Assembly (NCBI GenBank): GCA_021163265.1
Contig: JAGGXC010000023.1
Location: forward strand, 6,378 to 70,377
Source: a bacterium
Lineage (GTDB): Bacteria; Patescibacteriota; Minisyncoccia; Minisyncoccales; JAGGXC01
Direction: 5' to 3'
Length of the DNA stretch: 64,000 nucleotides
The translations under genes were made by a program, and so were the position numbers. Below are positions 1 to 64,000 of the stretch, piece by piece. How positions within the stretch are numbered: position 1 is the stretch's first letter; every line of letters starts with the position of its first letter. The notes beneath the pieces were generated by a model that was not told the origin of the DNA, searched no databases, and worked only from the letters and a program-made list of their open reading frames with translations.

Positions 1-955
1 ATCTCTTCTCCTCAAATGCTCCAAGAGGACCTGCCCAAAGAATAGTTTTTGCCTTTCTCACAATCTCCGAATAAAGCTCTATAGTATCTGGTCCTATATC
101 ATAGACCTTTTCTTCTTTTCTAATAGTTCCGAGAGCTGCTGCTCTTTGATAAAGCCAGTCGTCTTCCAGCGATAAAAGTACATCTTTTGGTAAGTGAAGA
201 GAAGTATCTGTTAAATCAAATTTCTTTATAGAATCAAGAAGCTTACTATCTGGATAAGGTCTACCAATAAGAATATCTTTAGCAATCAGAATAATTTCGG
301 AAAGAAAACCATTCAATAAAACAGAATCAGACATTTCTAAAAGGCGCGGAAGAAATTTTATCTTTGACAACTTCTTCCCTCCGATAATGATTACCAATGG
401 CCTTCTGGGTTTATTTTTTATCTTGGAAAGATTCTCTATTTCCTTACGTAATAAAAATCCTGCAAAAGAAGGAAGAATTCTGGGAATACCTACAATTGAA
501 GCATGTTCGCGATGAGATACAGAAAAGGCATCGTTTACATATATCTCCCCTAATCGTGAAAGCGCTTTTGCAAACTCAAAATCATTTTTTGTTTCTCCTT
601 TATAAAATCGGAGGTTTTCCAAAAGAACTATCTCTCCACCCAAAAGGGAATTAACTTTCCTTTCTATTCTTCTGCCTATACAATCAGGAAGAAACCGAAC
701 TTTCTTTTTAAGTATTCTTGATAGAACGGCAGCTATAGGTCTAAGGCTATATTTCTTATCTTTTCCTGAAGGCCTTCCTAAGTGACTAATTAAGATTACT
801 TTAGCTTGCTTTCTTTTAAAATATCTAATAGATGGCAGAATGCTTTTTATTCTGAAATCATCAAGCACTTTCCCTTCCTTATCTAAAGGAACATTAAGAT
901 CTACTCTTACTAATAATTTCTTATCTTTAATTTTTATTCCCTCTATATTATTCAT
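1..955 (-). CDS. pgk: Phosphoglycerate kinase, N-terminal about 318 aa. The gene continues past the window start (C-terminus missing).
   Basis: I translated the minus strand from the ATG at 955-953: MNNIEGIKIKDKKLLVRVDLNVPLDKEGKVLDDFRIKSILPSIRYFKRKQAKVILISHLGRPSG. This has the classic PGK N-terminal motifs RVDxNVP and SHLGRP. The ATG overlaps the stop codon of the upstream ORF by 1 nt. It is absent from the ORF track because no stop codon lies within the window. Confidence 0.85.
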   Translation of the reverse strand, partial: MNNIEGIKIKDKKLLVRVDLNVPLDKEGKVLDDFRIKSILPSIRYFKRKQAKVILISHLGRPSGKDKKYSLRPIAAVLSRILKKKVRFLPDCIGRRIERKVNSLLGGEIVLLENLRFYKGETKNDFEFAKALSRLGEIYVNDAFSVSHREHASIVGIPRILPSFAGFLLRKEIENLSKIKNKPRRPLVIIIGGKKLSKIKFLPRLLEMSDSVLLNGFLSEIILIAKDILIGRPYPDSKLLDSIKKFDLTDTSLHLPKDVLLSLEDDWLYQRAAALGTIRKEEKVYDIGPDTIELYSEIVRKAKTILWAGPLGAFEEKR

Positions 956-2598
956 TAATTTTCCGAAGTAGTTTTATTTGAATCTTCTTGTGTTTTATCT
1001 TGTGGAGATTGTTGAGAAGAAGAATGTTTAAGTGACTCTTCAAGAATTTTTCTTAATTCTTCCAGGCTCACCTCTTTTCGAGGCCGAGGTATTGTTTTTT
1101 GTACTAATGGACGCGACATCGAAGATTTATCTTGTAAAGATTTTGCTGGCAATCCTTCTGGAGTAATTTCTCCCTTCTCGATCTTTTTAAGACAAGATTT
1201 ACAATAAACTGGACGCTTGGGATCAGGCTGAAAAGGAACTTTTATATTCTTTTTGCAAGCAAAACATTGAGCATCATAAAGCACAGGGAGTGTTACAGAA
1301 GAAGTTGAAGTTGTTGGCGAAATAAGATTCTCTGACCAACGTGCGATTTTCTCCTCAACAATCCTGCGAGGAGTTCCATATCTTTGACGAGAAATCTTAA
1401 TAATTTTGTCTTTACTAGAATGGGCGGGCTTCTCAAAAGGAGGAAGGGTTTCGGCAGAAAATGGTCTTCCTGCTACTCCATCTATCATTAATTTAACGTA
1501 AATATTGTATTTTGCCAGATTTACTAAATCTTGAGCTGAAAACTCAGGAGCAAATTCTTTCTCCAAAAACTCAGCATCCTCGGCACCAACTCTAAAAGAA
1601 ATTAAAGTTCCTATATTACCAAATACTGCATCGCGCACTTTTTCTTCCATTTGAGCAATATACTGATGTCCAATAATAAGACATAATCTATATTTTCTTG
1701 CTTCAGACAAGATGCTTACAAAACTCTCAGTAGCAAAATTCTGAAATTCATCAACATAAAGATAGAAATCTTTTCTTTCTTCCTCAGGAATTGTAACACG
1801 CTGCATAGCTGCTAACTGTAACTTAGTAATAAGAAGTGCTCCAAGAAGACGAGAAGCATCCTCTCCTATCATTCCTTTAGAAAGATTTAAAATTAAGATC
1901 TTTTCCGTATTCATCACTTCACTCATATCTATTGTTGACTTCACTTGACCAATAATATTTCTGATTAAAGGAGCTGAAATAAACTGACCTACTTTATTTT
2001 GAATTGCAGCTGTAGCTTCGATCTCATATCTTTGAGTATAACGAGCAAATTCTTGCACCCAAAAAGCCTTTACTACGGGATCAGTAATCCTAGAAACTAT
2101 TTTCTCTCTATAAGCAGGATCAGCTAACATCCGGTTAATCCCCAGAAGAGTAGAACCAGGATATTCCAACAAAGCTAAAATACAATTGTTTAAAATATAT
2201 TCCATTCGAGCTGACCAGACATCGGGCCATATTTTTTTAAAAACTCCCATCAATCCTCCTGCCACAAGATGGCGATGCGCCAAATCTACTTTTTCCATTA
2301 CATTAAAAGCAATTGGATATTCCAAATCAGCAGGATTGAAATAAATCACATCGTTGATCCTTTCTGGAGGAACAAAATCAAGAAGCCTTTCTGCAGCCTC
2401 TCCATGGGGGTCTACAAAAGCTACCCCTTTTCCGCTTTGAATATCCTGAATAGCCATATTCTCCATCAATGCAGTTTTCCCCATCCCAGTCTTTCCAATA
2501 ATATACATATGTCTCCTTCTATCATCGGTTTTAATTCCGAACTTCTTTTTAATATTACGAAATGTAGTTCTGGCAAAAAAGTTAACTTCTTCTGACAT
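955..2598 (-). CDS. Soluble P-loop ATPase resembling type IV coupling proteins (VirD4/TraD/TrwB-like), with a C-terminal zinc ribbon and a low-complexity tail.
   Basis: Walker A motif IIGKTGMGKT near the N-terminus. Walker-B-like YLYVDEFQNF. The segment SEARKYRLCLIIGHQYIAQM...GNIGTLISFRVG resembles the TraG-D_C / TraM-recognition region of coupling proteins. CFACKK-N17-CKSC is a CxxC...CxxC zinc ribbon, followed by an S/Q/K-rich tail. There are no N-terminal transmembrane helices. Confidence 0.55.
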   Translation of the reverse strand: MSEEVNFFARTTFRNIKKKFGIKTDDRRRHMYIIGKTGMGKTALMENMAIQDIQSGKGVAFVDPHGEAAERLLDFVPPERINDVIYFNPADLEYPIAFNVMEKVDLAHRHLVAGGLMGVFKKIWPDVWSARMEYILNNCILALLEYPGSTLLGINRMLADPAYREKIVSRITDPVVKAFWVQEFARYTQRYEIEATAAIQNKVGQFISAPLIRNIIGQVKSTIDMSEVMNTEKILILNLSKGMIGEDASRLLGALLITKLQLAAMQRVTIPEEERKDFYLYVDEFQNFATESFVSILSEARKYRLCLIIGHQYIAQMEEKVRDAVFGNIGTLISFRVGAEDAEFLEKEFAPEFSAQDLVNLAKYNIYVKLMIDGVAGRPFSAETLPPFEKPAHSSKDKIIKISRQRYGTPRRIVEEKIARWSENLISPTTSTSSVTLPVLYDAQCFACKKNIKVPFQPDPKRPVYCKSCLKKIEKGEITPEGLPAKSLQDKSSMSRPLVQKTIPRPRKEVSLEELRKILEESLKHSSSQQSPQDKTQEDSNKTTSEN

Positions 2599-2620
2599 GT
2601 TTCTTTTATTATAATATACA

Positions 2621-3892
2621 CTATTCTACAGGTAACCCCGGAGGAGCTTCTTTTTTCTTTGCTTCTACTCTAGGAACAGTAGGAGCTGGAGCAACAGTTC
2701 TTCCAGGAAAATGATAAAGAGTTGCAAGCTCTTCGGTGTTTAATACAAATGTCCCTCCTGGTTTAGGAAAGAGAGGAGAAAATCTCCTTTTGTACCTCAA
2801 AAATATTGCTCGCTTTTTTGCATAAGTTCTGCTTTCTTTCATAAACCACTGAACTTTTGGAAGCGTTTTCGTCCACGGCTTCAATCCATTAAGATTTTCA
2901 GTAGATACATTCTTGAAAAATCCATAAAACATACGTGATTTCGGTTTAAAAAATACATCCTTTTTGGCTATGTATAAACACCTGATATTTGTTACATATC
3001 CAAACTTACCAATCTTTTCTTCGATTGCTTTTACCGCTTCTCTCTCTCCAGGCGTAAGCTTCATTTCCGGAGGAATAAGCTCTTGCTTTTTCTCTTCTGG
3101 TTTTTTGCCTGGAACTTTTCCGCTAATCAACACTTCTGCTGCTTCTCTAAAAATAGAAGGTACTGGCTCTACTTTCTTCTCACGGTGAACTAATTTATCT
3201 ACTAGCTCTTTTCCCTCCTTTTGCCACGGCACCTCTTCCCTTATTGGTTTTATTATAATCTGAAGCCACATATACTCATTTTCTCCGATACTTGCCATGC
3301 TTTCCAAGAGATTAGAAAGAGGGTCAAGTCTCTTTTCTTCTTTAGTCTCTTTTTCATCCTCAAAATATCTATATGTTTTTATAGGATAAGGATCAGGTTT
3401 GGTGGTAACAAAATCAAAACCAAAAACATCCCATTCATCATTAGGGATGTTGTAAGGAACAAGATTGGTGTAATCCTCAACCTTGACAATCTCAGCATCA
3501 GGATATTGAGAATAAATATTTGATTCTATTACACTTCGAAATGATTCAGGAGCTCTGATAAAAAAGCGAACTTCTCCCTCAAGACTTGCTATCTCTAAAG
3601 CAATAGAATATTGAAACTCTCCTTGTAACCACACTTCTTTCCAAGAAAAGACATCATGCACTCCATGAAACCCTGCTATCACTTGCTCCATTGCCTTGAT
3701 AGGCTTTGTTACTTCTCTGGGGATCCTCACCTCCAAAACTATCTTTTTTACCCCTGAATCATACTGCTCACTTTTGTAAAATTTCCAGAAAAAAAGAAAG
3801 TGGCGGTAAAGCAAAAATGGCAAAGGCAACCACCACCAGTTTTTAACAACTAACCAGAAATTGTTTAAGAAAAAATAAAAGTCCATCTTCAC
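2621..3892 (-). CDS. Hypothetical membrane-anchored protein, co-operonic with the ATPase.
   Basis: The N-terminus is strongly hydrophobic and Trp-rich (FLNNFWLVVKNWWWLPLPFLLY) and likely forms transmembrane helices. The rest is a charged soluble region. It lies 22 nt upstream of the ATPase gene on the same strand. I recognise no family for it. Confidence 0.45.
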   Translation of the reverse strand: MKMDFYFFLNNFWLVVKNWWWLPLPFLLYRHFLFFWKFYKSEQYDSGVKKIVLEVRIPREVTKPIKAMEQVIAGFHGVHDVFSWKEVWLQGEFQYSIALEIASLEGEVRFFIRAPESFRSVIESNIYSQYPDAEIVKVEDYTNLVPYNIPNDEWDVFGFDFVTTKPDPYPIKTYRYFEDEKETKEEKRLDPLSNLLESMASIGENEYMWLQIIIKPIREEVPWQKEGKELVDKLVHREKKVEPVPSIFREAAEVLISGKVPGKKPEEKKQELIPPEMKLTPGEREAVKAIEEKIGKFGYVTNIRCLYIAKKDVFFKPKSRMFYGFFKNVSTENLNGLKPWTKTLPKVQWFMKESRTYAKKRAIFLRYKRRFSPLFPKPGGTFVLNTEELATLYHFPGRTVAPAPTVPRVEAKKKEAPPGLPVE

Positions 3893-3897
3893 TTCTT

Positions 3898-4926
3898 TTA
3901 TGCCTCTCTGAGAATATATCTTCCTTGAGAGTCTTTAAGAAAATACTCCTTATTCTGTAAATTTAATAAAATAGTATTTTCTTTTACTAAACGTTGGGAA
4001 AGAACTTTTTCTACTATCTCATTCTTTGAAAGAGGACGTTTCTCTTGCTTGAGAATTTCTACAATAATATCTTTGACTTGGCCCGGAATATATCCCCATT
4101 CCCGAAGAGCATAAATCCCTCGACCAACTAAAACAAAACGAGAATCTCTTATAAGTTCATTATGTACCGTTTGAGGAAGAGCAGGTTTTCGAGAATTAAG
4201 ATTAAGCTCATTAATTTTTTCTGCTACCACTGTAAAATGAAGAGGACGACCAGTCTTTTTCAAAACTATATAAGCTTTATCTTTTATGCCTTTGGGATAT
4301 ATTTCAGGCCATTTTTTTAATCCAAACAATCCCTCATAATTTTGTTCTATTTCTTTAGATATCTCTAAATAAGAAAGAAGGGCAGCGGAAGATATTGTTT
4401 TTAGATTTCCGAAGTCTTTCTTAAAAATTTGCGAGATCTCTTTTGAAGAAAGAGGTCTTCTTTCTTCTTCAAGCTTCGTTATAAAGCTACCTATAATCTC
4501 TTTTGCCAGATCTACTGATTTTGCATCAATAGTCCATAAGGGATACAAATCATCGGTTTCAGGAAACCTTAAAAAAGGCTCACCTAAAGCAAGCCAGAAA
4601 AGAGCTTGATTTTGAAGTTGCGGAGAAGGAAATTGCGATAACAATAAATCTTCTCTTTTCAAATTACCATGCTTTCTAAAATGCTGAACAAAATAACGAA
4701 ATATTTTCTTATAAGCAGGTTTCTGAATTTCTTTTTTTATGAAACTAAGTCCTGCTTTCTCAATCTGACGAATTCTTTCCCGACACACTCCATAACTTTT
4801 TCCGATAGACTCTAAAGTTTCTCTTGTCTTTTCTTCTAACCCAAATCTTCTCTCTATTACATTTCTTATTCTCTCCGGCAAGTTATTAAGAAGATTGCGA
4901 TGAAGATGCTGAAAAGGAATATCCAT
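3898..4926 (-). CDS. Helix-turn-helix protein with an N-terminal sigma-70 region-4-like domain.
   Basis: LESIGKSYGVCRERIRQIEKAGL matches the sigma-70 region 4.2 HTH signature (xTRERIRQIE). The C-terminal part (FVLVGRGIYALREWGY) looks like a winged-helix domain. The gap to the downstream ORF is 5 nt. Confidence 0.45.
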   Translation of the reverse strand: MDIPFQHLHRNLLNNLPERIRNVIERRFGLEEKTRETLESIGKSYGVCRERIRQIEKAGLSFIKKEIQKPAYKKIFRYFVQHFRKHGNLKREDLLLSQFPSPQLQNQALFWLALGEPFLRFPETDDLYPLWTIDAKSVDLAKEIIGSFITKLEEERRPLSSKEISQIFKKDFGNLKTISSAALLSYLEISKEIEQNYEGLFGLKKWPEIYPKGIKDKAYIVLKKTGRPLHFTVVAEKINELNLNSRKPALPQTVHNELIRDSRFVLVGRGIYALREWGYIPGQVKDIIVEILKQEKRPLSKNEIVEKVLSQRLVKENTILLNLQNKEYFLKDSQGRYILREA

Positions 4927-4988
4927 TTTAAGATTTTACGTTAACTTTTGAAGATATTTCTTTATATAAACACATTTACTAAAAGAAG

Positions 4989-5882
4989 TCAAGATTTCTT
5001 TACCCAACTCAGCAAGAGCAAAGAGGCAAGACATATAGAGGAATAAGTACCCAATGTAATACCTAAAATCAAAGCAAGACTAAAATACTTTAAAGCAGAA
5101 CTTCCTAAGAAGAAAAGTGCAAAAAGAACAAATAAAGTAGTAAGTGAAGTACTTAATGAACGTGAGAGTGTTTCATTAAGGCTTTTGTTAATTACATCTT
5201 GAAAAGGAAGGTTAGTTCTAATAAGATTTTCTCTTATTCTATCAAAAATTACCACTGTATCATTCACGGAATAACCAAAAACGGTTAACAACGCAGTAAC
5301 AATAGGAACGGTAATCTCTACTCCATAAAATTTACCAAGGAGAGCAAAGACTCCAATAGGAATTAATACATCATGAAACAAAGCAATAAGAGTAGCCACG
5401 CCATATTGCCAAGAACTTACAGGATAAGAAACTTTGCGAAAAGCAAAAGTCACATAAAACATAATCGAAAGCAAAGCTAAAATAAGAACTATTACAGTCT
5501 TTTTTCTTACCTCCTCTCCTACTATAGGTCCAACAAGTTCAAACCTTGCTTCTTCTAAATCTCCTTTCTGTTTCAGGATATCCAAAATCTTCTGATGCAT
5601 TTCTTCTGATATCGCCTGGGTTCTCAAGATGATTCCCTTATCACCTTTTGGCTGAACAGAAAATTCTTGAAGATCTAACCTGGAAAGATCTGATCTAATC
5701 TCTTGAACATTCGGGTTAATATCTTTATAGTCTACCTCAATAATGCTACCTCCAACAAAATCAATTCCCCATCTCAGGCCAAATAAGATCAAGGCAATTA
5801 TGCTAGCCAGAACCAATATTCCCGAAAGGCTAAAAAATAATTTTTTGTGTTTTACAAAGTTTATTTCCATAGTATTTCCCAT
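4989..5882 (-). CDS. secF: Protein translocase subunit SecF.
   Basis: Multi-pass membrane protein with the typical SecF layout, including FVGGSIIEVDY, an Ala/Leu-rich C-terminal transmembrane bundle and FDRIRENL. It sits immediately downstream of secD. The true start may be the internal Met (MEINF..). Confidence 0.9.
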   Translation of the reverse strand: MGNTMEINFVKHKKLFFSLSGILVLASIIALILFGLRWGIDFVGGSIIEVDYKDINPNVQEIRSDLSRLDLQEFSVQPKGDKGIILRTQAISEEMHQKILDILKQKGDLEEARFELVGPIVGEEVRKKTVIVLILALLSIMFYVTFAFRKVSYPVSSWQYGVATLIALFHDVLIPIGVFALLGKFYGVEITVPIVTALLTVFGYSVNDTVVIFDRIRENLIRTNLPFQDVINKSLNETLSRSLSTSLTTLFVLFALFFLGSSALKYFSLALILGITLGTYSSICLASLLLLSWVKKS

Positions 5883-7156
5883 TTCTCAAAACGAGTATTA
5901 ACAAAACATCTTAAGAAATTCTTCGTAATAAAAATAGCAGAGAATAAACTTATCAAAATACCCAATCCGAGAGTAAGAGCAAAACCCTTTACAAAGCTGC
6001 TACCAAGCCCAAATAAAATTAAAGCTACAATCAGAGTGGTAACATTACTGTCTCTGATCGAGGGCCAGGCACGGGAGAATCCATCTTCAATTACTCTCTC
6101 AAACGGTTTCTCACTTTTCCTTTCTTCTCTCATCCGGGAAAAAATTAAAACATTTGCATCAATTGCCATACCTATGGATAAAATAAAACCAGCAACACCT
6201 GCTAGTGTAAGAGTGACAGGAATAAATTTAAAAATTGCCAAAGCAAAGATTACATAAATGATCAAAGAAAGAGAAGCCAACACTCCAGGAAGTCTATAGA
6301 AAATAATCATAAAGATTATTATTGCCAAGAAACCTATAATTCCTGCCTTCAAGCTTTCCTGTAAAGAAATAGCGCCTAGTGTAGGACCAACAGTTTCTCG
6401 CGAAATCAACTTTATAGGCACAGGAAGAGCTCCGGCACTTAAATTACGAGCAAGTTTCTGAGCTTCCTGAAGTTTGAAATGACCACTAATTTGAGCTTTG
6501 CCTCCAGAAATCTTTTCTCTTACCACAGGAGCAGAAATTAATACATTATCAATATATATTGCTAAGGGTTTATTTATATTTCTTGAGGTAAGATCTTCAA
6601 AAATTTTTGATCCTTCCTTATCAAATTGCAAAGAAACCACTGGTTCATGAGTAGTAGGATTGATCTTGACCTCTGCTCTTTTTAAATAACGACCATTAAG
6701 TTCTGTTGGTTGAAAAAGCTCATCAATCTTCATCTCTCCGGACTCGATTTTATCCTGATTCTGCTCGATAAGTTCGTCATAATTTGGTTTAGGTTCTCTA
6801 AACTCAAGATATGGTGTCTGACCAATCATTTTTATAGCTTCATCAATATTCTTTACCCCGGGCAATTCTACTATCAAACGCCAATTGTTAGCAATTTTTT
6901 CCGTTTGAACTATCGGTTCTCCAACACCAAAAAGATTGACCCTTCTCTCTATTACATCTCTCAATCCTTCCATAGTTGAGCTCCAATCATTTTGATCGAT
7001 TTTGGATAAATCCGCTTGATAAACAAGGTGGCTTCCTCCTTGAAGATCAAGACCTAACTTAAAAGAACGAGGAAAGAGAATCGATAAATCAAACAGCGCA
7101 CAGATAACAACTATCCCTAAAATTCCAACCAAAATTAAATAACTCTTTATCTTCAT
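5861..7156 (-). CDS. secD: Protein translocase subunit SecD.
   Basis: GLDLQGGSHLVYQADL is the SecD signature GLDLxGG. The periplasmic domain and the C-terminal six-helix domain (SIGMAIDANVLIFSRMREE) are also present. The gene overlaps the secF start. Confidence 0.9.
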   Translation of the reverse strand: MKIKSYLILVGILGIVVICALFDLSILFPRSFKLGLDLQGGSHLVYQADLSKIDQNDWSSTMEGLRDVIERRVNLFGVGEPIVQTEKIANNWRLIVELPGVKNIDEAIKMIGQTPYLEFREPKPNYDELIEQNQDKIESGEMKIDELFQPTELNGRYLKRAEVKINPTTHEPVVSLQFDKEGSKIFEDLTSRNINKPLAIYIDNVLISAPVVREKISGGKAQISGHFKLQEAQKLARNLSAGALPVPIKLISRETVGPTLGAISLQESLKAGIIGFLAIIIFMIIFYRLPGVLASLSLIIYVIFALAIFKFIPVTLTLAGVAGFILSIGMAIDANVLIFSRMREERKSEKPFERVIEDGFSRAWPSIRDSNVTTLIVALILFGLGSSFVKGFALTLGLGILISLFSAIFITKNFLRCFVNTRFEKWEILWK

Positions 7157-7160
7157 AATA

Positions 7161-7811
7161 TTAAATAGAAGTTAAAAGCACCGACACAATACCTACTAAA
7201 AATATCCCGTCAAACACCCCTGCTCCCCCGATAGAAACCATCCCAAAAGACGCTTTTCTTATTTTTGGCAAATTCATTAAATCAGCTCCAATAAGTGTTC
7301 CCAAAACTCCGGAAATAAAAGCAAGAGGAGAAGCAAAAGAGGGCATTAACAGATAAGCAAAAAGGGCAGAGAAAATAGGAGGAACAAAAGCAGGAAGAAT
7401 TATTCCTTGACCAGGAACAATCCGAGAAAGAAAATAACAGACTATTGTCATTAAACCTATACCTATTAATGCTGGCTTTAAAGGCACATTTAACAAAAGA
7501 TACAAAGAAATAATAATTGGAATAACTGCTCCCCCTAAATTTATAAATACGCCTTCGTATTCTATTTCGTTTCTCGAGAGTAAACCAAAAAAATAACTCC
7601 TTCTTACCAAAACTGCCTTTCTTTTTGTTAAAGGAATATTTACTACAGATCCTATCAAAATTAAAAAAAGAGTCAAGAAAGCAACCTCTGGAGAAAAACC
7701 AAGTTTTTCAAAACTAAAACTTGCTAGATGAAAAAATGTCAAAAAAAACAAAAGTGGAAAGAGTAAAAACAAAAGCAGCAAAAAAAGACATCCTAAAGGA
7801 ATAAAAACCAT
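7161..7811 (-). CDS. Integral membrane protein, possibly of the DUF1614 family.
   Basis: Roughly six hydrophobic segments, plus INLGGAVIPIIISLYLL and SIGGAGVFDGIFLVGIV motifs. The family assignment is from memory only. Confidence 0.45.
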   Translation of the reverse strand: MVFIPLGCLFLLLLFLLFPLLFFLTFFHLASFSFEKLGFSPEVAFLTLFLILIGSVVNIPLTKRKAVLVRRSYFFGLLSRNEIEYEGVFINLGGAVIPIIISLYLLLNVPLKPALIGIGLMTIVCYFLSRIVPGQGIILPAFVPPIFSALFAYLLMPSFASPLAFISGVLGTLIGADLMNLPKIRKASFGMVSIGGAGVFDGIFLVGIVSVLLTSI

Positions 7812-7819
7812 AATGATTT

Positions 7820-8422
7820 CTAAAAAAGGAGATTAGAAGTAATAAACACCTCAATCAAAGCTGAAAAAAATAAAATAATTAATAGTCTGATAAATAAAGT
7901 AAGCCCTAAATTAAGTTCTTTTACAATACTAACTTCCTTATTAAATATCTTTCTTATTACTGTCCATCCAATTTTTAATCCTATCGCAGAAAAAATCAAA
8001 AAACAAGGAATCTCAAGAATTCCATGAGGAATAATACCTGTAAGGAAATAAGAAAAAGAGGCTTGCTTCAAAGAGAAATTAGCCAAAATACCTAAAATCT
8101 CACCGTTATTCAATAAAGCAATTAACGGAAAAATCCCAAATAGCAAACCTGACAAGATCACAAACAAAGAACTAAGGCCATTTTTTAAAAAAATAGAAAG
8201 CGTCTGAAGAATCTTGTTTTGATGTAAAAGAGGCTCATACGTCTGGCGAATTATCAAAATAAGTTCTTTTGCTTGATCAGGATAAAACTCAGCAAAATAG
8301 TATCCCAGAAAAATACCAACAATAAAAATAACTATTGCCCCCAGAATATAAGGAATAAGAGTTCTTAAATAAAGATACAAAAAATATCTTTTTAGGAAAA
8401 TGATGATTCTTCTTCTATCCAT
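7820..8422 (-). CDS. SpoIIM/DUF95-family membrane protein.
   Basis: NGLSSLFVILSGLLFGIFPLIALLNNGEILG and GIIPHGILEIPCFLIFSAIGL match the SpoIIM-like pattern. I chose the internal start MDRRRIII at 8422, which leaves only an 8-nt overlap with the secA stop. The ORF track extends the reading frame to 8479. Confidence 0.5.
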   Translation of the reverse strand: MDRRRIIIFLKRYFLYLYLRTLIPYILGAIVIFIVGIFLGYYFAEFYPDQAKELILIIRQTYEPLLHQNKILQTLSIFLKNGLSSLFVILSGLLFGIFPLIALLNNGEILGILANFSLKQASFSYFLTGIIPHGILEIPCFLIFSAIGLKIGWTVIRKIFNKEVSIVKELNLGLTLFIRLLIILFFSALIEVFITSNLLF

Positions 8423-10898
8423 ATTTTGGCCAGCAACATTTTTTGTATTTTTTTCCTGAACCGCAAGGACAAGGATCATTGCGACCAGGAGTTTGTCTTA
8501 CCTGACGATGATTTACAACTGTTCTTCGAAAATATTGAGGTGGCTGTGGAGACTCTTTTTTGTTTATTTCTATATTTAAAATGGAGTGAACAATAGCTTT
8601 CTCTATCGTATCCAAAAACTGCCTAAACAAACGGTGACCCTCTGTTTTATATTCTACCAAAGGATCCTGAGCTCCGTAAGCTCTTAAACGAACAGAATCC
8701 TTCAGATGATGTTCCATCATATATAAATGATCTATCCATAACATATCCATTGTACGCAAGGCAACAAACCTCATTATCTTTAACATATTTTCCTTTCCTA
8801 TCAGCTCTTCCTTTTTTTGATATTCATCTTTTGAATAGCCATGTCTTTCTATCATTTCAATTACTTTCTGTCGCAAATCGTCAGGAGTAGCTCTTAAAAT
8901 CTCTTTCCGTTTACGATAAAATGTTTCTCGATGTTTATTAAGCACGTCATCATATTCTAATAGATGCTTTCTTGCATCAAAATTCATTCCCTCAAGCTTT
9001 GACTGAGCCGCTTCAATTGCATTTGAGACCATCTTTGCTTCTATAGGTTGATCCTCGGGAATATTTAGTTTCTCCATTAATACTTTTAACTTTTCTCCTC
9101 CAAATATCTGCATAAGGTCATCCTCGAGAGAAACAAAAAACTGAGAAGAACCAGGATCTCCTTGTCTTCCTGCTCTACCTCTTAATTGATTATCGATTCG
9201 CCGCGCTTCATGTCTTTCTGTTCCTATAACATGAAGCCCTCCCAAAGCTCTCACTTTCTTTGCTTCTTCAGGATCTGGAGGATTTCCTCCTAAAATAATA
9301 TCCACTCCCCTTCCTGCCATATTAGTAGCTACAGTTACCTGTCCCAATCTCCCCGCTTGAGCAATAATCTCTCCTTCTCTTTCATGGTTTGTGGCATCTA
9401 AGACCTGGCAAGCAATCCCTTCTCTCTCCAATAGTCTTTTAATTATCCTGTTTTTTTCAATCGCCCCTTCTGTATGCTCTCTAGCAGCGAACACACCTGT
9501 TCCTATCAAAATTGGTTGACCTAGCGCATGACGTTTTTTTACCTCTTCTACTATAGCTTTCAATTTTCCTTTCTTTGTTCTATACACCCGATCAGGCAAA
9601 TCCTTTCTTATCATTGGTTTATTTGTAGGAACAGAAATCACTTCTAGATTGTAAACCTTATCAAACTCTTCAGCAGATGTAGCCGCTGTTCCTGTCATAC
9701 CCGCTAACTTTTCATACATCCGGAAATAATTCTGAAAAGTAATGGATGCAAGTGTCCGAGATTCAGGCTTTACTTCAAGACCCTCTTTTGCTTCCACTGC
9801 TTGATGAAGACCACCTGACCACCTTCTTCCAGGCATTAATCTCCCTGTAAATTCATCAACTATAATTACTTCCCCATTCTTTACAATATAATCCCTGTCT
9901 CTTTTAAACAAAACGCGAGCTTTAAGAGCAGCCTCTAATTGATGAATAGTAATAATATCACTCTTAGCCCAAGGATCAAAGCCAAGCTCCCTAATAATTC
10001 TTTCTTGCCCTTTTTCGGTAAAAGTAGGAATACGCATCTTCGCATCCATTACATAATCCTGATTTTCTTTAAACTGACTTATCAATCTAGCAAACCGATA
10101 ATACTTCTCTGTAGATTTCTCAGCAGGCGAAGAAATAATTAAAGGTGTTCTTGCTTCATCAATCAAAATAGAATCTATCTCATCAATTATCGCATAAAAA
10201 AAGCCTCTCTGGACCTCTTCCTCTGAACTATAAACCATGTTATCCCGAAGATAATCAAAACCAAACTCATTGTTTGTACCGTAGGTAATATCTGCTTGAT
10301 AAGCTTCTTTTCTGGTACAAGGACGGAGAAAATCTTCTACTACTTTAAAAGAACCTAGTTCGTCTCGGATTTTATCTTTCTCCTCATCTGGCTTTTTATA
10401 CTCCGGATCATAAATAAAAGACTGCTCATGATTAAGACAACCAACAGATAGCCCTAAATAATGATAAATCTGTCCCATCCATACAGTATCTCTTCTTGCT
10501 AAATAATCATTTACTGTAACAAGGTGAACACCCCTACCTGTGAGAGCATTCAAATATAAAGGTAATGTAGCAGCAAGGGTTTTACCTTCACCTGTTTTCA
10601 TTTCGGCAATCTTTCCCTGATGAAGAACTATACCTCCGATGAGTTGACAATCAAAATGTCTCTGACCTAAAGTCCTTTTCGCTGCTTCTCTTACTACAGC
10701 AAATGCTTCAGGTAGAACATTATCAAGAGATTGGCCTTTTTTAATCCTTTCTTTAAACTCAAGTGTCTTTTTTCTTAGTTCTTCTTGTGACAAACGCTCA
10801 AAGTTTTTCTCTAAACTGTTAATCTTCTCAACATAAGGATAAATACTTCTAAGATACTTTTCGTTGGCATCGCCAAATATTTTATTTAAAATTCCCAT
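8415..10898 (-). CDS. secA: Preprotein translocase ATPase SecA.
   Basis: Full-length SecA domain order: DEAD-like NBD1 (GEGKT), preprotein cross-linking domain, NBD2, helical scaffold, and the C-terminal zinc-binding tail CPCGSGKKYKKCC. Confidence 0.95.
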   Translation of the reverse strand: MGILNKIFGDANEKYLRSIYPYVEKINSLEKNFERLSQEELRKKTLEFKERIKKGQSLDNVLPEAFAVVREAAKRTLGQRHFDCQLIGGIVLHQGKIAEMKTGEGKTLAATLPLYLNALTGRGVHLVTVNDYLARRDTVWMGQIYHYLGLSVGCLNHEQSFIYDPEYKKPDEEKDKIRDELGSFKVVEDFLRPCTRKEAYQADITYGTNNEFGFDYLRDNMVYSSEEEVQRGFFYAIIDEIDSILIDEARTPLIISSPAEKSTEKYYRFARLISQFKENQDYVMDAKMRIPTFTEKGQERIIRELGFDPWAKSDIITIHQLEAALKARVLFKRDRDYIVKNGEVIIVDEFTGRLMPGRRWSGGLHQAVEAKEGLEVKPESRTLASITFQNYFRMYEKLAGMTGTAATSAEEFDKVYNLEVISVPTNKPMIRKDLPDRVYRTKKGKLKAIVEEVKKRHALGQPILIGTGVFAAREHTEGAIEKNRIIKRLLEREGIACQVLDATNHEREGEIIAQAGRLGQVTVATNMAGRGVDIILGGNPPDPEEAKKVRALGGLHVIGTERHEARRIDNQLRGRAGRQGDPGSSQFFVSLEDDLMQIFGGEKLKVLMEKLNIPEDQPIEAKMVSNAIEAAQSKLEGMNFDARKHLLEYDDVLNKHRETFYRKRKEILRATPDDLRQKVIEMIERHGYSKDEYQKKEELIGKENMLKIMRFVALRTMDMLWIDHLYMMEHHLKDSVRLRAYGAQDPLVEYKTEGHRLFRQFLDTIEKAIVHSILNIEINKKESPQPPQYFRRTVVNHRQVRQTPGRNDPCPCGSGKKYKKCCWPKYG

Positions 10899-10935
10899 AT
10901 GTAAATATTTAGAGGCTAATCAAAAGAAGTGCTTT

Positions 10936-10964
10936 ATTATATAAAAATATCTCTTTGTTTGCAA
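10936..10964 (-). promoter_or_regulatory. Near-consensus sigma-70-like promoter upstream of secA.
   Basis: On the minus strand: TTGCAA, a 17-nt spacer, then TATAAT. The predicted start of transcription is about 30 nt upstream of the secA ATG. Confidence 0.35.
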
Positions 10965-11023
10965 GAAAAAAAGGCAGTTCCTCTCTACCTTCTCAGATTT
11001 ACAATCTATTTGTTACTTTTGGA

Positions 11024-11443
11024 TTATCTTTTTTTTCTTTCCTGACTAACTGATGATGAAGAAATTATTTCTTTAAACTTCCTACTCGACCTCCGTACTT
11101 TTGAGATCTGTTTTTCTTTATACTGTTTAAGTATCCTTTGAAGTTCATCTTTAACTTCGGTTATTGCCAAGAAAATATCATTTTTCACTGACTCAGCTCT
11201 TACACTCTTACCGGGCAATTTTATTTGACATTCTACTCGAAAGACATCTCCTTTTCGATGATGTAGTCTTTTTTCTAGCTCTACCCATCCTTCCACAGCT
11301 GGTTTTACTTTATGGGATTGTTTGAAATCCTCACCTATATCTTTTATAAGCTTCTCTAATCCTCCGATCTTTTCTTTTACAGCGCTTCTAAGAGAAGGAG
11401 AAATTTTAATATTTGTACCCTTAATTTCAAGTTTAAATCGCAT
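11024..11443 (-). CDS. hpf: Ribosome hibernation promoting factor (RaiA/HPF family).
   Basis: MRFKLEIKGTNIKISPSLRSAVKEKI..LEKL followed by a beta-alpha-beta-beta-beta-alpha pattern typical of HPF/YfiA, with a basic C-terminal tail. The hpf-secA gene order is a widely conserved arrangement. Confidence 0.8.
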   Translation of the reverse strand: MRFKLEIKGTNIKISPSLRSAVKEKIGGLEKLIKDIGEDFKQSHKVKPAVEGWVELEKRLHHRKGDVFRVECQIKLPGKSVRAESVKNDIFLAITEVKDELQRILKQYKEKQISKVRRSSRKFKEIISSSSVSQERKKR

Positions 11444-11548
11444 AATAATTCTGAGTTATAAAAGCTATTTTACAGAAACAATACCGCCCCCTTTGAGTCC
11501 CAAATTTGATAAAAATTCAGATTCTATTTAAGGGGGCGTCCCACAAAA

Positions 11549-11644
11549 CTATTTTTTCTTTCTTCTTTTGGTAGTCTTTTTCTTCTTTGTGGTTTTTTTC
11601 TTCTTTGTACTCTTCTTTTTTGTGGTTTTTTTCTTCTTGGCCAT
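11549..11644 (-). CDS. Candidate 31-aa Lys/Thr-rich basic micro-protein (MAKKKKTTKKKSTKKKKTTKKKKTTKRRKKK).
   Basis: An ATG at 11644 is preceded by GGAGGGG about 7 nt upstream. The frame ends at a TAG at 11551-11549. The sequence is low-complexity, so whether it is coding is uncertain. Confidence 0.25.
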   Translation of the reverse strand: MAKKKKTTKKKSTKKKKTTKKKKTTKRRKKK

Positions 11645-11789
11645 TTATATACCCCTCCAGGTATTTCAAAAACCTGGTATTTTTGTTTTTTGAATGCAAA
11701 TAGTCGACCAGCCTATTTGCAATATAAATTTATTATTTTATTTTCTCATTTCTAAAAAGAGTGTCAAGGTGGATAACTACAAAAGCGAT

Positions 11790-12680
11790 TCAAAAACCAA
11801 GATATTCAATTTCTTCTTTCAGTACAATATTGAATTTTTGTTTTACTTTTTCTTTTGCTAAATTAATTAAATATAAAACATCTTCACTGCTAGCATCTCC
11901 TAGGTTTACAATAAAATTACCATGCTTCTTTGAAATCTCTGCCCCTCCTTTTTTTGCTCCTTTCAGATTACACATTTCAATTAACTTTCCTGCCGAAAAA
12001 CCTTCTGGATTTTTAAAAATAGAGCCTGCTGACCGTAAACCTATTGGTTGTTTTTCTTTCCTATAATTCAAATTTCTCTCTATCCTTTTTTTTATCTCTT
12101 CCCTATTTCCTTTTTCCAGAGTAAGTCTCGCTTCTAAAATTACCAAATTTTTATTTTGTTTAAAAATACTATCTCTGTAATCAAAAAGGCATTGATCTCT
12201 TAAATACTTCCTAATTATTATTTCGGAATCTAGTTCTAGAACTTTTATTTCTTGAATGACTGTTGAAATTGATCTACCAAAAGCACCGCTGTTTCCTCTT
12301 ATTGCTCCTCCCACAGTCCCAGGAATTCCTGCCGCCCATTCCAAGCCAGTAAGCTCAGCTCTTTCTGATAGGCGAACTAATTGGCTTAGTAATACACCTG
12401 CCCCAGCTAATATTTCAAGCTTATTCTGCTCAATTCTTCTATTCTCTGTTTTTATCACTAATCCATCAAAGCCTTTATCAGAAATTAAAAGATTGCTCCC
12501 TCCTCCTAAAATAAAAAAATCAAGTTTATATTCTTTCGCTACCTGAACAGCTTTAATTATTGATTCTGTATCTTTTGCAACAAAAAAATATTTTGCTTGT
12601 CCTCCGATTCCTAAAGTAGTATAAGAAGAAAGTAAAATATTTTTTTTAATGCCATTCAACCTGTTTTCTATTGAAGACAT
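11790..12680 (-). CDS. murB: UDP-N-acetylenolpyruvoylglucosamine reductase MurB.
   Basis: YTTLGIGG (FAD-binding domain), FDYRDSIFK and AGSIFKNP motifs match those of E. coli MurB. The length is typical. Confidence 0.9.
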   Translation of the reverse strand: MSSIENRLNGIKKNILLSSYTTLGIGGQAKYFFVAKDTESIIKAVQVAKEYKLDFFILGGGSNLLISDKGFDGLVIKTENRRIEQNKLEILAGAGVLLSQLVRLSERAELTGLEWAAGIPGTVGGAIRGNSGAFGRSISTVIQEIKVLELDSEIIIRKYLRDQCLFDYRDSIFKQNKNLVILEARLTLEKGNREEIKKRIERNLNYRKEKQPIGLRSAGSIFKNPEGFSAGKLIEMCNLKGAKKGGAEISKKHGNFIVNLGDASSEDVLYLINLAKEKVKQKFNIVLKEEIEYLGF

Positions 12681-12701
12681 CTTTTAGATATAGATATTTA
12701 T

Positions 12702-12764
12702 AAAAAAGGACCGGAGGAGTTGACTCCAATTCTAAGTCTTTTGGTGAGTGCTAGCCTCCGGTCC
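12702..12764 (-). terminator. Hairpin plus U6, about 21 nt upstream of the murB ATG. It could be a second tandem terminator, a leader attenuator or a tiny RNA.
   Basis: On the minus strand, GGACCGGAGG pairs with CCTCCGGTCC across a 36-nt loop that contains an alternative mini-hairpin (GGAG-UCAA-CUCC). The hairpin is followed by TTTTTT. Confidence 0.4.
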
Positions 12765-12771
12765 GATTATC

Positions 12772-12800
12772 ATTATACATTTATTTTTCTCTTGAAGCAA
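12772..12800 (-). promoter_or_regulatory. Sigma-70-like promoter (TTGCTT, 17-nt spacer, TATAAT) lying between the two hairpins.
   Basis: I read the hexamers and the 17-nt spacer directly on the minus strand. The predicted transcription start falls at the base of the 12764 hairpin. Confidence 0.3.
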
Positions 12801-12839
12801 GAAAAAAGTGTCGGACCTCACTGATGTAAGGTCCGACAC
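12796..12839 (-). terminator. Rho-independent terminator of the glycan operon.
   Basis: On the minus strand, GTGTCGGACC, a 12-nt loop and GGTCCGACAC form a 10-bp GC-rich stem, followed by TTTTTTCTT. It lies 90 nt downstream of the stop of the 694-aa gene. Confidence 0.55.
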
Positions 12840-12926
12840 CGACTTTAGAATGGAGTCTCCGATATACTCGGAGTCGCACTCACCGTTTTAATATTAACAA
12901 TATAATCAAAGCTTGTCAAGAGCTTA

Positions 12927-15011
12927 TCATTGACTAAGTTCTTCTTTAGAAACTCCGAGACCTCTTTGATTTAAAAGATTTTGAATGTCGTTGGCCCACT
13001 TAGGATTAATATCTAGAGCTGTTTTAATTGCCCGTTTCATATACTCCTGGTTACCTGTTGCTTTCGCTATCACTATTCCGACATCCACCATTATCATATT
13101 TGACTGCTCAGCACGAGGAGCAAGCAACACTGATTTTCGAGCAACAAGAAAAGCTTCATCAAACTTTCCTTCAAACATTTTGGTTTGAGCAAGAGCCCAA
13201 TAAGCCTGCTGATTTCCGGGACTAATCTCAATAGCTTTATTCAAAACCTCTTCTGCTTTTTTTAAAGCAGAATAATCTATCCTCGAGTAGATATTATATA
13301 CACTTCCTAGCAAGAGATAAGAAGAAAAAAGCAAAGGAGATTCTTTTATATTTTCTTCTAATCCTTGAGCAAGAAAGGTAAGTTCTCTCTTTTGATCTTC
13401 CAGAGGAATTGCTTCCACGATAGGACGAATTTTATATTTAGCCATCTCTTGACTAGCAATGTTTTCTCTCATCTGAAATTTCCCCATAGGAGAAATCGAC
13501 AAGCTCTCTTTATACAAATCAATTCTTTCTTTTGAGTCTTCGGTATGAACAGCTTTTATAAGAGTCATATTGGAACGTGCCGGTTGAATTACAAAATAAA
13601 ACAGAGAGAAACCTAAAGCTAACGAAAAGACCACAAAACCAACCATAAAACCAATTCGATTAAATGAAAGATCTCCCTCTTCGATCTTAATATTTTCTTT
13701 TTGAGAAGCTATACTTCCCACAAACCCCAAGACGACAAAAAACATCATATAACTTGCTACCATATCGAATACAGTTAAATTTTGAATAAAGTAAGCAAGT
13801 AGAGTAACTGAAAAGAGAGAAACGGTTAAGAAATCTAATTCTTGACGATAATATTTTTTCCAAAGTATCCAAAATACAGAAAGAAAAAATAAAAGATAAA
13901 CCAAAAATCCAACCATTCCCATTGCAACTAATGTATCTACTATAATATTATGAGCCCGGTCAAACCAGATGTCATTTCCATATTCCTCTCTGATAAAAAG
14001 GCGGGGGTCAAAATATTTCGTAAAAGCGATATTGAAATTCTCAGGCCCCCATCCAAAAAGAGGCCTTTCTTTCAAAGCTCTTATACCTATATTCCAGACA
14101 AGAGCACGATCTTTTGAAATTGATAAAGAAACTTTATCAAGTATTTCACGCTGAATTATATTTTTCTGTCCAAAATAAGCATATGAAAGAGAGGAATAAA
14201 TTGCCAAAACCAGAGCACATGAGAAGATTATCAAGAGAGAAATACCAGCTATCTTCAGTTTTTTATCTCGATGATAAATACACCAAAGCAAAAACAACAA
14301 AACAAGCCCGCCAACAAATGAAATAGCTGCTGCTCTGCCTGTGCTAAGAAAAAGAGAAATTATAACAATAGCAGAAAAAATCCCAAACAATATCCTCAAT
14401 TCTTGCTCAAAAAGCTCAAAGAAAAGGTAAATTCCAAGAAAAGCATTAAATAATAAATAAGAAGCTAGGAATGAACTATTCCCTAACGTCCCTCCTCCCC
14501 GAGTCTCCAAACCTGCTTTAGCAAGAGGTCCAATATGTTTGGCGGTTAAGATAGCCAGAGAACCTACAATTGCTGCAATTATTATTGATACCTCAAAGAC
14601 TTTTATCCAATCTTCTTTTTTAAAAACCGAAGATGTAGCTACAAATAACCCAAAAAGATGAAACCACATTAACAATCCTGTCATTCTTTCATATTTTGAC
14701 CAAAAACTCTCAGCCGGACAAACCCCAAACACTGTGGAGATTATCATAGACACAAGAAAAAGAGAAAGTCCAACTAAAAGGATGTTTAATTTAGGTCTAT
14801 ATTTAGAAAAAGAAACTGCCAAAATCAAATAGACAAAAATTATCACTTCTGCTACTCCAAAAAAATAAAGAGTTTTTGGAGCAACAAAAGGAAAAAAGAA
14901 ATTCCTGCTTATTATAAGAGGAGTAAGCAAAAGCGAATAAACAGAAAACTTAAAGATCACAAGAAGAAGATGTTCTATTTTCTTGCTTAAACTAAAAATA
15001 TGGTTTGACAT
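12927..15011 (-). CDS. O-antigen ligase/polymerase-family membrane protein (Wzy_C-like) with C-terminal TPR repeats.
   Basis: About ten N-terminal transmembrane helices, with GRAAAISFVGGLVLL and WGPENF-type periplasmic-loop motifs typical of Wzy_C (WaaL/Wzy). The C-terminal roughly 200 aa form TPR-like helical repeats. Confidence 0.65.
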   Translation of the reverse strand: MSNHIFSLSKKIEHLLLVIFKFSVYSLLLTPLIISRNFFFPFVAPKTLYFFGVAEVIIFVYLILAVSFSKYRPKLNILLVGLSLFLVSMIISTVFGVCPAESFWSKYERMTGLLMWFHLFGLFVATSSVFKKEDWIKVFEVSIIIAAIVGSLAILTAKHIGPLAKAGLETRGGGTLGNSSFLASYLLFNAFLGIYLFFELFEQELRILFGIFSAIVIISLFLSTGRAAAISFVGGLVLLFLLWCIYHRDKKLKIAGISLLIIFSCALVLAIYSSLSYAYFGQKNIIQREILDKVSLSISKDRALVWNIGIRALKERPLFGWGPENFNIAFTKYFDPRLFIREEYGNDIWFDRAHNIIVDTLVAMGMVGFLVYLLFFLSVFWILWKKYYRQELDFLTVSLFSVTLLAYFIQNLTVFDMVASYMMFFVVLGFVGSIASQKENIKIEEGDLSFNRIGFMVGFVVFSLALGFSLFYFVIQPARSNMTLIKAVHTEDSKERIDLYKESLSISPMGKFQMRENIASQEMAKYKIRPIVEAIPLEDQKRELTFLAQGLEENIKESPLLFSSYLLLGSVYNIYSRIDYSALKKAEEVLNKAIEISPGNQQAYWALAQTKMFEGKFDEAFLVARKSVLLAPRAEQSNMIMVDVGIVIAKATGNQEYMKRAIKTALDINPKWANDIQNLLNQRGLGVSKEELSQ

Positions 15012-15084
15012 ATTTTATGAACAGTAATAAAAAATATTTTTTAATTATAGCTATTTATTTTTAAAAAAACAAATATTTTATTTT

Positions 15085-16956
15085 TTATTCCTTATGAGAA
15101 AAAGAAGGAACTATTTCTTTTAAGATTTTTATAATTTCTTTTTTATTGTTCTTTGAGATAGTTTCTTTAAGTTCGGCGAGACAAGAATCAAGCTTTTCTT
15201 TATTTACTTCCGGAAGTTTAGCAATAAAAATTCTTTCTCTTTGAGTAGCTTGAGTTCCTTCTTCTGCTGTTAAGATATTTTCAAAAAATTTTTCCCCTGG
15301 TCGAGGTCCAGAAAAAACAATAGGAATATCCTTGTCTGGTTCAAGACCACTAAGACGGATAAGTTCGCGAGCTAAATCAATAATTTTGATAGGTTTTCCC
15401 ATATCTAGAACAAAAATTTCTCCGCCATGACCCATCTCTGCTGCCTGCATTACCAATAGACATGCCTCAGGTATCATCATAAAATACCTCTTCATTTCAG
15501 GATGAGTTACCTCCACTGGCCCTCCTTTCTTGATTTGCTCTTTAAATATAGGAATAACACTTCCTCGACTATCTAATACATTCCCAAATCTTACAGCAAT
15601 AAATCTACAAGAACTACTCTTATTAAGAGCTTGACAAATCATCTCTCCTATCCTTTTAGTGGCACCCATTACCGAAACAGGATTAACTGCTTTGTCTGTA
15701 GAAATAAATATAAATTTCTCTACATTATACTCCACGGCAAGATCAGCTATTGTTTTTGTGCCAAAAATATTATTCTTTACTGCTTCCTCAGGATAAGCTT
15801 CCATTAAAGGAACGTGTTTATAGGCAGCAGCATGGAATACAATCTGAGGTCTAAATTCTTCAAAAGTATATCTCATTTTTTCTTTATCCAGAATATCACC
15901 AACTACTTCTTTGAACTCAAGATCGGGAAATCTAGCCCTAATTTCCTGGTTAATATTAAAAATACCTGTCTCGTCTTGATCTAGCGCTATTAACAAAGCA
16001 GGTTTGAATTTAGCAATCTGCCGACAAAGTTCAGATCCAATCGAACCGGCTGCTCCTGTAACCAAAATCTTTTTGTTCTTGATAAATTTTTTAATTGCAT
16101 CAAAGTCAAAAGAAATAGGCTCTCTTCCTAAAAGATCCTCTATTCTTAAATCTTTAAGATCAGCAACGGAAACTTCCCCATCTACAATTTCTGTTAAACT
16201 AGGAACTACTTTAATATTCTTTATACCTGCTCTCCTTCCTTGTTCTACTGCTCTTCTGATAACATTTGAACCTGCTGAAGGAAGAGCAACAATCATACTT
16301 TCAATCTTTTCTTCTTTTTTTATCTTTGGAATATCATCAATCTTTCCTACAACCTTAACTCCATGAATAAGAACTCCTTGTTTCACTGCACTATCATCAA
16401 CAAAAGCAACAGGTTCAAAAATATTTGACCGCGAAGAAAGAATACTTCTTAGAATCTGCTCTCCTGCATCCCCGGCTCCCACAATAAGTGTCCTTTCCTT
16501 TTTATATTCTGCTTTTTTTCTGAAAAGAGCTAGATATACTCTTTTAGCAAAACGAATTCCTCCCGAAAAAAGAATAATTAAGAAATAACTGATAAAGAAG
16601 GTAGACCGAGGAAAACCAGTCAGCACAGGGCTGTCTTTTAAAAGAAATAAAAACACTCCCAAGAAAGCAAACACTAAAGTAGTTGCTCTTACAAGCGAAA
16701 TCAATTCTTCTGCACTTACATAGGACCAAGAAAAAGAATAAAGTTTATTAAAATAAAATATAGGAAGCGCCAAAGCCAAAGAAACCAAAGTCATCAATAT
16801 TATATCACCACTATACTGAGAAGGTATTTCACCCTCAAATCTCAGAAAGAAAGAAAGATATACAGAAAATGAAATTAAAAAAATATCAGATGTTACGAAA
16901 AATACCGTTCTCGTAAAAGGAGTTCTCTTGATATATTTATTTATAATTCTGAACAT
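15085..16956 (-). CDS. Membrane-anchored UDP-sugar 4,6-dehydratase (PglF/CapD/WbpM family).
   Basis: Four N-terminal transmembrane helices, then two Rossmann domains with LVTGAAGSIGSELCRQI (TGxxGxxG) and the YKHVPLME-type catalytic region typical of CapD/PglF. Confidence 0.85.
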   Translation of the reverse strand: MFRIINKYIKRTPFTRTVFFVTSDIFLISFSVYLSFFLRFEGEIPSQYSGDIILMTLVSLALALPIFYFNKLYSFSWSYVSAEELISLVRATTLVFAFLGVFLFLLKDSPVLTGFPRSTFFISYFLIILFSGGIRFAKRVYLALFRKKAEYKKERTLIVGAGDAGEQILRSILSSRSNIFEPVAFVDDSAVKQGVLIHGVKVVGKIDDIPKIKKEEKIESMIVALPSAGSNVIRRAVEQGRRAGIKNIKVVPSLTEIVDGEVSVADLKDLRIEDLLGREPISFDFDAIKKFIKNKKILVTGAAGSIGSELCRQIAKFKPALLIALDQDETGIFNINQEIRARFPDLEFKEVVGDILDKEKMRYTFEEFRPQIVFHAAAYKHVPLMEAYPEEAVKNNIFGTKTIADLAVEYNVEKFIFISTDKAVNPVSVMGATKRIGEMICQALNKSSSCRFIAVRFGNVLDSRGSVIPIFKEQIKKGGPVEVTHPEMKRYFMMIPEACLLVMQAAEMGHGGEIFVLDMGKPIKIIDLARELIRLSGLEPDKDIPIVFSGPRPGEKFFENILTAEEGTQATQRERIFIAKLPEVNKEKLDSCLAELKETISKNNKKEIIKILKEIVPSFSHKE

Positions 16957-16959
16957 ATT

Positions 16960-18108
16960 TTATCTACTAAAAAATTTCCGCACACAATCAACTACATATT
17001 CTATTTGTTTATCTTCCAATTCTGGATAAATCGGTAAAGAAAGGACCTCGCGCGAAATTTGATCTGTTTTGGGAAGATTAAAATAGTGAAGTTCTTTCAA
17101 ATTTTCTTGACGATAATTTGGGGTTTTCCATTTTATCAATGTCTCTATCCCTTCTTTTTGAAGATATTGAGCTAGAGAATCTCTTTGTTTTGATCTTATA
17201 ACATAATTCTGAAAAACATCAAAAAAACGACCTTCCTCTTCAGGAGCTGGAGGAAGAATTAAATCCCCTACCCCAGAAAGTCTTTCATTGTAAAAAGAAG
17301 CAATCTCTCTTCTTCTTTTGATCCATTCAGGAAAATATTTTAATTTCACATTTAAGAAAGCAGCTTGGAGATTATCTAATATAGTATTAAAACCCCAACA
17401 ATGAATCTTGCTATCTTTGCTTTGCTTTTCTTCTTCTGTTTTCAAATAGGAAGGTTTCTCTCCATGATCACGAAGCAAATATAATCTTTCAGCAAGCTGT
17501 TCGTCGTCTGTACAAACCATTCCTCCCTCACCATAAGAGCCAAGAAGTTTTGCAGGATAAAAGCTAAAGCAACTTGTTTTTCCAAAAGACCCAGCAGGAG
17601 CTCCATTGTATTTTGCTCCCAATGCTTGAGCAGCGTCTTCAATGACCAGCAGGTTATATTTCTGAGCAATTTCCATAATTTTGTCCATCTCACAGCATCG
17701 CCCATTCAAATGTACAGGAATAATAGCTTTTGTCTTATCTGTTATTGCCTCCTCTATTAGATCTGGATCCATATTAAAATCATCGCGTATATCTATTAGC
17801 ACTGGACTTGCTCCGGTTCTTATTATCACATCGATGGTAGCAATATAGGTATGATCAACTGTGATTACTTCATCTCCTGGACCTATTCCATTGGCATAAA
17901 GTGAAAGAAATAAAGCCCCGGTGCAACTACCTGTTCCAATACCGTAATTTTTTCCCACAAAACTAGCAATATCTTTTTCAAACTTAACCATATCCTCACG
18001 ATAAATTAAATCTCCTGACTCCATAATTCTATGAAAAGCATCGTCAATCTCCTTTTTAATCTTCTGATACTGAAGGGAGTAGTTTATAAATGGAACCTTA
18101 TACTTCAT
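16960..18108 (-). CDS. DegT/DnrJ/EryC1-family PLP-dependent sugar aminotransferase (PglE-like).
   Basis: Length and motifs (GTGSCTGALFLSL.., the FYPAKLLG region around the lysine, DEQLAERLYLLRDHG) fit the DegT family. It is adjacent to the PglF-like dehydratase. Confidence 0.8.
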   Translation of the reverse strand: MKYKVPFINYSLQYQKIKKEIDDAFHRIMESGDLIYREDMVKFEKDIASFVGKNYGIGTGSCTGALFLSLYANGIGPGDEVITVDHTYIATIDVIIRTGASPVLIDIRDDFNMDPDLIEEAITDKTKAIIPVHLNGRCCEMDKIMEIAQKYNLLVIEDAAQALGAKYNGAPAGSFGKTSCFSFYPAKLLGSYGEGGMVCTDDEQLAERLYLLRDHGEKPSYLKTEEEKQSKDSKIHCWGFNTILDNLQAAFLNVKLKYFPEWIKRRREIASFYNERLSGVGDLILPPAPEEEGRFFDVFQNYVIRSKQRDSLAQYLQKEGIETLIKWKTPNYRQENLKELHYFNLPKTDQISREVLSLPIYPELEDKQIEYVVDCVRKFFSR

Positions 18109-18113
18109 AATTT

Positions 18114-18599
18114 CTATAATCTTATATAAGCTGGACCTTCTCTTTTATATTCTTGCTGAATAATCTTTTTGACCTCCTCTATATTTCTTGGGGTATATAT
18201 TTTAATATTGGGCAAAGGTTTAAGAATCTGAACATCCTCATCATCTTCAATATTGTGAGTAAATCCCAGAAATTTATAATACTGGTAACCACCAACCGCT
18301 ATAATCTTTACGTTTGCATTATGATAGCAAACATCGTCTCTTAATTGCTCAAAACATCTCATAATGGCAAAGGGAATAATGCCGTAAACATAAGGCTTTT
18401 TCCCCATTTTTGCCAAACCTGCGGCAACTCCCATATAAGTTTGTTCTGTAATTCCACAGTTAAAGTACTGTTTGGGAAATTTTCTCTCAAATTCTTCAAA
18501 CAAATTAAAACCTGTGTCGTCATTAAGCAACACTATGTCTTTATCGTTATCAGCTATCTTTATTAATTCTTTAACGAAGATCTCTCTTAGCTCTCTCAT
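18114..18599 (-). CDS. Transketolase C-terminal-subunit-like protein. It is truncated: the pyrimidine-binding domain only.
   Basis: GITEQTYMGVAAGLAKMGKKPYVYGI and AVGGYQ motifs of the transketolase Pyr domain. The protein is 161 aa where about 310 aa is usual. Confidence 0.65.
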   Translation of the reverse strand: MRELREIFVKELIKIADNDKDIVLLNDDTGFNLFEEFERKFPKQYFNCGITEQTYMGVAAGLAKMGKKPYVYGIIPFAIMRCFEQLRDDVCYHNANVKIIAVGGYQYYKFLGFTHNIEDDEDVQILKPLPNIKIYTPRNIEEVKKIIQQEYKREGPAYIRL

Positions 18600-19326
18600 A
18601 GAGTTCTGGGGTTAGATTATAATAATGCCATTCGACTTTATTTTCGGCAAAAGAAATACCTTTGCCTTTTATGGTATGACATATAATTATATGAGGCCTG
18701 CCTTTTACCTCTATAGATTCCAGAATAGTTTCCCTCAACTCTTCTGTATTATGACCGTCTACTTCTTTTACATCCCATCCAAACGAATTCCACTTGTCTT
18801 TCAGCGGTTCAAGATTAAGAACCTCATTGGTTCTTCCGAATGCCTGAAGTTTATTATAATCGACAAGTACCATCAGATTATCTAATTTATGATGGGAAGC
18901 AAAAAGCGCGCTCTCCCAAGTAGTCCCACAATCCATTTCGCCATCGGAGAGTAAGACGAAAATCCTTCTTCTTTTATCTGCTAAAGCCATACCAATTGCA
19001 ACAGGTAGTCCGTGACCGGCTGAACCCAATGAGTGTTCAACTCCAGGAACACTATGATGCACAAGTCCCCAATACTTTGAATCAACCTCATAATAATTCT
19101 TATATAAATCGTCCCAATCAATAATCCCCTTCTCTGAAAGCACAGAATACAAAGCTGCTGCCGCCCACCCTTTGCTTAATAAAAATTTATCTTCCTCTCT
19201 CATAATATTAAAATAAAGAACTACCAAAATCTCAATACAGGACATACATGAGCCCAAATGTGCCGCCTTATGTCTGTAAAGCAAATCTATTACTTTTCTT
19301 CTGATTTTTTTGGCTATCTCATTCAT
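18571..19326 (-). CDS. Transketolase N-terminal subunit (ThDP-binding).
   Basis: HLGSCMS, GSAGHGLPVAIGMALA and the GDGEMDCGTTWES-type ThDP motif (SDGEMDCG). Confidence 0.75.
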   Translation of the reverse strand: MNEIAKKIRRKVIDLLYRHKAAHLGSCMSCIEILVVLYFNIMREEDKFLLSKGWAAAALYSVLSEKGIIDWDDLYKNYYEVDSKYWGLVHHSVPGVEHSLGSAGHGLPVAIGMALADKRRRIFVLLSDGEMDCGTTWESALFASHHKLDNLMVLVDYNKLQAFGRTNEVLNLEPLKDKWNSFGWDVKEVDGHNTEELRETILESIEVKGRPHIIICHTIKGKGISFAENKVEWHYYNLTPELYERAKRDLR

Positions 19327-19918
19327 TTTTGAAAATTTTTAGTATTGTTTTTAAAATTAATTTAATATCCAATAGAAGTGATTGCTCTTTTATGTATTTG
19401 AGCTGAAGTTCAATTTTTTTGGGTCTTATCTTCTCTAGATAAGTTTTCTCTGGATCCTTGCTACCTTTCAAAATTTCTCCTTCATGGAAATTCCACAATG
19501 AAGCATAATCTGTCATTCCTGGCCTGACCGACAAAATTTTTTTCTTCTCTTCTTCTGAAAGAAGATCTATGTATTGAGGAACCTCTGGTCTTGGACCCAC
19601 AAGACTCATTTCTCCTTTTAATACATTAATCAGTTGAGGAAGTTCGTCTAACTGATACTTCTTTAAAATCTTTCCTATTCTTGTAAGACGGGGGTCGTCG
19701 GCAGCAGTAGATGGACCCCCTATTTTGTCTGCATTTGGTACCATCGTGCGAAATTTATAGATCCGGAAAGGCTTTCCGTGACGGCCTATCCTTACGCCTT
19801 TATAAAAAACAGGGCCTTTTGAATCTAATTTTACCATTAAACCAATGATAATAAAAACAGGAAATAACAAGACAAGTCCAAGGAAAGAAAATGCAATGTC
19901 AAATAATCTTTTCATCAT
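19319..19918 (-). CDS. Initiating sugar-phosphate transferase (bacterial sugar transferase family, PglC/WbaP C-terminal-domain-like).
   Basis: A single N-terminal transmembrane helix, then KGPVFYKGVRIGRHGKPFRIYKFRTM and DELPQLINVLKGEMSLVGPRPE, the hallmark motifs of small polyprenyl-phosphate phosphoglycosyltransferases. Confidence 0.85.
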   Translation of the reverse strand: MMKRLFDIAFSFLGLVLLFPVFIIIGLMVKLDSKGPVFYKGVRIGRHGKPFRIYKFRTMVPNADKIGGPSTAADDPRLTRIGKILKKYQLDELPQLINVLKGEMSLVGPRPEVPQYIDLLSEEEKKKILSVRPGMTDYASLWNFHEGEILKGSKDPEKTYLEKIRPKKIELQLKYIKEQSLLLDIKLILKTILKIFKNE

Positions 19919-20694
19919 TTTTGAGGCTGAGAGAAAATAAATACGATTTTGAAGGTGTATTTCTTAAAGAAATTAATCCTTAAAATCTTTTTATCAAGGG
20001 CTTCAATCATCTTAAAAAATTTCTTAAAAATCCTCAAGCCAGAAAAAGGAAAAAATATCCAGGAGAAAAGATGAAAGTACCAAACTTTAATTTTGGTAAA
20101 ATATCTTTTAATAAATTCGATATCTTTCCTTTGAATAATATGATCAACTGCCCAAGCAGTTCTTTTGCCTGTAATTTTGTTGATCTTCCTTTTTAAATTT
20201 GCTAAGGGATTATGGCCAAAAGTTTCTATCCCAATCAAAAGACCGTCTTTTTTAAGAATTCTTACTATCTCTGGGATAGCTTTTTTAATATCAAGAGAAG
20301 AGAAAGTTCCTCCATCAAAAACAACGTCAAAAGAATCATCTTCAAAATCCATTTTCTCGCAGTCCATTTTCAAGAACTTTATTTTTCGACGCAATCCGTT
20401 TTTTTGAGCTAACCTTCGAGCAACCTCCAAGGATTTCTCTGATAAATCAATAGCCACTACTTCTCTTGCATACCGTGCCAGAAAAACAGAATGGACACCA
20501 TTACCACATCCATAATCTAAAACTTTTTTGTTTCTACAATATTTTTTCAGTAAACCGTAGCAAAAACACCAACTCTCTAAATTGTTAAATCTAAATCCTT
20601 CGAAATCTCCTTCAATATTCTCAGGAAATTCTCTGATTATCTCTTCCGCTTTTTCATTATAATATTCAATTTCTTTTTGTTTCCTATCTTCCAT
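19915..20694 (-). CDS. Class I SAM-dependent methyltransferase.
   Basis: VLDYGCGNGVHSVFLA (motif I), VVAIDLS and FDVVFDGG. Confidence 0.7.
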   Translation of the reverse strand: MEDRKQKEIEYYNEKAEEIIREFPENIEGDFEGFRFNNLESWCFCYGLLKKYCRNKKVLDYGCGNGVHSVFLARYAREVVAIDLSEKSLEVARRLAQKNGLRRKIKFLKMDCEKMDFEDDSFDVVFDGGTFSSLDIKKAIPEIVRILKKDGLLIGIETFGHNPLANLKRKINKITGKRTAWAVDHIIQRKDIEFIKRYFTKIKVWYFHLFSWIFFPFSGLRIFKKFFKMIEALDKKILRINFFKKYTFKIVFIFSQPQK

Positions 20695-21688
20695 TATCTA
20701 GAAATATCTTTATTATACCCCATAGCGAACCGAAGCCATAACCAAAATGACGACAGAAAAATACCACTGGCATAATGAAGAAGAACTTAATATTTTTTTC
20801 TTTTCTGGCAATCTCCAAAGAAAAATAAAAACTAATTATAAAATAAGAAAAAATTATAAATATAAACAAGTAGAGATTAAATAATAACGAAAATATAATC
20901 GCCAGAACAAAAAAAAGAGGAACTAAATGACGAAAAGACAAAGAAAAAAAACCAAATTTCATTGGATACGTACTCCATATTCCGTCAGTAAAATTATGCC
21001 AAAAGAAATCCCTTAAATTTTCAGAAGAAGGATAATAATAAATTACAATATCAGGAAAAAGCATAATTCTTCCTCCTTGTTTCCTTATCCTCCAATTTAA
21101 CTCAAAATCTTCAATCTTTGCCATTTTTTCGTTATAGAGACCTATTTTTTCAAACATCTTTTTCCAATAACATCCGAAGGCTACCGTATCCACTTCTAAC
21201 GGTTTTTTCGCACCTATCCGAAAATAAGAAGTAGCGCTTCCAAAAAAATGCGATAAAGAGATAGCAATTGCTTTGGAGAAAAAAGTATTTTTGCTAGGAA
21301 TAGTTCTGAGCACTCCTCCTACATTATCAGCACCTGAATCTATAAGATGTTTAACACATTTAAAAATATAATCCTTAGGATAAACGCTATGGGCATCCAT
21401 CTTAATAACAATCTCTCCTCTCGCTTGTTTTATCCCAATATTCATTCCTGCCGGTGTAACTTTCTTCTGATTCATCAAGAATCTGATAAAAGAGTATTTC
21501 CTTTCATAATCTTTTATAATTTCTCTGGTTTTATCCTCTGACATTCCATCTACTACTAACACTTCCAGCTTCTCCTTTGGATAATTCTGATTAATTATCG
21601 AATCAAGACATTTACTAATAAACCTCTCCTCATTTCGACAAGGAACAATGACTGACACAAACGGTAAAGATTTACTCATGGTAAACAC
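20684..21688 (-). CDS. Family 2 glycosyltransferase with a C-terminal membrane segment.
   Basis: VSVIVPCRNEERFISKCLDSIINQNYP, a DxD-like VDGMSED motif, and C-terminal hydrophobic helices. Confidence 0.75.
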   Translation of the reverse strand: MFTMSKSLPFVSVIVPCRNEERFISKCLDSIINQNYPKEKLEVLVVDGMSEDKTREIIKDYERKYSFIRFLMNQKKVTPAGMNIGIKQARGEIVIKMDAHSVYPKDYIFKCVKHLIDSGADNVGGVLRTIPSKNTFFSKAIAISLSHFFGSATSYFRIGAKKPLEVDTVAFGCYWKKMFEKIGLYNEKMAKIEDFELNWRIRKQGGRIMLFPDIVIYYYPSSENLRDFFWHNFTDGIWSTYPMKFGFFSLSFRHLVPLFFVLAIIFSLLFNLYLFIFIIFSYFIISFYFSLEIARKEKNIKFFFIMPVVFFCRHFGYGFGSLWGIIKIFLDNGR

Positions 21689-23030
21689 CTATAGCAAGGT
21701 ATTTTGATCTTTTATTAAATCTTTGAGGATCAAGCATTCTCCAGCAATCAATTATCGTAGAATCCGCTTTAAGCCAATCTGGATCTATTTCTTTGAATTC
21801 CGGCCATGGAGTAACAACCACTATCACATCAGAATCGGTGAGGGCTTCTTGCAAAGAGTTAGCAAAATTGGCTTTTCTCAGCAACTGTCTGGCATTATTC
21901 ATCGCAGCCGGATCATATACAGTTACAGAGATATCTTTTTCCTCGAGCTTTTTTGCTAATTTTATCCCTTGAGATTCTTCAATAACATTGGTATCTGGTT
22001 TATAAGAAAGACCAAGAATGCATACTTTTCCCTGAGGTGGTAAAACATCTAAGATTTTCTTCGCAATTCTATCAGGTTGCATTCTATTAATTTCATCTGT
22101 AGCCTCAGCAATAGGAAGAATAACTTTATAATTCCTCGCAGTATAAATTAGCGCCCGATTATCTCGCGGAAAACATGGACCACCATACCCTGTCGCACCT
22201 TTTAAATATTTATGACCAATTCTCTTATCACATCCTAAAGCATCGGTAACTATATCGACATTACCTCCAGGAATCTTCTCACATAGCTCGGCTATCATAT
22301 TAGCATAAGAAATCTTTGTAGTCACATAAGTATTCAGAGCTATCTTCGTTATCTCAGCATTAGTAATGTTCATTCTCTTAATCGGGGTTCCTTCTGGACA
22401 TATGTTCTTGTAAAAAGCTTCTAAGATATCTCCACTTCTTGATTCTGATTCTCCAATCAAAACGAAATCTGGATTCAAAAGATCTTCGATCACATTTCCC
22501 AAAGCAATGAATTCAGGATTATAACAAAGTCCGAAATCAACTCCACATTTCTTACCTGAATACCCCTCCAATGCTGGCAAAAGATCTTTCTCGGTGGACC
22601 CAGGAGTCACAGTACTTACTAATACAACCACATGAAATTCATTTTTCTCTTTTAAACACTTACCTATTTCTTCTCCTGCTTTTACTACATATTGAGTAGA
22701 AAAATTACCATCTTCTTGACTTGGCGTAGGAACAATAATAAATGTAATATCTGAATTTAAAATAGCCTCACGATAATCTTGAGTAGCCGAAATTCTTTCT
22801 TTATAGGAAAGAAGATATTCTCCTAATTTAGGCTCGAATACAGGCGGTTTAGCTTTATTTATAGATTCCACAAAATCTCCATTAATATCAACACCTATTA
22901 CTTTATAACCTTTTGAAGCATAAGCAGCCACCATAGGCGAACCTAATTTTCCTAAACCTATAATTGATAAGACTGGAAGGTTCATATTAATAAAACAAAA
23001 TTTTAGGAGGAGAGTGTCTTTTATATTCAC
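21672..23030 (-). CDS. Nucleotide-sugar dehydrogenase (UDP-glucose/GDP-mannose dehydrogenase family).
   Basis: LSIIGLGKLGSPMVAAYA (NAD-binding GxGxxG) and the catalytic cysteine region GGPCFPRD (GGxCxxKD-like). The length is typical of UDP-sugar 6-dehydrogenases. Confidence 0.85.
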   Translation of the reverse strand: MNIKDTLLLKFCFINMNLPVLSIIGLGKLGSPMVAAYASKGYKVIGVDINGDFVESINKAKPPVFEPKLGEYLLSYKERISATQDYREAILNSDITFIIVPTPSQEDGNFSTQYVVKAGEEIGKCLKEKNEFHVVVLVSTVTPGSTEKDLLPALEGYSGKKCGVDFGLCYNPEFIALGNVIEDLLNPDFVLIGESESRSGDILEAFYKNICPEGTPIKRMNITNAEITKIALNTYVTTKISYANMIAELCEKIPGGNVDIVTDALGCDKRIGHKYLKGATGYGGPCFPRDNRALIYTARNYKVILPIAEATDEINRMQPDRIAKKILDVLPPQGKVCILGLSYKPDTNVIEESQGIKLAKKLEEKDISVTVYDPAAMNNARQLLRKANFANSLQEALTDSDVIVVVTPWPEFKEIDPDWLKADSTIIDCWRMLDPQRFNKRSKYLAIGVYHE

Positions 23031-23772
23031 TCGATTTAATCCTCTCTAAAACTTTGTCTACTAATTCTTTATTAAGACCTTTTTTTATTATTTGAGAACG
23101 AGAATAACCCTTAATAGTATAAAAATAAATAATAGGGTCTGCCTCTTGATAACTAAAGCCAAGCTCTTTCTCGTCGGTTTGACCTTTCCAAAATCCAGCA
23201 GTCGGTTTTTTCTCTAAGATCCATTGAGGAGCTTCTAAAAATTTAGCTACTTCATAAACATGTGTTTTTAAAAGACCAGCAATAGGACTAATATCACACG
23301 CCTGATCTCCATGCAAAGTAAAATATCCTAGATAATATTCACTTAAGTTCTCTGTTCCGATTACTAACCCGTTAAGTTTTCTAGCTAAAGCATATTGAAT
23401 AATCATTCTTTCTCTTGCCATAACATTTCCTATATCTATTTTGTCCATTTTAATAATTTTATTTAACACTTTCACTGTTCTATCAACTAAAGGTGCGATA
23501 TCAACTGTAATAATATTCTTAGCTGGTAAACCAAGAAACCTTGCCATTTTTTTACCTTCGCACCCTCTTCTACCATATGGTAAAATCACAGCAATAATAT
23601 TTAACCCTGCTCTCTTACATAACAAAGCACAAGTAGCAGAATCAATTCCTCCAGAAAGAGCAAGAATTGCATTTTCTTTATTTCTTACATCGAACTCTTT
23701 TTTTAAGAAATCAATAATTTTTTTAGATGTCTCCGGCAGATCCAATGTTGGTATTTCCATAAGTTTAGACAA
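22987..23772 (-). CDS. PP-loop ATP pyrophosphatase. By length it resembles NH3-dependent NAD+ synthetase (NadE-like), but it may instead be a sugar-acid amidotransferase.
   Basis: LALSGGIDSATCALL is the SGGxDS PP-loop motif. The protein is 261 aa and its C-terminus, YKRHSPPK, resembles that of NadE. Its placement inside the glycan operon next to a sugar dehydrogenase is unusual. Confidence 0.5.
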   Translation of the reverse strand: MSKLMEIPTLDLPETSKKIIDFLKKEFDVRNKENAILALSGGIDSATCALLCKRAGLNIIAVILPYGRRGCEGKKMARFLGLPAKNIITVDIAPLVDRTVKVLNKIIKMDKIDIGNVMARERMIIQYALARKLNGLVIGTENLSEYYLGYFTLHGDQACDISPIAGLLKTHVYEVAKFLEAPQWILEKKPTAGFWKGQTDEKELGFSYQEADPIIYFYTIKGYSRSQIIKKGLNKELVDKVLERIKSSEYKRHSPPKILFY

Positions 23773-24661
23773 TAAATTTAGAAATCTTTCTTTTTAGATA
23801 TATTGCGAACCAAAATGGGAATAAAAATATTTTAACAAATATATTTGCTTTCTCAAAATATTTTATAGAAAAAGAAAAAATACGATATAAAGAAAATTTT
23901 TGTTTTCTTACTCCTGTAGAAGTAAGCTTAAAATCGGAATCTCTGATAGTCAACATATGAGTCTCTCCTCCAGCTAATCTCAAATTCTCCAATGCTTCTT
24001 CTCCCTTCCAGACCCTTTTTTTTCCTTGAGAAAAAGAATAAGAATGATTCTGATGAATCGCCAATACTACACCTGTTGCGTCTACTATCGGAATACCTAA
24101 TTGCCAAGCTTTCCATAAAAGCCAATTATCCCATACTGTTCTACCTATGGCAAAAGACGGGATATCTAAAAAACTTCCTCTTCTAAAAACGAAATAATCG
24201 ATTCCAGATGGGCCCTCGATTTTTCCTTCCTTCTTTACTCTTTCCTTCAAAATATGAAACCATTCCGGATCATCAAAATTTATTTCTTTCTTTACATCAA
24301 GATTCCATCTCTGTCCCACCATTAAAAACTTATCAAAAGTTACTGAGCATGTTTTTACGGCTCTCAAAAAATCTTTAGCTAATATAATATCAGCATTAAC
24401 ATAAACCAATAGATCATATGTAGATAATCTTTGAGCTTTTTCAAATATCTCGTCTAATAAAGGTGTATTAAATCGATTTTTACGGATTTCTGGATACCAA
24501 CGGATATTATAATCTACTGCTATTTCTTTTGTGCCTGCCTCATTACCAAATAAGATTATTTCTTTCTTGCAAGGCAACTTAACCCAACTTTTAATAGCAT
24601 TGGTTTGAATAATTCTAAATGTATTATTAAATGGTTTCGGAATACTAAAAATTGTTAACAT
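23765..24661 (-). CDS. Hypothetical protein, possibly a glycosyltransferase-like nucleotide-diphospho-sugar transferase.
   Basis: It sits inside the glycan operon and has a DxD-like motif (YVNADIIL), but I recognise no robust signature. Confidence 0.35.
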   Translation of the reverse strand: MLTIFSIPKPFNNTFRIIQTNAIKSWVKLPCKKEIILFGNEAGTKEIAVDYNIRWYPEIRKNRFNTPLLDEIFEKAQRLSTYDLLVYVNADIILAKDFLRAVKTCSVTFDKFLMVGQRWNLDVKKEINFDDPEWFHILKERVKKEGKIEGPSGIDYFVFRRGSFLDIPSFAIGRTVWDNWLLWKAWQLGIPIVDATGVVLAIHQNHSYSFSQGKKRVWKGEEALENLRLAGGETHMLTIRDSDFKLTSTGVRKQKFSLYRIFSFSIKYFEKANIFVKIFLFPFWFAIYLKRKISKFIV

Positions 24662-24662
24662 T

Positions 24663-25577
24663 CTATCTCTTTAGAATATTACATAACTTACGCCTTAAGG
24701 GTAGCGTGGATCTCGAAATAACATAAGGAAGATTCAAAGGATCGACCAATGCAGCTCTAAATACATACAAAATAGCTAAAGGCCAAGCATGAATTCCGCA
24801 TAAATAAGCATAATTTGCTCCCCGTAAGTAAGAATTGCTTATTGCCCTTCTTTTCTTTCTTTTGATTTTTAAAGGAATGCCAGATAAACTAAAAAATTTT
24901 TTCGTCACTTGCACACACGACGGAACAATGGTTTTGGCCTCAAAACTTATTCCTCTAATATTTCTTTCATAAGCTAATATACATGGAATATGTTTAATAT
25001 TTCCTACAAGCCCTATCCTTAACCATAACTCATGATCCTTTTTCTGAACAAAATTTTCATCCAACCATCCTACTTTCTCCAGTATCCTCCGTCGAATAAA
25101 GGCAGCCGGTTGAGGAATACAATAATCACAATATTCTACTGCATATTCTAAATCCCATTCGTGATAATAACTTAATCCATCCTGAATATTCCCTTTCCTA
25201 TCAATTATTCCACAATTACCGTACAACACATCAGCTTCAGGATAAAGCTTAAAATAATTCACCACTTGACTCACAGCATTAGGAACTTTCCATACATCAT
25301 CTACATTTAACCATGATAAAATATCTCCTTTGCTCATTTTCCATCCTTTATTAATAGCATTTGCATGACCTTCATCAGGCTCAGAAATCCATTTTATCCT
25401 TTCTCCGTAACTTTCTAATATTTTCAAAGATCCATCTCGGGACCCACCGTCTACCACTATACATTCTATATGAGGATAATCTTGATTTAAAACGCTCTCA
25501 ATAGTAGCTTCTAAAAATTCTGCCCTATTTAAAGAAGGAATAACAACAGAAACTAATGGATTATCGTTCTCCGACAT
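24663..25577 (-). CDS. Family 2 glycosyltransferase.
   Basis: VSVVIPSLNRAEFLEATIESVLNQDYPHIECIVVDGGSRDGS and the WLNVDD (DxD) motif. Confidence 0.75.
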   Translation of the reverse strand: MSENDNPLVSVVIPSLNRAEFLEATIESVLNQDYPHIECIVVDGGSRDGSLKILESYGERIKWISEPDEGHANAINKGWKMSKGDILSWLNVDDVWKVPNAVSQVVNYFKLYPEADVLYGNCGIIDRKGNIQDGLSYYHEWDLEYAVEYCDYCIPQPAAFIRRRILEKVGWLDENFVQKKDHELWLRIGLVGNIKHIPCILAYERNIRGISFEAKTIVPSCVQVTKKFFSLSGIPLKIKRKKRRAISNSYLRGANYAYLCGIHAWPLAILYVFRAALVDPLNLPYVISRSTLPLRRKLCNILKR

Positions 25578-27312
25578 ACATTTTTTTTATTTGTTTTGTC
25601 TTTGAAGAATGTATAGCTATTATGTTCTCTGACTCATAATAACGTTTGAATTGTGTCTTTTTTATCCACTTTGTAGTACTGTCAAAAGTATAGAAACAAT
25701 AACCAAGATCCTCAAGAAAATCCCATACTTCCTTAGAGCTTGATCCTTGCTTAGAAAGAGTAAGATCTGACAGCTCAAACAATATAACAGGAGTATATTT
25801 TCTAATGCATCGTCTCCCTCCTTGAAGAACTTTCAATTCAGCACCTTCTACATCTATCTTAATACAATCCAGTCTTCTTAGATTAAATTTTTCCAAAAAT
25901 TCATCAAGAGTAATAGCATTTACCTCTCTTATCTCTTTTAACCGAGTAGCTTTATAAACAAAACTTCCCAAGGTGTTATGTCCTTCATGACCTTCTTCTG
26001 CAATTTTTAATTTTTCTTTGCCTATCTTATCTACCACCACTCCTTCATAAATCTTTATGTTAGAAAAATTATTAAGAGAAATGTTTTCTCTAAAATGTCT
26101 CAGCTCGCGAGGACTAGGTTCAGCAGCTATAACTAGACCTTCATCTCCGACTTTTTTCGAAGCAAACAAAGAATAAAGTCCTGTATTTGCTCCTATATCT
26201 ACAAACACCATCCCTTTCTTAAGAAAATTATCTAAGAAATAAAACTGGTTAGGCTCATACATGCCTTCAATATAAATACAGCGGTCAATTTCATTCTTAG
26301 AATACAAAGAAATCTTAATATCTTTGTCCCAACTGACGATCATTCTTCTCCGAGCTTTAGCACTAAATATTTCCCACATCAGATTAAGGAAAACTCTGTA
26401 AAAATTTTCTTTACTCCCTGCTCCCATTACCCAATTCGGAAAAAACCGAGTTGGCTGACGCCGGTAGAATAAAGGTAATATTTTTATCAATAAAATGTCC
26501 GGTATTATCTTTCCTAAGGAACTGGCGAAGTTTTTAATCTTATGCTTAATAAAGCTTTTCAAGCCTTCTTCGTTTTTAAAATGAATTTCATTATTTACTA
26601 ATTTTAAATTCGGATTAAACAACTCAAATTTAGAAGCTATAAAAATTTGTCTTATAGGATGACCGTTGCGTTGAATAGAAAAATCTCCTCTGTATTTAAA
26701 ATGAAAATCAGGATGATTTGGTGTTTTCTTAGGATAATATATATATTTAAAACCGGATTTTATCAAATTAAGTATTATATATGAAGGAGTAGGTCGAGAT
26801 CCTATTCCGTAAAGTGACTGACTAAAATCATCCGTTTCTTGAACCAATCTAAGAGCAGGATAAGGATAATCAGCGATACACGTCTCTAGAATTAAAAGTT
26901 CTCGACAAACAGAACTAATATTTTCTAAAACTACAGCTGGTTTCGAACAATGATACAAAAGACCGTAGCAGAAAACTATATCAAATTTCCCAAATTTTGA
27001 AAGATTTTCTTCTTCTACGTTTACTACCCTACTTTCTAAACCAGAATAAAGTGATCTTAGTTTCTGAATATTTTCTTCCCGACCATCCACACAGAAAACT
27101 TTACAATTCTTTTTAAGAAAAAACTGGGCTAGATGTCCGACACCGCATCCTACGTCAATAACGGTTTTCTTCTCAAGGTCTAATCCAAGAGAATCAAGAT
27201 GTTCTAATCTTGCTCTATTAATCGAAAAGGCTTCTAACTTATCGAAAGTCTGAGTTCCTATTGATATTTCTTTTGAGATTTCCTTTTTCTTCTTAGAATA
27301 AGCAAATATCAT
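25561..27312 (-). CDS. Two-domain methyltransferase: an N-terminal class I SAM methyltransferase fused to a C-terminal FkbM-family methyltransferase.
   Basis: VIDVGCGVGHLAQF (motif I) in the N-terminal domain. VFVDIGANTGLYSLFAS..VIAAEPSP in the C-terminal domain matches the FkbM signature. Confidence 0.65.
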   Translation of the reverse strand: MIFAYSKKKKEISKEISIGTQTFDKLEAFSINRARLEHLDSLGLDLEKKTVIDVGCGVGHLAQFFLKKNCKVFCVDGREENIQKLRSLYSGLESRVVNVEEENLSKFGKFDIVFCYGLLYHCSKPAVVLENISSVCRELLILETCIADYPYPALRLVQETDDFSQSLYGIGSRPTPSYIILNLIKSGFKYIYYPKKTPNHPDFHFKYRGDFSIQRNGHPIRQIFIASKFELFNPNLKLVNNEIHFKNEEGLKSFIKHKIKNFASSLGKIIPDILLIKILPLFYRRQPTRFFPNWVMGAGSKENFYRVFLNLMWEIFSAKARRRMIVSWDKDIKISLYSKNEIDRCIYIEGMYEPNQFYFLDNFLKKGMVFVDIGANTGLYSLFASKKVGDEGLVIAAEPSPRELRHFRENISLNNFSNIKIYEGVVVDKIGKEKLKIAEEGHEGHNTLGSFVYKATRLKEIREVNAITLDEFLEKFNLRRLDCIKIDVEGAELKVLQGGRRCIRKYTPVILFELSDLTLSKQGSSSKEVWDFLEDLGYCFYTFDSTTKWIKKTQFKRYYESENIIAIHSSKTKQIKKMYVGER

Positions 27313-27345
27313 ATCATATAAAATAACAAATGAAGTAGTTAGAAA

Positions 27346-28269
27346 TTAATAATCTCCATACCATTCCCTCATTTTTTCTCCACAGATAGTATCAAATATA
27401 AATCTCTGCTCCTCTGACCACTCGCTGGTATAAACTTTATAAGGATTATATTCTTGAGTATCCACATGTCGATTGATACGCTGATTCATCATTCTTTCCA
27501 GAGTATTATAAGGCACATCAGATAAACCAGTAATTTCATAAAACATCTGTACTGCTTTTCGAGGATCATTAAAATCTTCTATTCGAAAAGTCTTAACAGT
27601 AGGAGCTTCAATATACTCAAGCCAGTGATAACAACAGAAAATAAAAGTTTTAAACTTATCTTCAATTTCTGAAAGTTGGGGAAACCTCTTAACAGCTTTT
27701 TTCACTGAAGGATCTATTAAAATCCTTAGTTGCTTGGGTAGATTTTTTTTAGGTAGTTGAGAACGAACATATAAGATACCATTTCTAGTCAAACCAAACA
27801 CCTTAAAACGTTGATTGACTTCGGGCATTCTAACCATCTCCGGCGTAATACTACCAATATCTCCTATTGCTTTATAAATCTTGTGATAATGATTCTGAAG
27901 CACTAAAGAATAAATCCATGCTAAACAATCTTCTTCAGTGACTCTCCAATAAGGAAAAGGAAATACTTTTTGAAGTGCTCCTTCATGAAAACACAAAACA
28001 TCGGGATGACTATTAAGGAGTTTTGTCAACCATAAACTCCCGCAGTGTCCTGGTCTAATTATAACAAAATAACGAGGTTCATCGGGTTTCGGTAAGAGAG
28101 CAAAGCTCAATTTCACCGACTCCATTTCTTTTCTCAATCGTTCTACTATATCAAACTGACGTCTAATTTGTCTCTTTATTCTATAAATATGTAATAAAAG
28201 TTTCTTACTTTCCGGAAGTTGCATCCTAACCAAGAAACTTTTTAGTTGTTTTTTAAGACTATCAATCAT
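27346..28269 (-). CDS. Sulfotransferase-like protein (tentative).
   Basis: IIRPGHCGSLWLTKLL resembles a 5'-PSB loop (PKxGTTW-like). The size and the context, next to a clear sulfotransferase and PAPS-synthesis genes, support the call. Sequence evidence is weak. Confidence 0.4.
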   Translation of the reverse strand: MIDSLKKQLKSFLVRMQLPESKKLLLHIYRIKRQIRRQFDIVERLRKEMESVKLSFALLPKPDEPRYFVIIRPGHCGSLWLTKLLNSHPDVLCFHEGALQKVFPFPYWRVTEEDCLAWIYSLVLQNHYHKIYKAIGDIGSITPEMVRMPEVNQRFKVFGLTRNGILYVRSQLPKKNLPKQLRILIDPSVKKAVKRFPQLSEIEDKFKTFIFCCYHWLEYIEAPTVKTFRIEDFNDPRKAVQMFYEITGLSDVPYNTLERMMNQRINRHVDTQEYNPYKVYTSEWSEEQRFIFDTICGEKMREWYGDY

Positions 28270-28270
28270 A

Positions 28271-29155
28271 CTAATACCAGGAACTTAAATCTCTATTTAT
28301 CAATTTTTCCAATTTCTCAATATCCTTTCTAAAGATACCTCTTAAATAATTCCTAACTTCTTGAGTCAATTCCGGTCTATTATCCAAATGACATTTCCTA
28401 GAAGGTTTCTGGCTAAGACGATTTATCTTTCTTAGGATATAAACTCCAAGACCACTCTGACTTAAAAATTCATAAATCACTCTAAATACAGGACTTGATT
28501 GTCTTTTTTGAAAAAAATGACGAATCATAGCTGCTTTTGCTTGAAGAGTTCTATCTCTAAGGTCTTCTTTCTTAGATTCAAGATATTTCTTATGTAAAGA
28601 GAAGGGAACAAAGTTCTCTTCCACATCTAAAAATTTAAACAATTTTTGACAAACTTGCAAGGGATCTTTAACAATATCCTCATAAATAATAATAAAGATA
28701 TTATTTCTTGGAAATTCTTTATAATATTGAGAAAGAAATGAATAATAAAGGCTTCCGTTAATAATTGATTTTATCTCTCTAACAACTTTCCCAAGAGGAT
28801 ATTTATTCCTAATACTAGGAGGATAGGACTGAAGATAGTCAGAGTATACGCGTTCTATTGGATTCCTTAAAGAACATATTAATTTTACCTCAGGATTATG
28901 TGCCTTAATCTTTTCTATCACCTCAGGATGATATACATACATAGGAGTAAATTCTCCTTTAATTTTTTCTCCTTTGCAGTGTTTAAAATAAGAACTGTAC
29001 GGCTTTATTCCTATATCTTTTCTCAAGAAAAAGTAGGTTTCTTTTGGTTCTGACATACAAATTTGAGGATGTTCTTTTAGGCAGTAATAAATCCACGTAG
29101 TAGCGCATCGTGGCGCACCGATCCCAATAAAATCAATTTTAAATATCGATGTCAT
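28271..29155 (-). CDS. Sulfotransferase-family protein.
   Basis: IGAPRCATTWIYYCL (5'-PSB-like) and SLRNPIERVYSDY (3'-PB RNPxDRxxS-like motif). Confidence 0.6.
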   Translation of the reverse strand: MTSIFKIDFIGIGAPRCATTWIYYCLKEHPQICMSEPKETYFFLRKDIGIKPYSSYFKHCKGEKIKGEFTPMYVYHPEVIEKIKAHNPEVKLICSLRNPIERVYSDYLQSYPPSIRNKYPLGKVVREIKSIINGSLYYSFLSQYYKEFPRNNIFIIIYEDIVKDPLQVCQKLFKFLDVEENFVPFSLHKKYLESKKEDLRDRTLQAKAAMIRHFFQKRQSSPVFRVIYEFLSQSGLGVYILRKINRLSQKPSRKCHLDNRPELTQEVRNYLRGIFRKDIEKLEKLINRDLSSWY

Positions 29156-30501
29156 AACTTCTGTAGTATTCTCCTGATTTTCTTTAAGACAGGAAAACGC
29201 GTTATAGCTGTATCAATGAAGGAATATTTACTTAATTTTAAATAGATAGAAACATCTTTAGGAATACTTTTTTCTTTTTCTTTTCTTTTCTTTAATTCCT
29301 CAATATTGTTTATCTTCGGCTCATCTTTGAGATTACTGAAATAAACATTTTTCTCTTCTAGCTCCAATTGATATACTAGAATTTTAAATAGTTTTCTAGG
29401 AGAAACATCACTTAAAAAATTATTGCCATAAATAAACCTGAATTTGTGAAAATTAGCAAGAGGTGGTAGAACAGGATATCTCATATCTCTTAAAGCATTA
29501 TAATATTTATATTCAGGAATAAGATTAATTACATTCCTTGCTAAAACGGAAGGTAAATTCATATGAGATCCATGTACTCCAATGATAGAATCTGCTCTTT
29601 TATACTCTTCTATCCATTTCTTTTCTAATTCTAAATTAAATTTTTCCTCTCTGAAGTCTATAATATCTTTTCTAAATTTTTCTTTCTTTCCTAAACCACA
29701 CAAAACAAATCTTATGTTCTTGTAATAATCCTTTAAATAAGTAAACAGTTTTTCAATATTTCTTTTCTGAAGCCAAGGTGTTAACCCCCATGTTCTTCCG
29801 TCTTCTCTATAAGAAAATACAATTGATTTTGTCTTATTTTGAGAAGATATTCTTCTCCGAAGAATAGGAAATAATGAAATGTCGTAAGAAGTGGGATGAA
29901 AGGAATAAATGTTCGAAGCAAGGTATACTCTTTCCTTATTATCCACAATGCTATGTATTTTCTTATTAATTGCAGAGTACCATTTCCGATATTCGCGAAA
30001 AGGTAGATAAAATAATAAGAGCTCAGAGACACCTTCGGGAACAAGATGCTGCAATTGATAAGGAATCATAAGACATATCCCAAAAGTTTCCCTAAATTTT
30101 TTGATATAACGAGCACAATCAAGCAACGCCCAAATCGAATGACCGTAACATCCATCTAGACAATTAACCAAGATAATATTCTTGCTCTCCTTGAAAACCT
30201 TATGAGTAATTTTTATTTCTTTCTCATTCTTTTTTTTATAAGATTCAACCATTTCTTCCGCCCAATCCTTTCTCCCTGCTTCTTTTATTTCTAAACTCTC
30301 TTTGTCTATCGTAGCTTGATAAGCAAACCCAAGACGTGCAGGAAGATCAGAAAGAAATTCTTTACCGCAGCTTTTGCATTTAAACTCGACTATATTTCTC
30401 ATGCCAACAATAAAAAAATTTTTAATCAGTATTTCTGATCCACAGAGAGGACATCTATAGTAAGAAGCATTTTTATTTATATCGGGTTTTATCTCTAGCA
30501 T
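29152..30501 (-). CDS. Hypothetical protein with an N-terminal zinc ribbon (CPLCGS..CKSCGK). Possibly glycosyltransferase-like.
   Basis: CxxC...CxxC at the N-terminus. The remainder has no signature I recognise. The gene is embedded in the glycan operon. Confidence 0.4.
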   Translation of the reverse strand: MLEIKPDINKNASYYRCPLCGSEILIKNFFIVGMRNIVEFKCKSCGKEFLSDLPARLGFAYQATIDKESLEIKEAGRKDWAEEMVESYKKKNEKEIKITHKVFKESKNIILVNCLDGCYGHSIWALLDCARYIKKFRETFGICLMIPYQLQHLVPEGVSELLLFYLPFREYRKWYSAINKKIHSIVDNKERVYLASNIYSFHPTSYDISLFPILRRRISSQNKTKSIVFSYREDGRTWGLTPWLQKRNIEKLFTYLKDYYKNIRFVLCGLGKKEKFRKDIIDFREEKFNLELEKKWIEEYKRADSIIGVHGSHMNLPSVLARNVINLIPEYKYYNALRDMRYPVLPPLANFHKFRFIYGNNFLSDVSPRKLFKILVYQLELEEKNVYFSNLKDEPKINNIEELKKRKEKEKSIPKDVSIYLKLSKYSFIDTAITRFPVLKKIRRILQKL

Positions 30502-30504
30502 CTT

Positions 30505-31284
30505 TTATAAATTAGATATAATTTTACTATGAATAAGTTTATTAGAAGCAATAAGACCATTAATATTTTCAAATGGTTCTCTCCCATACAGAAGCATCTT
30601 TCCCTTTAGATCAGTAATTCTTCCACCCGCTTCCTCCAGGATAATCTCAGGAGCACAAGTATCCCATTGACAAGTCTTCTTACTAAAATTTATATAACCA
30701 TCAGCTTGACCCTCAGAAATCATCGCAAGCTTTAGTCCAATACTTCCTTTCTTTGTATAATCTACATTATTTTTTTTTAGAAATTCAGTCTCTTCTTCTG
30801 ATAAATGACTTCGACTAACAACAAATTTAGAACAAAAGATGTCTGAAATTTCCGAAACTTTGATTTTTTTAATATAACCTTTCTGCTGAAGAAAAGCCCC
30901 TTTTCCTTTCTGGGCAAAGTATAATTTATCTAATATTGGACAATAGACTACTCCTTTCACCGGTTTTCCCTTTTCTACTAATCCTATCATCACAGAGAAC
31001 TCACCGGTTCTTTGAAGAAAATCGTTTGTGCCATCGAGTGGATCAATAATCCATAATTTTTCTCTTTTTGTTTCTACAAATCTATCTCTGCTTTCCTCTG
31101 ACAGAATTCCGTAACCGTATCTTCTAAGAACAGAGAGAATAATTTGCTCTGAAGCAAGATCTGCTTCAGTCACCAATGAACTATCTTTCTTGGTATAAAC
31201 TTTAAAACTGCGGGAGTAAAATTCTAGTATTTTTTCTCCGGCTTTCCTTGCTAGATTAATAATTTCTTTTAATTCTTCATCCAT
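30505..31284 (-). CDS. 3'(2'),5'-bisphosphate nucleotidase (CysQ-like, inositol monophosphatase superfamily).
   Basis: LWIIDPLDGTNDF (the DPxDGT metal-binding motif) and the WDTCAPEIILEEAGG region typical of the IMPase/CysQ fold. Confidence 0.7.
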   Translation of the reverse strand: MDEELKEIINLARKAGEKILEFYSRSFKVYTKKDSSLVTEADLASEQIILSVLRRYGYGILSEESRDRFVETKREKLWIIDPLDGTNDFLQRTGEFSVMIGLVEKGKPVKGVVYCPILDKLYFAQKGKGAFLQQKGYIKKIKVSEISDIFCSKFVVSRSHLSEEETEFLKKNNVDYTKKGSIGLKLAMISEGQADGYINFSKKTCQWDTCAPEIILEEAGGRITDLKGKMLLYGREPFENINGLIASNKLIHSKIISNL

Positions 31285-32844
31285 CTAATTTAATATTAAT
31301 ATATTATCAAAGCCTCCTTTGAACAATTTCTTTATTCCTTTCTTAATAACATATAAACAAAGTGTATAAACTATCACTCCTATCACTACAAGCCACAAAA
31401 CAGACAGTGAGTAAAAGAGAAGTTTCGATACAACAATATACATCAGAAAAACAGCTAGAATCACACTGATTAATGTTTGTTGAAATCTTGAAGTCATAAT
31501 CTCAACTTTCACGAACTTTACGCTAAGAAGAACAAACAAGACGAACATCATAAAATAGGTAATAACCGTAGCAACCGCTGCTCCATAGAGACTATATATA
31601 GGAATTAGAATGAAATTTAAAACAATATTCACGATTGCTCCTATAAATTCAACCCAAAAAATCTTTCTTTGGTGATTTGCAGCAATTAAAGCCCGATTAA
31701 AAGGAGTAAGAAGAAAAATAAACCCGCTAGCCAAAATTAGTATCTGAAAAGCTAATATCGAAGGAGAATATTCAGAACCATAGAGAAAATCTATAATTTT
31801 TGGTGCCAAAACAACACCTCCTACCACTAAAGGTACAGCTAAAACCATCATTGCTTCTATATGATAGCTTATAATCTTTTTAAATCTCTTGCTTGAGTCT
31901 TTAAAGGCTACACTAAGAAAAGGAAAAAAACTTTTTGAGATTAAGGCAGCAGGCGCTGCAGTAAATTGAATAATTCTATAAACAGCATTGTACCACCCAG
32001 TTTCGGTAACCTGTCCAAAAAAACCCATCATAACACTATCAATTCGAACATAAATTACAGCGAAGAGTCCCACAAAAGCTAATGGCCACGACATACTTAG
32101 ATATTTTTTCCATAGAAGAACATCCCACTTAAAACTTAAATGATAAATTTTAAGATGAAAAAATAACAAAAGAAAAAACAAAAACAAAAGAGCACTAACC
32201 AAATAACCAAGACTTAGATTCTGAATAGAAGGAAAATAAAACACAACGAAAAAACCAATGCTAACCAAAAAAACTGCCTGTAGAATCTTAGCTACTGCTT
32301 CGTACTCCATTCGATGGCAGGCTTCCAAATAAGCATAAAATAAATCACTCAACCTATTTATAATTACATATATCGCTAAGATTAAAACAATCTTTTGAAT
32401 TTCGGACTGATCGAAAAAGAAAATACAAGCTACAAAAGTCACTCCTAACGTAATAAGCATTAAAATAAATTTCAAGGATAACAGTCCAACGAACTCTTCT
32501 TTACTCTTTTTTTCCCGAGAAAACTCTCTTGTAGCAATAGAAGATATACCCAAATCTGAGAGTACGCCTAATAACACAACGAAGGATAAAGCAAAAGCAA
32601 ATATCCCATAATTACTCGGACCGAATTCTCTAGCCACACACACAAATAAAGAAAATGTAAAGAACTTAGTTATTACTTGAGCCAAAAAGAGCCAGATCGT
32701 GTTTTTTAAAATCGTCTGTCGGATACTTATGTTCTGAAAAAAAACATAAAATAACTTCGCAAAAGAAATCTTTTCTCTAAACATCTTGACTTTCATTTTA
32801 AATAAGCTCCTTCTTTTCCAAATATCTAATAATTTTAGATACAC
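31285..32844 (-). CDS. Oligosaccharide flippase (Wzx / MOP superfamily polysaccharide biosynthesis protein).
   Basis: Twelve to fourteen predicted transmembrane helices, with the sequence character of polysaccharide biosynthesis (Wzx) proteins. Operon context supports the call. Confidence 0.7.
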   Translation of the reverse strand: MYLKLLDIWKRRSLFKMKVKMFREKISFAKLFYVFFQNISIRQTILKNTIWLFLAQVITKFFTFSLFVCVAREFGPSNYGIFAFALSFVVLLGVLSDLGISSIATREFSREKKSKEEFVGLLSLKFILMLITLGVTFVACIFFFDQSEIQKIVLILAIYVIINRLSDLFYAYLEACHRMEYEAVAKILQAVFLVSIGFFVVFYFPSIQNLSLGYLVSALLFLFFLLLFFHLKIYHLSFKWDVLLWKKYLSMSWPLAFVGLFAVIYVRIDSVMMGFFGQVTETGWYNAVYRIIQFTAAPAALISKSFFPFLSVAFKDSSKRFKKIISYHIEAMMVLAVPLVVGGVVLAPKIIDFLYGSEYSPSILAFQILILASGFIFLLTPFNRALIAANHQRKIFWVEFIGAIVNIVLNFILIPIYSLYGAAVATVITYFMMFVLFVLLSVKFVKVEIMTSRFQQTLISVILAVFLMYIVVSKLLFYSLSVLWLVVIGVIVYTLCLYVIKKGIKKLFKGGFDNILILN

Positions 32845-34438
32845 AATCTTCTATACTTTCTCGATCAGTTCTCAATTCTATTTCTGGATTTTCTGGAGGT
32901 TCAAAAGGATCGGATATTCCCGTGAAATTTTTAATTTTTCCTTCTCTTGCCTTCCGATATAATCCTTTTGTATCTCTTTTTTCGCAGATTTCTAAAGGAC
33001 AATTTACAAATATCTCCACAAAATTAGGAATCCTCCTTCTTAATTCCTCTCTAGCTTCTCTGTAAGGAGAAATAAAAGAAGCTACTACACAAACCCCTCG
33101 CTGGACAAATAAACGCGCTAGACTACCCACTCTTCTTAAATTTTCTTTCCTATCTTCTTTAGTGAAACCCAAGTCTTTTGTTAAAGTTTGACGCACTACA
33201 TCTCCGTCCAATCTTTCCACTTTTAAACCCTTTTTATTCAAGATTTCATACACTTTATCAGCAATTGTTGTTTTGCCAGCTTGAGATAGCCCAGTGAACC
33301 ACAAACAAAATCCAGGATTCTTATTTTCTCTACGATATAAATCATCTACTAAAGAATTTAAACCATGAGAAAGAAGATGATATACTTCTGGCCTCATAAT
33401 ATAGGATGGAGGCATTTCTTTATTTTTGATCTTCTCTCGTACTTTCGTTCCAGAAAAACGAATGATCTCCTCAGAATGAGAACAACTATCGATAAAAGTG
33501 TGCCTACGACACTTTTTACAATAAACTACCTCGGGAAATTTCAGAATCTCTATACCAATTTCTCTCTTACTAAAATTTTTAAATATCTCTTGAGCATCGT
33601 AAGGCGAATAATAATTTCCTACACCTGCATGATCTCTACCAACAATAAAATGAGTACACCCAAAATTTCTCCGGATAAGAGCGTGGAAAAGAGCTTCTCT
33701 CGGACCTGCATATCTCATCTTTAAAGGTAAAATTCCTAAAAGTACTTTATTCTTAGGGTAATATCTCTCGATTAAAACCTCGAAAGAAGAAAGAATATAT
33801 TCATCTTTGAAATCATTTACCTTTTTTTTACCAATGACAGGTTGAATAAATAAACCGTCTACTATTTTTAATGCTTCTTTCTGAAGAAATTCATGACCGC
33901 AATGAGGAACATTTCTTGTCTGGAACGCACAAACAGTTCTCCAATTTTTTTCCTGAAAATATTTTTTTGTTTCCGCGGGCGAAAAATTGTAATCAGGAAA
34001 TGGATCCTTTGAATCATCCAAAAGTTCTATCTCTCCTCCTACTAAATAATCTCCCATCTGATATACTTCCGCTACTCCTGGATGATTTCTATCTGTAGTA
34101 GAAAAAACATTCTTCGCAAGAAAATTCTTATCATATTCAAAAATCTCAATATCTTTTAGAAAAGCAATAGGCAAATTCTGACTATCCACTAAAAGGAGAT
34201 CTTTCTCTCTTTTGACTGCTTCGTATTCCTTTTTATCTAAATCGAGAACAATAGGAATACTCCATACTGATCCGTCTTCTAATCTCATATCAGAAACAAC
34301 TCTCAAGAAATCCTTCTCTTTCAAAAAACCTCGAAGCGGGGCATACACTCCTCGAGCAATATTCTTAACATCTTTTATTTGTTCTTCGTTCAACTGCAAA
34401 GATTTATATTGATCTATTTCTTTCAAACTTTTATTCAT
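32798..34438 (-). CDS. Bifunctional sulfate adenylyltransferase (ATP sulfurylase) and adenylylsulfate kinase, i.e. a PAPS synthase.
   Basis: N-terminal ATP-sulfurylase motifs CAFQTRNVPHCGHEF and VGRDHAGVG. C-terminal APS kinase with the P-loop GLSQAGKTT and ERLDGDVVR. Confidence 0.85.
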   Translation of the reverse strand: MNKSLKEIDQYKSLQLNEEQIKDVKNIARGVYAPLRGFLKEKDFLRVVSDMRLEDGSVWSIPIVLDLDKKEYEAVKREKDLLLVDSQNLPIAFLKDIEIFEYDKNFLAKNVFSTTDRNHPGVAEVYQMGDYLVGGEIELLDDSKDPFPDYNFSPAETKKYFQEKNWRTVCAFQTRNVPHCGHEFLQKEALKIVDGLFIQPVIGKKKVNDFKDEYILSSFEVLIERYYPKNKVLLGILPLKMRYAGPREALFHALIRRNFGCTHFIVGRDHAGVGNYYSPYDAQEIFKNFSKREIGIEILKFPEVVYCKKCRRHTFIDSCSHSEEIIRFSGTKVREKIKNKEMPPSYIMRPEVYHLLSHGLNSLVDDLYRRENKNPGFCLWFTGLSQAGKTTIADKVYEILNKKGLKVERLDGDVVRQTLTKDLGFTKEDRKENLRRVGSLARLFVQRGVCVVASFISPYREAREELRRRIPNFVEIFVNCPLEICEKRDTKGLYRKAREGKIKNFTGISDPFEPPENPEIELRTDRESIEDCVSKIIRYLEKKELI

Positions 34439-34462
34439 AAGACAATATAGTTAAGAACAAGA

Positions 34463-35425
34463 TTAATTTCTAATTCCTAACTGCTCTTTGATCCACTGAT
34501 AATTTCTTTTTAGACCCTCTTCTAAAGAAATTTGGGGTTCCCATTTTAATACCTCTTTAACCAAAGTAAGATCAGCATTCCTTCCTCTTACTCCTTGGGG
34601 TTTATCTAAAAGATGCTTCTTTTTTATGCTTTTTCCTGCAATTTTGGCAATGATATCAACCATTTCATTAATAGTCACTAGTCTATCAGAACCAATATTT
34701 AAAGGTTTCTCAAAATCTGATTCCATAAGACGATATGTTCCTTCCAGACAATCATCAATATAACAGAAGCTTCTTGTTTGTTCCCCGTCTCCCCAAATTT
34801 CAATTTCATCTCCGTCTTTTGCGAGAGCAACTTTCCGACAAAGAGCAGCGGGTGCTTTTTCTCTTCCTTTCTCAAACGTCCCCTCAGGACCGTAAATGTT
34901 ATGATAGCGAGCAATTCTTATATCCAACTCATAATCCTCATGATATGCCTGATACACTCTCTCTGAGTAAAGTTTCTCCCAACCATATTCATTGTCAGGA
35001 TCAGCAGGATAAGCATCACTTTCTTTTAATGGAGTAACTTGGGGATCAGTTTGTTTAAAAGTAGGATAAACACAAGCGGAAGAAGAAAAAAATATTCTCT
35101 TCACACCTGCTCTCAAGCAAGCTTCAGCCATATTCACATTTATTAAAACATTATCCCGCATTACATCAGCTTTCACCGCGGTAATAAAACCTATGCCTCC
35201 CATATTAGCGGCAAAATTATACACTTTGTCTATTCCATGAACTGCTTCCATAGCATTCCTAAAATTTCTTAGATCAAGAAGTAAAAACTCATCAGCTTCA
35301 TCAGGCGAAGAAAACTCTGGATATTTTATATCCACTCCTCGAACCCAATAACCTTTCTTTTTCAAGAACCTTACCATATGATGGCCAATAAACCCTCCCG
35401 CGCCTGTTACTAAAATCTTTTCCAT
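34463..35425 (-). CDS. NAD-dependent nucleotide-sugar epimerase/dehydratase (extended SDR).
   Basis: ILVTGAGGFIGHHMV (the TGxxGxxG motif) and the YxxxK region (YPADPDNEYGWEK). Confidence 0.8.
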   Translation of the reverse strand: MEKILVTGAGGFIGHHMVRFLKKKGYWVRGVDIKYPEFSSPDEADEFLLLDLRNFRNAMEAVHGIDKVYNFAANMGGIGFITAVKADVMRDNVLINVNMAEACLRAGVKRIFFSSSACVYPTFKQTDPQVTPLKESDAYPADPDNEYGWEKLYSERVYQAYHEDYELDIRIARYHNIYGPEGTFEKGREKAPAALCRKVALAKDGDEIEIWGDGEQTRSFCYIDDCLEGTYRLMESDFEKPLNIGSDRLVTINEMVDIIAKIAGKSIKKKHLLDKPQGVRGRNADLTLVKEVLKWEPQISLEEGLKRNYQWIKEQLGIRN

Positions 35426-35495
35426 ATTTTTTGAAATTTATTTTTTTAATTTATTTACTTTTTAAAAAACCTTTTTATTTTTTATTTCCATTTTT

Positions 35496-36197
35496 TTATT
35501 TCCATTTTTTTAAAGCTTCTTCATAACGCTGGAAAGTACCGCAATCTATCCACTTCCCTTGAAACTTAAAGCCTCCGACTCTATTTTCTTTTACTAATTT
35601 CGGCAGAAGATCTGTTTCAATCATACTAAATTTATTAGGCCCAGGATGATAATCAAAAATCTCGGGAGAAAACATATAAAGACCTGAGGAGATATAATCA
35701 GAAGGCGGATTTTTAGGCTTCTCTATAAATTCACATACAAGTCCGTTTTTGCAAATCACCACTCCATAATCTTGAGGATTCTTTACCTTTACCAACGCTA
35801 CTGTAGCTATCACAGGTTTTCTTTGATGAAACTCTGCCATTTTCTTAAGATCAATTCTTTTAAGTTCATCACCATTACTCATAAAAAAATCGTTCCCTGA
35901 AAGCCAATCTTTTAAACTCCATAATCCCCCTAAAGTGCCAAGATGCTTCTTTTCTTCCTGAATGAAAATCTTATGATTAGAATGATATCTTTTTTTCCAC
36001 CATTCAAACTCTTCTCTAAATTCCTTGTTAATCAAAACCGCAATATCTTTTATTCCATGCTTAACAAACAAATCCACAAGATGACTTAAAATAGGCTTTC
36101 TTTTTACCGGTAATAAAGGTTTGGGAATTTCGTAAGTAATAGGGTAAAGCCGCGTTCCCTTTCCTCCTGCCAAAATTACTGCTTTATATTTTCTCAT
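35496..36197 (-). CDS. Sugar-1-phosphate nucleotidyltransferase.
   Basis: KAVILAGGKGTRLYPIT..PKPLLPV, the GxGxRL nucleotidyltransferase signature. It is the first gene of the glycan operon. Confidence 0.8.
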   Translation of the reverse strand: MRKYKAVILAGGKGTRLYPITYEIPKPLLPVKRKPILSHLVDLFVKHGIKDIAVLINKEFREEFEWWKKRYHSNHKIFIQEEKKHLGTLGGLWSLKDWLSGNDFFMSNGDELKRIDLKKMAEFHQRKPVIATVALVKVKNPQDYGVVICKNGLVCEFIEKPKNPPSDYISSGLYMFSPEIFDYHPGPNKFSMIETDLLPKLVKENRVGGFKFQGKWIDCGTFQRYEEALKKWK

Positions 36198-36208
36198 AGA
36201 TTTATAAA

Positions 36209-36232
36209 GATAACAGCAAGGCAGCTGTTATC
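36209..36232 (-). promoter_or_regulatory. Perfect 9-bp inverted repeat, GATAACAGC-N6-GCTGTTATC, 12 nt upstream of the first gene of the glycan operon.
   Basis: I read it directly from the sequence. The dyad symmetry suggests an operator for a dimeric HTH protein, or alternatively a stem-loop. Confidence 0.35.
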
Positions 36233-36249
36233 AAATCCCAAGAGAAATA

Positions 36250-36495
36250 TTACCACTTCTCAATTGTTTCTCTAGTTTTGTCTTTAACTTTCCTGTAAAC
36301 TTTATAAACTTTTGACTCCAATTCAGGAGATACTAATTTTAAAATCTCGCTTCCCCAGATACGATATCTTCCTCCTACCTTATAAGCTTTGATTATTCCT
36401 TTCTTCAAAAATCTCTTTATTGTGCTCTCACTTATCTTTAAAAAATCTCTTGCTTCTTCGGTAGTATATATCTCATTTGGCTTAATTTCGGACAT
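36250..36495 (-). CDS. Small helix-turn-helix DNA-binding protein of the excisionase/MerR-like HTH_17 family.
   Basis: YTTEEARDFLKISESTIKRFLKKGIIKAYKVGGRYRI matches the HTH_17 pattern (tveEaaelL.vs..tv.rl...G.l.a.kvGrrwri). An AGGAAA ribosome-binding site lies 5 nt before the ATG. Confidence 0.6.
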   Translation of the reverse strand: MSEIKPNEIYTTEEARDFLKISESTIKRFLKKGIIKAYKVGGRYRIWGSEILKLVSPELESKVYKVYRKVKDKTRETIEKW

Positions 36496-36536
36496 TTTTC
36501 CTAGAATTACTTTTATTATTTAATAATAGGGCACCT

Positions 36537-36571
36537 GTCAAACCGTGTCAAGAGGGGTCAATAGGTGTCAA
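36537..36571 (-). promoter_or_regulatory. Four direct repeats of TTGACA (plus strand GTCAA) phased at exactly 10 bp, upstream of the HTH_17 gene.
   Basis: Plus-strand GTCAA occurs at 36537, 36547, 36557 and 36567. On the coding strand each reads as the -35 consensus TTGACA, and an AT-rich stretch follows. This looks like an iteron or operator-type array. Confidence 0.45.
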
Positions 36572-36589
36572 ATCGGAGGTTTTCCACAG

Positions 36590-36621
36590 CCAAATTAAAA
36601 CTCCGCTCTTGACGGAGTTTT
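36590..36621 (-). terminator. Rho-independent terminator of the 1735-aa gene (also symmetric).
   Basis: AAAACTCCG, a 7-nt loop and CGGAGTTTT, followed on the minus strand by TTTTAATTT. It starts 23 nt after the stop codon. Confidence 0.6.
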
Positions 36622-36643
36622 AATCACTATCCCCTGTTTTCGA

Positions 36644-39600
36644 TTATCTCGCTCCCAACAATTGATTAAGTTTGGCACGAGTGGTTCTTCCAACTAAACC
36701 AGTCCCTTTAACGAGTCCCCACGGAGCCAGAATCTCCTGAGCATATTTCTCTTGAAAACGGATCACCGCTGATTTGGTTAAGAGACCAAAGTAATTTGTC
36801 TCTTTACCAGGAGAACCAGGACCTGAATTAGCTAATTTGGTGTCAGGATCAGAATTCAAAATGATTTGCAAACATTTAACATCCTCTCCTGTCATACCTT
36901 TTCTCAGATTCCTGTCAAATTTCGAGATAGTACACCTTGATATTGTCCCTGCTCCCTCCACTTGGGCCAATAACTGCTTAAGCTTAGCAATAGCACTCAT
37001 AATTTCGAAAATTTTCTCTTTTATCTCCTCAACAGTCATTTCTGAAATTGGCTTCTCAAAAGTCACAGTAGGAATCTCGGTAATCTCTCCTGCTTGTTTT
37101 GGTATAACTTCTTCTCCTCTAGCAAGAGTCGTAAAAGTCTGATTAGTATAAAATCCAACATTGCCACTCTCGTCTCGCGATTTAATTTGATAATGATAGG
37201 TTGTTTCTGGCAAAAGCCCAGACAAAGTAAGAGAATGGAAAGTAGTTGTAGTAGAAGTTTTTATTTCTAATCCATAATCAGTACTTGTGCCGTATAAAAC
37301 CCATGAAATGGAAGGTTCGTTTGTTTTCCAAGTAATAACAGCGTAAGTATCACCTGGCTTTGCTTCAATGTCAGAAATAGAAGGAGCAACAGTATCTCCT
37401 AAATTCTCTACTGATATCCCTCCCCCTCCGCTGCTTTCTTCTTCCGAAGAAGATTCACTAGGAGTAGCAGAAACTGCGTCGGTAGCTGCTGATTCTTGAT
37501 CAGCATCATTTGCCGCAGAAACCTTGTAATAATAAGTAGTTCCATTAGTTAATCCTGTATCAGTATAGGAAGTATTAGTGGTAGTAGCTAAAAAAGGATA
37601 TTGTGATCCAGATTTACGATAAATATAGTAGAAAGTTGCTCCAGAGGAGCTATCCCAGCTTAATGTTACCTGACTATCACCTGCGGTAGCGTTTAATCCT
37701 GTAGGAGTCGGAGGAGCACCCTCAGAGGATTTACTTGGAGCAAAAGCAGAAAAGTGATCAGTGGAAGCTCTTAGAGTAATTGATTGCAGTGTTGACCAAG
37801 TAGCATCGCTTGGAGTCAGAGTAACAGCAGTAGGAATCTCCACCCAGTTATTGGCTGTGCTGTCATAATAGGAAATCTTTAATTTTCTTGCTTCGTCTAT
37901 GCTAGAAATACCTTCAGCAGAAAGTTCTGATTTTGTCAATTTCATCTCTATATCAACGGATTGATTTAGATTAGTAATCGATCTTCCCTGGTTGTCTCCG
38001 CTGGAATAATAAGCGCTAATTTCTTTAGCTTTTGAAGAGAATATCTTTGCTCCTTGAGCTTCAGGAACTTTCATTGTATTCTGAACCCTTATAGCTACTT
38101 CTGTAGCTTCTGAACCAAGAGCGCCATTAGGAATCTCTACTTTTGTATCTGTTGTCTGAATAACACCTCCTTGAGAAGCCCGAATAGACTGCTCTTTTCT
38201 TTGAGGATTAAAGTCCACAGCAGATAAATTAATAGTAACCCCAGTAGCAGGAGCAGTAATCCTCAAAGGCGTAGAAAGACGATAACCCTCAGCCACCGCT
38301 TCAATTTTCCAGTCTCCCGAAGAAACATTTAATGTAAAAGATCCATCTGCATCAGATACTGTCTGTGCCCATCCTCCTTGACCATTGCTAGCCCAAACCA
38401 TCGCATTAGCTACCGGAGTTGAATTGTACTGAACGGTTCCTGAAATAGTAACACCTGCATTCCGACTTAAAGAAAGAGTTAAACCGGAAATATCAGAGTT
38501 AACAGTAGTGCTGGTTACTGATCCAGAATAACCAGCTTTTCCTACTCCGATGTCATACTCTCCCACTCTTAATCTCAAAGTAAAGGTACCATCTGGATTG
38601 ACCCTTGTTCCTCCTCCTCCATTTGGACCACCTGCCCACACAAAAGCATCGCTTGATGTGCCACTATCAACTGTAACTGTACCCGAAACAGTATAATAAC
38701 TCACACTGCTTAAGTCGATATTGATGGTAGTAGAGGCAGAAACCGTAACAGTAGTAGCCGGAATGGGACCAAAAGCAGGAATCCCTCCCTCAATAGTATA
38801 TTGAGTAGAACCACTGAAAGGAACTTCAATTTTGTAGACATCGTAACTGCTAGAAGTAGAAACTCTCACATCAGTAAAACTATGTCCAAGATTAGAATGA
38901 GCACCAATAAAAACATCTTCAAAGGTATTCCCTGGAGCAAGATGAATTTCCAGAATAGCGGTAGAGCGAGAAATATTTTGACCAGTCAAATCAGAATTAA
39001 CAGCGTTTCCACTATTTAGAATCCCTTTATAAATTTCTCCTCTGCCGGGAACTGCTGCATGAAGGTACAAATTGGAAAGTCCTTTTCTAATTTTAATACT
39101 GTAATTACCAGAGGTATCTGTCTTCGACCATCCTACACCGCTTCCAAACTCCCCTCGGGTAATCCAAACATCAACATCGCTCTGTGCTGATCCATTTTTA
39201 GTCACTTGTCCTGATATAGTAACAAAGTTGCTACTTTCCAAAGTAAAGTTTACAATCGGATTTTGGGAAGCTGTCACAGCAATATTGCTTTGTTCTGTCA
39301 GTTCTCCATATTCTCTGGCAAAGCCGCCAACATGATAATTAGAACAAAGAGGAACATACATTTTATAATATCCCTGGGAATCAGTAAAAGCATGACCTCC
39401 GCCAGGACCGCCTTCACACCAACAATAGATATCAACGCTAGCAACCCCATTACCTGATCCGTCTTTTACATATCCTTCAATATAGGAAGTCGGTGGCTCC
39501 AGTTTAATTGTTGTATCCAGACCTATATCAGTAAGATCAAAATCACTGCTTGAATCAACAAGAATATCTTTTTGAACCGGGAAAGGCATCATTAGACCTG

Positions 39601-41851
39601 TGATTTCAATTTTATAAGAGCCTTCAGTTACATAAAGATCAAAATATCCTTGCGAGTTGGCTTGAGCGGCACTAGATTTTCCATTAGCTTTTGGCTCAAA
39701 GGCTATAATCCACAATTCTCGATATTTAATAGCAGATAAGGGATTACCATCAGCTCCGACTATTCTTCCCCTAATTCTTCTATCTGCTTCAGTAAAAGTA
39801 AAGTTGGCAGATGCTGTAGGGGAACCAGCGCTAACAGTAACTGTTTGCGAAGAAGGATCCAACAACTGGCTTGTCCCACTAACAAATGGAGGAATATGAG
39901 CTTCTATTCGATAAGTTCCTTCGTCTGGTAAAGCAAGGGTGTAGTTTGTTGTACAAGAAGTATTAGTCTTAAAGAAAGAAGGTTGAGGACCTCCCGGACC
40001 CATTTCTGCTTCTACTCCTTCAGGTAAAGCCATTACTGCCACTAATTTGTTCTGCCCTTGAGATGTACAGCTTGTCCCTAATGTAATAGTTCCAGACACT
40101 TTATAAGCGGTAGTTCCCTGGAGAATTAAAACCTGAGGACTGGAAGTAGAATTCCCTATCTGGATCTCTGAGCCAGGAGCAGACAGATAAGCTCCAGAAG
40201 CATCAAAAGCCCAACTAAATCCCATTGAAGAAACATTAGGAACTGTATAGAGATAAGAAGAAGGATCAAAGCTCGTTCCATGAGAATCACCATCATAATA
40301 AACATCTTCTGATGTCATAGAACCAATAAATATCCTCATGTTGGTTGAGGTAGCTATAGGATTGGTGGTGGTAGAATCAACGATTTTGAAATAAAGATTA
40401 CCTAAAACGTCAAAAAATGATGACTCCTCAATATCTGAAATTATACCATCGGATGTTCTTACCTGAACTGGCCCTGACTGAGCACCGGCAGGCACAATAG
40501 CAGTAATAAAAGCATCAGACCAAGCAGTAGTGGAGGCTTCTACTGGCGGTAGAGGTCCTGTAGATGGATTAAATCCTCCACAGAAAAGAAGGGTGCCTGT
40601 AGCATTACCAAAATCAGAACCAGAGATAGTCACGGTAGCCCCGGTGGTAGTGGCATTTGGAGAAATAGAGGAAATTTGAGGGACAGAACCCGAATCTACT
40701 GATAGGGTTGTGGTGGAATAACTAAATGGAAACTGTTCATAGTTGGTATCCTGAATACCTGAGGCCGAGAAACTAATCTGAGAACCAACGGTAAGATCCA
40801 ATCCTCTTATTACAACTTGATTGCCAAAGAAATCTATAAAAGGATATCCGGGCTGGCCGCAATTGGAAAGAGTGGATCCATTTATCACGTAATTAGAACA
40901 GGTCATTACCTGATCTCCTCTCAGGGTTTTGTTGGTATTAAAAATTATTCTATCGCTGAGAGCTTTAATAGATGTTACTGATGGAAGAGCAGGCAAGCTG
41001 TATTGAACAAGAGAGCTTGAAGAATTACCCAAAACATCTATTTCTCCTAACCAGACAGAAGAATAATAACTATTTCCAATATTAAAATTGATCTGGCCTG
41101 ATTGACCTACTGAAGTGGTAGCTAGTAGTGTAGTCCCCCCTGCATCAGCATAAGCATAAAGAAGACCTATTTCCCCTACACTGCTTGTAGACTGTAAATA
41201 ATAGTTTCCTCCTTGATAAAAAGCCTTTATCGAACTAGTATTTGGAACTTGCGAATGAGTATCAGCAGGAAATGACTGAGTAGTAGTTGCATTGATACTT
41301 GCAGGCGTACTCGAAGCAATTACTCCATCTGTATCAATACTTACCTCAAATGCTTGACGCACAGCGCTTCCATTTTCGGGCCATCCATTATCTGTCCAGG
41401 AAGTAGAAGAAGCAGTTTTAACTATAACAAAAAACAACCCTTGAGCAGGAGTAGTAGTAGCAGAAGCAATATCAATAGTAGTAGTAACTCCTATTCCTGA
41501 AACAGTGGTCGTAGTTAAAACCACATCTAAAGAACCATCTGAATCTGTATCTTTTCCTACTCCTACCCAATCAAAACTGCTAGTAGAAAGCTCAGTAGGA
41601 GTAGCATTGGTAGAAGAAACAATAGTAATAATCACACTATCTAAATTTTCTGGTGGAGTGGAGGTAGAAGAAAGCTCTATCATCATAACAGATACCTCTG
41701 ACTCTGCTTTTATCTTTCCATTAACCTGAGGGTTCGGTATCAAAACTGTAGAAGTACCAGAAACTGCTGCCTGACAATCAGTAACGAAGAGGAATAAAAA
41801 AAATCCTCCAAAAAGGAGAAAAAAGAAAATTAGTTTTTTGAAATTGAACAT
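36644..41851 (-). CDS. Giant secreted surface protein (1735 aa) with a signal peptide, Thr/Ser-rich Ig-like and carboxypeptidase-regulatory-like repeats, fibronectin type III domains, a coiled coil and a C-terminal peptidoglycan-binding-like domain.
   Basis: N-terminal signal peptide ending ..VTDCQA. FN3-like domains (PTGLNATAGDSQVTLSW..YYYKV). C-terminal module KLKQLLAQVEG..RCTISKFDRNLRKGMTGEDVKCLQIILNSDPD...AVIRFQEKYA, which resembles PG_binding_1. Confidence 0.7.
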   Translation of the reverse strand: MFNFKKLIFFFLLFGGFFLFLFVTDCQAAVSGTSTVLIPNPQVNGKIKAESEVSVMMIELSSTSTPPENLDSVIITIVSSTNATPTELSTSSFDWVGVGKDTDSDGSLDVVLTTTTVSGIGVTTTIDIASATTTPAQGLFFVIVKTASSTSWTDNGWPENGSAVRQAFEVSIDTDGVIASSTPASINATTTQSFPADTHSQVPNTSSIKAFYQGGNYYLQSTSSVGEIGLLYAYADAGGTTLLATTSVGQSGQINFNIGNSYYSSVWLGEIDVLGNSSSSLVQYSLPALPSVTSIKALSDRIIFNTNKTLRGDQVMTCSNYVINGSTLSNCGQPGYPFIDFFGNQVVIRGLDLTVGSQISFSASGIQDTNYEQFPFSYSTTTLSVDSGSVPQISSISPNATTTGATVTISGSDFGNATGTLLFCGGFNPSTGPLPPVEASTTAWSDAFITAIVPAGAQSGPVQVRTSDGIISDIEESSFFDVLGNLYFKIVDSTTTNPIATSTNMRIFIGSMTSEDVYYDGDSHGTSFDPSSYLYTVPNVSSMGFSWAFDASGAYLSAPGSEIQIGNSTSSPQVLILQGTTAYKVSGTITLGTSCTSQGQNKLVAVMALPEGVEAEMGPGGPQPSFFKTNTSCTTNYTLALPDEGTYRIEAHIPPFVSGTSQLLDPSSQTVTVSAGSPTASANFTFTEADRRIRGRIVGADGNPLSAIKYRELWIIAFEPKANGKSSAAQANSQGYFDLYVTEGSYKIEITGLMMPFPVQKDILVDSSSDFDLTDIGLDTTIKLEPPTSYIEGYVKDGSGNGVASVDIYCWCEGGPGGGHAFTDSQGYYKMYVPLCSNYHVGGFAREYGELTEQSNIAVTASQNPIVNFTLESSNFVTISGQVTKNGSAQSDVDVWITRGEFGSGVGWSKTDTSGNYSIKIRKGLSNLYLHAAVPGRGEIYKGILNSGNAVNSDLTGQNISRSTAILEIHLAPGNTFEDVFIGAHSNLGHSFTDVRVSTSSSYDVYKIEVPFSGSTQYTIEGGIPAFGPIPATTVTVSASTTINIDLSSVSYYTVSGTVTVDSGTSSDAFVWAGGPNGGGGTRVNPDGTFTLRLRVGEYDIGVGKAGYSGSVTSTTVNSDISGLTLSLSRNAGVTISGTVQYNSTPVANAMVWASNGQGGWAQTVSDADGSFTLNVSSGDWKIEAVAEGYRLSTPLRITAPATGVTINLSAVDFNPQRKEQSIRASQGGVIQTTDTKVEIPNGALGSEATEVAIRVQNTMKVPEAQGAKIFSSKAKEISAYYSSGDNQGRSITNLNQSVDIEMKLTKSELSAEGISSIDEARKLKISYYDSTANNWVEIPTAVTLTPSDATWSTLQSITLRASTDHFSAFAPSKSSEGAPPTPTGLNATAGDSQVTLSWDSSSGATFYYIYRKSGSQYPFLATTTNTSYTDTGLTNGTTYYYKVSAANDADQESAATDAVSATPSESSSEEESSGGGGISVENLGDTVAPSISDIEAKPGDTYAVITWKTNEPSISWVLYGTSTDYGLEIKTSTTTTFHSLTLSGLLPETTYHYQIKSRDESGNVGFYTNQTFTTLARGEEVIPKQAGEITEIPTVTFEKPISEMTVEEIKEKIFEIMSAIAKLKQLLAQVEGAGTISRCTISKFDRNLRKGMTGEDVKCLQIILNSDPDTKLANSGPGSPGKETNYFGLLTKSAVIRFQEKYAQEILAPWGLVKGTGLVGRTTRAKLNQLLGAR

Positions 41852-41976
41852 AAACCCAGAAGAATTAATTTTTGGACATTATAAAATTTTCGCACATCAA
41901 AAAACCTTGTCAAGATAGCATACTCACAATTACCCAACTTTACTTAACACCCAGAGATGAGTAAGGTCGGAGAGAA

Positions 41977-43743
41977 TTATCTAGTGACTAGTAAAGCGTT
42001 AATTTTCTTACGAGTCATTGGTCCAACAAACCCAGTTCCCTTCTCTAATCCTAATGGATCCAGAATTTCTTCTCTATATTTTTCTTGAAAACGAATCACT
42101 GCTGCTTTTGTAAGACTAAGAAAGTTTCCTGTAACAAGGCCTTCAGGATATATATCAGAACCTTGAGATTTTAAAAATTCTTGTAAGCATCTCACTTGAG
42201 GATTATGCATCATTCCGAAATAAAGATTTTGATAAAAACCATCACATCCAATCCTCGATTGATTATCTTCTTTATTCTCAATTACTGCCAGTTGAGCTTT
42301 TAACTGATTCAAAAGTTCGGTAAGCTCAGCAATTTTGGCTACCAACTCTTCTTTGGTCATTTCTCCAATTGGTTTTTCCAAATATTTAGAATTAACTTGA
42401 GACAAGCTCTCTTTTTTCTTCTCCTCATATATAGTAGAAGCCTCCCAGAAAAAAGGAATTTCAGGCTCAGAATCTGAGAAATCTGAGATTTTTGTCTCTG
42501 CTAAGGGAATAATAGTTACCGAAGTAATGCTCTCTCCTATTTCAGGAACAGTAATCTCTCCTCTTTGCTCTTTGTCAAGATCAAAGAATCCAAGAGACCA
42601 GTTACCAGAAATATCCCTTAAGAGATAGGGTACTCTAAATAAATTCTGAGGATTGCCGATGAATTTTATTTTTAAAACTCCTTTCCCTCCAATAAACTTA
42701 AACCAATTACCTGTCCAGTTCTTGGTTGTTTGATTAACTCCTAAACTACTCTTCCCTCGAAGAGGTAAAAAATTAATCAAAGGAGTAACTCTAATATTTA
42801 AAAGATTTTTGTTTTTAAAACAGTATTCTCTTCCTAAAGAACAATCATTAGCCAATACCGCAATTGCCCAATCAGTAAAGATATCTGAAAAACTTTTTTG
42901 AAACCCATTCTTTACGAGAGCTTCGTTGATACTTGCAATTCCTGTCTTATTTGAATGTAGAGAATCTACAAGTATTTCTATCCCATATTTCTCTACAAGA
43001 TAATGCACAAACATACTCAAAGCACCGTAATCAGCAGAAACGCCCTTCCATTCTGTAATTGAATCTGACGGATTTCTTAGAAAAGTATTTACTCTATCTT
43101 GAAAATAACTACCCACATATTGGTCGTCATATCCTAATAAAGTAGGGGCGTATTCAGCTCTTGCTTCGTTCAACCAGACATCTTCTTTTGCTTTGTACTT
43201 TCTTTCTTTCTGGTTAAAGGTAATTAGATGGACAAACTCGTGAGCCAAGAAGCTTTTAGCCAAAGGACTAGTAATGTATTCCGCGTTTAAATAAAGCATT
43301 TCTCTTTCATTAGAATTAGGAGCCTGAATCCTAGAATATTCATCAGTATCTCTAAAGTATCCGCGCGCCTCTTTCTTCATTGGATGAATCAACACGGTAA
43401 TATTGTAATCTTTATCAATACCGGGCCTCCATTCAGAACCAAAGGTAGATGTTAAAGTAGGATAAATCACATAATAAAATTCTTCTCCCAAAGAATTCAG
43501 AGATTCTTCTATTTTTTGTTTCTCCTGCGAATCAAGAGATCTCCACCAGCTGTTATCAATATAAAAATTTATCTTTTGTGTCTGGAGTTTTAAAGTGGCA
43601 AGCAACTCGTTTCTTCCTGATGCATCGTAAGAAGGATCAACAAAAAAATTCACTTGTTGACCCAAAGTATCAGCAGAAACAATAACAGGTAAAAAAACAA
43701 AAAACAATCCAATAAAAATTAACTTTATGTCATTCCTCATCAA
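41977..43743 (-). CDS. Secreted gluzincin-type metallopeptidase-like protein with a C-terminal coiled coil and peptidoglycan-binding-like module.
   Basis: Signal peptide MMRNDIKLIFIGLFFVFLPVIVSA. HEFVH (HEXXH) with NEARAEY about 20 aa downstream, arranged like the thermolysin third zinc ligand. The C-terminus, LNQLKAQLAV..VRCLQEFL..AVIRFQEKYREE, is shared with the neighbouring genes. Confidence 0.55.
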   Translation of the reverse strand: MMRNDIKLIFIGLFFVFLPVIVSADTLGQQVNFFVDPSYDASGRNELLATLKLQTQKINFYIDNSWWRSLDSQEKQKIEESLNSLGEEFYYVIYPTLTSTFGSEWRPGIDKDYNITVLIHPMKKEARGYFRDTDEYSRIQAPNSNEREMLYLNAEYITSPLAKSFLAHEFVHLITFNQKERKYKAKEDVWLNEARAEYAPTLLGYDDQYVGSYFQDRVNTFLRNPSDSITEWKGVSADYGALSMFVHYLVEKYGIEILVDSLHSNKTGIASINEALVKNGFQKSFSDIFTDWAIAVLANDCSLGREYCFKNKNLLNIRVTPLINFLPLRGKSSLGVNQTTKNWTGNWFKFIGGKGVLKIKFIGNPQNLFRVPYLLRDISGNWSLGFFDLDKEQRGEITVPEIGESITSVTIIPLAETKISDFSDSEPEIPFFWEASTIYEEKKKESLSQVNSKYLEKPIGEMTKEELVAKIAELTELLNQLKAQLAVIENKEDNQSRIGCDGFYQNLYFGMMHNPQVRCLQEFLKSQGSDIYPEGLVTGNFLSLTKAAVIRFQEKYREEILDPLGLEKGTGFVGPMTRKKINALLVTR

Positions 43744-43775
43744 AATTTATTTTAACAAAAAATAATATGCATGCA

Positions 43776-43818
43776 AGAAAGAAAAAGAAACACTGCCCGC
43801 ATCTGCGGGCAGTGTTTC
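43776..43818 (-). terminator. Strong symmetric rho-independent terminator after the 1134-aa gene.
   Basis: A 14-bp perfect stem, GAAACACTGCCCGC / GCGGGCAGTGTTTC, with a 4-nt loop, flanked by T-runs on both strands. A second GC-rich hairpin (CCCCCGCG..CGTGGGGG) sits at 43828-43857. Confidence 0.6.
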
Positions 43819-43874
43819 TTTTTCAATCCCCCGCGCCGCCACAAGGAAACGTGGGGGTCCGTTTCTATCAACTA

Positions 43875-46800
43875 CTAGAAGGTCAGCACTCCTCCAAGAA
43901 CTGGTGAAGCAAAGGTTCTGGTAGTTTCAATGGCTGCAGACACACCATCATCCCAGTTAAAGTCAGTACCGTCAGCAATGTAGAACTGAGCAACTGTTCC
44001 TGGGTTACCGCCTGAACCAGCAGAAGCATCCCGAGTATCACCAATTACATAGAATGTCTTGGTAGCGCCAGCAGGAATTGCTTTAGGGGAACTTAGAGTG
44101 AATGTCAATTTCTTACCATTAATCGTATCGGCAACAGTCATTGAAGAAGTGGCCAAAACAGTACTCAGATCGCTACTATCATACAAAGAGAATATTCTCG
44201 TCTGAGACGGTGTGGCATGACCTGTACCTGCGCTCCAGCTAATGGTAGTAGTTACTCCATTCAGGTAAGCAGTGTAATCACCAATATTGGTCACGTCAAA
44301 GTAGAAGACATGATCATACTGGCTTGGGAAGTCGCTTCCTGAAGGAGTACTAGCATTAGCCGCAACGGTTACACCAGTCTTGTAGATGTACATCGGATTA
44401 CCTGCGTAAATACCTGTGGTAGTTGCTGTACTTCCGCTGATAGCTCCTTTATAAGTAATTCCCGCAGTGAGACCACTTGCGCTACTGGTATTAATATTCA
44501 ATGCTACGCTTGAACCAGAACTAGCATAAATGATGTAATTGATCTTTGCTTTCACCATCAAGTTCTTGGTGGTACCTTTAGTGATTATCCATGGATCGCT
44601 TGTAAGATCAAAGATAGCTCTTCCGTGACTGTCAAGAGAAGTCAAAGTAGAACCAATCTGAGTAGAACCATCCCATAAACTAATATCATAGATAGAACTT
44701 GTTGGTGCACCACCTCCCAGACTTGCGGTATATACTATCCTTGTCACCTCTATATCTTCTCCTAAACCAGCTGTAAACTTGGTTTGGGTAAAGTCAATAA
44801 GATCACCCGTACCAGCAATTACATTAGCTGAAATTGGAGTATCATCTCCTTGAGCCACTATTAAACTACCACTATCTGCTATGTGTATAGTCTGACCATT
44901 AACATTCTGAGTGTAGTTCACAGAATTATTTGTAGTCTTACCAGTTCCATCAACTTCATCTATCACTATATAACCACCATTAGCAGTGGAAGTGGTAGTC
45001 TTAATATCAGCATAAATGTATATCGGCAACTGCTGAGAAGCCTCAAGACTAATGTAAGGAGAAGGATAGAAAGTGTAGGTAGAACCGCTTGTCAAGGAAG
45101 ATTGAGTAGAACCAATCTGAGTACCGGTCTCTTTCAAGCCGTTATAAACTTTCAAGTTGGTCAAGTTACCAAATCCAAGAGTTCCATCATCTGTTATCTT
45201 GATAGCAGTAATATCAGCACCTTCCGATGCTCCAGCAGTAATAATGAAGGCACCAACCAAGGCTTCTGTCTGACCAGGAACACCGGTTGGATTTGAAGCT
45301 GACCAGTTGCTTACAGCGCTGTTTTGAGCAACAGTTAAGCTTCCAGACTTAATTGTCAATTGATTACCAGCTGAGCTTACTGAGCTTACTGAAGCCAATG
45401 AATCTCTTCCGGTAGCACTCACAGAGTGAATCTTTACAGTAAGTGTCTCGTTACCAGTGTATGAATTACCATTTGCTTTCTTAACATCAGATTTAATCTC
45501 TATTGTGTGTTCCTGACCGTCAGCAGGTACAATGAAAGTACTGCCAAAAGTAAATGTAGTTGCACCAGCAGCTGCATCAGTAGCAGAAGAAGATGCATTC
45601 TTGGTAGATCCCTTCTGAGAACCATCAAAGTATACTTTCATCTGATATAAACCACTTGTACCAATTGATCCGTAAGTGTGAATTACCATCGAACTAATCT
45701 TTACATCTTCTCCGCTAGCTTTAACAGCAAACTTAGCAAGACTTACGTTGGTTCCATCGAGAGGAATATTTCCGCTTGGAGAATCAGAAGCTCTGGTCAA
45801 TGTCAGCTTACCAGTGTTGATGGTAGAAGCAGTGGCTTTCAAAACTGTCCATCCTGAAGCATTAGGTTTGATGTAGACACCATAACCTTGATCATATGCT
45901 TCAATATCGGTCTGCTCCTGAATTGAGAATTGGAAAGTTCTGTTGGTACCTCCAACAATATCAGCTCTCAGATGCATATTCTTGGTCACACCCTTGTCAA
46001 TCACCAATGGGTTGCTACCAAAATCAAATGTTACTGTCTTGTCACTTGCCATATCAGCAATAGTGTCAAGCAGTTGTGTACCGCCATCATATAACTTGAA
46101 GTTCTTCAAGTCACCGGCAGCAGTAGAACCCATATTGGTGAACTTGATCTTTCTGATCTCAATCTTCTGATCCATCGCAGTCAAATTAAAGTTGAATACC
46201 TCAAAATTATCCTGAGGATCAACGCTAGCAGATGGATCAGTGGAAGTAGCAACAGTTAACTTTCCAAGGTCAGAAGCAGTAGCAGTAGTCAGGGTATTTC
46301 CAGTGATTGGGAAACTGCCACTAACCTCTACACCATCTGTAATATAATCGGCAGAATCTATGCTGAAGTAGAATGTCTTTCCTGAACCAGTACCGTTAGC
46401 CAAATCAAACTTGAAAGTAATAGTCTTTGTTCCTCCGGCGGGAACAGTAAACAATCCACTGGAGTTCTCGAAGACCATTACTTTATCAGAGAAAGAATTG
46501 TATTCAGCTAACTTAGTATCGCCATCATAAAGATAACCTTGAGCAATATCGCTATCAGCAGAAATTCCGTTTCTCTTTATCTTCAGAGTGGTTATTGTTA
46601 CATCTGAATCAGTTCCATTAGAGAATGTAACTTTTAAAGCTGGAATTAATGCCTGAGCTCCATCATTTGAAGTGCTGTCAGCAACGATGGTACCTGCAGC
46701 AGGCGTATCAGCAGCTAAAGCTACTGAGAATTCTCCGGTTGTAACACCACCTGTTTCACCTCCAGTCTCGCCACCTGTTTCACCACCTGTTTCGCCGCCT

Positions 46801-47279
46801 CCTGCACCAGCACTCAGAAGCTCATTCAGCTTTGCTCGAGTTGTGGAACCAACAAACCCAGTTCCGCTTGTTAAACCCCAAGGAGAAAGAACTTCTGCTG
46901 CGTATTTCTCTTGGAATTTAATAACAGCTGCCTTGGTCAAAGGACCAAAGTAGGAAGTCTCATTACCAGGAGAACCTGGACCTGAGTCAGCTACTTTTGT
47001 GTCAGGATCAGAGTTAAGTACTATCTGTAAGCACTTAACATCATCTCCTGTCATTCCCATACTCAGGTTGCGGTCAAAGCTGGTAATGGTACACCCTGTA
47101 ATTGTAGCAGCTCCTCCTCCTTGTATTGCGGCTAACTGAGCTTGAAGTTGAGCCAACTGAGCAAGTAATGCATCAATCTGAGCCTGCAGCTCTTCAGCAG
47201 TAACAGCACTTGCACTCGGAGCTATTGCCCAAAATGAAATGCTTAATGCTAATGCGAATGCGAATAACTTTTTTAACAT
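43875..47279 (-). CDS. Large secreted surface protein (1134 aa): signal peptide, N-terminal coiled coil plus peptidoglycan-binding-like module, a GGET linker, then many beta-rich Ig-like repeats.
   Basis: Signal peptide ..APSASA. EELQAQIDALLAQLAQLQAQLAAIQ is followed by CTITSFDRNLSMGMTGDDVKCLQIVLNSDPD..AVIKFQEKYAAE, the same module as in the 1735-aa and 588-aa proteins. Confidence 0.7.
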   Translation of the reverse strand: MLKKLFAFALALSISFWAIAPSASAVTAEELQAQIDALLAQLAQLQAQLAAIQGGGAATITGCTITSFDRNLSMGMTGDDVKCLQIVLNSDPDTKVADSGPGSPGNETSYFGPLTKAAVIKFQEKYAAEVLSPWGLTSGTGFVGSTTRAKLNELLSAGAGGGETGGETGGETGGETGGVTTGEFSVALAADTPAAGTIVADSTSNDGAQALIPALKVTFSNGTDSDVTITTLKIKRNGISADSDIAQGYLYDGDTKLAEYNSFSDKVMVFENSSGLFTVPAGGTKTITFKFDLANGTGSGKTFYFSIDSADYITDGVEVSGSFPITGNTLTTATASDLGKLTVATSTDPSASVDPQDNFEVFNFNLTAMDQKIEIRKIKFTNMGSTAAGDLKNFKLYDGGTQLLDTIADMASDKTVTFDFGSNPLVIDKGVTKNMHLRADIVGGTNRTFQFSIQEQTDIEAYDQGYGVYIKPNASGWTVLKATASTINTGKLTLTRASDSPSGNIPLDGTNVSLAKFAVKASGEDVKISSMVIHTYGSIGTSGLYQMKVYFDGSQKGSTKNASSSATDAAAGATTFTFGSTFIVPADGQEHTIEIKSDVKKANGNSYTGNETLTVKIHSVSATGRDSLASVSSVSSAGNQLTIKSGSLTVAQNSAVSNWSASNPTGVPGQTEALVGAFIITAGASEGADITAIKITDDGTLGFGNLTNLKVYNGLKETGTQIGSTQSSLTSGSTYTFYPSPYISLEASQQLPIYIYADIKTTTSTANGGYIVIDEVDGTGKTTNNSVNYTQNVNGQTIHIADSGSLIVAQGDDTPISANVIAGTGDLIDFTQTKFTAGLGEDIEVTRIVYTASLGGGAPTSSIYDISLWDGSTQIGSTLTSLDSHGRAIFDLTSDPWIITKGTTKNLMVKAKINYIIYASSGSSVALNINTSSASGLTAGITYKGAISGSTATTTGIYAGNPMYIYKTGVTVAANASTPSGSDFPSQYDHVFYFDVTNIGDYTAYLNGVTTTISWSAGTGHATPSQTRIFSLYDSSDLSTVLATSSMTVADTINGKKLTFTLSSPKAIPAGATKTFYVIGDTRDASAGSGGNPGTVAQFYIADGTDFNWDDGVSAAIETTRTFASPVLGGVLTF
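46749..46796 (-). repeat. Four tandem 12-nt repeats encoding (GGET)x4.
   Basis: Plus-strand acctgtttcacc / tccagtctcgcc / acctgtttcacc / acctgtttcgcc. They encode a Gly-Gly-Glu-Thr linker that could vary in length. Confidence 0.5.
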
Positions 47280-47493
47280 AATTGTTTAATCTTTTTTTTT
47301 ATGACCTTTTATTTTAAACCGTGTCGACCTTTTTAGTTTATAAGTCTTCATGGCTAAAGCTTTAAAGCCACGAAGATCACGGTTTTTTTAATTTATTTCT
47401 TCTGCCGCGGCCGACCTTATTATTTAAACCGCGACTTTTTTTCAATAAAATAAATATACTAAAACTTCTCTTTAGTTTCAATATTTCTTCTTT

Positions 47494-48225
47494 TTATTTT
47501 TCCTGTGGATAACTCAAGATAAGAATTTTTTCCAGTGCTTTTGAATATTCCTCTTTATTGTAATCGTCTTTTATTTCTTTCAGTATCTTCTCTTGATCAA
47601 AAGAAAGAGATTGATTCTCTAAATCTTTAATTTCATTCTTCACTACTTCAGCTAAAGCGTTTTTCAATTCTTTAGGTTCCTCTACCACTATCCCCAAAGA
47701 TTCAGCTTTTTCTTTATTTTCTTCCAATTCTTTTGTTTTCTCAACTATCTTTTTTACATCTGGTTTTTCAATCTTTTTTAAGATCTTAGCAGCTTCTGAA
47801 ACATTAGCTTGATATTCTTCAATTAAAGGTGCAAGTTTTTCAATCTTTTTCTTTTCAGCTACTTCAACAAGATTTTCTAATTGCTGATTTGCATATTCCA
47901 GCTGAAGAGTAGGCTGGTCTCTTTCTGGGACAATAGCCAATCTCGCTCTTTCAGTAATCTTTTTGATAGGATAAAAAAGATCGCCTGGTAAACTTTGTTG
48001 AGCAGAAACAAATATACTTCCTAGCAAGAATACTGCTACCAAACTCACTGTTGCATATTTATATCTAAACAGTGCCTCAAAAATATCCCACTTCTTACTG
48101 CGAGAAAAATCCCTTACATTCACTTCTCGGAATATTCTTTTCTTAGTCAAAAAAACCCACTCTTCTCTGGGTTTTATATTCCTTAATTCTTTAATTTTCG
48201 CAATCAATTCTGTTTCGCCCCTCAT
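47494..48225 (-). CDS. Putative anti-sigma factor: a single-pass membrane protein with a helical, possibly DUF5667-like, extracytoplasmic domain.
   Basis: It sits immediately downstream of the ECF sigma gene. There is a cytoplasmic N-terminus, one transmembrane helix (YATVSLVAVFLLGSIFVSA) and an LFYPIKKITERARL motif. The DUF5667 assignment is from memory. Confidence 0.5.
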   Translation of the reverse strand: MRGETELIAKIKELRNIKPREEWVFLTKKRIFREVNVRDFSRSKKWDIFEALFRYKYATVSLVAVFLLGSIFVSAQQSLPGDLFYPIKKITERARLAIVPERDQPTLQLEYANQQLENLVEVAEKKKIEKLAPLIEEYQANVSEAAKILKKIEKPDVKKIVEKTKELEENKEKAESLGIVVEEPKELKNALAEVVKNEIKDLENQSLSFDQEKILKEIKDDYNKEEYSKALEKILILSYPQEK

Positions 48226-48267
48226 TACTATTATGACGCAAAAATTATCTTTTTGTTACACCTAAAT

Positions 48268-48777
48268 CTAAACCAAAGTAGTCTTTTGAAGCTGTTTTTT
48301 TAGAGCTTTCAAAGCGCGATGCAGCATTACCCGCGTGTTTCCTTCTGATCTCCCTATAATTTGAGCTATATCTTGAATAGGAAGATCCTCTATGTAATGA
48401 AGAATAATCATGTTCTGATAGTCTTCTTTTAACTCAGCAAGTGCTTGGCGAATCAAAAGAATATCAGAATCATTCTTAGCTTTTTCTTCAGGATCTGGAC
48501 GAGGATCTGGAAGAGGCCCAGAGTTCTCTGCAGAAACTATTTTTATTTTCTCTTTGTTTCTATAAAAATCTACTATTAAATTACGAGCAATCCGATAGAG
48601 AAATGCCTGAAAATTATCGATTTCTTTGCCATTCTCAAAATATCTCCACCCCCTAAGAAAAGTCTCTGAAGTTAAATCCTCTGCAATCTCCACAGAGTTT
48701 ACTTTAAGAAAAATAAATCTGTAAATTTTGTTTATATATTTGTCGTATATTTTACTAAATTCTGACTGCTTTCCCAT
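48268..48777 (-). CDS. ECF-type sigma-70-family RNA polymerase sigma factor.
   Basis: Region 2 (FLRGWRYFENG..FQAFLYRIARNLIVDFYR) and region 4 (DLPIQDIAQIIGRSEGNTRVMLHRALKALK). The protein is 169 aa. Confidence 0.85.
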   Translation of the reverse strand: MGKQSEFSKIYDKYINKIYRFIFLKVNSVEIAEDLTSETFLRGWRYFENGKEIDNFQAFLYRIARNLIVDFYRNKEKIKIVSAENSGPLPDPRPDPEEKAKNDSDILLIRQALAELKEDYQNMIILHYIEDLPIQDIAQIIGRSEGNTRVMLHRALKALKKQLQKTTLV

Positions 48778-48826
48778 ATTCTAAAGCATAGGAAATAGGA
48801 CATTATGTCCTATCATAAGCATTGTC

Positions 48827-49690
48827 CTATTTTACATTAATGTCCGAACTATTTGTCCTATCAACTAATTGGTAAAAAGTATTATTTCTTTCTCCTATTC
48901 TCCGAACCAATCCTTTTTCCATTAAATAGCGAAAATCTCTTCTTAAGGTTCGCTTACTTACCGAAGGAAAGATTTTTTTAAAATCCTTTACTTGGGCATT
49001 ACCTTTTTCTCGTAATATCTCTAAAATCTTTTTCTGTCTTTCATGTAAATCTTCACTAAAAGATTTCGAATCATTATCTGAATCACTGGAGGCATCTTTA
49101 ATGAAATTCCTTTCTTTTTCCGAAAAACCAAATTTTTCTTCTGAATTACTTAAAGAATTTTTTGGTTCTAATTGAGAAAGCTCTATACCTTCTTCCCTAT
49201 CATCCACACCCTCATCTTCATCTAGATCTCTGTTGCTTTGCTCTTCCTGATCTCTGTTGTTATTTTTTTCTTCAAGTAATGTTTTTTGTTGAGGAAGACT
49301 TTCTTTTTTTGTATCTCTCCACTCAAATTTTTCAACTTCACTAATTTTTATCGCCTGAATTTCTGAAATCTTTTTTAACTCATTACTTATTTTACTATAT
49401 TCTTTTTCGATCTCCAAGAGGTCTTTAGAATCAATCCAGTCCAGCGTTTTCACCACCCCAAAAAAACTAAGCAAGGCTTCTATGTCTTTTCTCGTATTAT
49501 CTATTATTTCTCTTGATTGATAAAATGCCCCTTCCAAAATAAAAATCAGGTTGGCTAGAATATCAGCCCCTAATTTTCTCATTTTCAACCTCAAAGGATC
49601 ATCCTGAGGAAAGAATAAAGTCAACCGATAAAGCTTTGAGGTAAGTTTTACAAAATAATTCTTATCCATCGAATTTGTAGAGTATAGCAA
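48827..49690 (-). CDS. Fusion protein: an N-terminal four-helix-bundle domain (23S rRNA-IVS-protein-like), an acidic low-complexity linker and a C-terminal DeoR-like winged HTH.
   Basis: YRLTLFFPQDDPLRLKMRKLGADILANLIFILEGA resembles the four-helix-bundle family. The C-terminus, ERQKKILEILREKGNAQVKDFKKIFPSVSKRTLRRDFRYLMEKGLVRR, resembles HTH_DeoR. Confidence 0.45.
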   Translation of the reverse strand: MLYSTNSMDKNYFVKLTSKLYRLTLFFPQDDPLRLKMRKLGADILANLIFILEGAFYQSREIIDNTRKDIEALLSFFGVVKTLDWIDSKDLLEIEKEYSKISNELKKISEIQAIKISEVEKFEWRDTKKESLPQQKTLLEEKNNNRDQEEQSNRDLDEDEGVDDREEGIELSQLEPKNSLSNSEEKFGFSEKERNFIKDASSDSDNDSKSFSEDLHERQKKILEILREKGNAQVKDFKKIFPSVSKRTLRRDFRYLMEKGLVRRIGERNNTFYQLVDRTNSSDINVK

Positions 49691-49729
49691 AAATAAAAAA
49701 GAGAGTCAAAGTATTTATCTAAACTCTCT
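49688..49729 (-). terminator. Rho-independent terminator after the LTD protein gene.
   Basis: On the minus strand, AGAGAGT, a 16-nt loop and ACTCTCT, followed by TTTTTTATTTTT. Confidence 0.5.
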
Positions 49730-49737
49730 AACATAAA

Positions 49738-52700
49738 TCAAGGAGTGGGATAAATATCATAGGTATTATTTTCAAAACTCAGATTATCTAAGACAGGGTT
49801 TGAACTTCCCTCAAGTCGAATACCGCAGGATGTCTTATAAGGGGGACCATATCCATAATTTTGATTATGATTCCTAAAAACAGAATCTTCAATTACAGAA
49901 TCAGAATTTGTCAGCCAGACTCCTGCTACTAAATTGCTATCAAATACAGAATTTCTAATCGTGGCTGTTGCATTATCAATCCAGATTGCTCCTTTATAAA
50001 ACACAGGAGTTAAAGGAAGATAGTAATACCACCCTCCACATCTAATTTCTACATTGTCAAAAATCGAACCAGAACTTCTAAGATAGATATAACGCCAACT
50101 TCCAGCTTTGCAATCACCGGTAGGACCAAAAATAATTGGTTTTTCAGATGTTCCTAAAGCAATGAGAGTACCTTGCACTTCTATACTAGGACGACGAACC
50201 ACATCAGATACAAGCTCTATATGTACGCCCGGCTCAATTAAGAGAATAGCGTCCTGAGAAATATAGAATGTTCCCCTAAACGTATAAGGACTCCCTTCTT
50301 TGGTAAGAATAGTGTCATGAGTAAGGGGATCGTTGGTATAATGAAAGAAATCACCAGAGGAATAATTATGCCGACTATTCTCTCTTTTTGGAGTCCCTTG
50401 TATGATGTTGCCGTCAGAATCATGACCGAATATATTAAACCCATCATTCGTCATCCAATTAGAAGGATCGTCTCCTGATAATTGAGGATTTATTCTCTCC
50501 ATAGACATCCGAATCCATCTTTCCTTTATTTTTCTATTTCTTCCGCTGAACCACCCAGAAGAACAATCAACTGAATCTATTAAATTACCAAAAGAATCAC
50601 GCAACTCCAATTTCTCTCCATTGTTTGAGAAAGCCCCTGTGTATATCTGATCTGTCTCTATGTCGCTAATTGTTTGGTTATCACTCCTCTCAAGAAGAAA
50701 GTATCCATTTGCTGGAATAATTCCCGAAAGCGTGGTAGAAGGTGAACCATCTTGAGAATAAAGCTGCCAGCCATCGAGATTAACTTCCTCATCGGTATTA
50801 TTCAAAAGTTCAATCCATTCATCATTAGCATCACTTTTTGTCCCCATCCAAGCAATTTCGTTAATTACAACAGACAAAGTAGGAGCGGGTTTTGAATTAA
50901 TAGTTAGATTTATTGGAATCGAGGAAGTTACAAATCCGTCGGAGACAAAGACAGTAGCTTGATACAAGCCAGGAGAAAGCCCAGATAAATGAGGAGTAAT
51001 TTCTAATGTAGAGGAAGCAACCGCAGGTATTGTTCCGCTAGCCGAACTCAAAACAATCCAATCAGTAGAAGTGGAGCTTGTGGAATATTCAACAAAAGCT
51101 TCCCATATTGTAGAAGTAGAAGATAAGTTTCCTAAAACAAGGCTCTGTGGGAGAGGATTCTGGCCTTCCTCTATGTCGAATTCTATGATAGAAGGCGTTA
51201 TCTTCAAGAAAGAAGAGAAAATTTCTATTGTAGTAGTAGCAGGAGAGCTTGTAGAATAATTGTTGTCTATTACCTCAAGTTTTGCTGTAAAAATACCCGA
51301 AGTAGCATAAGAATAAGCAACTGTAGAAGTTTGAGTAGTGGTAGAATGTCCATCTCCGAAATCCCAGATGAAAGAAGCTATTTCGCCATCTATATCAGTA
51401 GAAGAAGCAGCATTAAAAAATATCTCCTCGCCTATCAGCGCTCTTGATAAAGAAACCTCAAATACAGCAATAGGAGGATTATTTTCAGAAAAGAGATTTT
51501 GTTTTTTAGGTGTAGATTCTTGAAGCTCAAAATCTTTACTGTTGTCATTAGTATCTTGGTATTTATCTGAGACCTCATTCCATTTTCGAGCCAAGGTTTG
51601 TCTCTGTCCTGGATTTTGCGAAAAAGGACTACCTTCTACAAAAGGATCTGTGCTGCTTCCCCATGCTACAGTATCAAGAATATTTTTGTTTCTATCAAAC
51701 AAGGCAATACTATTATTTTTTGCCAATGTTTGAGAAGAAGTTGCGTCGGCATCAATTCCACTTGAGGAAGCGTAGTCAGAATTTACCCAGAGAAAATACC
51801 CCTCAGCAGGAATAACACTTCCCTGTGGAAAAACCCTGATTGAGTATTCTTTACCTAAGGATGTCTTTTTCTTTAATTGAAAACCAGAAATATCCACAGA
51901 ACTGGTAGAAGGATTATAAAATTCCACAAAATCATCAGAAGACCTATCTCCTTCAATTTGAACCTCGGTGATAATAATTTTTGATGAACTTACTGAAATC
52001 GAAGGTTCGGCATCCTCTTGCAAAGAGCTCCCGCTGCCTTTTCCTATATAGGAAAAAGGACTGATACTGTTTTCACGCTTTGGTGTCCCAAATACCTCAT
52101 TAAAGGCAGGTCCGTAGTAAGTATGCCATCCATAACCGCTTTTATTCCTCTCCATTGAACGTTTTTCCTTTTTATTTCCCGCAGGCCAATTTGAGCGGAC
52201 CACGATTCTATCTTCTAAAGAGCAATCTTCGTCAAATAAATACAATTCTTCGTTAGTATCGTTGATTGCTCCTGTATAGATAAAATCGGCTTTGACATTA
52301 GGAACTGAATTATCGTCTGTTCTTTCCAGAAGATAAAATGATTTTGGTAACAAGACGGTACCAGAAGCAAAAACTATTTTAATTTGGTGCTCTTTATCAA
52401 AAATCTGCCATCCCGAAATATCCACAGAGAAATTAGAGATATTTTTTAATTCTATCCACTCGTCACTTGCAGAATTTGAGGTACCCATCCATGCAATTTC
52501 ATTAAATACAATCCTGTTCTGACGAGGACTGACATAGTAAGAAGGCTTTGGACATAAAAGATCTCGTCCTATCTCCTCTTGTCCTATTCCTTCTATTTTT
52601 TTCCACTCTTCTTCTGACTCTTTTTGTTTTATTTCTGGCTTTTCTACCAATTTTGTCTCTTGCTTTTCTTGATTCTCGGTCTCTTCTGAAGAAATATTTA

Positions 52701-53997
52701 ATTTTTCCTGACCCAATAGATTCGATATCTGCTGATTAATTAAATCTATTCTTTCTCCGATATCATCTAATTCTTCCTGAATCTCTTCCAGACTTTTCCC
52801 TTTCTGTATTTTTTCCTTGATGTTGGAAGGATTCACTTCTGCAATCTTTTCCTCAATAGTAGAAATTTCTTTCTCGACCTCTTCTATTGGTTGTTCTGAT
52901 TCTTCTATTGATTGTTCTGATTCTTGAGGTGGCTTCTTCTGCTTTTGAACATCTTTCTGTGGATAACTTCCTTGCGAGATAAACAATGAGGGAGTTGTTT
53001 CCACGATAGAAGCCGGTGAAAACGGGTTTATCTCTGATAAATAAGATTGAATTTTATCCAAAATATTCTCTATTGAATTTCTGATATTCTCTCCTTTCTT
53101 GCTAATCTTGTTTCTTACATTGTCTATTGCTTTTGTTATTCCAAAACGATGTACTAAAGCTTTTGTCTTTTCTATTCTGTTTTTAATACGAAAGTAATAA
53201 TCTCCCAAAAAAGGAATTTTTCTGATATCTTCTTCTTTTTCTATTTGAGAAAAATCAGGCATCTTTTCATTGAATTTCACTTCTATACTAACTGTCCTAT
53301 CCCAGTGATAATCGCCAAGTGTCCTACCTACTTTACCTTTTATACGAACAATAAATGGAGGAATTTTTTCCTTCCCTTGAGTCCGCCATGTCCCAAAATC
53401 CCAATCAAAACCCAATAAACCACCTATTGAGCCTCTCCCTGTTTCTGGTTCGATCTCGTTTGGCGAATAAAATTCTACTGCCAATTCTCCCGAATTTTCA
53501 TCAAGCGAATGGTAAGCCAGATTGTAGTAAAAAACTATCTCTTGGTAATTCCCTTTATAAGAAGTAAAAGAATCTTTTAATTTCCCACTTGCCACTTTAA
53601 TTTCGTTCTGCAAAAACCAGTCAGTTAAGTCTTTAACTGCTTTTTTAACACTTTCTTTCTCAATTTTGTCCAATATTTGACTTACATCAGGAGAAAAATA
53701 TAAAAAAGCGGCTAATTTAGCCACTCTCTCTAATACTTCCAAAGGCAAATCGCAAAAAGCATAACTAAGTTCTCTTTTCTGAATGGCATTTCTTACTAAA
53801 AACAGTGCTGCTTGCTTCTCTGGTTCAGAAAATTCTTCAGAAGCAGTAATATCGATCCATTCATTTATTATCCCTCGTTGAATTGAGATAAGTAAGTGAT
53901 GGGTATCTAATTCTGGAAGTTGAATGTCCGCTAAAATCCTGGAAGGTAAAAGTAAGAAAAATACCAAAGAAATGATAAAGAAAACCCTCTCCCTCAT
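49738..53997 (-). CDS. Giant secreted protein (1419 aa) with three lamin-tail domains (LTD), a PKD domain, a coiled-coil/acidic repeat region and C-terminal parallel beta-helix repeats.
   Basis: Three LTD signatures: NEIAWMGTSNSASDEWIELKN..DISGWQI, IIITEVQIEGDRSSDDFVEFYNPS..DISGFQL and VINEIAWMGTKSDANDEWIELLN..LDGWQL. The PKD domain shows WDFGDGHS. The C-terminus has beta-helix-like repeats (IRNSVFDSNLVAGVWLTNSDSVIEDSVF). There is an N-terminal signal peptide. Confidence 0.75.
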   Translation of the reverse strand: MRERVFFIISLVFFLLLPSRILADIQLPELDTHHLLISIQRGIINEWIDITASEEFSEPEKQAALFLVRNAIQKRELSYAFCDLPLEVLERVAKLAAFLYFSPDVSQILDKIEKESVKKAVKDLTDWFLQNEIKVASGKLKDSFTSYKGNYQEIVFYYNLAYHSLDENSGELAVEFYSPNEIEPETGRGSIGGLLGFDWDFGTWRTQGKEKIPPFIVRIKGKVGRTLGDYHWDRTVSIEVKFNEKMPDFSQIEKEEDIRKIPFLGDYYFRIKNRIEKTKALVHRFGITKAIDNVRNKISKKGENIRNSIENILDKIQSYLSEINPFSPASIVETTPSLFISQGSYPQKDVQKQKKPPQESEQSIEESEQPIEEVEKEISTIEEKIAEVNPSNIKEKIQKGKSLEEIQEELDDIGERIDLINQQISNLLGQEKLNISSEETENQEKQETKLVEKPEIKQKESEEEWKKIEGIGQEEIGRDLLCPKPSYYVSPRQNRIVFNEIAWMGTSNSASDEWIELKNISNFSVDISGWQIFDKEHQIKIVFASGTVLLPKSFYLLERTDDNSVPNVKADFIYTGAINDTNEELYLFDEDCSLEDRIVVRSNWPAGNKKEKRSMERNKSGYGWHTYYGPAFNEVFGTPKRENSISPFSYIGKGSGSSLQEDAEPSISVSSSKIIITEVQIEGDRSSDDFVEFYNPSTSSVDISGFQLKKKTSLGKEYSIRVFPQGSVIPAEGYFLWVNSDYASSSGIDADATSSQTLAKNNSIALFDRNKNILDTVAWGSSTDPFVEGSPFSQNPGQRQTLARKWNEVSDKYQDTNDNSKDFELQESTPKKQNLFSENNPPIAVFEVSLSRALIGEEIFFNAASSTDIDGEIASFIWDFGDGHSTTTQTSTVAYSYATSGIFTAKLEVIDNNYSTSSPATTTIEIFSSFLKITPSIIEFDIEEGQNPLPQSLVLGNLSSTSTIWEAFVEYSTSSTSTDWIVLSSASGTIPAVASSTLEITPHLSGLSPGLYQATVFVSDGFVTSSIPINLTINSKPAPTLSVVINEIAWMGTKSDANDEWIELLNNTDEEVNLDGWQLYSQDGSPSTTLSGIIPANGYFLLERSDNQTISDIETDQIYTGAFSNNGEKLELRDSFGNLIDSVDCSSGWFSGRNRKIKERWIRMSMERINPQLSGDDPSNWMTNDGFNIFGHDSDGNIIQGTPKRENSRHNYSSGDFFHYTNDPLTHDTILTKEGSPYTFRGTFYISQDAILLIEPGVHIELVSDVVRRPSIEVQGTLIALGTSEKPIIFGPTGDCKAGSWRYIYLRSSGSIFDNVEIRCGGWYYYLPLTPVFYKGAIWIDNATATIRNSVFDSNLVAGVWLTNSDSVIEDSVFRNHNQNYGYGPPYKTSCGIRLEGSSNPVLDNLSFENNTYDIYPTP

Positions 53998-54005
53998 AAA
54001 GGAAG

Positions 54006-54599
54006 CTATTCCAAGGATAATGTATCTAAAAATTTATTAAATTCTTGGTTACAAGTTTCTATTTCTTGAGAACCACTATATATACAAATACTATACACTC
54101 TATCTTGAGAGGGAATATAGACTGCATCTCCATACCCTAGCACTTTATCCAGAAACTCATTTCTCAAAGCATTTATCTGTTTTATTTCTACTGACACAAT
54201 CCTATCAATTTCTATGGTAGGACTAGTATGCATTTCTTTAATTCTTTCTTCTATCTCATCAATACTCATACTTTTATATATAACAGCCACTTCAATCATA
54301 CATCCCTTTTTAAGAGGAGGACGCAAAGGTCCAGTAGGATATACACTCTCAGCATCAGGACTATAAAGCACTACAGATCCTTCATCTACTTCTACCTTTT
54401 TGACTTTCCATCCTTCTGGAACCTTGAATTTCAATCCTGCTTTTAAGTTTTCTACAACTTTTCCTTCGTTGCTTTCTTTAATCACATAATCATCGGGGCT
54501 TCCTTTTATTTCTCTCTTATTTGTCTTCCACCAAAAAACTCCTCCAGCAATAATAAGGAGGACAATTAACAAAAACAGAAAAATTGAGTTTTTTTTCAT
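54006..54599 (-). CDS. Hypothetical N-terminally membrane-anchored protein.
   Basis: A single N-terminal transmembrane helix (IFLFLLIVLLIIAGGVFWW). It lies 8 nt upstream of the LTD gene. No family recognised. Confidence 0.4.
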   Translation of the reverse strand: MKKNSIFLFLLIVLLIIAGGVFWWKTNKREIKGSPDDYVIKESNEGKVVENLKAGLKFKVPEGWKVKKVEVDEGSVVLYSPDAESVYPTGPLRPPLKKGCMIEVAVIYKSMSIDEIEERIKEMHTSPTIEIDRIVSVEIKQINALRNEFLDKVLGYGDAVYIPSQDRVYSICIYSGSQEIETCNQEFNKFLDTLSLE

Positions 54600-54702
54600 A
54601 AATCAAAAAAACGAGCTTTAAAAATAAAAAAACCTATTTTAATATAATAGTCCTTTATCTTGATCTTAACAACTGTGGAAAACTATCAATTTTATATAAA
54701 TT

Positions 54703-54734
54703 CAAAAAGAGAAAAACCCTCCAAGCAGAGGGTT
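54703..54734 (-). terminator. Rho-independent terminator in the 433-bp intergenic region.
   Basis: On the minus strand, AACCCTC, a 7-nt loop and GAGGGTT, followed by TTTTCTCTTTTT. Confidence 0.5.
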
Positions 54735-54878
54735 AGCAATATCATAAAGAACAAAAAGGGGAAGGAGGGGATGGAAGGTCGGGAAATATAAAATATAAAA
54801 AAGAAAAATAAAACCTGGAGTATCCTTTTTTCCCGACCTATTTCTAGTATAAATGCTTTCTAATAAATCTGTCAATAC

Positions 54879-55028
54879 CTATCTTCCAAAAAATACATTA
54901 AAGGAATTCTGAAGATCAGCAAACACAGAAGCAGACTCATTACGCAATAGAGTCATTAATAAAACAATCCCTATAATACAAACAATAATTCCAATTAAGG
55001 TATCTAAAATGAGTGCGTTTTTATCCAT
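54879..55028 (-). CDS. Candidate 49-aa single-pass membrane micro-protein (MDKNALILDTLIGIIVCIIGIVLLMTLLRNESASVFADLQNSFNVFFGR).
   Basis: The ATG lies 5 nt after the stop of the upstream GT-like gene. It has one hydrophobic helix and ends at a TAG at 54881-54879. No ribosome-binding site is evident. Confidence 0.25.
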   Translation of the reverse strand: MDKNALILDTLIGIIVCIIGIVLLMTLLRNESASVFADLQNSFNVFFGR

Positions 55029-55032
55029 ATTC

Positions 55033-56211
55033 TTATAACTTATTTAAGAGATAATCGCGTTTCTCAAAGAAATAATTTGCTTGCTCTAATACTTTTTTTT
55101 CTGACTCTTCAGGCGAAAGCATAGCAATCTCTTCAAAAAAATGAGCTACTCGCCCAAAATAAAGAGACCGCAACGCCTTTATTATCTCGGAGTCCTTTTC
55201 TTTATTAAAGCAGTAAATACTATCATAAATTATTTTTATCCATACGTCAACCCCGATCTGAGGAGTTTTGCCATTTTCTTGCTGGATTTGCTCAATAATT
55301 TCTTTAGAAATACAGTCTCCAAGAATATCTCTGTAAACACCAAATTCTGCCTGAAATAACTTCTTGAAGTGGCTGCTATCAGGGATAGTATTTTCTATCT
55401 TGGGAATATCTTTTTCTCCCAGCATTGACACTTCTTTTACTTTTTCCACAAGCTTAATTTTTTCTATATTATCGTTAATAATCCCAAATAATGTAGAGGC
55501 TACTTGTATAAACATCGGACCAAGATTTGGAGCACTAGGCTTATGAATCTTATTAATTAGATTCACTTGACAAAGAGGAAACTCCGATAGAATTGCATAA
55601 GTACTCATAAAAACATCTATACCATATTGATTCACTTGTTCTGACCATTTCTGATTTAACCAAAAATCGACCAACTCATTCGAAAACGAAAATTCTCCCC
55701 CAATAGGCTGACGGATATTTACTCCGAACAATCCATAAACAAGAGGAAATACAATTTGGTTAGTAATAGTAGCATCGTCTTTCTTTCTTGCATAAAAAGG
55801 AGCAGCATATTTATATTTCCCTGAAAAAATAGGCTCGGCTAAATGTTTTACCCAGATCGGTTTTATGCTTTTTAAATCCGCATCTACCACTATTCCAACT
55901 TTTGCTTTTAACTCTCTAAACAAAGAAAAAAGATTATAGAAATTATAACCTTTTCCTTTTACTCCTTGAGGAGTACTAATATAAATCAAGGGTATCTCTG
56001 ACTTGGAAGATAAAAAAGCTCCTTTAGTATTATCCGGAGAATTATTATCTACATTTATAATCACACTTTTCAGTCGAGGATAATATTCCTTCAGACCACG
56101 TGAGACCTGCTCTGTTACGAAACTAATAGTAGATGCTTCGCTGTAAGAAGGAATGCCTACCACCAAATCCGCTTGTTTTACATTTGATGGATTATAGATC
56201 TCATCTATCAT
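55033..56211 (-). CDS. GT-A-fold glycosyltransferase-like protein.
   Basis: DLVVGIPSYSEASTISFV, VDNNSPDNTKG (the counterpart of DxGSTDxT) and VVDADL (DxD). Confidence 0.5.
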   Translation of the reverse strand: MIDEIYNPSNVKQADLVVGIPSYSEASTISFVTEQVSRGLKEYYPRLKSVIINVDNNSPDNTKGAFLSSKSEIPLIYISTPQGVKGKGYNFYNLFSLFRELKAKVGIVVDADLKSIKPIWVKHLAEPIFSGKYKYAAPFYARKKDDATITNQIVFPLVYGLFGVNIRQPIGGEFSFSNELVDFWLNQKWSEQVNQYGIDVFMSTYAILSEFPLCQVNLINKIHKPSAPNLGPMFIQVASTLFGIINDNIEKIKLVEKVKEVSMLGEKDIPKIENTIPDSSHFKKLFQAEFGVYRDILGDCISKEIIEQIQQENGKTPQIGVDVWIKIIYDSIYCFNKEKDSEIIKALRSLYFGRVAHFFEEIAMLSPEESEKKVLEQANYFFEKRDYLLNKL

Positions 56212-56214
56212 ACT

Positions 56215-56460
56215 TTACATATGTTGCATCATCTTTTGAGCTGCAACAATCTGCATTTTCTTGAATGCTTCATTTATACACCTTTTTAAAACCTCTGATT
56301 GTTGAATATGATCAAGCTGAGGATTCAACTGGATTTCCTCAACTTCCATCTTTCCGTTCATAACAATTTTTACACCTTCCTTTTGAATCTCTATTTTCTC
56401 TTGAGCTAAAGATTTTTGTATTTCTTTTAACTGTTTCAATTTTTTGAGATTCTCAAACAT
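56215..56460 (-). CDS. YbaB/EbfC-family nucleoid-associated protein (tentative).
   Basis: 81 aa. It has an N-terminal helical LKQLKEIQKSLAQEK, then the core EGVKIVMNGKMEVEEIQLNPQL, then a helical tail, which is the YbaB architecture. Confidence 0.45.
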   Translation of the reverse strand: MFENLKKLKQLKEIQKSLAQEKIEIQKEGVKIVMNGKMEVEEIQLNPQLDHIQQSEVLKRCINEAFKKMQIVAAQKMMQHM

Positions 56461-56517
56461 AAATTTAATAAGAAAAAGTCCAGTAGAGAACTGAACTTTC
56501 TCTTTTTTCTGATTTTA

Positions 56518-56847
56518 TTATTTTATCTTTTCTTTGTCAAAACTCTCCAGTTTTTTATAGAGGGAAGATTTCTTGGTAATAATCTTGTAAATATTCTCAA
56601 TAAAATCTCCTCCCGCATATCCTACAATAAATCCAAGCGCTGGCGTAAAAGAACCAAGAAATTCAAAACCCAATTCTTTTATTGCCCCTGCGCACAGAAC
56701 TCCAATCACTCCCGAGATAAACATCATTGTCAAAAAATAAGGAAGATCAAAACCCACATTTTTATAAGAAAATTGATGCTTCACAAAACCAACCAGTCCT
56801 CTTACCACTCCGCCCCCAAAACCAGCAATGAGAATTTGGAGATACAT
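56518..56847 (-). CDS. Small integral membrane protein.
   Basis: Three predicted transmembrane helices with Gly-rich segments. No family recognised. Confidence 0.4.
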   Translation of the reverse strand: MYLQILIAGFGGGVVRGLVGFVKHQFSYKNVGFDLPYFLTMMFISGVIGVLCAGAIKELGFEFLGSFTPALGFIVGYAGGDFIENIYKIITKKSSLYKKLESFDKEKIK

Positions 56848-56857
56848 AAGAATATAA

Positions 56858-57757
56858 TTAGTGAGACATTATCCTCACATATTTAATAGTATAATCAATA
56901 GGTATATGAATCTGGGGAACAAAATCAGGTAAGGGATAAATTTCTAGCATCCCTCCAGGGGGAACCCAAACAGTGGGAAGGAGAGTAAAAGAAAAACTTT
57001 TGCTTTCTCCTGCGTCAAGACTTATTGTTGTTTTACACCAGAAATTATCATCACCTGCCTCGCGATTACACTCGCTTTCTTTTTGGGCCGGTAACAAAGA
57101 AAACCCAGATTCTTTTCTTAAACCAAATTCAATATTATTTAAAGGAATCGTCCAATTGTTTATCACCTCTATCTTTACCTCAAACGGCTGATCAACCGTG
57201 ACCATTTCTGGAGCATCCATATCGATACTCACAGCGGGCTTTTCTTCAAAACATTTAGAAATCATCACATCATCAAGATAGTATACTGTCTGTTCAGATG
57301 CTTCTGGCAAGAGAGGATGCCAGGTTGTTTTTGCTATTTTTCCTGAGATAGCACCAAAGAAACACTCGCCAGTCTTGGAATCAACACACGCATCTATCAT
57401 ACCTACTTTGTTATATATCTTTGCTGGAACTTTTCCTTCCTCGCAGCTAAGACAGAAACCTCCAAAGGCACACCCCTCTTCTTTTTCTATAAATATTTTA
57501 TCTAGATTAATCTTTTTGCCTACTTTATTCTTTAAATCGCCCCACCCCTCCCAAGAAAGCTCTGGATCGTCTAGCGAATAAGAAACAACAGGTGGGGAAA
57601 CCGGTGTCGGACGAGGAACTATCAAATAAGCAATAATCCCTATAACTGCAACTACAATAACGATTACCACAAAAAGAACAATTTCTTTTAAAAAATGATT
57701 TGAGAATAAATTCTTTTGATTTTGATTGTTGTTCTCGTTTTGCTTTTCTGTTTCCAT
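56858..57757 (-). CDS. Hypothetical membrane-anchored, Cys-rich extracytoplasmic protein.
   Basis: An N/Q-rich N-terminus, one transmembrane helix (IVLFVVIVIVVAVIGIIAYLIV), a Pro-rich stalk and a Cys-containing domain. Confidence 0.4.
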   Translation of the reverse strand: METEKQNENNNQNQKNLFSNHFLKEIVLFVVIVIVVAVIGIIAYLIVPRPTPVSPPVVSYSLDDPELSWEGWGDLKNKVGKKINLDKIFIEKEEGCAFGGFCLSCEEGKVPAKIYNKVGMIDACVDSKTGECFFGAISGKIAKTTWHPLLPEASEQTVYYLDDVMISKCFEEKPAVSIDMDAPEMVTVDQPFEVKIEVINNWTIPLNNIEFGLRKESGFSLLPAQKESECNREAGDDNFWCKTTISLDAGESKSFSFTLLPTVWVPPGGMLEIYPLPDFVPQIHIPIDYTIKYVRIMSH

Positions 57758-57787
57758 GTTTTTTATTGTTAATTATTTTATTTTTGA

Positions 57788-58291
57788 TTATTTTATCTCA
57801 AAACGAGCCGAAGAATCATTTAAACACTCCCATCTATCCACAAATAAATGATAGTCATACACTGGACATTTTCCGTTTACCTGACCCGGCTCGCACTCTA
57901 TTTCTATTTTCTTTAAAACTCCTTCTACCTTAAGAATACCCTCACAAGAAATGTTTTCTTTTGAATGTAGCATCACCTGTTTTCCTTCTGTTAGATCAAG
58001 ATATTCAGAATAAGCGTATTCTTTATACTTATCTGCTAATTCAGGGGTAACTACATGTTCTCGTATCAAAGATGCAATACTTCCTTTAAGAGAAACTTTC
58101 TTGCCGTCACAAAGATTGAGCGAAGACCTACAAAATTCTTTTGAAGCAAGGACTACCTCTGTCTCACTACGTCCTTCTTTTTGCATAGCCAAAAATTCCA
58201 TCCAAGTTATATTTGCAACCAAAGAAGCAAGGCACAATATAATAAGAATAGCTAAAGGTGTAGATATTCCTTTATTTAAATAATTATACAT
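57788..58291 (-). CDS. Secreted or membrane-anchored protein carrying the conserved KYLNKGISTP leader (paralog family member 3).
   Basis: The N-terminus, MYNYLNKGISTPLAILIILCLASLVA, is shared with the two upstream paralogs, including at the nucleotide level. Confidence 0.5.
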   Translation of the reverse strand: MYNYLNKGISTPLAILIILCLASLVANITWMEFLAMQKEGRSETEVVLASKEFCRSSLNLCDGKKVSLKGSIASLIREHVVTPELADKYKEYAYSEYLDLTEGKQVMLHSKENISCEGILKVEGVLKKIEIECEPGQVNGKCPVYDYHLFVDRWECLNDSSARFEIK

Positions 58292-58320
58292 AGTTTTGTA
58301 AATATTAATTATTACTCCAT

Positions 58321-58350
58321 TTTACCAAAAAATCGCCAAAAAGGCGATTT
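58321..58350 (-). terminator. Rho-independent terminator between paralogs 2 and 3.
   Basis: On the minus strand, AAATCGCC, a 5-nt loop and GGCGATTT, followed by TTTTGG. It lies about 30 nt upstream of the ATG at 58291. Confidence 0.5.
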
Positions 58351-58474
58351 GAATAATCAACATTGTTAAAACATTACCTCATAGTAATTAACAAACTCAC
58401 TCCAAAAATTTAAAAGTAGAAAGGATCTGGCTAAAAAATCTTTCTTTACTATAGAAAAGAAAATTAGCTTAATT

Positions 58475-59761
58475 TCATCTTAGAAAACGGAATGTTTTTG
58501 CAACCTCGGTAAGTTCCTCAAAAGCGTCATACACATTGAAAGGGAATCCATACATTTCTGCTTCCTTGATTGCTTGTTCTCTTTTTACTGGCCAGTTAGT
58601 AAATCCATACCCAGCTACAATTATCTGAATACGATAACACATATTATCCCGCAGCGTACTAAATCGTCGCATAGAAAATCTGTTTCCCATACCAGCATCA
58701 CTAAACTCAGTTCTCATAAATCTGATCCCATTTATTATTTCTTCCTCACTTTCTCTTATCCTCGCCGAAGAAGATAAGCAATCACTTAAAGCTTTCGTAG
58801 AAGTCCCAATCTCAAATTCAATTAAAGCAGAAATCTCTTTGGTAGACCCAGGCATTTTTAACCGTTTTAAAATTTTAAAATCTTTTTCTTCCTGAGATTG
58901 ATAATATAAATAATAATCATGATATTTCGTGTCTGACTCAACTAAATACTTAGGGTATGTTACCTCAAATCCATATTTCTCGTCTTTATAGGTTTCTTCA
59001 TTAGCAATCTTTTCTGACTTTTCTGGCTTTCCTAAAAATCTAAAAGTGGAAAGCATTTTGTTAAAAATTTTTCTATTCTCTGCTTCCCACATTTTTCTCT
59101 CTTCCTCATTTCGGGGTGTGTCAATAATCTGATAGGATATCTCATAAAGTCGTAATCCTCTCGGTAAATAAACCACATCTGCCGGTCCCTCTCCTCCTGG
59201 AGGTAAACCAACAAATTGATTAAGTCTCACTCCCCGAACTCCATCAATAACGACATACTCACTCTTTCTATAACTTCTTTTGATCCTCTCAAGCGAAAAA
59301 GAAGATGGAATTTCACTAACACATACCGTAAAATTACTTAAAGCATTTAGCCCAAAATCTTCATCAGTACTAGTCCATTTATCGCTTTCATGATAAAAAG
59401 ATACTTCGATTAAACGATAAAGAGAGCCAACAGGAGAAAATTCTTCCGTGAAGGAATAGCGAATATCAACACTCTCCCTCATATCCGGATACTGTATCTC
59501 AAATCCATACTTTTCACTCCTTCCAATGCTCCAACCAGTTTCTTTATCTATTCCAACGACCTTAAAATCAGTAGTTTCGTCTTTCTTTTCCGAACGTTTT
59601 GTCTCTTTCTTTTCTGGAATTATAATCTCAGGCAATTCTATTCCTTGTTTCCACATCTTCCCATGCTCCCACCAAATAAATCCGCCTACAATGATAGCTA
59701 AAATAAGGATGATAGACAAAGCTACAGGTGTAGATATTCCTTTGTTGAGGTATTTGAGCAT
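58475..59761 (-). CDS. Secreted or membrane-anchored protein with the KYLNKGISTP leader and two YGFE(I/V)xYP repeat domains (paralog 2).
   Basis: N-terminus MLKYLNKGISTPVALSIILILAIIVGG. Internal repeats KYGFEIQYPD and KYGFEVTYPK. Confidence 0.55.
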   Translation of the reverse strand: MLKYLNKGISTPVALSIILILAIIVGGFIWWEHGKMWKQGIELPEIIIPEKKETKRSEKKDETTDFKVVGIDKETGWSIGRSEKYGFEIQYPDMRESVDIRYSFTEEFSPVGSLYRLIEVSFYHESDKWTSTDEDFGLNALSNFTVCVSEIPSSFSLERIKRSYRKSEYVVIDGVRGVRLNQFVGLPPGGEGPADVVYLPRGLRLYEISYQIIDTPRNEEERKMWEAENRKIFNKMLSTFRFLGKPEKSEKIANEETYKDEKYGFEVTYPKYLVESDTKYHDYYLYYQSQEEKDFKILKRLKMPGSTKEISALIEFEIGTSTKALSDCLSSSARIRESEEEIINGIRFMRTEFSDAGMGNRFSMRRFSTLRDNMCYRIQIIVAGYGFTNWPVKREQAIKEAEMYGFPFNVYDAFEELTEVAKTFRFLR

Positions 59762-59863
59762 AAATTTAACAATTGTATTATAACCCTTTATTGATTATCT
59801 TACTCTGTCAAAAAATGATTGCTCGACAATTGCATTTACCGCTTAGAGAATTTACACAAGATA

Positions 59864-61639
59864 CTAATTAGAAACCAACTCAAATCGACAACTCTTTTCA
59901 TTCCATTTTAATATCTTATAATCAGTTTCTGGACAGGGCTCGCCTGAATAATGTGCAATAGCAGGAACTTTTTTAACTATAACTTCGTTACCTGAGAAAG
60001 TCATTTTTAAACCATATGTAGGCCCAGAAGCTGCTTCAATATAAGGGAAAGATATCAAAGGAATATAGGAACTACTATTTTCTTCTAGAGAAATGCTGTC
60101 TACAAATTGAACTCTTTTGAATTCTCCTTTATCTACTTTTATTACTTGAAGAGAATCATCACAACATGACCCATTAGCGCATGGCCCCGAAATAGAGGCA
60201 ATATATTTTGTGCCATCGCTTTTGCAATTAAAAAATTTAAACGTTCCCCTATCGCCCCCTATATGGTAACTAGCAAGAGAGCCGGTTAGATCACTAAATC
60301 TCTTAAAGTTGATGGGAGGGGTAATTAAATCTTTGTTTTCATTAAACACTCCTAAATATGCATGATACAAACCTCCTACATGTGCAACCCCAGCAAGTTG
60401 AGCAATAAAGAGATATTCTCTAGCATAAGGAGTTGAAAAGGAACCTTTTATTACCTTATCGAGATAAAGAGTGGTGTACTCATCTTTTGAGGGAGACAGT
60501 ATCTCATTACCTTTTATGCCAGCTAACGAAGGAAATATTTGTTTTAACATTTTCTCTTTTTCTTGGATCGAAAGATCGCCAGCAATGGTGAAATAATTAT
60601 CACTAAAATCCTCAGCATAATATTCTCTTCCTTTAGTGCTCTCAATTAGAATAACATATCTAGAAGGAGGCAAATCGTCTGGAATAATCCATTCATATTT
60701 TCCTTCTTGAGCAGGAATATTACTCACAATCTTTCTTTCTGTTAGATAATCTCTCTCACTATTTGTCTCTTCTAACAAGATATTAACTTTTGATACTCCT
60801 CTCGATTTCCAAGATATAACACATTTATCTCCATTCTTATAATTCTCTCCTCCATTAGGAGATAAAACAGTAATATACCTTTCTTTATTAATAAACTTAA
60901 AAGTAGAAAGTATTTTGTCTACCAAAGAATCTAATTTTTGGTAGTCTGTTTCTCTTCCTTTCAAACATTCGGAATCTCCTCTCGGACAATTACTATATCC
61001 AATTGAGAAACTTAAAGATATATGTTTATTATCTTTACTTGTAACATACTCAAGTTCTTTCTCGCATGATCCCATACCACAACTTACTCCGCTAAGTTTA
61101 CAATAAATTGAGGTATTAATTACTACTTTTTCCTGGTAAACATTGGGGTGATTCCTAGCAAAACTAGGATCTACAAAATCCTCTGGTCTTGGTTGAGGAC
61201 CTGCAACAGGCCCCATATTAAGAGTTGAGCAATTGAAATCTGAACCAGCATCTTTTACTTTAATTTCAGGAGGCCAATCAGACTGACTAATATACTTCAA
61301 TTCAATTTCTTTAAGATCTTCTGGATACTTTATCTCAAACCCATATTCTTCATTCTTATAGGTTTTCCAGTTAGAGGTATCAATTTCTTCTGTTGAAGTA
61401 CTTTCTTGTGGTTGAGTAGAGGTAGCTTCTTTTTCTTCCTCAAGAACTATTGTCTTATCTGGAATCTTAACCTCTGGAAGGTTGGTTTCTTCCTTCTGTA
61501 TCTCTGAATACTGCCAGAAGGTAAAGATACCTACAATAATGGCAAGGATTAGAATAATAGATAGGGCTCGGGGTGTAGATATTCCTTTGTTGAGATATTT
61601 GAACATAAAAAATATTTTATTAATAAAATATTTTATCAA
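59864..61639 (-). CDS. Secreted or membrane-anchored protein with the KYLNKGISTP leader and a YGFEIKYP domain (paralog 1). The true start is likely the internal Met at 61606.
   Basis: The sequence from the second Met, MFKYLNKGISTPRALSIILILAIIVG, aligns with the N-termini of the other two paralogs. It also has EEYGFEIKYPED and a Cys-rich C-terminal half. Confidence 0.55.
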   Translation of the reverse strand: MIKYFINKIFFMFKYLNKGISTPRALSIILILAIIVGIFTFWQYSEIQKEETNLPEVKIPDKTIVLEEEKEATSTQPQESTSTEEIDTSNWKTYKNEEYGFEIKYPEDLKEIELKYISQSDWPPEIKVKDAGSDFNCSTLNMGPVAGPQPRPEDFVDPSFARNHPNVYQEKVVINTSIYCKLSGVSCGMGSCEKELEYVTSKDNKHISLSFSIGYSNCPRGDSECLKGRETDYQKLDSLVDKILSTFKFINKERYITVLSPNGGENYKNGDKCVISWKSRGVSKVNILLEETNSERDYLTERKIVSNIPAQEGKYEWIIPDDLPPSRYVILIESTKGREYYAEDFSDNYFTIAGDLSIQEKEKMLKQIFPSLAGIKGNEILSPSKDEYTTLYLDKVIKGSFSTPYAREYLFIAQLAGVAHVGGLYHAYLGVFNENKDLITPPINFKRFSDLTGSLASYHIGGDRGTFKFFNCKSDGTKYIASISGPCANGSCCDDSLQVIKVDKGEFKRVQFVDSISLEENSSSYIPLISFPYIEAASGPTYGLKMTFSGNEVIVKKVPAIAHYSGEPCPETDYKILKWNEKSCRFELVSN

Positions 61640-61791
61640 AATTATCTTGTGTTGACAGAAAATTTTGAGAAAAACTCTTGCTCTTAAAGAATTTTAGCAA
61701 ATTGAGAAGACACCAACAAACTACCTAGCAATTAACTCAAAACAGGTTTCCCTCCAAAAGTCATTCTTAATTTTGTTGCCCAGAACAGGGT

Positions 61792-62442
61792 TTATGCACG
61801 GTAATCCTTTCTGATTACCTTTCTTCTAAACAGAAGACAGAAAAGCATACCTGTTAAGAATCCTCCGATATGAGCCATATAAGCTACTGAGGTAGAAACA
61901 CCCATATACAACAATTGATAAAGAAACCAAACACCCACAAAGAAAAAGGCTGGAATATCATATACAAAAGCTCGGTAAAATAAAAATATTAATGTCTTTA
62001 TTTTATTGTAGGGATACAAAACAACATATGCACCAATTACTCCTGAGATAGCACCCGAAGCTCCCACCATTGGCATATACATATCTTTAGAAGAAGCCAT
62101 AAAAACATGAATCAAACTTGCGATTACTCCAACCAGAAGATAAAAAGCAAGAAATCTTAGTGGTCCGAAATTAAACTCTACGTTATCTCCAAAAATCCAT
62201 AAAAACCACATATTTCCTATCAAATGAAAAACTCCGGCATGTAAAAATAATGATGTTATTAAAGTAAAAAGTCTCTTGCCTTCTAAAATATTGTAAGGAA
62301 TTACCCCAAACGTAGAAAGTGTTCCTTCCGGAGAAATACTGAAAATTGTAAAGATAAACACAAAAACATTAATTCCGATAAGAGCGAAAACAATGTAAGG
62401 AGGACTTATTGATGGAGCAGATTCGTCGTAGAGAGGAAACAT
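61792..62442 (-). CDS. Rhomboid-family intramembrane serine protease.
   Basis: Six transmembrane helices. GASGAISGVIGAY is the catalytic GxSG motif and AHIGGFLTGMLF supplies the catalytic His in TM6. Confidence 0.8.
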   Translation of the reverse strand: MFPLYDESAPSISPPYIVFALIGINVFVFIFTIFSISPEGTLSTFGVIPYNILEGKRLFTLITSLFLHAGVFHLIGNMWFLWIFGDNVEFNFGPLRFLAFYLLVGVIASLIHVFMASSKDMYMPMVGASGAISGVIGAYVVLYPYNKIKTLIFLFYRAFVYDIPAFFFVGVWFLYQLLYMGVSTSVAYMAHIGGFLTGMLFCLLFRRKVIRKDYRA

Positions 62443-62456
62443 AAATTAACCAATTA

Positions 62457-63995
62457 CTAGAATTCCAACTCATTTACCTTTTCCCAGTCTATTTCGTTGA
62501 GGACGGTTATCTTGTTGTCGCCGATTATATACAAATAATCGTTGATATAAATTGCTCTTCTTGCTCTAATTCCACTCACTGCTTTTTGTAGTTTCAGTTC
62601 ATCGTTATTATAAGAGAACACATATCCTCCCTTAGAGCCCGGCATAAAGAATATCTTGTGTTTTTTGTCTAAAAGAAAGGCATGATGGGTATTTAAGATA
62701 TCCGACCAATATTCATCAAGAATATATTTATCTGCTTCAGAAGGATCGTCAGGAGAACTCACATCAAACAAAGATATTTTTACTTTTGAACCTTCTTTTC
62801 CTATACCAAGAACTCTCTCTTTTGTAATTGGATGAAGGTAAGAAGAAAAACCAGGAATCTTAAGTTCTCCTTTTAATTCTGGTTTTTGAGGATCAGATAA
62901 ATCAAGCACATAAAACGGATCTATCCGACGGAAAGTCACTACATATCCTTTATCCTCAACAAATCTGACCGAATAAATTCTTTCTCTCAAGCCAAGATCT
63001 TTAACTGAACCAACAATTTTTAAGTCTTTATCCAACACATATACATCATTTGCTGATTCTCTGCTACTAATACCAATTGATCCCATTCCAAAAAATCTTT
63101 CTCCTACAGTAATGGCTATTCTCAGATGATTTTGATATTCATCGAGAGAAAACTGATTGAGCGGTTTCCCGGGAACATCTCCAGAAGCATAAATCTCAAA
63201 ATCCTTCAATCCTATTTTTACTATTCCTGTTCTTTCTAAGTCTCTTTTGTGCTTTTTATAATAATCAGAAAGGCGATTGGTAAGTTCGTTTTCTATTCTT
63301 AGTCTTTCATCGTCACTCAGAGAACTAAAATATTTTTCAATAAGAACTTGAAACTCTGTCATCTTTGCTGCCTTACTTATATCGTATTCGGAAAGTTTGT
63401 TAAGTTTTGAAATAAACCAATCGGGAATTATATCCTGACACTCTTGATTAAAGAAATTAGCAAAAAATTCAATAAGGTCACCCCAGTAAGAATATGTGAC
63501 ATAAATCCCTTTAGTAGACATATAAACAACAGATGAATCAGAAGAGCCCACAAAGGAAATCTTTTTCTCAATTTTTCCAGAACGAGGATCAACAATCATA
63601 GCCGTGTAGGTAACATCAACAGGAACCGGCCTTATCGGATGATAGATATCAGTACACTTTACCTCTAAAGGAGCTCCTTCTATCACTAAAGGTTTGATTG
63701 GACAAGGTCGAAAAGTATTTATGGTTGTTTTTGTAACAAGATATAACTTTCCATTGTAAAGACGGGCACCGGTTATAAAGTTTCTCTTCTCGATTTCAAT
63801 TACCCATTTCTTTTCCGGTGATTTAGGATTAGAAACATCATATCCATAAATCTTATCTCCTGAGAAAATCATCAATATATTGTCTGATAAAAGCAAATTG
63901 CCTATTTTATCAATTTCTTCCTCGATCTTTAAATCTGTAGGAGGAAAAGCTTTTATTACTTTTGTTATACCTTTAATCCAGTAAGGTATCCTCAT
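62457..63995 (-). CDS. Beta-propeller-domain protein (PF09826-like). It is probably N-terminally incomplete and continues beyond the window.
   Basis: The C-terminal half (RFVEDKGYVVTFRRIDPFYVLDLSDPQKPELKGELKIPGFSSYLHP) matches the secreted beta-propeller family common in archaea and CPR. No signal peptide is visible at the annotated start, so the gene likely extends past 64000. Confidence 0.55.
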   Translation of the reverse strand: MRIPYWIKGITKVIKAFPPTDLKIEEEIDKIGNLLLSDNILMIFSGDKIYGYDVSNPKSPEKKWVIEIEKRNFITGARLYNGKLYLVTKTTINTFRPCPIKPLVIEGAPLEVKCTDIYHPIRPVPVDVTYTAMIVDPRSGKIEKKISFVGSSDSSVVYMSTKGIYVTYSYWGDLIEFFANFFNQECQDIIPDWFISKLNKLSEYDISKAAKMTEFQVLIEKYFSSLSDDERLRIENELTNRLSDYYKKHKRDLERTGIVKIGLKDFEIYASGDVPGKPLNQFSLDEYQNHLRIAITVGERFFGMGSIGISSRESANDVYVLDKDLKIVGSVKDLGLRERIYSVRFVEDKGYVVTFRRIDPFYVLDLSDPQKPELKGELKIPGFSSYLHPITKERVLGIGKEGSKVKISLFDVSSPDDPSEADKYILDEYWSDILNTHHAFLLDKKHKIFFMPGSKGGYVFSYNNDELKLQKAVSGIRARRAIYINDYLYIIGDNKITVLNEIDWEKVNELEF

Positions 63996-64000
63996 TTCTT

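Follow-up and report, generated by a model that had tools for sequence, protein, structure and literature searches.

Two adjacent genes between secF and pgk encode the halves of a VirD4/TrwB-like motor ATPase in a lineage of Patescibacteria

Orphan homologues of type IV coupling proteins (T4CPs) have already been reported in Patescibacteria (PMC12102498), and in Ca. Southlakia epibionticum two genes that are relevant here, SEML1_0293 and SEML1_0294, are both flagged as 'core' and 'Patescibacteria-enriched' (PMC10633639). A precedent for a motor of this kind is the VirD4-like ATPase CedD (PMC11823120): its gene stands away from the other ced genes, and DNA import cannot proceed without it. That the Patescibacteria ATPase exists has thus been published, without an account of what it does or of how unusually it is built; the available text of PMC12102498 and PMC10633639 is silent on the N-terminal domain, on the split, and on the linkage to a helix-turn-helix (HTH) gene described below, and the name DUF8128 was not found in the literature searched. 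We found this coupling-protein-like ATPase to be highly conserved and present in nearly all Patescibacteria (CPR) genomes.

The window examined here is a stretch of 64,000 nucleotides from contig JAGGXC010000023.1 (assembly GCA_021163265.1). Its secF–pgk interval contains three co-directional minus-strand genes, encoding a 342-aa HTH protein, a 423-aa protein, and a 547-aa ATPase. The open reading frames (ORFs) were re-derived, and their positions, strand, and intergenic gaps of 5 nt (HTH/423-aa) and 22 nt (423-aa/ATPase) agreed with those in an earlier note on this DNA. The stop codon of the ATPase gene is overlapped by the ATG of pgk (955-953, TAATG). The features are as follows.

955-2598, minus strand: ORF of the 547-aa ATPase, soluble and of the TrwB/VirD4 family by Pfam and NCBIfam, ATG start
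958..1182, minus strand: low-complexity charged C-terminal tail of the ATPase (aa 473-547), with one short conserved helix (aa ~512-527)
1183..1281, minus strand: CxxC-x17-CxxC treble-clef zinc ribbon (aa 440-472; zf_Tbcl_2 9.1e-11, TIGR04272 1.2e-10)
1744..1761, minus strand: Walker B region LYVDEF (aa 280-285)
1903..2301, minus strand: all-alpha insertion with seven predicted helices (aa ~100-232)
2473..2496, minus strand: Walker A GKTGMGKT (aa 35-42)
2621-3892, minus strand: ORF of the 423-aa protein, GTG start
2624..3751, minus strand: cytoplasmic DUF8128 alpha/beta domain in the AF2 model (aa 48-423)
3752..3892, minus strand: aromatic, Trp-rich N-terminal helical hairpin, a predicted membrane anchor (aa 1-47; AF2 helices 2-19 and 23-47)
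3898-4926, minus strand: ORF of the 342-aa HTH protein, ATG start
4096..4284, minus strand: best-scoring HARE-HTH winged helix (aa 215-277; Pfam 4.1e-19)
4744..4893, minus strand: Sigma70_r4 helix-turn-helix (aa 12-61; Pfam 5.1e-11)
4989-5882: secF, upstream of the trio
5861-7156: secD, upstream of the trio

Assignment of the 547-aa protein to the VirD4/TrwB coupling-protein family, and not to HerA or FtsK, was supported by Pfam, by PDB sequence matches, and by the order of the Foldseek matches. TrwB_AAD_bind scored 46.8 bits (cut-off 20.5) with profile positions 11-289 matched, TraG-D_C scored 27 bits against a cut-off of 22, and coupling-protein models ranked ahead of those for HerA and FtsK. 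The only significant PDB sequence matches were to the coupling proteins TrwB and DotL. When the structure model, which is poor (pLDDT 63 overall), was submitted to Foldseek, Cagbeta and TrwB led and HerA ranked 15th; VirB4 was not among the top 50 fold matches, P-loop_TraG scored E 0.061 in Pfam, and no CagE_TrbE_VirB signal was found. Among 46 homologues, G35, K36, T37, G38, M39, G40, and K41 of the Walker A motif are invariant and T42 is nearly so; L280, Y281, D283, E284, and F285 are invariant in the Walker B region, which aligns with that of TrwB. The Walker A, Walker-B-like, and TraG-D_C-like segments that had been read from the sequence in the earlier note were borne out, Walker B being FYLYVDE (aa 278-284). 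The all-alpha insertion, whose helices H106-215 were modelled at pLDDT 70-88, is the counterpart of the coupling-protein all-alpha domain. As had also been noted, the protein has no hydrophobic segment that could serve as a transmembrane anchor, and it carries a zinc ribbon (zf_Tbcl_2 41.7 bits, cut-off 27) followed by a tail with a low-confidence model after aa 473 (pLDDT <50 at aa 486-504 and 527-547), consistent with the disorder proposed. The ribbon cysteines C445, C448, C466, and C469 are invariant among homologues; in the sample of relatives, no fused form has the motif, which was confined to unfused ones.

Homologues of the 423-aa protein carry a precomputed match to PF26449 (DUF8128). 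Thousands of homologue clusters for this protein, and likewise for the ATPase (>8000, the best 120 matches being 67-99% identical), indicate that both genes are real. The N-terminus is indeed Trp-rich, its aromatic hairpin spanning aa ~4-40 in the sequence, with a WWWLPLPF motif that is nearly invariant among homologues; the membrane anchor is a prediction, because the Wimley-White octanol sum reaches -16.9 kcal/mol at aa 18-36 but the Kyte-Doolittle maximum of the hairpin is only 0.78. Toward its end, the DUF8128 domain has a conserved LNTEELATLYHFPG motif (nt 2702-2743) and then a PRVEAKK..PP.LP.E tail, which in fused relatives continues directly into the ATPase. In a Foldseek search of the PDB with the DUF8128 model (AF2 model of the 423-aa protein: pLDDT 79.9, pTM 0.78), ranks 1-6 and 8 were R388 TrwK/VirB4 (probability 0.75-0.97, E 1.6e-3 to 1.2e-2, query TM 0.29-0.33). 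The predicted fold may distantly resemble that of VirB4; the TM is low (0.33), the E value borderline (about 2e-3), and no supporting signal was seen at the sequence level.

Together, the genes for the 423-aa and 547-aa proteins encode a single VirD4/TrwB-like motor ATPase in two pieces, a Patescibacteria-specific member of the coupling-protein family. In the fused 956-aa relative P0383, residues 1-421 align with the full 423-aa protein (32% identity, 2e-61) and residues 425-847 with the ATPase (64% identity). Both halves can be followed in the same order along Bacillus phage G gp156 (825 aa), whose residues 31-315 match the 423-aa protein (hhalign probability 97%), and in phrog_5156 profile positions 74-312 match the 423-aa protein and 407-816 the ATPase. 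Many further fused forms were seen in Berkelbacteria, Falkowbacteria, Gottesmanbacteria, and Saccharibacteria. The 423-aa protein had been taken for an accessory membrane partner; it is instead the N-terminal half. Wherever the 423-aa gene was detected (79 loci), the ATPase gene follows it immediately, at a median distance of 28 nt, so the split is no assembly artefact.

The N-terminal sigma-70 region-4-like HTH of the 342-aa protein was recovered as Sigma70_r4, and all top PDB sequence matches were to region 4 of SigA/RpoD; no sigma region 2 was found in this protein. HARE-HTH was matched by Pfam in two stretches, the winged-helix part being C-terminal to Sigma70_r4. Of 80 loci, 76 have the HTH gene upstream of the DUF8128 gene; in other lineages, it was absent beside those fused forms that were examined.

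The secA–secDF–HTH–DUF8128–ATPase–pgk block is colinear in ~80 species-level Paceibacteria-type genomes, and 592 relatives were confirmed in species-representative genomes. Median identity across 80 loci was 68% for the ATPase, compared with 62% for SecA, 60% for SecD, 53% for SecF, and 42% for Pgk, a comparison biased toward the ATPase by which the loci were selected. The family tree has no support at its deep branches. No Pfam match to VirB4, relaxase, or integrase was obtained among the ORFs of 120 aa or more that were scanned in the window, 61792-62442 excepted, and the window holds no T4SS gene. From this colinearity together with the lack of integrase, relaxase, and VirB4 in the window, the split pair is a chromosomal core gene that this lineage has inherited vertically, and not a mobile element.

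The link to type IV secretion comes from relatives. Two anchor-less 728-aa proteins, P0335 and P0340, whose motors are 51-52% identical to the window ATPase, divergently adjoin PrgI/TraC-like/VirB4 clusters; such relatives were found at two different loci, one of them shown by two contigs. The description of the ATPase as an orphan therefore stands for this window and fails for relatives with a 51% identical motor. VirB4 was detected in 2,417 of 3,035 Patescibacteria genomes (80%), which makes it likely that this genome encodes a T4SS at another site. The gene order recurs in a distant class, Saccharimonadia, as SEML1_0294 then SEML1_0293. The fused SEML1_0293 is the likely Ca. Southlakia counterpart of the ATPase, judged by architecture and gene order without alignment, and SEML1_0294, with the same Pfam pair in the same position, is probably that of the 342-aa protein. 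According to PMC10633639, SEML1_0293 is non-essential and slowly depleted (normalized reads 5817, 2940, and 1372), whereas SEML1_0294 and a second paralogue, SEML1_0142, are essential.

We favor, with a probability of roughly 0.6, a membrane-tethered hexameric translocase, split in two, that serves a CPR type IV system encoded elsewhere. The halves would rejoin through non-covalent contacts where the fused relatives have a continuous chain, giving a TrwB-like hexamer tethered to the membrane via the predicted anchors. NTP hydrolysis would drive engagement and movement of a polymer, either nucleic acid or protein, and the zinc ribbon and tail may form the module that recognizes substrate or partner. 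The motor would most probably work with the type IV secretion apparatus of the lineage, which is chromosomal and has no relaxase, and transport could be export, or import as in archaeal CedD. Weighing against a T4SS-coupled role, virB4 is close by for only 148 of the 5,713 T4CP homologues of Patescibacteria, genomes with T4CP homologues (2,918) outnumber those with VirB4, and the Ca. Southlakia T4SS genes are essential but SEML1_0293 is not (PMC10633639).

These same observations speak for an exapted, T4SS-independent motor, in which the DUF8128-T4CP pair would act alone or with the sigma-4/HARE-HTH protein as DNA-binding adaptor, for example as a membrane-tethered translocase or remodeller of chromosomal or incoming DNA/RNA at the membrane. 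Exaptation is raised by the authors of PMC12102498 themselves, conservation of the motor is very strong, and the HTH protein is linked in two distant classes. We regard this explanation as possible but doubtful: close relatives adjoin T4SS clusters, no channel-forming partner is apparent (the predicted anchor being merely a two-helix hairpin), no HTH gene accompanies the fused forms that were examined from other lineages, and the HTH gene is essential but the ATPase counterpart is not, which argues that the two are not obligate partners. A role in SecDF/SecA-dependent protein export would explain the site directly downstream of secDF. In its favor, the secD-secF-HTH-423aa-ATPase order is retained in most of the 80 loci, and in another lineage the fused ATPase gene is convergent with secF-secD at L088 and L092. 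Colinearity reaches pgk downstream and secA upstream equally, however, so it looks like general lineage synteny and lends little support to a functional connection with Sec. We know of no T4CP that acts with Sec; fused forms in other classes instead adjoin gyrBA, dnaX, T4SS genes, or RuvC/YebC, and Ca. Southlakia has the HTH-ATPase pair with no SecD/SecF annotated in its tables. This alternative is improbable.

A helicase or defence ATPase of HerA/FtsK type (HerA- or MADS mad8-like) acting with an effector partner is slightly more remote again and already largely refuted. The PADLOC mad8 match (2.4e-15), weak HerA matches, a Pfam DUF87 score of 24.6 bits (cut-off 23.2), and HerA's place in the Foldseek ranking are outweighed by better scores for coupling proteins in every search. 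No nuclease, Sir2, or other effector is a neighbour, a universal syntenic core gene is unlike patchy defence islands, and Ca. Southlakia has a separate canonical, essential FtsK. Least probable is that the genes are what is left of a decayed prophage or integrated conjugative element, an origin suggested by a family best known from conjugative elements and by distant fused homologues in Bacillus phages G and SPO1 and a Microcystis phage. It is refuted by synteny and conservation: the chromosomal position is identical in ~80 species-level genomes, and selection is strongly purifying with all catalytic residues intact. The GC content is unremarkable, the surroundings show neither integrase nor relaxase and nothing att-like, and IMG/VR yielded no close relative. 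The earlier note had likewise argued against mobility, and neither a best match to HerA or FtsK nor a sporadic trio flanked by integrase or att sites was found. It had also counted the LTD proteins of the window as competence-type features; these are large LTD/PKD/beta-helix surface proteins adjoining an ECF sigma factor, and nothing ties them to competence. Overall, its interpretation is partly supported.

Among known systems, the coupling proteins (TrwB of R388, VirD4, Cagbeta, DotL, and TraD) provide the best sequence and fold matches of the window motor. They share an FtsK-HerA-superfamily P-loop motor with Walker A/B, all-alpha insertion, and TraG-D_C and, for the window system as a whole, a predicted anchor of two N-terminal helices. 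Unlike in these proteins, the predicted anchor and the motor are on different polypeptides with a ~375-aa DUF8128 domain between them, the ATPase has a C-terminal zinc ribbon, and the genes are chromosomal, occur in nearly the whole phylum, and are mostly not adjacent to virB4 or a relaxase. VirB4 (TrwK of R388) and VirB3-VirB4 fusions similarly combine a short membrane hairpin, a large N-terminal alpha/beta domain, and a C-terminal P-loop motor, and TrwK/VirB4 are the sole high-probability PDB fold matches of DUF8128; that match is weak, however, and the window motor matches coupling proteins. CedD/TedD of Crenarchaeota are VirD4-like ATPases encoded apart from other components, with some orthologues lacking a transmembrane segment, and the system of CedD is domesticated, relaxase-less, pilus-bearing, and T4SS-like (PMC11823120). 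Similarity to CedD is limited to the P-loop region (NF053655 32.6 bits, cut-off 600), and its DNA-import role was shown experimentally (PMC11823120), whereas for the Patescibacteria protein a transport role is a prediction. Bacillus phage G gp156/PHROG 5156 (and SPO1 gp27.4-like proteins) resemble the pair in that gp156 joins DUF8128 and a T4CP-like motor in one chain, next to the VirB4-like gp155; gp156 differs in its phage location, an identity of only ~25%, and the lack of N-terminal anchor and zinc ribbon. The Patescibacteria T4CP homologues (Quinonero-Coronel et al. 2025, PMC12102498) and SEML1_0293/SEML1_0142 (Wang et al. 2023, PMC10633639) are single-chain (921 and 1019 aa) and without zinc ribbon, whereas the window gene is split and has one; their Pfam content is the same, and SEML1_0293 is preceded by a Sigma70_r4 plus HARE-HTH gene exactly as in the window.

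ORF calling resolved three adjacent genes between secDF and pgk:

3898-4926, minus strand, 342-aa sigma-4/HARE-HTH protein
2621-3892, minus strand, 423-aa protein, GTG start
955-2598, minus strand, 547-aa motor ATPase

The intergenic gaps calculated from these ORF coordinates were 5 and 22 nt, and both the positions and the spacing proposed in the earlier note were reproduced exactly. Its placement of the cassette was likewise borne out: secF and secD lie directly upstream of the 342-aa gene, and the pgk start (955-953) overlaps the ATPase stop codon as TAATG. A promoter and terminator scan gave no signal above shuffled expectation and was uninformative on operon structure. The window is AT-rich, and the named homologues belong to Nealsonbacteria, Parcubacteria, and the "Patescibacteria group", which places it in a CPR bacterium. 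Every one of its 49 ORFs of 120 aa or more is encoded on the minus strand, with a cumulative GC skew that declines steadily, giving it the look of a single long run of co-oriented genes, presumably on the leading strand. Elsewhere it codes for housekeeping proteins, an extensive surface-glycan cluster, an ECF sigma module, and big surface proteins with LTD, PKD, and fn3 domains. A scan of ORFs of at least 120 aa (positions 61792-62442 excepted) detected no VirB4, relaxase, or integrase, in agreement with the initial reading.

The following motifs were present in the 547-aa protein:

aa 35-42, Walker A, GKTGMGKT
aa 278-284, Walker B, FYLYVDE
C445-C469, zinc motif, CxxC-x17-CxxC

A charged tail, modelled at low confidence, follows the zinc motif. 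A scan for hydrophobic segments detected none, so the motor polypeptide has no transmembrane domain, as had been supposed. Pfam searches revealed TrwB_AAD_bind (46.8 bits versus a cut-off of 20.5; the profile, including AAD, was matched at positions 11-289) and TraG-D_C (27 bits versus 22), and zf_Tbcl_2 exceeded its curated cut-off at the expected C-terminal zinc ribbon; DUF87 was borderline (24.6 bits versus 23.2), and FtsK_SpoIIIE gave no match. In single-sequence and profile searches of the PDB, the only significant matches were to TrwB (2.7e-6) and DotL (7e-4). Foldseek with the motor model placed Cagbeta and TrwB on top and HerA lower, with no VirB4 among the top 50 matches. This model was poor (pLDDT 63) because the alignment was too uniform. 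Seven helices predicted at aa 106-215 (pLDDT 70-88) appear from the model to match the all-alpha insertion of the nucleotide-binding domain by which coupling proteins are recognised. Comparisons with VirB4-type motors were negative: P-loop_TraG scored 12.4 bits (E 0.061) versus a cut-off of 25.8, TIGR00929 scored 12.4 bits against 643, and hhalign of the motor with a Patescibacteria (CPR) VirB4 gave a probability of 9%. These results demonstrate that the motor belongs to the type IV coupling protein (T4CP) family, as the earlier note had suggested from the Walker motifs and a TraG-D_C-like segment. The best matches to HerA or FtsK that would have spoken against that suggestion did not appear, T4CPs being ahead in every comparison. 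A HerA, FtsK, or defence ATPase was rejected on these grounds, together with the absence of a nuclease neighbour and the existence of canonical FtsK as a separate, essential gene in Ca. Southlakia epibionticum (PMC10633639, Tables S1 and S2).

The 423-aa protein had no match in the Pfam and NCBIfam sets searched, that Pfam copy being without the PF26449 model. Homologues 52-94% identical to it carry precomputed PF26449 (DUF8128) matches, and by homology we assign it to this family; a literature search for DUF8128 returned nothing. Its model (pLDDT 79.9, pTM 0.78) consists of two N-terminal helices followed by alpha/beta domains, and its C-terminus reads LNTEELATLYHFPG...LPVE. The anchor segment is of aromatic character and not hydrophobic in the classical sense (Kyte-Doolittle 0.78, Wimley-White -16.9 kcal/mol), and membrane insertion of the N-terminus is predicted. 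The only high-probability PDB fold matches of the model were to R388 TrwK/VirB4, seven chains at Foldseek ranks 1-6 and 8, with probabilities of 0.94-0.97 (ranks 1-6) and 0.75 (rank 8), E-values of 1.6e-3 to 1.2e-2, and TM scores of only 0.29-0.33. PDB sequence and profile searches gave no match, and hhalign of DUF8128 with a CPR TrsD/TraC-like protein aligned only a 32-residue motif (probability 18%). Because of the low TM scores and the lack of sequence-level support, the resemblance of DUF8128 to VirB4 is suggestive only. In that alignment the conserved LNTEELATLY motif ending DUF8128 (window 2702-2743) weakly resembles QLSTEQLIKLY, the C-terminus of the TrsD/TraC-like protein, which is encoded (L087:6113-6778) just before a CPR VirB4 gene.

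We found that the 423-aa and 547-aa genes encode one protein in two pieces. PHROG 5156 (824 positions, function unknown) matches the 423-aa protein at positions 74-312 (5.6e-11) and the ATPase at positions 407-816 (1.6e-59). A single chain, gp156 of Bacillus phage G (825 aa), contains both halves in colinear order: its aa 31-315 align to residues 67-402 in the 423-aa family (hhalign probability 97%, E 1.2e-10) and its aa 381-751 to ATPase aa 33-386 (BLASTP 1e-40). Searching 1.84 billion cluster representatives exhaustively returned 23,886 ATPase relatives, and among the best 150 (34-69% identity over matched stretches) many have the motor starting at residue 300-460 of a 750-1130 aa protein. 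In one such fused, anchored relative (P0383, 956 aa), aa 1-421 align to the whole 423-aa protein (32% identity, 2e-61), with the aromatic N-terminus and the LNTEELATLYHFP...LP.E motif of the C-terminus inside the aligned region, and the ATPase shares 64% identity with aa 425-847. Precomputed matches also revealed fused DUF8128 and TrwB_AAD_bind proteins in Berkelbacteria, Falkowbacteria, Gottesmanbacteria, and Saccharibacteria. The 423-aa protein, earlier taken for a separate membrane-anchored partner, is instead the other half of the ATPase. A one-genome-per-species scan yielded 592 confirmed relatives, of which the best 80 loci were analysed; the split arrangement, its gap having a median of 28 nt, occurred in all 79 of the 80 that yielded a 423-aa gene. 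This recurrence identifies a real gene fission and excludes an assembly error. Among the relatives sampled, the zinc ribbon was confined to unfused forms. At one locus (L089:1-1656) the protein upstream of an unfused ATPase bears its own C-terminal zf_Tbcl_2, so the zinc module can sit on either half.

In the same 80 loci the order secA-(SpoIIM/DUF1614)-secD-secF-HTH-423aa-ATPase-pgk was held nearly wherever the contig permits, and pgk followed the ATPase in 77. The secDF neighbourhood therefore reflects lineage-wide colinearity and provides no specific evidence for a Sec connection; with the entire block colinear, the pgk side included, we discarded secDF adjacency as functional evidence. The ATPase was the most conserved protein of the block, with a median identity of 68%, in a comparison biased by the ranking of the loci on ATPase similarity; the corresponding medians were 62% for SecA, 60% for SecD, 53% for SecF, 48% for the HTH protein, 45% for the 423-aa protein, and 42% for Pgk. 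Many ATPase residues proved invariant among 46 homologues. A scan of IMG/VR with the ATPase gave no close relative. The module is inherited vertically. A mobile-element remnant, which sporadic or integrase-flanked occurrence of the trio would have indicated, was dismissed on the basis of the fixed position, the conservation, the lack of mobility genes found in the window, and the IMG/VR result; the earlier view of a domesticated module held. Between secA and secD the window has a DUF1614 gene (7161-7811) and one for a SpoIIM-like membrane protein (7820-8479); DUF1614 recurs at this point in numerous related loci.

The 342-aa protein has sigma-70 region 4 at aa 12-61, confirming the N-terminal HTH noted initially, along with HARE-HTH domains. 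A sigma-70 factor needs region 4 together with region 2, which binds core RNA polymerase and the -10 element; Pfam and PDB sequence searches for region 2 detected only region 4, and all NCBIfam sigma models scored far below their cut-offs. Nor is it the RNA polymerase delta subunit (RpoE) of low-GC Gram-positives (TIGR04567, 35.8 bits versus a cut-off of 42): RpoE has an N-terminal HARE-HTH followed by an acidic C-terminal tail, whereas the 342-aa protein has HARE-HTH in its C-terminal half and no acidic tail. A literature search for HARE-HTH in Patescibacteria found nothing.

The HTH gene linkage recurs in Ca. Southlakia epibionticum.

Genes of Ca. Southlakia epibionticum (class Saccharimonadia), from Tables S1 and S2 of Wang et al. 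(PMC10633639)
SEML1_0294: 349 aa; Sigma70_r4 27-72, HARE-HTH 225-283; core, Patescibacteria-enriched; Tn-seq essential
SEML1_0293: directly downstream of SEML1_0294; 921 aa; TrwB_AAD_bind 402-719; Tn-seq non-essential (normalized reads 5817, 2940, 1372)
SEML1_0142: 1019 aa; a second paralogue, flanked by small ORFs and gyrBA; Tn-seq essential

SEML1_0294 precedes SEML1_0293 as in the window, so two distant classes share the order in which the HTH gene comes before the DUF8128-T4CP gene. Another relative, P0300, has the gene context of SEML1_0142. The anchor-less 728-aa relatives P0335 and P0340 (motor 51-52% identical) are encoded divergently beside PrgI / TraC-like / VirB4 clusters, and some other family forms adjoin dnaX or RuvC/YebC. 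No HTH gene was present beside the ATPase at the P0335/P0340, secF-secD-convergent, dnaX, and RuvC/YebC loci examined. In NJ trees the window clade, fused anchored forms, and T4SS-adjacent forms fell on one side and SEML1_0142-like forms on the other, with deep nodes unsupported. Labelling the more divergent DUF8128-T4CP genes in L083, L088, and L092 as B-type, we observed, in one lineage, tandem B-type and A-type paralogues convergent with secF-secD (L088:1899-7784, L092:2456-8429); here the family is associated with secDF a second time, in a different orientation. A small ORF (107-159 aa) with no Pfam match lies just 5' of the more divergent gene in 4 of 4 loci (L083:7651-7995, L085:7519-7998, L088:1556-1879, L092:1996-2433); SEML1_0141, the Southlakia ORF in this position, is listed as essential in the same tables (PMC10633639). 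In phage G (L081:2196-6338), VirB4-like gp155 (P-loop_TraG, AAA_10) is encoded directly upstream of the fused DUF8128 and T4CP-like gp156, and SPO1 gp27.4, proteins related to it, and an ORF from a Microcystis phage are more distant members.

Additional features of the window were recorded. The LTD proteins had been regarded as competence features, which was unsupported; they are surface proteins beside an ECF sigma factor. At 47494-53997 the genes for an ECF sigma factor, a DUF5667 protein, and a DeoR-HTH protein adjoin that for a 1419-aa LTD/PKD/beta-helix surface protein, and at an unrelated locus (L089:3917-7949) a T4CP-like gene is followed directly by genes for an LTD/PKD protein and an ECF sigma factor. 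The surface-glycan cluster contains sulfate-activation and sulfate-transfer genes (28271-34438), and a split transketolase-like pair (18114-19326) lies amid sugar-modifying genes:

32798-34438, minus strand, fused ATP-sulfurylase/APS-kinase
30505-31284, minus strand, CysQ-like inositol-phosphatase-family protein
28271-29155, minus strand, sulfotransferase
18571-19326, minus strand, transketolase-like N-terminal TPP-binding half
18114-18599, minus strand, transketolase-like pyrimidine-binding half

The sulfur-related genes hint that this CPR bacterium has an envelope glycan that is sulfated.

Orphan T4CP homologues in Patescibacteria are already known. Quinonero-Coronel et al. (PMC12102498) report 5,713 VirD4-type T4CP homologues in 2,918 of 3,035 Patescibacteria genomes (about 96% with a coupling-protein-like ATPase), with only 148 of the 5,713 near virB4 and VirB4 in 2,417 genomes, and consider exaptation possible. 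The description "orphan" stands for the window, where no T4SS gene was found, and fails beyond it, where the P0335 and P0340 relatives adjoin T4SS clusters. The most fitting description of the window protein is that of a split coupling protein with DUF8128 and a zinc ribbon, in this reported family. Mechanistically, the two halves would reassemble at their junction, and the motor may form a TrwB-like hexamer tethered by aromatic hairpins. NTP hydrolysis would then power engagement or translocation of a polymer, with the zinc ribbon and tail recognising a substrate or partner.

Cooperation with the lineage's chromosomal, relaxase-less T4SS is the most likely setting, since close relatives are encoded beside that system. 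An exapted, T4SS-independent role for the DUF8128-T4CP motor is a serious rival, favoured by the dispersal of T4CP genes, by their occurrence in more genomes than VirB4, and by a Tn-seq phenotype of the likely Southlakia counterpart that is unlike that of T4SS genes. We also considered an inward-pumping ATPase for host nucleic acid (RNA or DNA) that would act via the relaxase-less, pilus-bearing T4SS as a bacterial counterpart of CedD, its zinc ribbon and tail gripping the polymer. A precedent for this direction is Sulfolobus CedD, a VirD4-like ATPase whose gene lies apart from the remaining ced genes and without which DNA import fails (PMC11823120), and a 2026 preprint describes host-RNA uptake by a Patescibacterium with no transporter identified. 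Import, which draws on these two reports, is improbable; such a role would explain a near-universal, unusually conserved "conjugation" ATPase in a phylum unable to make nucleotides. If true, the VirB4-like N-terminal domain combined with a coupling-protein motor would be an architectural intermediate between two T4SS ATPase families. If the T4SS setting amounts to ordinary substrate recruitment for the known Patescibacteria system, the result is a useful annotation refinement and no discovery.

Patescibacteria account for much of the diversity of bacteria and lack nucleotide, lipid, and amino-acid synthesis, and the route by which they obtain host macromolecules is a standing question. The ATPase is a concrete, testable candidate for part of an uptake machinery, given its near-universal occurrence and a motor ranking above SecA in conservation (80 loci ranked by ATPase similarity). 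The family is conspicuous and experimentally tractable, though its existence is not new. New here are the distinctive N-terminal DUF8128 domain with weak fold matches to VirB4, the division of the protein in Paceibacteria-type genomes between a membrane subunit and a soluble motor bearing the zinc ribbon, and its linkage, seen in two distant classes, to a sigma-4/HARE-HTH protein, which Ca. Southlakia cannot do without.

Compared with known systems, the motor differs from CedD, whose equivalog model NF053655 scored 32.6 bits versus a cut-off of 600 and covered only aa 15-78 of the 547-aa protein. A canonical T4CP is encoded with, or tied to, a T4SS (VirB4) and a relaxase, neither of which was found in the 64-kb window. 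It also carries its N-terminal transmembrane domain on the motor chain, whereas here the anchor resides on the separate 423-aa protein and, in P0383, on the same chain as the motor.

Follow-up and report, generated by a model that had tools for sequence, protein, structure and literature searches.

Gene content and organization of the locus

Open reading frames (ORFs) were collected across the whole analyzed stretch of 64 kb (hereafter the window) by keeping those of at least 100 aa that were not nested in a longer minus-strand ORF, plus an 81-aa ORF with an HTH_17 domain, and gene identities were taken from Pfam and NCBIfam profile searches. Between positions 12927 and 36197, 22 genes were found on the minus strand, with neighbors that overlap or sit at most 73 nt apart (from a 47-nt overlap up to a 73-nt gap). 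These most likely form one tightly packed, co-directional operon of 23.7 kb, on the minus strand between roughly 36.5 and 12.8 kb. Since all genes in the window lie on one strand, co-orientation is by itself weak evidence for an operon; a terminator-like hairpin after the last gene ends it. Transcription may begin a little upstream of position 36197, at the HTH_17 gene, which could be the first gene of the unit or its regulator. The promoter-like site upstream of this gene is a possible operon start, the promoter assignment being weak, and such sites showed no enrichment over shuffles. Just upstream of the operon lie genes for very large surface proteins. In the direction of transcription, the features are as follows.

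36523..36551, minus: promoter-like site TTGACA-17-TATTAT, by consensus match only (11/12)
36250..36495, minus: 81-aa HTH_17 DNA-binding protein (Pfam HTH_17, 8.4e-12); next gene 52 nt downstream
35496..36197, minus: sugar-1-phosphate nucleotidylyltransferase, making NDP-sugar (NTP_transferase, 5.4e-46; all NCBIfam matches under equivalog cutoffs)
34463..35425, minus: SDR-family NDP-sugar epimerase/dehydratase/reductase (Epimerase, 2.4e-50; GDP_Man_Dehyd, 2.2e-32)
32798..34438, minus: fused ATP sulfurylase and APS kinase, Sat-CysC (PUA_2; ATP-sulfurylase, 8.7e-85; APS_kinase, 1e-61)
31285..32844, minus: Wzx-type (MOP) flippase for lipid-linked glycan (Polysacc_synt, 4.6e-34; 13 TM-like segments)
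30505..31284, minus: CysQ-like 3'(2'),5'-bisphosphate nucleotidase, PAP to AMP and Pi (Inositol_P, 2.3e-58)
29152..30501, minus: 449-aa protein, function unassigned, N-terminal CxxC...CxxC zinc ribbon
28271..29155, minus: 294-aa cytoplasmic carbohydrate-type PAPS-dependent sulfotransferase (Sulfotransfer_3, 5.1e-15; Sulfotransfer_1, 2e-13)
27346..28269, minus: 307-aa divergent sulfotransferase-fold protein (remote homology and fold; clade mostly missed by Pfam)
25561..27312, minus: two-domain methyltransferase, class I SAM (Methyltransf_31 and related, residues 48-138) and FkbM (Methyltransf_21, residues 372-538, 1.7e-27; TIGR01444, 121 against a cutoff of 37.7)
24663..25577, minus: GT2 glycosyltransferase (Glycos_transf_2, 1.7e-28)
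23765..24661, minus: 298-aa protein, possibly a glycosyltransferase
22987..23772, minus: NadE homolog, NH3-dependent NAD synthetase (NAD_synthase, 1.3e-62; TIGR00552, 211 against a cutoff of 63.65), embedded in the operon and overlapping the genes on both sides
21672..23030, minus: NDP-sugar 6-dehydrogenase, uronic acid donor (three UDPG_MGDP_dh domains; TIGR03026, 358 against a cutoff of 190)
20684..21688, minus: GT2 glycosyltransferase (Glycos_transf_2, 1.4e-30)
19915..20694, minus: class I SAM-dependent methyltransferase (Methyltransf_31, _11 and _25, about 1e-23)
19319..19918, minus: small PglC-size polyprenyl-phosphate phosphoglycosyl transferase, 199 aa (Bac_transf, 1.3e-62; one N-terminal hydrophobic segment)
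18571..19326, minus: transketolase-family ThDP-binding (N-terminal) subunit (Transketolase_N, 6.4e-30)
18114..18599, minus: transketolase-family pyrimidine-binding subunit, 161 aa (Transket_pyr, 7.9e-19, profile positions 5-167 of 174; usual C-terminal domain absent)
16960..18108, minus: DegT/PglE/PseC-type sugar aminotransferase (DegT_DnrJ_EryC1, 4.7e-107; best NCBIfam match PseC, 240 bits, under cutoff), 5 nt downstream of the Transket_pyr gene
15085..16956, minus: membrane-anchored PglF-like NDP-HexNAc 4,6-dehydratase (Polysacc_synt_2, 2.3e-117; CoA_binding_3; four N-terminal TM-like segments)
12927..15011, minus: Wzy_C membrane protein with C-terminal TPR repeats (Wzy_C, 5.8e-19; TPR; 13 TM-like segments)
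12807..12840, minus: intrinsic-terminator-like hairpin (15-bp stem, 8 G-C pairs, T tract)

The operon thus brings together a Wzx flippase, two GT2 glycosyltransferases, a UDP-sugar dehydrogenase, a phosphoglycosyl transferase, an aminotransferase, a dehydratase, a split transketolase, a Wzy_C-TPR protein and the sulfation genes. Every gene named in the original prediction was found on the minus strand at the position given there, and some of its assignments can be refined. The two methyltransferase genes carry three methyltransferase domains; the transketolase is indeed split over separate genes, but its pyrimidine-binding subunit has no C-terminal domain; and the proposed PglF/PglE/PglC-type pathway holds at the family level only, with neither a PglD-type acetyltransferase nor PglB found in the operon. 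The true start of Wzx is probably near 32784, as the protein is called as 499 aa in another assembly. In two assemblies (L001 and L002), representing part of the population, the GT2 gene at 24663..25577 has a 25-nt frameshifting deletion (25271-25295). The 298-aa protein matched nothing in Pfam, NCBIfam or solved structures, and its gene shares 61% identity with its positional counterpart in a syntenic locus (L089). The 449-aa protein matched no Pfam family and no solved structure; only seven homologs were found, all in glycan loci, one of them (L085, Nealsonbacteria) without sulfation genes, and on these comparisons it is best read as a glycan-locus gene that is not specific to sulfation.

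Predicted synthesis of the sulfate donor and removal of the by-product

The fused Sat-CysC passes both relevant NCBIfam models (TIGR00339, 403 against a cutoff of 323; TIGR00455, 242 against 139), in agreement with Pfam and with the earlier assignment. Its full length aligns with the bifunctional SAT/APS kinase of Aquifex (2gks, 5e-130) and the catalytic motifs are intact (QTRNVPHCGHE, GRDHAG, GLSQAGKTT, LDGD and KGLYRKAREG), for which reasons the enzyme looks active in making PAPS out of sulfate and ATP.

CysQ, as first proposed, is the top-scoring identity for the phosphatase, though its best NCBIfam match (TIGR01331, 221.3 bits) falls 7.5 bits short of the 228.8-bit cutoff. Among solved structures CysQ is again the best match (3b8b, at 3.5e-36; the top inositol monophosphatase reaches 5.7e-27), and the protein has the motifs DPLDGT and WDTCA. 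Which substrate a member of the inositol-monophosphatase family prefers is not readable from sequence.

Two predicted sulfotransferases

Of the two genes at 27346-29155 that had been called sulfotransferase-like, the 294-aa product is clearly a carbohydrate-type sulfotransferase by its sequence. Its Sulfotransfer_3 and Sulfotransfer_1 scores, from the family search named beforehand, both exceed the Pfam gathering scores, the motifs GAPRCATTW and SLRNPIERVYS are found, and the best solved structures are a bacterial sulfotransferase (3rnl, 4.5e-21), followed by heparan-sulfate 3-O-sulfotransferases, including 3-OST-1 (about 3e-14).

The 307-aa protein by itself fails this search, with no Pfam match even at E<=10 and none in NCBIfam, and is a sulfotransferase by remote homology and fold. 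Its 53 aligned relatives match Sulfotransfer_3 (10/53), Sulfotransfer_1 (2/53) and Sulfotransfer_2 (1/53), and no families other than these. The alignment of the family to the 294-aa paralog by hhalign spans both PAPS-binding motifs (probability 94%, E 9e-8), while Foldseek gave moderate fold matches (E about 1e-3, TM 0.4-0.47) and NodH a weak, partial match to the family profile (E 0.27). A different role for this protein, e.g. as an altered or inactive PAPS/PAP-binding partner or an enzyme using another donor, which would leave glycan sulfation to the 294-aa enzyme, is an improbable reading, yet the best placed of the alternatives. Apart from the failure against every curated model, what speaks for it is a His at the canonical catalytic Lys/Arg position of the 5'-phosphosulfate-binding loop; as this position is also variable in the family, activity or donor could differ. 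On the other hand, the Arg that binds the 3'-phosphate is invariant, the Ser/Thr occurs in 51/53 sequences, and H95 and E231 are nearly invariant (52/53), a sign of a conserved active site. E96 falls opposite the second Glu in the 'CGEETR' segment of TPST1, a residue that, going by the TPST2 structure, would be the catalytic base, and the gene has been retained next to the 294-aa homolog also in L089, at 49% identity.

Sulfation of something other than the operon's glycan, by one or both enzymes, is unlikely, and slightly more so than an altered 307-aa protein. A small molecule, a membrane lipid or tyrosines of a surface or secreted protein (RaxST/TPST-like) would be the candidate acceptors. 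Sequence does not reveal acceptor specificity, tyrosylprotein sulfotransferases and a polyketide-associated sulfotransferase are among the top hits of the 307-aa protein by structure and profile, and the genes for the very large surface proteins lie just upstream.

Recurrence of the gene arrangement

The closest relatives of Sat-CysC are from Patescibacteria, where their genes adjoin Wzx, glycosyltransferases and sulfotransferases. Sat-CysC together with sulfotransferase and glycan genes was found in at least five loci of other organisms, from Saccharibacteria (L006, L007 and L008) and from unclassified metagenome contigs (L091 among them), so the clustering is not due to chance. In L093, a close homolog of the CysQ-like gene lies directly upstream of Sat-CysC. 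The syntenic L089 carries homologs of the two sulfotransferases, and its contig breaks off within a Sat-CysC gene of which the C-terminal end is left. L090 has CysD/CysN-CysC in place of Sat-CysC and about five sulfotransferases. The Nealsonbacteria locus L085, also syntenic, has the Wzy_C-TPR gene in the same slot next to MurB and a homolog of the SDR gene (78% identity), but the four sulfation genes are all missing; they therefore appear as an accessory cassette in a variable glycan island. These nearest homologs and the synteny with a Nealsonbacteria genome agree with the CPR origin suggested earlier and place the host, with fair probability, among the Patescibacteria (CPR).

Profile scans of the ORFs across the 64 kb gave no match to PAPS_reduct (cysH), sulfite reductase or sulfate-transporter families, as the original prediction had stated for cysH, cysI and cysJ, and no gene of a nearby assimilatory reduction pathway was seen in the window. 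It is thus very improbable that Sat-CysC and CysQ serve housekeeping sulfate reduction or sulfur cycling and stand among glycan genes by chance, a reading favored by the listing of sat, cysC and cysN as sulfate-reduction genes in dozens of CPR and DPANN genomes (He et al. 2021, PMC7906910), by the presence of housekeeping genes such as NadE in the operon and by the search having covered the window rather than the whole genome, but opposed by the lack of reductases in the 64 kb, by only Wzx, CysQ and one other gene separating Sat-CysC from the two sulfotransferases, by the recurrence of the same Sat-CysC clade beside sulfotransferases and glycan genes in at least five further loci and by the joint absence of all four genes from L085, as expected for one functional cassette.

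Proposed pathway

The reading of PAPS as dedicated to glycan sulfation is supported by the sulfotransferase identity, by the lack of reduction genes in the 64 kb and by the recurrence, and neither of the refuting outcomes named in the original prediction was seen in the window; the lack of any sulfate-transporter match there speaks against it. We consider it probable that the operon builds a cell-surface glycan, assembled as a lipid-linked oligosaccharide or polysaccharide and sulfated with operon-made PAPS, in a probable CPR host. Sulfation would be cytoplasmic, since Sat-CysC, the CysQ-like protein and both sulfotransferases (294 and 307 aa) have no TM-like segments.

The nucleotidyltransferase, the SDR, the NDP-sugar dehydrogenase and the PglF-like dehydratase with DegT would supply NDP-sugars, including a uronic acid and a 4-amino-4,6-dideoxy-HexNAc-type sugar, and the minimal split transketolase may modify a sugar further. 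The small Bac_transf enzyme would begin the chain on polyprenyl phosphate, to be extended by the two GT2 enzymes, probably with the 298-aa and 449-aa proteins, and methylated by the three methyltransferase domains. Sat-CysC would convert sulfate and 2 ATP to PAPS, from which the soluble 294-aa and 307-aa enzymes may each transfer sulfate to a position of their own, on the lipid-linked intermediate or on an NDP-sugar, with the inhibitory by-product PAP turned into AMP by the CysQ-like phosphatase. Wzx would then flip the finished unit over the membrane, and the Wzy_C-TPR protein polymerize it or ligate it to a surface acceptor. An outer membrane is not expected in a CPR host.

Comparison with known systems

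The mechanism is well known elsewhere, i.e. from Vibrio cysNDC with sulfotransferases, NodPQ/NodH and Halobacterium Agl30/31. The novelty lies in the lineage, the pathway not having been described previously in CPR, and in a reinterpretation as glycan sulfation of CPR sat/cysC genes earlier read as sulfate reduction.

The presence of PAPS genes and sulfotransferases within one cluster has been described as a hallmark of sulfated polysaccharide synthesis, and the capsular polysaccharide (CPS) locus of Vibrio sp. KMM 8419 has second copies of cysN, cysD and cysC along with sulfotransferases (PMC11641403). Like the present operon, such marine gammaproteobacterial clusters hold PAPS genes and carbohydrate sulfotransferases within the polysaccharide locus, dedicate PAPS to the glycan and vary between strains (PMC11641403). 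Here, however, one fused Aquifex-type Sat-CysC replaces GTP-dependent CysDN and CysC, a CysQ-like PAP phosphatase lies within the operon, export relies on Wzx and Wzy_C-TPR instead of an ABC/Kps system, and the host is a probable CPR bacterium. Rhizobial NodPQ/NodH likewise joins extra, dedicated PAPS synthesis to a specific carbohydrate sulfotransferase, independent of sulfur assimilation, although NodPQ are CysDN/CysC-type enzymes and the acceptor is a diffusible lipo-chitooligosaccharide rather than a flipped, lipid-linked surface glycan.

Xanthomonas RaxP/RaxQ/RaxST likewise pairs dedicated PAPS synthesis with a TPST-like sulfotransferase, the type represented among the best structural relatives of the 307-aa protein; RaxST acts on a tyrosine of a secreted peptide, outside any glycan context. 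Campylobacter Pgl and the operon have in common a 4,6-dehydratase with a membrane anchor, an aminotransferase of the DegT family and a phosphoglycosyl transferase of the small monotopic kind, which suggests a bacillosamine-like first sugar. Unlike in Pgl, no PglD-type N-acetyltransferase or PglB oligosaccharyltransferase was found, the NCBIfam matches all stay under the equivalog cutoffs, and glycan transfer would depend on the Wzy_C-family protein.

Lastly, the paired sulfotransferases have a parallel in Halobacterium salinarum Agl30 and Agl31, which act on one N-glycan (PMC11980604). That system is archaeal and N-linked, an in-cluster PAPS synthase is not shown for it, and one of its enzymes associates with the membrane, whereas no TM-like segment occurs in either protein here. 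In both cases the two genes are neighbors; Agl30 and Agl31 sulfate separate sugars, iduronic and glucuronic acid, within a single surface glycan that is assembled on a lipid, and a uronic acid donor is predicted in the present operon as well.

Organization of the glycan operon

The window is AT-rich (GC 35%), with every substantial ORF on the minus strand. Between 12927 and 36197, 22 consecutive ORFs follow one another with overlaps of up to 47 nt and gaps of up to 73 nt, and the coordinates and gene calls behind the original prediction of a glycan operon proved correct. A strong terminator-like hairpin lies directly after the last gene, and the best promoter-like site is found before the 81-aa HTH_17 gene, which itself is located ahead of the first sugar gene. 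Since promoter-like sites were not enriched over shuffles, the 5' boundary of the operon is tentative. tRNA and Rfam scans of the window found nothing. In order of transcription, all on the minus strand, the features are:

36551-36523, minus: promoter-like site, 11/12 matches
Minus: 81-aa HTH_17 gene
Minus: sugar-1-phosphate nucleotidyltransferase
Minus: SDR epimerase/dehydratase
32798-34438, minus: fused ATP sulfurylase/APS kinase (Sat-CysC)
Minus: Wzx flippase
30505-31284, minus: CysQ-like phosphatase
29152-30501, minus: 449-aa protein with an N-terminal zinc ribbon
28271-29155, minus: 294-aa sulfotransferase
27346-28269, minus: 307-aa protein
Minus: two-domain methyltransferase (class I and FkbM)
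24663-25577, minus: GT2 glycosyltransferase
23765-24661, minus: 298-aa protein
22987-23772, minus: NadE homologue
Minus: NDP-sugar dehydrogenase
Minus: GT2 glycosyltransferase
Minus: methyltransferase
Minus: small Bac_transf phosphoglycosyl transferase (PGT)
18114-19326, minus: Transketolase_N subunit, then 161-aa Transket_pyr subunit
Minus: DegT aminotransferase
Minus: PglF-like dehydratase
Minus: Wzy_C membrane protein with TPR repeats
12840-12807, minus: terminator-like hairpin, 15-bp stem with 8 G-C pairs, T tract

The region immediately upstream of the operon (36644-53997, minus strand) encodes three predicted surface proteins that are very large (1735, 1134 and 1419 aa) and in which CarboxypepD_reg, fn3, PG_binding, LTD, PKD and beta-helix domains, among others, occur; they are possible carriers of the glycan. 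A sigma-70-family sigma-factor gene and an adjacent DUF5667 protein gene lie among them. Elsewhere, at 955-2598 (minus), a treble-clef zinc finger is part of a TrwB/VirD4-like type IV coupling protein, encoded next to a 423-aa protein that matches no family.

Predicted PAPS synthesis and PAP removal

The fused enzyme, a putative source of the sulfate donor PAPS, combines PUA_2, ATP-sulfurylase and APS_kinase domains in one chain according to Pfam. It exceeds both domain-level NCBIfam equivalog cutoffs (TIGR00339, 403 against 323; TIGR00455, 242 against 139), scores below the whole-protein equivalog NF004040 (529 bits against a cutoff of 669), and aligns over its full length with the bifunctional enzyme of Aquifex aeolicus (2gks, 5e-130). 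Judged by its sequence, it is a divergent member of the bifunctional Sat-CysC family of the Aquifex type. ATP sulfurylases are characterized by the motifs QxRNxxHxxH and GRDHAG, and APS kinases by the P-loop GxxGxGK[ST], LDGD and the KxxxGE lid; the translation contains QTRNVPHCGHE and GRDHAG for the former, and GLSQAGKTT, LDGD (LDGDVVR) and KGLYRKAREG for the latter. As sulfurylase and kinase motifs are both kept, the kinase half is probably catalytic and not a regulatory remnant.

Pfam places the phosphatase in the inositol-monophosphatase superfamily (Inositol_P, 2.3e-58), with the metal-binding motifs DPxDGT and WDxxA present as DPLDGT and WDTCA. Its best NCBIfam family is CysQ (TIGR01331), which at 221.3 bits stays below the cutoff of 228.8 and leads the next family, HisN (136 bits), by 85 bits. 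The best solved relative is likewise a CysQ (3b8b, 3.5e-36), the best inositol monophosphatase reaching 5.7e-27. CysQ-type is thus the best reading of this sequence, at a score short of the curated threshold. PAP, the by-product of sulfotransferases, is also their product inhibitor, and its putative hydrolysis to AMP by this phosphatase draws support from gene context, including a locus (L093) where a close CysQ homologue lies immediately upstream of Sat-CysC. None of the four sulfation proteins has TM-like segments, and any sulfation would therefore be cytoplasmic and precede flipping of the product by Wzx.

Two candidate sulfotransferases

The 294-aa protein scores above the gathering cutoffs of Sulfotransfer_3 (56.7, cutoff 27) and Sulfotransfer_1 (50.8, cutoff 22). 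Among solved structures it matches a bacterial sulfotransferase (3rnl, 4.5e-21) and heparan-sulfate 3-O-sulfotransferases (about 3e-14), and two PAPS-binding motifs, GAPRCATTW (the 5'-phosphosulfate loop with its Lys/Arg) and SLRNPIERVYS (the 3'-phosphate RxxxxxxxS), align to both 3rnl and 3-OST-1.

Two sulfotransferase-like genes had originally been predicted here. The 294-aa protein bears this out in curated families, while the 307-aa protein matches none alone and was recognized through the profile of its relatives and its fold. As a single sequence it gave no Pfam sulfotransferase match at E<=10, only a chance match to Creatinase_N, and none in NCBIfam. A word-indexed search of 5.8-billion sequences returned just 3 homologues, and an exhaustive profile search 288 relatives. 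When 53 aligned relatives were compared with Pfam, Sulfotransfer_3 was matched by 10/53 (best 7e-13), Sulfotransfer_1 by 2/53 and Sulfotransfer_2 by 1/53, and no non-sulfotransferase family was matched by any of them. The family profile recognized the 294-aa neighbor with 94.4% probability (E 9e-8), over a stretch spanning the P-loop and the RxxxxxxxS motif, and among solved structures 3rnl (6e-5) and tyrosylprotein sulfotransferases (about 8e-4); a profile built from only 3 sequences had produced nothing but noise in the same comparison. A first structure model, also from 3 sequences, was set aside (pLDDT 54.8, Foldseek matches at E>=0.014). The AlphaFold model rebuilt from the 53-sequence alignment, drawn from the exhaustive profile search, reached pLDDT 86.2 and pTM 0.79, and its Foldseek matches, with modest scores, were consistent with a sulfotransferase fold.

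Within the 53 sequences G74, G136 and R162 are invariant, Arg162 being the 3'-phosphate-binding residue, Ser/Thr170 occurs in 51/53, and H95 and E231 are each found in 52/53. The profile matches and the model thus identify the 307-aa protein as a predicted sulfotransferase-fold protein of a divergent clade, with sulfotransferase activity as its likely function, and flag a clade that standard annotation would miss. The position of the canonical catalytic Lys/Arg in the 5'-phosphosulfate loop is His75 here and variable across the family. Because of this residue the protein could be catalytically atypical, which we regard as unlikely.

Glycan-assembly genes

The original prediction of a PglF/PglE/PglC-type pathway stands as far as three enzyme families go: at the family level only, Polysacc_synt_2 with CoA_binding_3 is PglF-like, DegT is PglE-like and the 199-aa Bac_transf protein is PglC-like. 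No hexapeptide, GNAT or STT3 domain, as would indicate a PglD N-acetyltransferase or PglB (STT3), was found in the operon or the window ORFs scanned, and the operon is therefore not a Campylobacter-type Pgl system. The MOP flippase (Polysacc_synt) and the Wzy/WaaL-superfamily protein (Wzy_C) have 13 TM-like segments each. A search of solved structures with the Wzy_C-TPR protein gave TPR matches only, and did not tell polymerase, ligase and O-oligosaccharyltransferase apart.

Neither the 449-aa nor the 298-aa protein has a family or solved relative, by single sequence or by profile, and glycosyltransferase roles for them are guesses. In the 449-aa protein a CxxC...CxxC zinc ribbon at the N terminus is followed by a large domain that has no family or solved relative. 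Only seven homologues turned up; contigs were inspected for four of them, one annotated as Nealsonbacteria, and all four are in glycan loci, with or without sulfation genes. The protein may represent an unrecognized family of glycan-modifying enzymes. In two of the loci compared (L087 7523-9997 and L088 5199-7673) the NDP-sugar dehydrogenase beside the 449-aa homologue is 824 aa long and has a weak Hint_2 match, which may be an intein.

The split transketolase-family pair is flanked by the phosphoglycosyl transferase gene on one side and the DegT/PglF genes on the other, and its pyrimidine-binding subunit, only 161 aa, is without a Transketolase_C domain; two-carbon transfer onto a keto-sugar is conceivable. 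The NadE homologue overlaps both its neighbors, the 298-aa gene and the NDP-sugar dehydrogenase. In the closest syntenic relative, L089, this slot (12014-13711) holds the long glutamine-dependent form (CN_hydrolase and NAD_synthase), only 33% identical, the flanking genes being 61-68% identical between the two loci. The glycan pathway thus seems to have kept a NadE-type activity, which could amidate the carboxylate of a uronic acid or supply NAD for the dehydrogenase.

A 25-nt frameshifting deletion at 25271-25295 splits the GT2 gene at 24663-25577 in L001 and L002, two independent assemblies of the same organism. The gene is intact in the window and in a further assembly (L003), and L004, another contig, stops right at the deletion breakpoint. 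The pattern points to genuine heterogeneity in the population, which would alter the glycan. An 86-nt deletion in the 298-aa gene of L001 turned out to be a scaffold gap of Ns and no variant.

Comparative loci

Among 185,579 species-representative genomes, the closest relatives of Sat-CysC were found in Saccharibacteria MAGs (61-70% identity), followed by a 'Patescibacteria group' MAG (55%) and a Kerfeldbacteria MAG (49%). A metagenome scan with the same protein returned mostly CysC-only matches (Flavobacteria, Cyanobacteria). Just three relatives were full-length, and one, L092, had scores identical to those of L006 in every search and is apparently the same sequence.

Sat-CysC occurs beside sulfotransferases and glycan genes in at least five loci, in agreement with the co-occurrence originally proposed as a check. 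Three of these are from Saccharibacteria: L006 has Wzy_C-TPR, Wzx, Sat-CysC, SDR, sulfotransferase and GT2 together; L007 has UGDH, Sat-CysC, SDR, DegT, four GT4 genes and then a sulfotransferase; and L008 has Sat-CysC, Wzx, sulfotransferase, two GT4 genes, Wzy_C-TPR and PGT. In the fourth, an unclassified metagenome contig (L091), Sat-CysC (72% identity) is the first gene of a glycan locus that includes two sulfotransferases. The fifth, L089, begins at the contig edge with the last 36 residues of a Sat-CysC (78% identity), followed by Wzx and by counterparts of the 449-aa protein (68%), the 294-aa sulfotransferase (63%) and the 307-aa protein (49%); further along are a 298-aa homologue, a NadE-type gene, UGDH, GT2, methyltransferase and PGT.

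Other arrangements also occur. The glycan locus L090 (GCA_964395215.1, 3752-14443) has CysD and a CysN-CysC fusion in place of the Sat-CysC arrangement, with about five paralogous sulfotransferase genes in tandem, some fragmented, which points to a product that would be heavily sulfated by way of another PAPS synthase type. In the Kerfeldbacteria MAG (L012, 9932-14122), Sat and CysC are separate genes, and between them are genes for a DHH-family phosphoesterase and a type I phosphodiesterase/nucleotide pyrophosphatase. The DHH protein, presumably NrnA-like, could replace CysQ as PAP phosphatase.

The same chromosomal slot in Nealsonbacteria CP179892, a 654-kb genome, contains MurB (47%), Wzy_C-TPR (37%), PGT, SDR (78%), the 449-aa gene (55%) and Wzx (46%), while Sat-CysC, CysQ and both sulfotransferases are absent from it. 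Such an all-or-none distribution would be expected of a single functional cassette carried within a variable glycan island. As the 449-aa gene is present in this locus without sulfation genes, its product is not specific to sulfation and was ruled out as a sulfation component. A recent horizontal gain of the sulfation genes found no support, their per-gene GC (0.31-0.34) being the same as that of their neighbors. The nearest homologues and the synteny, e.g. the MurB / Wzy_C-TPR ... SDR ... Wzx arrangement shared with CP179892, support a probable CPR (Patescibacteria) origin of the window, toward which the DUF5667 protein beside the sigma-70-family gene was also counted.

Is PAPS dedicated to the glycan?

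Pfam was run on all window ORFs of at least 100 aa not nested in a longer minus-strand ORF, and on the 81-aa HTH_17 ORF. No PAPS/APS reductase, sulfite reductase or sulfate transporter was matched in these ORFs across the 64 kb, as originally noted for sulfate-reduction genes. The comparative evidence for dedicated PAPS is stronger than this absence. Taken together, the operon is confirmed as described, gene identities and comparative loci support its interpretation, and it probably directs the synthesis of a sulfated glycan with its own PAPS.

One or both sulfotransferases might instead act on a non-glycan acceptor, given that tyrosylprotein sulfotransferases are among the structural neighbors of the 307-aa protein and that giant surface proteins are encoded just upstream. 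Both genes are, however, situated between the flippase and methyltransferase/glycosyltransferase genes in the window as well as in L089, and we hold such an acceptor to be improbable. That Sat-CysC and CysQ serve housekeeping sulfate assimilation is highly improbable in the light of gene context and the comparative pattern.

For the sulfated glycan we infer the following steps from the observed gene identities. NDP-sugars would be provided by the nucleotidyltransferase, the SDR enzyme and the dehydrogenase (uronic acid), and the PglF-like/DegT pair would yield a 4-amino-4,6-dideoxy-HexNAc-type sugar. The small phosphoglycosyl transferase would begin the chain on polyprenyl phosphate, GT2 enzymes would lengthen it, perhaps with the 449-aa and 298-aa proteins, and methyltransferases would decorate it. 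Sat-CysC would make PAPS, from which the two sulfotransferases would place sulfate at two positions, with CysQ clearing PAP. Finally, Wzx would flip the unit, and the Wzy_C-TPR protein would polymerize it or ligate it to an acceptor. Uronic acid and sulfate together predict a strongly anionic product, in line with the original proposal.

Implications and comparison with known systems

CPR bacteria are tiny, mostly uncultured epibionts, and to our knowledge their surface chemistry is essentially unknown, although host recognition must depend on it. A self-sufficient sulfation cassette in the main glycan locus, recurring in Saccharibacteria, predicts strongly anionic, sulfated surface glycans and makes the operon biologically meaningful for CPR surface biology. 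In the searchable literature, which includes few subscription journals, we found no relevant paper on CPR/Patescibacteria together with sulfotransferases, PAPS or glycan sulfation. CPR sat/cysC/cysN genes have been interpreted as sulfate-reduction or sulfur-cycling capacity (PMC7906910, PMC9698310), with sat/cysC in dozens of CPR genomes given as sulfur-cycling capacity (PMC7906910). The operon offers a concrete alternative reading of these genes, which bears on how metagenomic 'sulfate reduction' potential is counted.

More tentatively, and with doubt prevailing over the combination as a whole, the Patescibacteria sat/cysC genes scored as 'sulfate reduction' in metagenomic surveys may be accessory, strain-variable cassettes that sulfate a methylated, uronic-acid-containing surface glycan. 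This would give epibionts a glycosaminoglycan-like anionic coat that shapes host attachment or phage evasion. The 307-aa protein would then represent a largely Pfam-invisible sulfotransferase clade with another set of catalytic residues (G74, G136 and R162 invariant, H95 and E231 nearly so, the P-loop Lys/Arg not conserved), and the NadE homologue would amidate the uronic acid and not synthesize NAD.

Rhizobial NodPQ/NodH is the classic case of dedicated PAPS synthesis with a glycan sulfotransferase. A capsule locus of Vibrio sp. KMM 8419 has second cysNDC copies and sulfotransferases, which its authors consider a hallmark of sulfated polysaccharide synthesis (PMC11641403), and in Halobacterium two adjacent sulfotransferases act on one N-glycan (PMC11980604). 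Dedicated PAPS synthesis next to glycan sulfotransferases is thus already established, and the biochemical logic of the operon is mechanistically expected and not new. With the Campylobacter Pgl system only the first three enzyme families are shared. What sets the operon apart from the Vibrio, NodPQ/NodH and Halobacterium systems is its CPR lineage, the single fused Sat-CysC, the CysQ within the operon and a second putative sulfotransferase that is invisible to Pfam.

Follow-up and report, generated by a model that had tools for sequence, protein, structure and literature searches.

Among described systems, the closest in structure to the regulator considered here is BldC of Streptomyces, a small winged-helix protein without an effector domain that assembles head to tail on two or four direct repeats and that at the smeA-sffA promoter protects four tracts one helical turn apart, with four subunits per DNA (PMC5859096). 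The BldC units are AT-rich, of the form AATTNNNN(C), and are recognized through few base contacts and without a strong consensus (PMC5859096). BldC controls a developmental regulon. The HTH_17 winged-helix fold is shared by the Xis-type recombination directionality factors (Pukovnik Xis, 4j2n; RdfS, 8dgl), which form cooperative head-to-tail filaments on phased sites and several of which double as transcriptional repressors; P2 Cox and 186 Apl are factors of this type. RdfS forms such head-to-tail filaments and both binds and represses its own promoter, and the authors who described it group BldC with the HTH_17 proteins (PMC11963761). Gp36 of mycobacteriophage D29, a small MerR-like and Xis-like protein, also represses via direct repeats, which in this case are GC-rich GCGGC motifs 15-19 nt apart (PMC12266134).

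Two further kinds of operator invite comparison. The cell-division regulator MraZ binds at a promoter to three or four GTG(G/T) boxes whose 6-nt spacers give a period of 10 bp, one subunit per box (PMC12957436). MraZ is AbrB-like and is encoded in the mraZ-rsmH context of dcw clusters. The classical MerR proteins, as well as TnrA and GlnR, have a related winged-helix domain with a following helix and operators that overlap the -35 element and the spacer. All of these proteins bind to palindromes as symmetric dimers. Classical MerR proteins dimerize through a coiled coil, carry an effector domain and have their operators in spacers of 19-20 bp, activating transcription by DNA distortion.

The locus described here resembles each of these systems in part. 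Its direct repeats (three to four at exactly 10 bp) fit the BldC type on the DNA side, and the 81-aa protein encoded next to them is, as judged by AlphaFold2 and Foldseek, a MerR-like winged-helix protein without an effector domain. In contrast to BldC, which consists of the winged-helix domain only, the 81-aa protein has an extra 24-residue C-terminal helix; the aligned identity of the two is only about 22%; the unit is not AT-rich AATTNNNN(C) but TTGAC(A/C)CC(T)N, whose sharply conserved part, TTGAC(A/C)CC, falls on the -35 hexamer; and the site is known only at the protein's own promoter. Unlike the genes of recombination directionality factors, which are expected beside an integrase gene and an att site in a mobile element or prophage, the gene has surface-protein and glycan genes as its neighbors and appears as a conserved chromosomal gene heading glycan clusters. 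The likeness to classical MerR proteins consists of GlnR and HiNmlR among the structural matches and of a spacer dyad in some orthologous promoters, whereas the protein is 81 aa long, the spacer is 17 bp and the repeats are direct. D29 Gp36 differs in being phage-encoded and in its motifs. With a probability of about 0.6, based on sequence comparison and a modeled fold, we read the array as an autoregulatory operator that is merged with a promoter and heads a polysaccharide gene cluster, the 81-aa protein being its putative binder.

The array, its promoter and its surroundings

The window is the whole stretch of DNA that was analyzed, 64,000 nucleotides (64 kb) long. A scan confirmed the phased GTCAA repeats reported in the initial annotation, with plus-strand starts at 36537, 36547, 36557 and 36567, one per 10 bp; read on the coding strand, which is the minus strand, the TTGAC cores start at 36571, 36561, 36551 and 36541, again at a spacing of exactly 10 bp. 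The corresponding hexamers are TTGACA, TTGACC, TTGACA and TTGACA, and the statement that each repeat reads TTGACA is thus right for repeats 1, 3 and 4 and wrong for repeat 2. In coding-strand order the region reads ...TGTGGAAAAcctccgat TTGACACCTA TTGACCCCTC TTGACACGGT TTGACAGGTG ccc TATTAT taaataataaaagtaattctaggaaaa ATG (Table 1).

The array is genuine; chance does not account for it. Three TTGAC motifs at a 10-bp phase were never matched in 100 dinucleotide-preserving shuffles, and TTGAC pairs at this phase number five in the window against 0.06 expected, three of the five belonging to the array. The initial annotation had proposed to search the genome for further phased arrays. Within the 64-kb window the stricter pair TGAYMC-N4-TGAYMC occurs at the array only, and no second array was found across these 64 kb, so that the window gives no sign of a wider regulon. 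Two TTGACTTC[AT]CTTGAC pairs sit within coding regions of the window and were not counted as sites. As RNA, the array region is no more stable than shuffled sequence (z = -1.06), and Rfam searches gave no match in the window and no relevant match in 14 related loci, on which grounds an RNA element was dropped from consideration.

Table 1. Features at and around the array (positions in the window)
Feature	Position	Strand	Basis or remark
81-aa winged-helix HTH_17 gene, presumed repeat binder	36250..36495	(-)	Pfam, NCBIfam, AlphaFold2
Predicted -10 hexamer TATTAT	36523..36528	(-)	promoter scan
Repeat unit 4, TTGACAGGTG	36532..36541	(-)	within the -35/-10 spacer
Repeat unit 3, TTGACACGGT	36542..36551	(-)	predicted -35 is its hexamer, 36551-36546
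Repeat unit 2, TTGACCCCTC	36552..36561	(-)	about -45 from the predicted start
Repeat unit 1, TTGACACCTA	36562..36571	(-)	about -55 from the predicted start
DnaA-box-like 9-mer TTTTCCACA (TGTGGAAAA on the coding strand)	36580..36588	(+)	8 nt upstream of repeat 1
Intrinsic-terminator-like hairpin and U-rich run after the 1735-aa surface-protein gene	36593..36625	(-)	RNA fold
Hairpin GATAACAGC-N6-GCTGTTATC between the HTH gene and the NTP-transferase gene	36209..36232	(-)	RNA fold, -15.0 kcal/mol, z = -4.42

The array is at the same time part of a promoter. The AT-rich, -10-like stretch that had been noticed after the repeats is the TATTAT that lies 17 nt past repeat 3, and together the two match 11 of the 12 positions of the sigma-70 consensus. 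Since repeat 3 provides the -35 element and TATTAT the -10 element at a spacer of 17 bp, within the 16-18 bp of sigma-70-type promoters, the predicted promoter is a strong one, with a transcription start predicted near 36516 and a layout that is conserved in the orthologs. At the distance of a -10 element, repeats 1 and 2 face ACACGG and ACAGGT and repeat 4 faces TAATAA, which is without the final T, so that repeat 3 alone has a usable -10 at 16-18 nt and the array is not a set of equivalent promoters.

Upstream, the stop codon of the 1735-aa surface-protein gene (36646-36644) is followed by the terminator that had been noted beside the array, a hairpin of -20.6 kcal/mol (z = -4.81) that none of 200 shuffles equaled in stability; it escaped a simple terminator scan, its U-run being taken up by A-U pairs. 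The DnaA-box-like 9-mer sits between this terminator and the array. Eight of 52 relatives have the same consensus no more than 70 nt upstream of the array, where the background rate predicts about 0.45, and DnaA boxes in the window as a whole are at chance level (7 observed, 7.0 expected). Downstream, the NTP-transferase gene starts at 36197, 52 nt past the stop codon of the HTH gene, and the hairpin between the two genes may be a terminator or an attenuator.

All 45 open reading frames of at least 150 aa in the window are on the minus strand, the GC skew is negative throughout without a switch, and neither a replication origin nor a terminus was found in the window by skew and gene orientation. 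A glycan cluster of about 35 kb lies downstream of the HTH gene and is co-directional with it; it encodes an NTP-transferase, an epimerase, an ATP-sulfurylase/APS kinase, a Wzx-like flippase, an inositol-monophosphatase-family (CysQ-like) enzyme, a sulfotransferase, methyltransferases, GT2 glycosyltransferases and a UDP-glucose dehydrogenase. The upstream side encodes giant surface proteins, among them two with matches to peptidoglycan-binding domains, together with an ECF sigma factor. Among 64 loci encoding an ortholog of the HTH gene, an epimerase gene is found within 5 kb in 30, an NTP-transferase gene in 13 and homologs of the peptidoglycan-binding surface protein in 20, always on the same strand. 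Integrase, Rep and partition genes are absent within about 6 kb of the array, and PADLOC returned only a weak mad1 match. Among 2.9 million viral contigs, HTH_17 matches numbered only two, both weak, GC-rich and unrelated, and an origin of the locus in a phage or another mobile element was dropped on account of this result.

Conservation of the array with the HTH_17 gene

The comparative set comprised 64 species-level genome loci that encode an ortholog. In nearly all of them two to four units are found just upstream of the ortholog, always at a spacing of exactly 10 bp; an array is absent from one locus, L010. Directly upstream of the ortholog, a two-unit pattern matched 70 times in 51 of the 64 loci, against two matches elsewhere in 640 kb, one of which is the same promoter with an inserted GIY-YIG gene. 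At least three strict units are present upstream in 33 of the 64 loci and nowhere else in 1.13 Mb (both strands counted). The phase and the unit sequence persist among proteins that are 49-95% identical.

The consensus from 40 species is ttTGAcaC.Tt TTGACaCCTc TTGACACC.ttT.atgggtG.tT TAttAT, in which the last strong unit is the -35 element and a -10-like hexamer follows 17 nt (16-18) later. In 43 species unit 2, which often reads TTGACCCC, is the most conserved (T1 91%, T2, G3 and A4 100%, C5 93%, C7 98%, C8 91%), and at the position of unit 3 TTGAC is invariant and TTGACA is found in 98%. Unit 1 of the window is the counterpart of a more degenerate unit of the family consensus, the '-20' unit. 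The fourth unit is poorly conserved family-wide. Because it is TTGATA or TTGATG in the closest relatives, the conserved core is three units, the last of which serves as the -35 element. In a second protein clade, which has RILGH in place of RIWGS, the array is shifted by one unit and still lies over the -35 element, the spacer and the -10 element: the -35 is followed by ATGACAC and then by TGATAtaaT, and the array thus spans the spacer and an extended -10. Many orthologs have the -10 element only 6-9 nt before the ATG, which suggests that their transcripts are leaderless, while the leader of the gene in the window is about 20 nt; several ortholog leaders contain insertions.

One feature is left unexplained by a simple head-to-tail arrangement of sites. 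About 30% of the orthologous promoters, versus 4% of shuffled controls, contain an inverted repeat of at least 6 bp formed by the -35 unit or the preceding unit together with the spacer. The inverted copy in the spacer reads GGGTGTC or similar, as in GACCCCTATTGA-N7-TCAATAGGGGTC of locus L035, and is weak in the window. Either an inverted half-site or a promoter-overlapping terminator of the upstream gene may account for it.

When 1.84 billion representative proteins were searched with a profile, a sister family (P0249-P0261) of 1233 clusters emerged, 54% identical to the protein of the window, in which the recognition helix carries STVTR in place of STIKR. Seven of 10 independent sister loci carry three to five units at an exact 10-bp phase, the three loci without an array having at most 32 nt of intergenic DNA, and where a promoter can be assigned the -35 element is again one of the units. 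The sister-family unit is WTGAC(A/T)(T/A)CTA, for example ATGACATCTA, and its arrays include TAGATGTCA and TAGTAGTCA. Position 7 of the unit is C in 79-98% of the units of the first family and never C in those of the sister family. In these 10 loci the sister gene heads nucleotide-sugar operons or sits inside them, often overlapping the next gene, and the operons encode a PseB-like epimerase, NeuB, UDP-glucose dehydrogenase and DegT, the first three being direct neighbors of the sister gene in one locus or another. Since the array tracks the HTH gene and the unit sequence changes with the protein, the HTH protein is favored as the binder and an assignment to MraZ is weakened, with the covariation going back to one split between two families, i.e., to a single evolutionary event. 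Proteins with four to five tandem HTH_17 domains in one chain (P0246, P0270, P0300) were also found, an arrangement that fits binding of several sites in the same orientation.

The 81-residue protein

The gene downstream of the array had been described as a small HTH gene of the excisionase family, and the domain searches agree with this: PF12728 (HTH_17) scores 45.6 bits against a cut-off of 27 and TIGR01764 ('excise') 37.7 bits against a cut-off of 28.8. The AlphaFold2 model (pLDDT 82) predicts a beta-alpha-alpha-beta-beta-alpha winged helix followed by the C-terminal helix, residues 57-80, which is modeled with moderate confidence (pLDDT 58-74). In the recognition helix S22, S24, T25, K27 and R28 are invariant among the aligned close homologs, and in the part comprising the C-terminal helix S56, P57, E60, Y64, Y67 and W81 are invariant.

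The top matches of the model among solved structures in Foldseek are the BldC-DNA complexes 6ama, in which BldC is bound to four direct repeats, and 6amk, with BldC on whiI. The TM-scores are 0.74-0.84 normalized to the target, and the superposition gives an rmsd of 1.1-1.6 A over about 50 residues for most chains with a probability of 1.00; the E-values are weak (0.01), as expected for a domain of 50 residues. Pukovnik Xis (4j2n), RacA, RdfS, GlnR and HiNmlR come next, with pSK1 Par also among the matches. By sequence, the search against solved structures gave a marginal match to Pukovnik Xis only (E = 0.27).

At least 1145 homolog clusters were found at E <= 0.001, the best 120 of which are 80-95% identical, and by their record titles the ortholog hosts are Nealsonbacteria, Staskawiczbacteria, Magasanikbacteria, Doudnabacteria, Paceibacterota and other Patescibacteria. 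By these sequence comparisons the family is very conserved and widespread in Patescibacteria. Literature searches on this HTH family in CPR and on the TTGACACC motif returned nothing relevant, and the family and its operator are without description in the literature searched. As judged from sequence and model together, the 81-aa protein is most likely a further representative of the small winged-helix proteins that bind phased direct repeats, with a predicted sequence-specific operator that doubles as the -35 element.

Candidate binders, proposed mechanism and implications

A period of 10-11 bp is common among the direct repeats that response regulators bind, and the units at -45 and -55 are in positions typical of activators. 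The promoter may be activated or repressed by another direct-repeat-binding transcription factor, for example a response regulator of the OmpR/PhoB type, with the HTH protein having different targets; the authors of the BldC study draw the same comparison with response regulators (PMC5859096). We consider this unlikely, since the array stays with the HTH gene in both sister families, has a unit sequence that changes with the protein, is not seen before any other gene in 640 kb, has no response-regulator gene conserved nearby and belongs to a near-consensus promoter that needs no activator. A slightly poorer candidate is an array without any dedicated binder, in which tandem duplications of the -35 element would act as multiple or overlapping promoters or as an element recruiting RNA polymerase, or would be products of slippage. 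Each unit does contain the -35 consensus TTGAC, and 10-mer satellites with TTGACAC are common in unrelated DNA. Nevertheless, the multi-start promoter suggested in the initial annotation is not supported by the -10 elements, as repeat 3 is the only one with a usable -10 at 16-18 nt; the exact phase and the unit sequence are kept across proteins of 49-95% identity; and the differences between units are conserved as well, unit 2 often reading TTGACCCC and unit 3 always starting with TTGACA. Because these inter-unit differences are kept across species, they point to selection and not to recent slippage.

The repeats might also be MraZ boxes, with the HTH gene being under MraZ control instead of regulating itself. 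In reverse complement TTGACAC becomes GTGTCAA, and the period of MraZ boxes is 10 bp too. A metagenome scan for three-unit arrays gave 120 matches, 20 of them with an ortholog of the HTH gene downstream, 13 cut by the end of a contig and 87 remaining. The remaining matches include six loci with ATTGACACCnnTTGACACnnTTTGACAC directly 5' of mraZ (PF02381, 92.9 bits) and are otherwise mostly perfect 10-mer satellites or iteron-like arrays in unrelated DNA; the open reading frames that flank satellite-type matches are mostly spurious. The MraZ boxes of some Desulfuromonadales are GTGTCAA, the reverse complement of the unit in the window. The six proteins are, however, from Desulfuromusa, Pelobacter and Malonomonas and not from Patescibacteria, and the loci were obtained by searching a very large database for the same pattern, which brings in a look-elsewhere effect. 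Read as boxes, units 1 and 3 of the window give GTGT, unit 2 gives GGGT and unit 4 CTGT, and the array as a whole does not follow GTG(G/T). Conservation in the arrays of Patescibacteria is highest at TTGA, with A or C at position 6, so that many units give GGGT and not GTGK; the sister arrays TAGATGTCA and TAGTAGTCA are without the GTG(G/T) core and yet travel with the HTH gene. AT-rich mraZ loci account for none of the 120 scan matches versus 20 for the HTH loci, and mraZ is absent within 5 kb in all 64 loci and from the whole window. These observations weaken control by MraZ indirectly and make it very improbable, a little more so than an array without a binder. The least probable explanation of those considered is that the repeats are iterons, a centromere-like site or a recombination site and the HTH protein a mobile-element factor (Xis/RDF or pSK1-Par-like) for replication, partition or excision. 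It is suggested by the excisionase-family domain match, by Xis, RacA and pSK1 Par among the structural matches and by the DnaA-box-like 9-mer adjoining the array. Iterons or an origin would be expected to have an adjacent initiator gene or oriC features (a skew switch, a cluster of DnaA boxes, diverging genes), whereas here there is a single DnaA-like box at the array, DnaA boxes in the window are at chance level, the skew is uniformly negative and the 45 large open reading frames are on one strand. With no integrase, Rep or Par gene within about 6 kb, a conserved synteny with chromosomal glycan genes and a family essentially absent from viral contigs, neither the iteron reading that had been offered with the repeats nor the excisionase reading is supported.

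Among the possibilities raised in the initial annotation, we are left with the operator array, which ortholog conservation, the sister-family unit and the BldC/Xis-like predicted fold favor over the iteron and multi-start alternatives. If the array is an autoregulatory operator, one monomer of the 81-aa protein would be bound per 10-bp unit, and the monomers would all have the same orientation on one face of the DNA, assembling head to tail and cooperatively like BldC, Xis and RdfS. Occupation of units 3 and 4 would cover the -35 element and the spacer, which would exclude RNA polymerase and lead to negative autoregulation. The same switch probably also sets the expression of at least the first glycan genes, because the HTH gene heads the co-directional cluster and, in the sister family, overlaps the next gene. 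We infer the identity of the binder, the head-to-tail mode, repression as opposed to activation and the downstream control by analogy with the systems described above. Alternatively, the protein may be an activator, since units 1 and 2 are at positions that are usual for activator sites.

A broader proposal can be made only tentatively, and we regard it as rather doubtful in its entirety. The two sister families, the first of which is widespread in Patescibacteria, could be BldC-like filament-forming repressors that act as dedicated, self-regulated switches of glycan operons in genome-reduced bacteria. Their operators would be copies of the -35 element, at which the repressor would compete with sigma region 4, and the specificity would follow a rule that pairs Lys27 with C at unit position 7 and Thr27 with A or T at this position; the DnaA box could link the switch to the replication cycle. 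The operons under such control would include pathways for sulfated polysaccharide and for nonulosonic acid.

The genomes of Patescibacteria (CPR) are tiny and encode very few transcription factors, and most of these bacteria are not genetically tractable. To our knowledge, almost nothing is known about their gene regulation. The locus offers a concrete candidate pair of regulator and operator, a conserved 81-aa protein and a defined 10-bp unit on a near-consensus promoter, and this pair heads clusters of genes for surface sugars, which likely matter for the attachment of episymbionts to their hosts. Differing in both the unit and a recognition-helix residue, the sister family is natural material for a specificity swap. 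If the binding is true, the head-to-tail mode of BldC and Xis would extend to a sequence-specific operator embedded in a promoter.

Look-alike arrays and phased pairs

Units resembling those of the window's array are found in other contexts among the fetched loci (L numbers: species genomes carrying an ortholog of the HTH gene, or three-unit-array matches from the metagenome scan). Three GTGTCAA boxes with a 10-bp period lie directly 5' of mraZ in L075, L082, L084, L099, L112 and L180, which come from relatives of Desulfuromusa, Pelobacter and Malonomonas. In that lineage these boxes, nearly the reverse complement of the window's array unit, probably make up the MraZ operator. In the AT-rich contigs L087, L089, L102, L137, L142 and L111, a run of 3-7 TTGACAC units at 10 bp precedes a second repeat family (TTTGTTCGTG or TTTTCTCCCAG); the arrays of these contigs look like iterons of phage or plasmid origins with no relation to the HTH family. 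In the window itself, two further phased pairs of the form TTGACTTC[AT]CTTGAC are nearly identical over their 15 nucleotides and exceed chance (0.06 pairs expected); both are within coding regions and are devoid of promoter context.

Surroundings of the array-promoter

A match to the DnaA-box consensus, TTWTNCACA, reads on the coding strand as TGTGGAAAA or TGTGGATAA. Besides the window, 8 of 52 relatives (L008, L009, L012, L019, L027, L030, L048 and L069) have the consensus between the upstream terminator and the array, with about 0.45 expected, and DnaA may help to regulate the promoter of the HTH gene. In L014, L021, L022, L024, L035, L041 and L016, the -35 unit or the unit preceding it forms a 6-12-bp inverted repeat with the part of the promoter spacer just 5' of the -10 element (GACCCCTATTGA-N7-TCAATAGGGGTC in L035), the pairing being retained while the sequence differs from lineage to lineage. 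A similar dyad is present on both sides of the -10 element in L049, L058 and L066.

The leader, i.e., the interval that separates the array-promoter from the HTH start codon, contains inserted DNA in several orthologs and looks like a hot spot for insertions. One insert is a MITE-like, near-perfect long hairpin of 162 nt (-53.6 kcal/mol) flanked by a TATGCC duplication, another carries a gene for a four-helix-bundle protein that is 23S-IVS-like, a third is a GIY-YIG gene, and the fourth is 1.5 kb long. The leader of L061 contains a hexanucleotide tandem repeat.

Features of the window and of ortholog leaders
Sequence	Feature	Position	Strand	Remark
Window	Co-directional cluster headed by the HTH gene	955-36197	-	roughly 35 kb
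Window	Phased pair	1935-1949	+	coding region
Window	DnaA-box consensus match	36580-36588	+	between upstream terminator and repeat array
Window	Giant secreted/surface protein run	36644-53997	-	1735, 588, 1134, 1419 aa
Window	Phased pair	44631-44645	-	coding region
Window	DUF5667 protein	47494-48225	-	among giant surface-protein genes
Window	ECF sigma factor	48268-48777	-	among giant surface-protein genes
L015	Leader insert	~4813-5000
L118	Leader insert	424-900
L069	Leader insert	~1950-2455
L134	Leader insert
L061	(CAACTA)n repeat	~4900-4990

Protein relatives and gene neighborhood

Five proteins from the profile search (P0246, P0270, P0272, P0296 and P0300; 263-323 aa) each consist of five tandem HTH_17 winged-helix domains spaced by ~52-55 residues, and look like a head-to-tail filament in covalent form. 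Two copies of the HTH gene, L013 and L015, are found in one MAG (CAWBPO01, contigs 2 and 1, respectively) with nearly identical array-promoters and flanks, and could be the result of a segmental duplication or of assembly redundancy.

Upstream of the HTH gene, two of the giant surface proteins have matches to peptidoglycan-binding domains. The downstream cluster encodes an NTP-transferase, an epimerase, an ATP-sulfurylase/APS kinase, a Wzx-like flippase, a CysQ-like phosphatase, a sulfotransferase, methyltransferases, GT2 transferases and a UDP-glucose dehydrogenase, and looks like a pathway for a sulfated surface polysaccharide.
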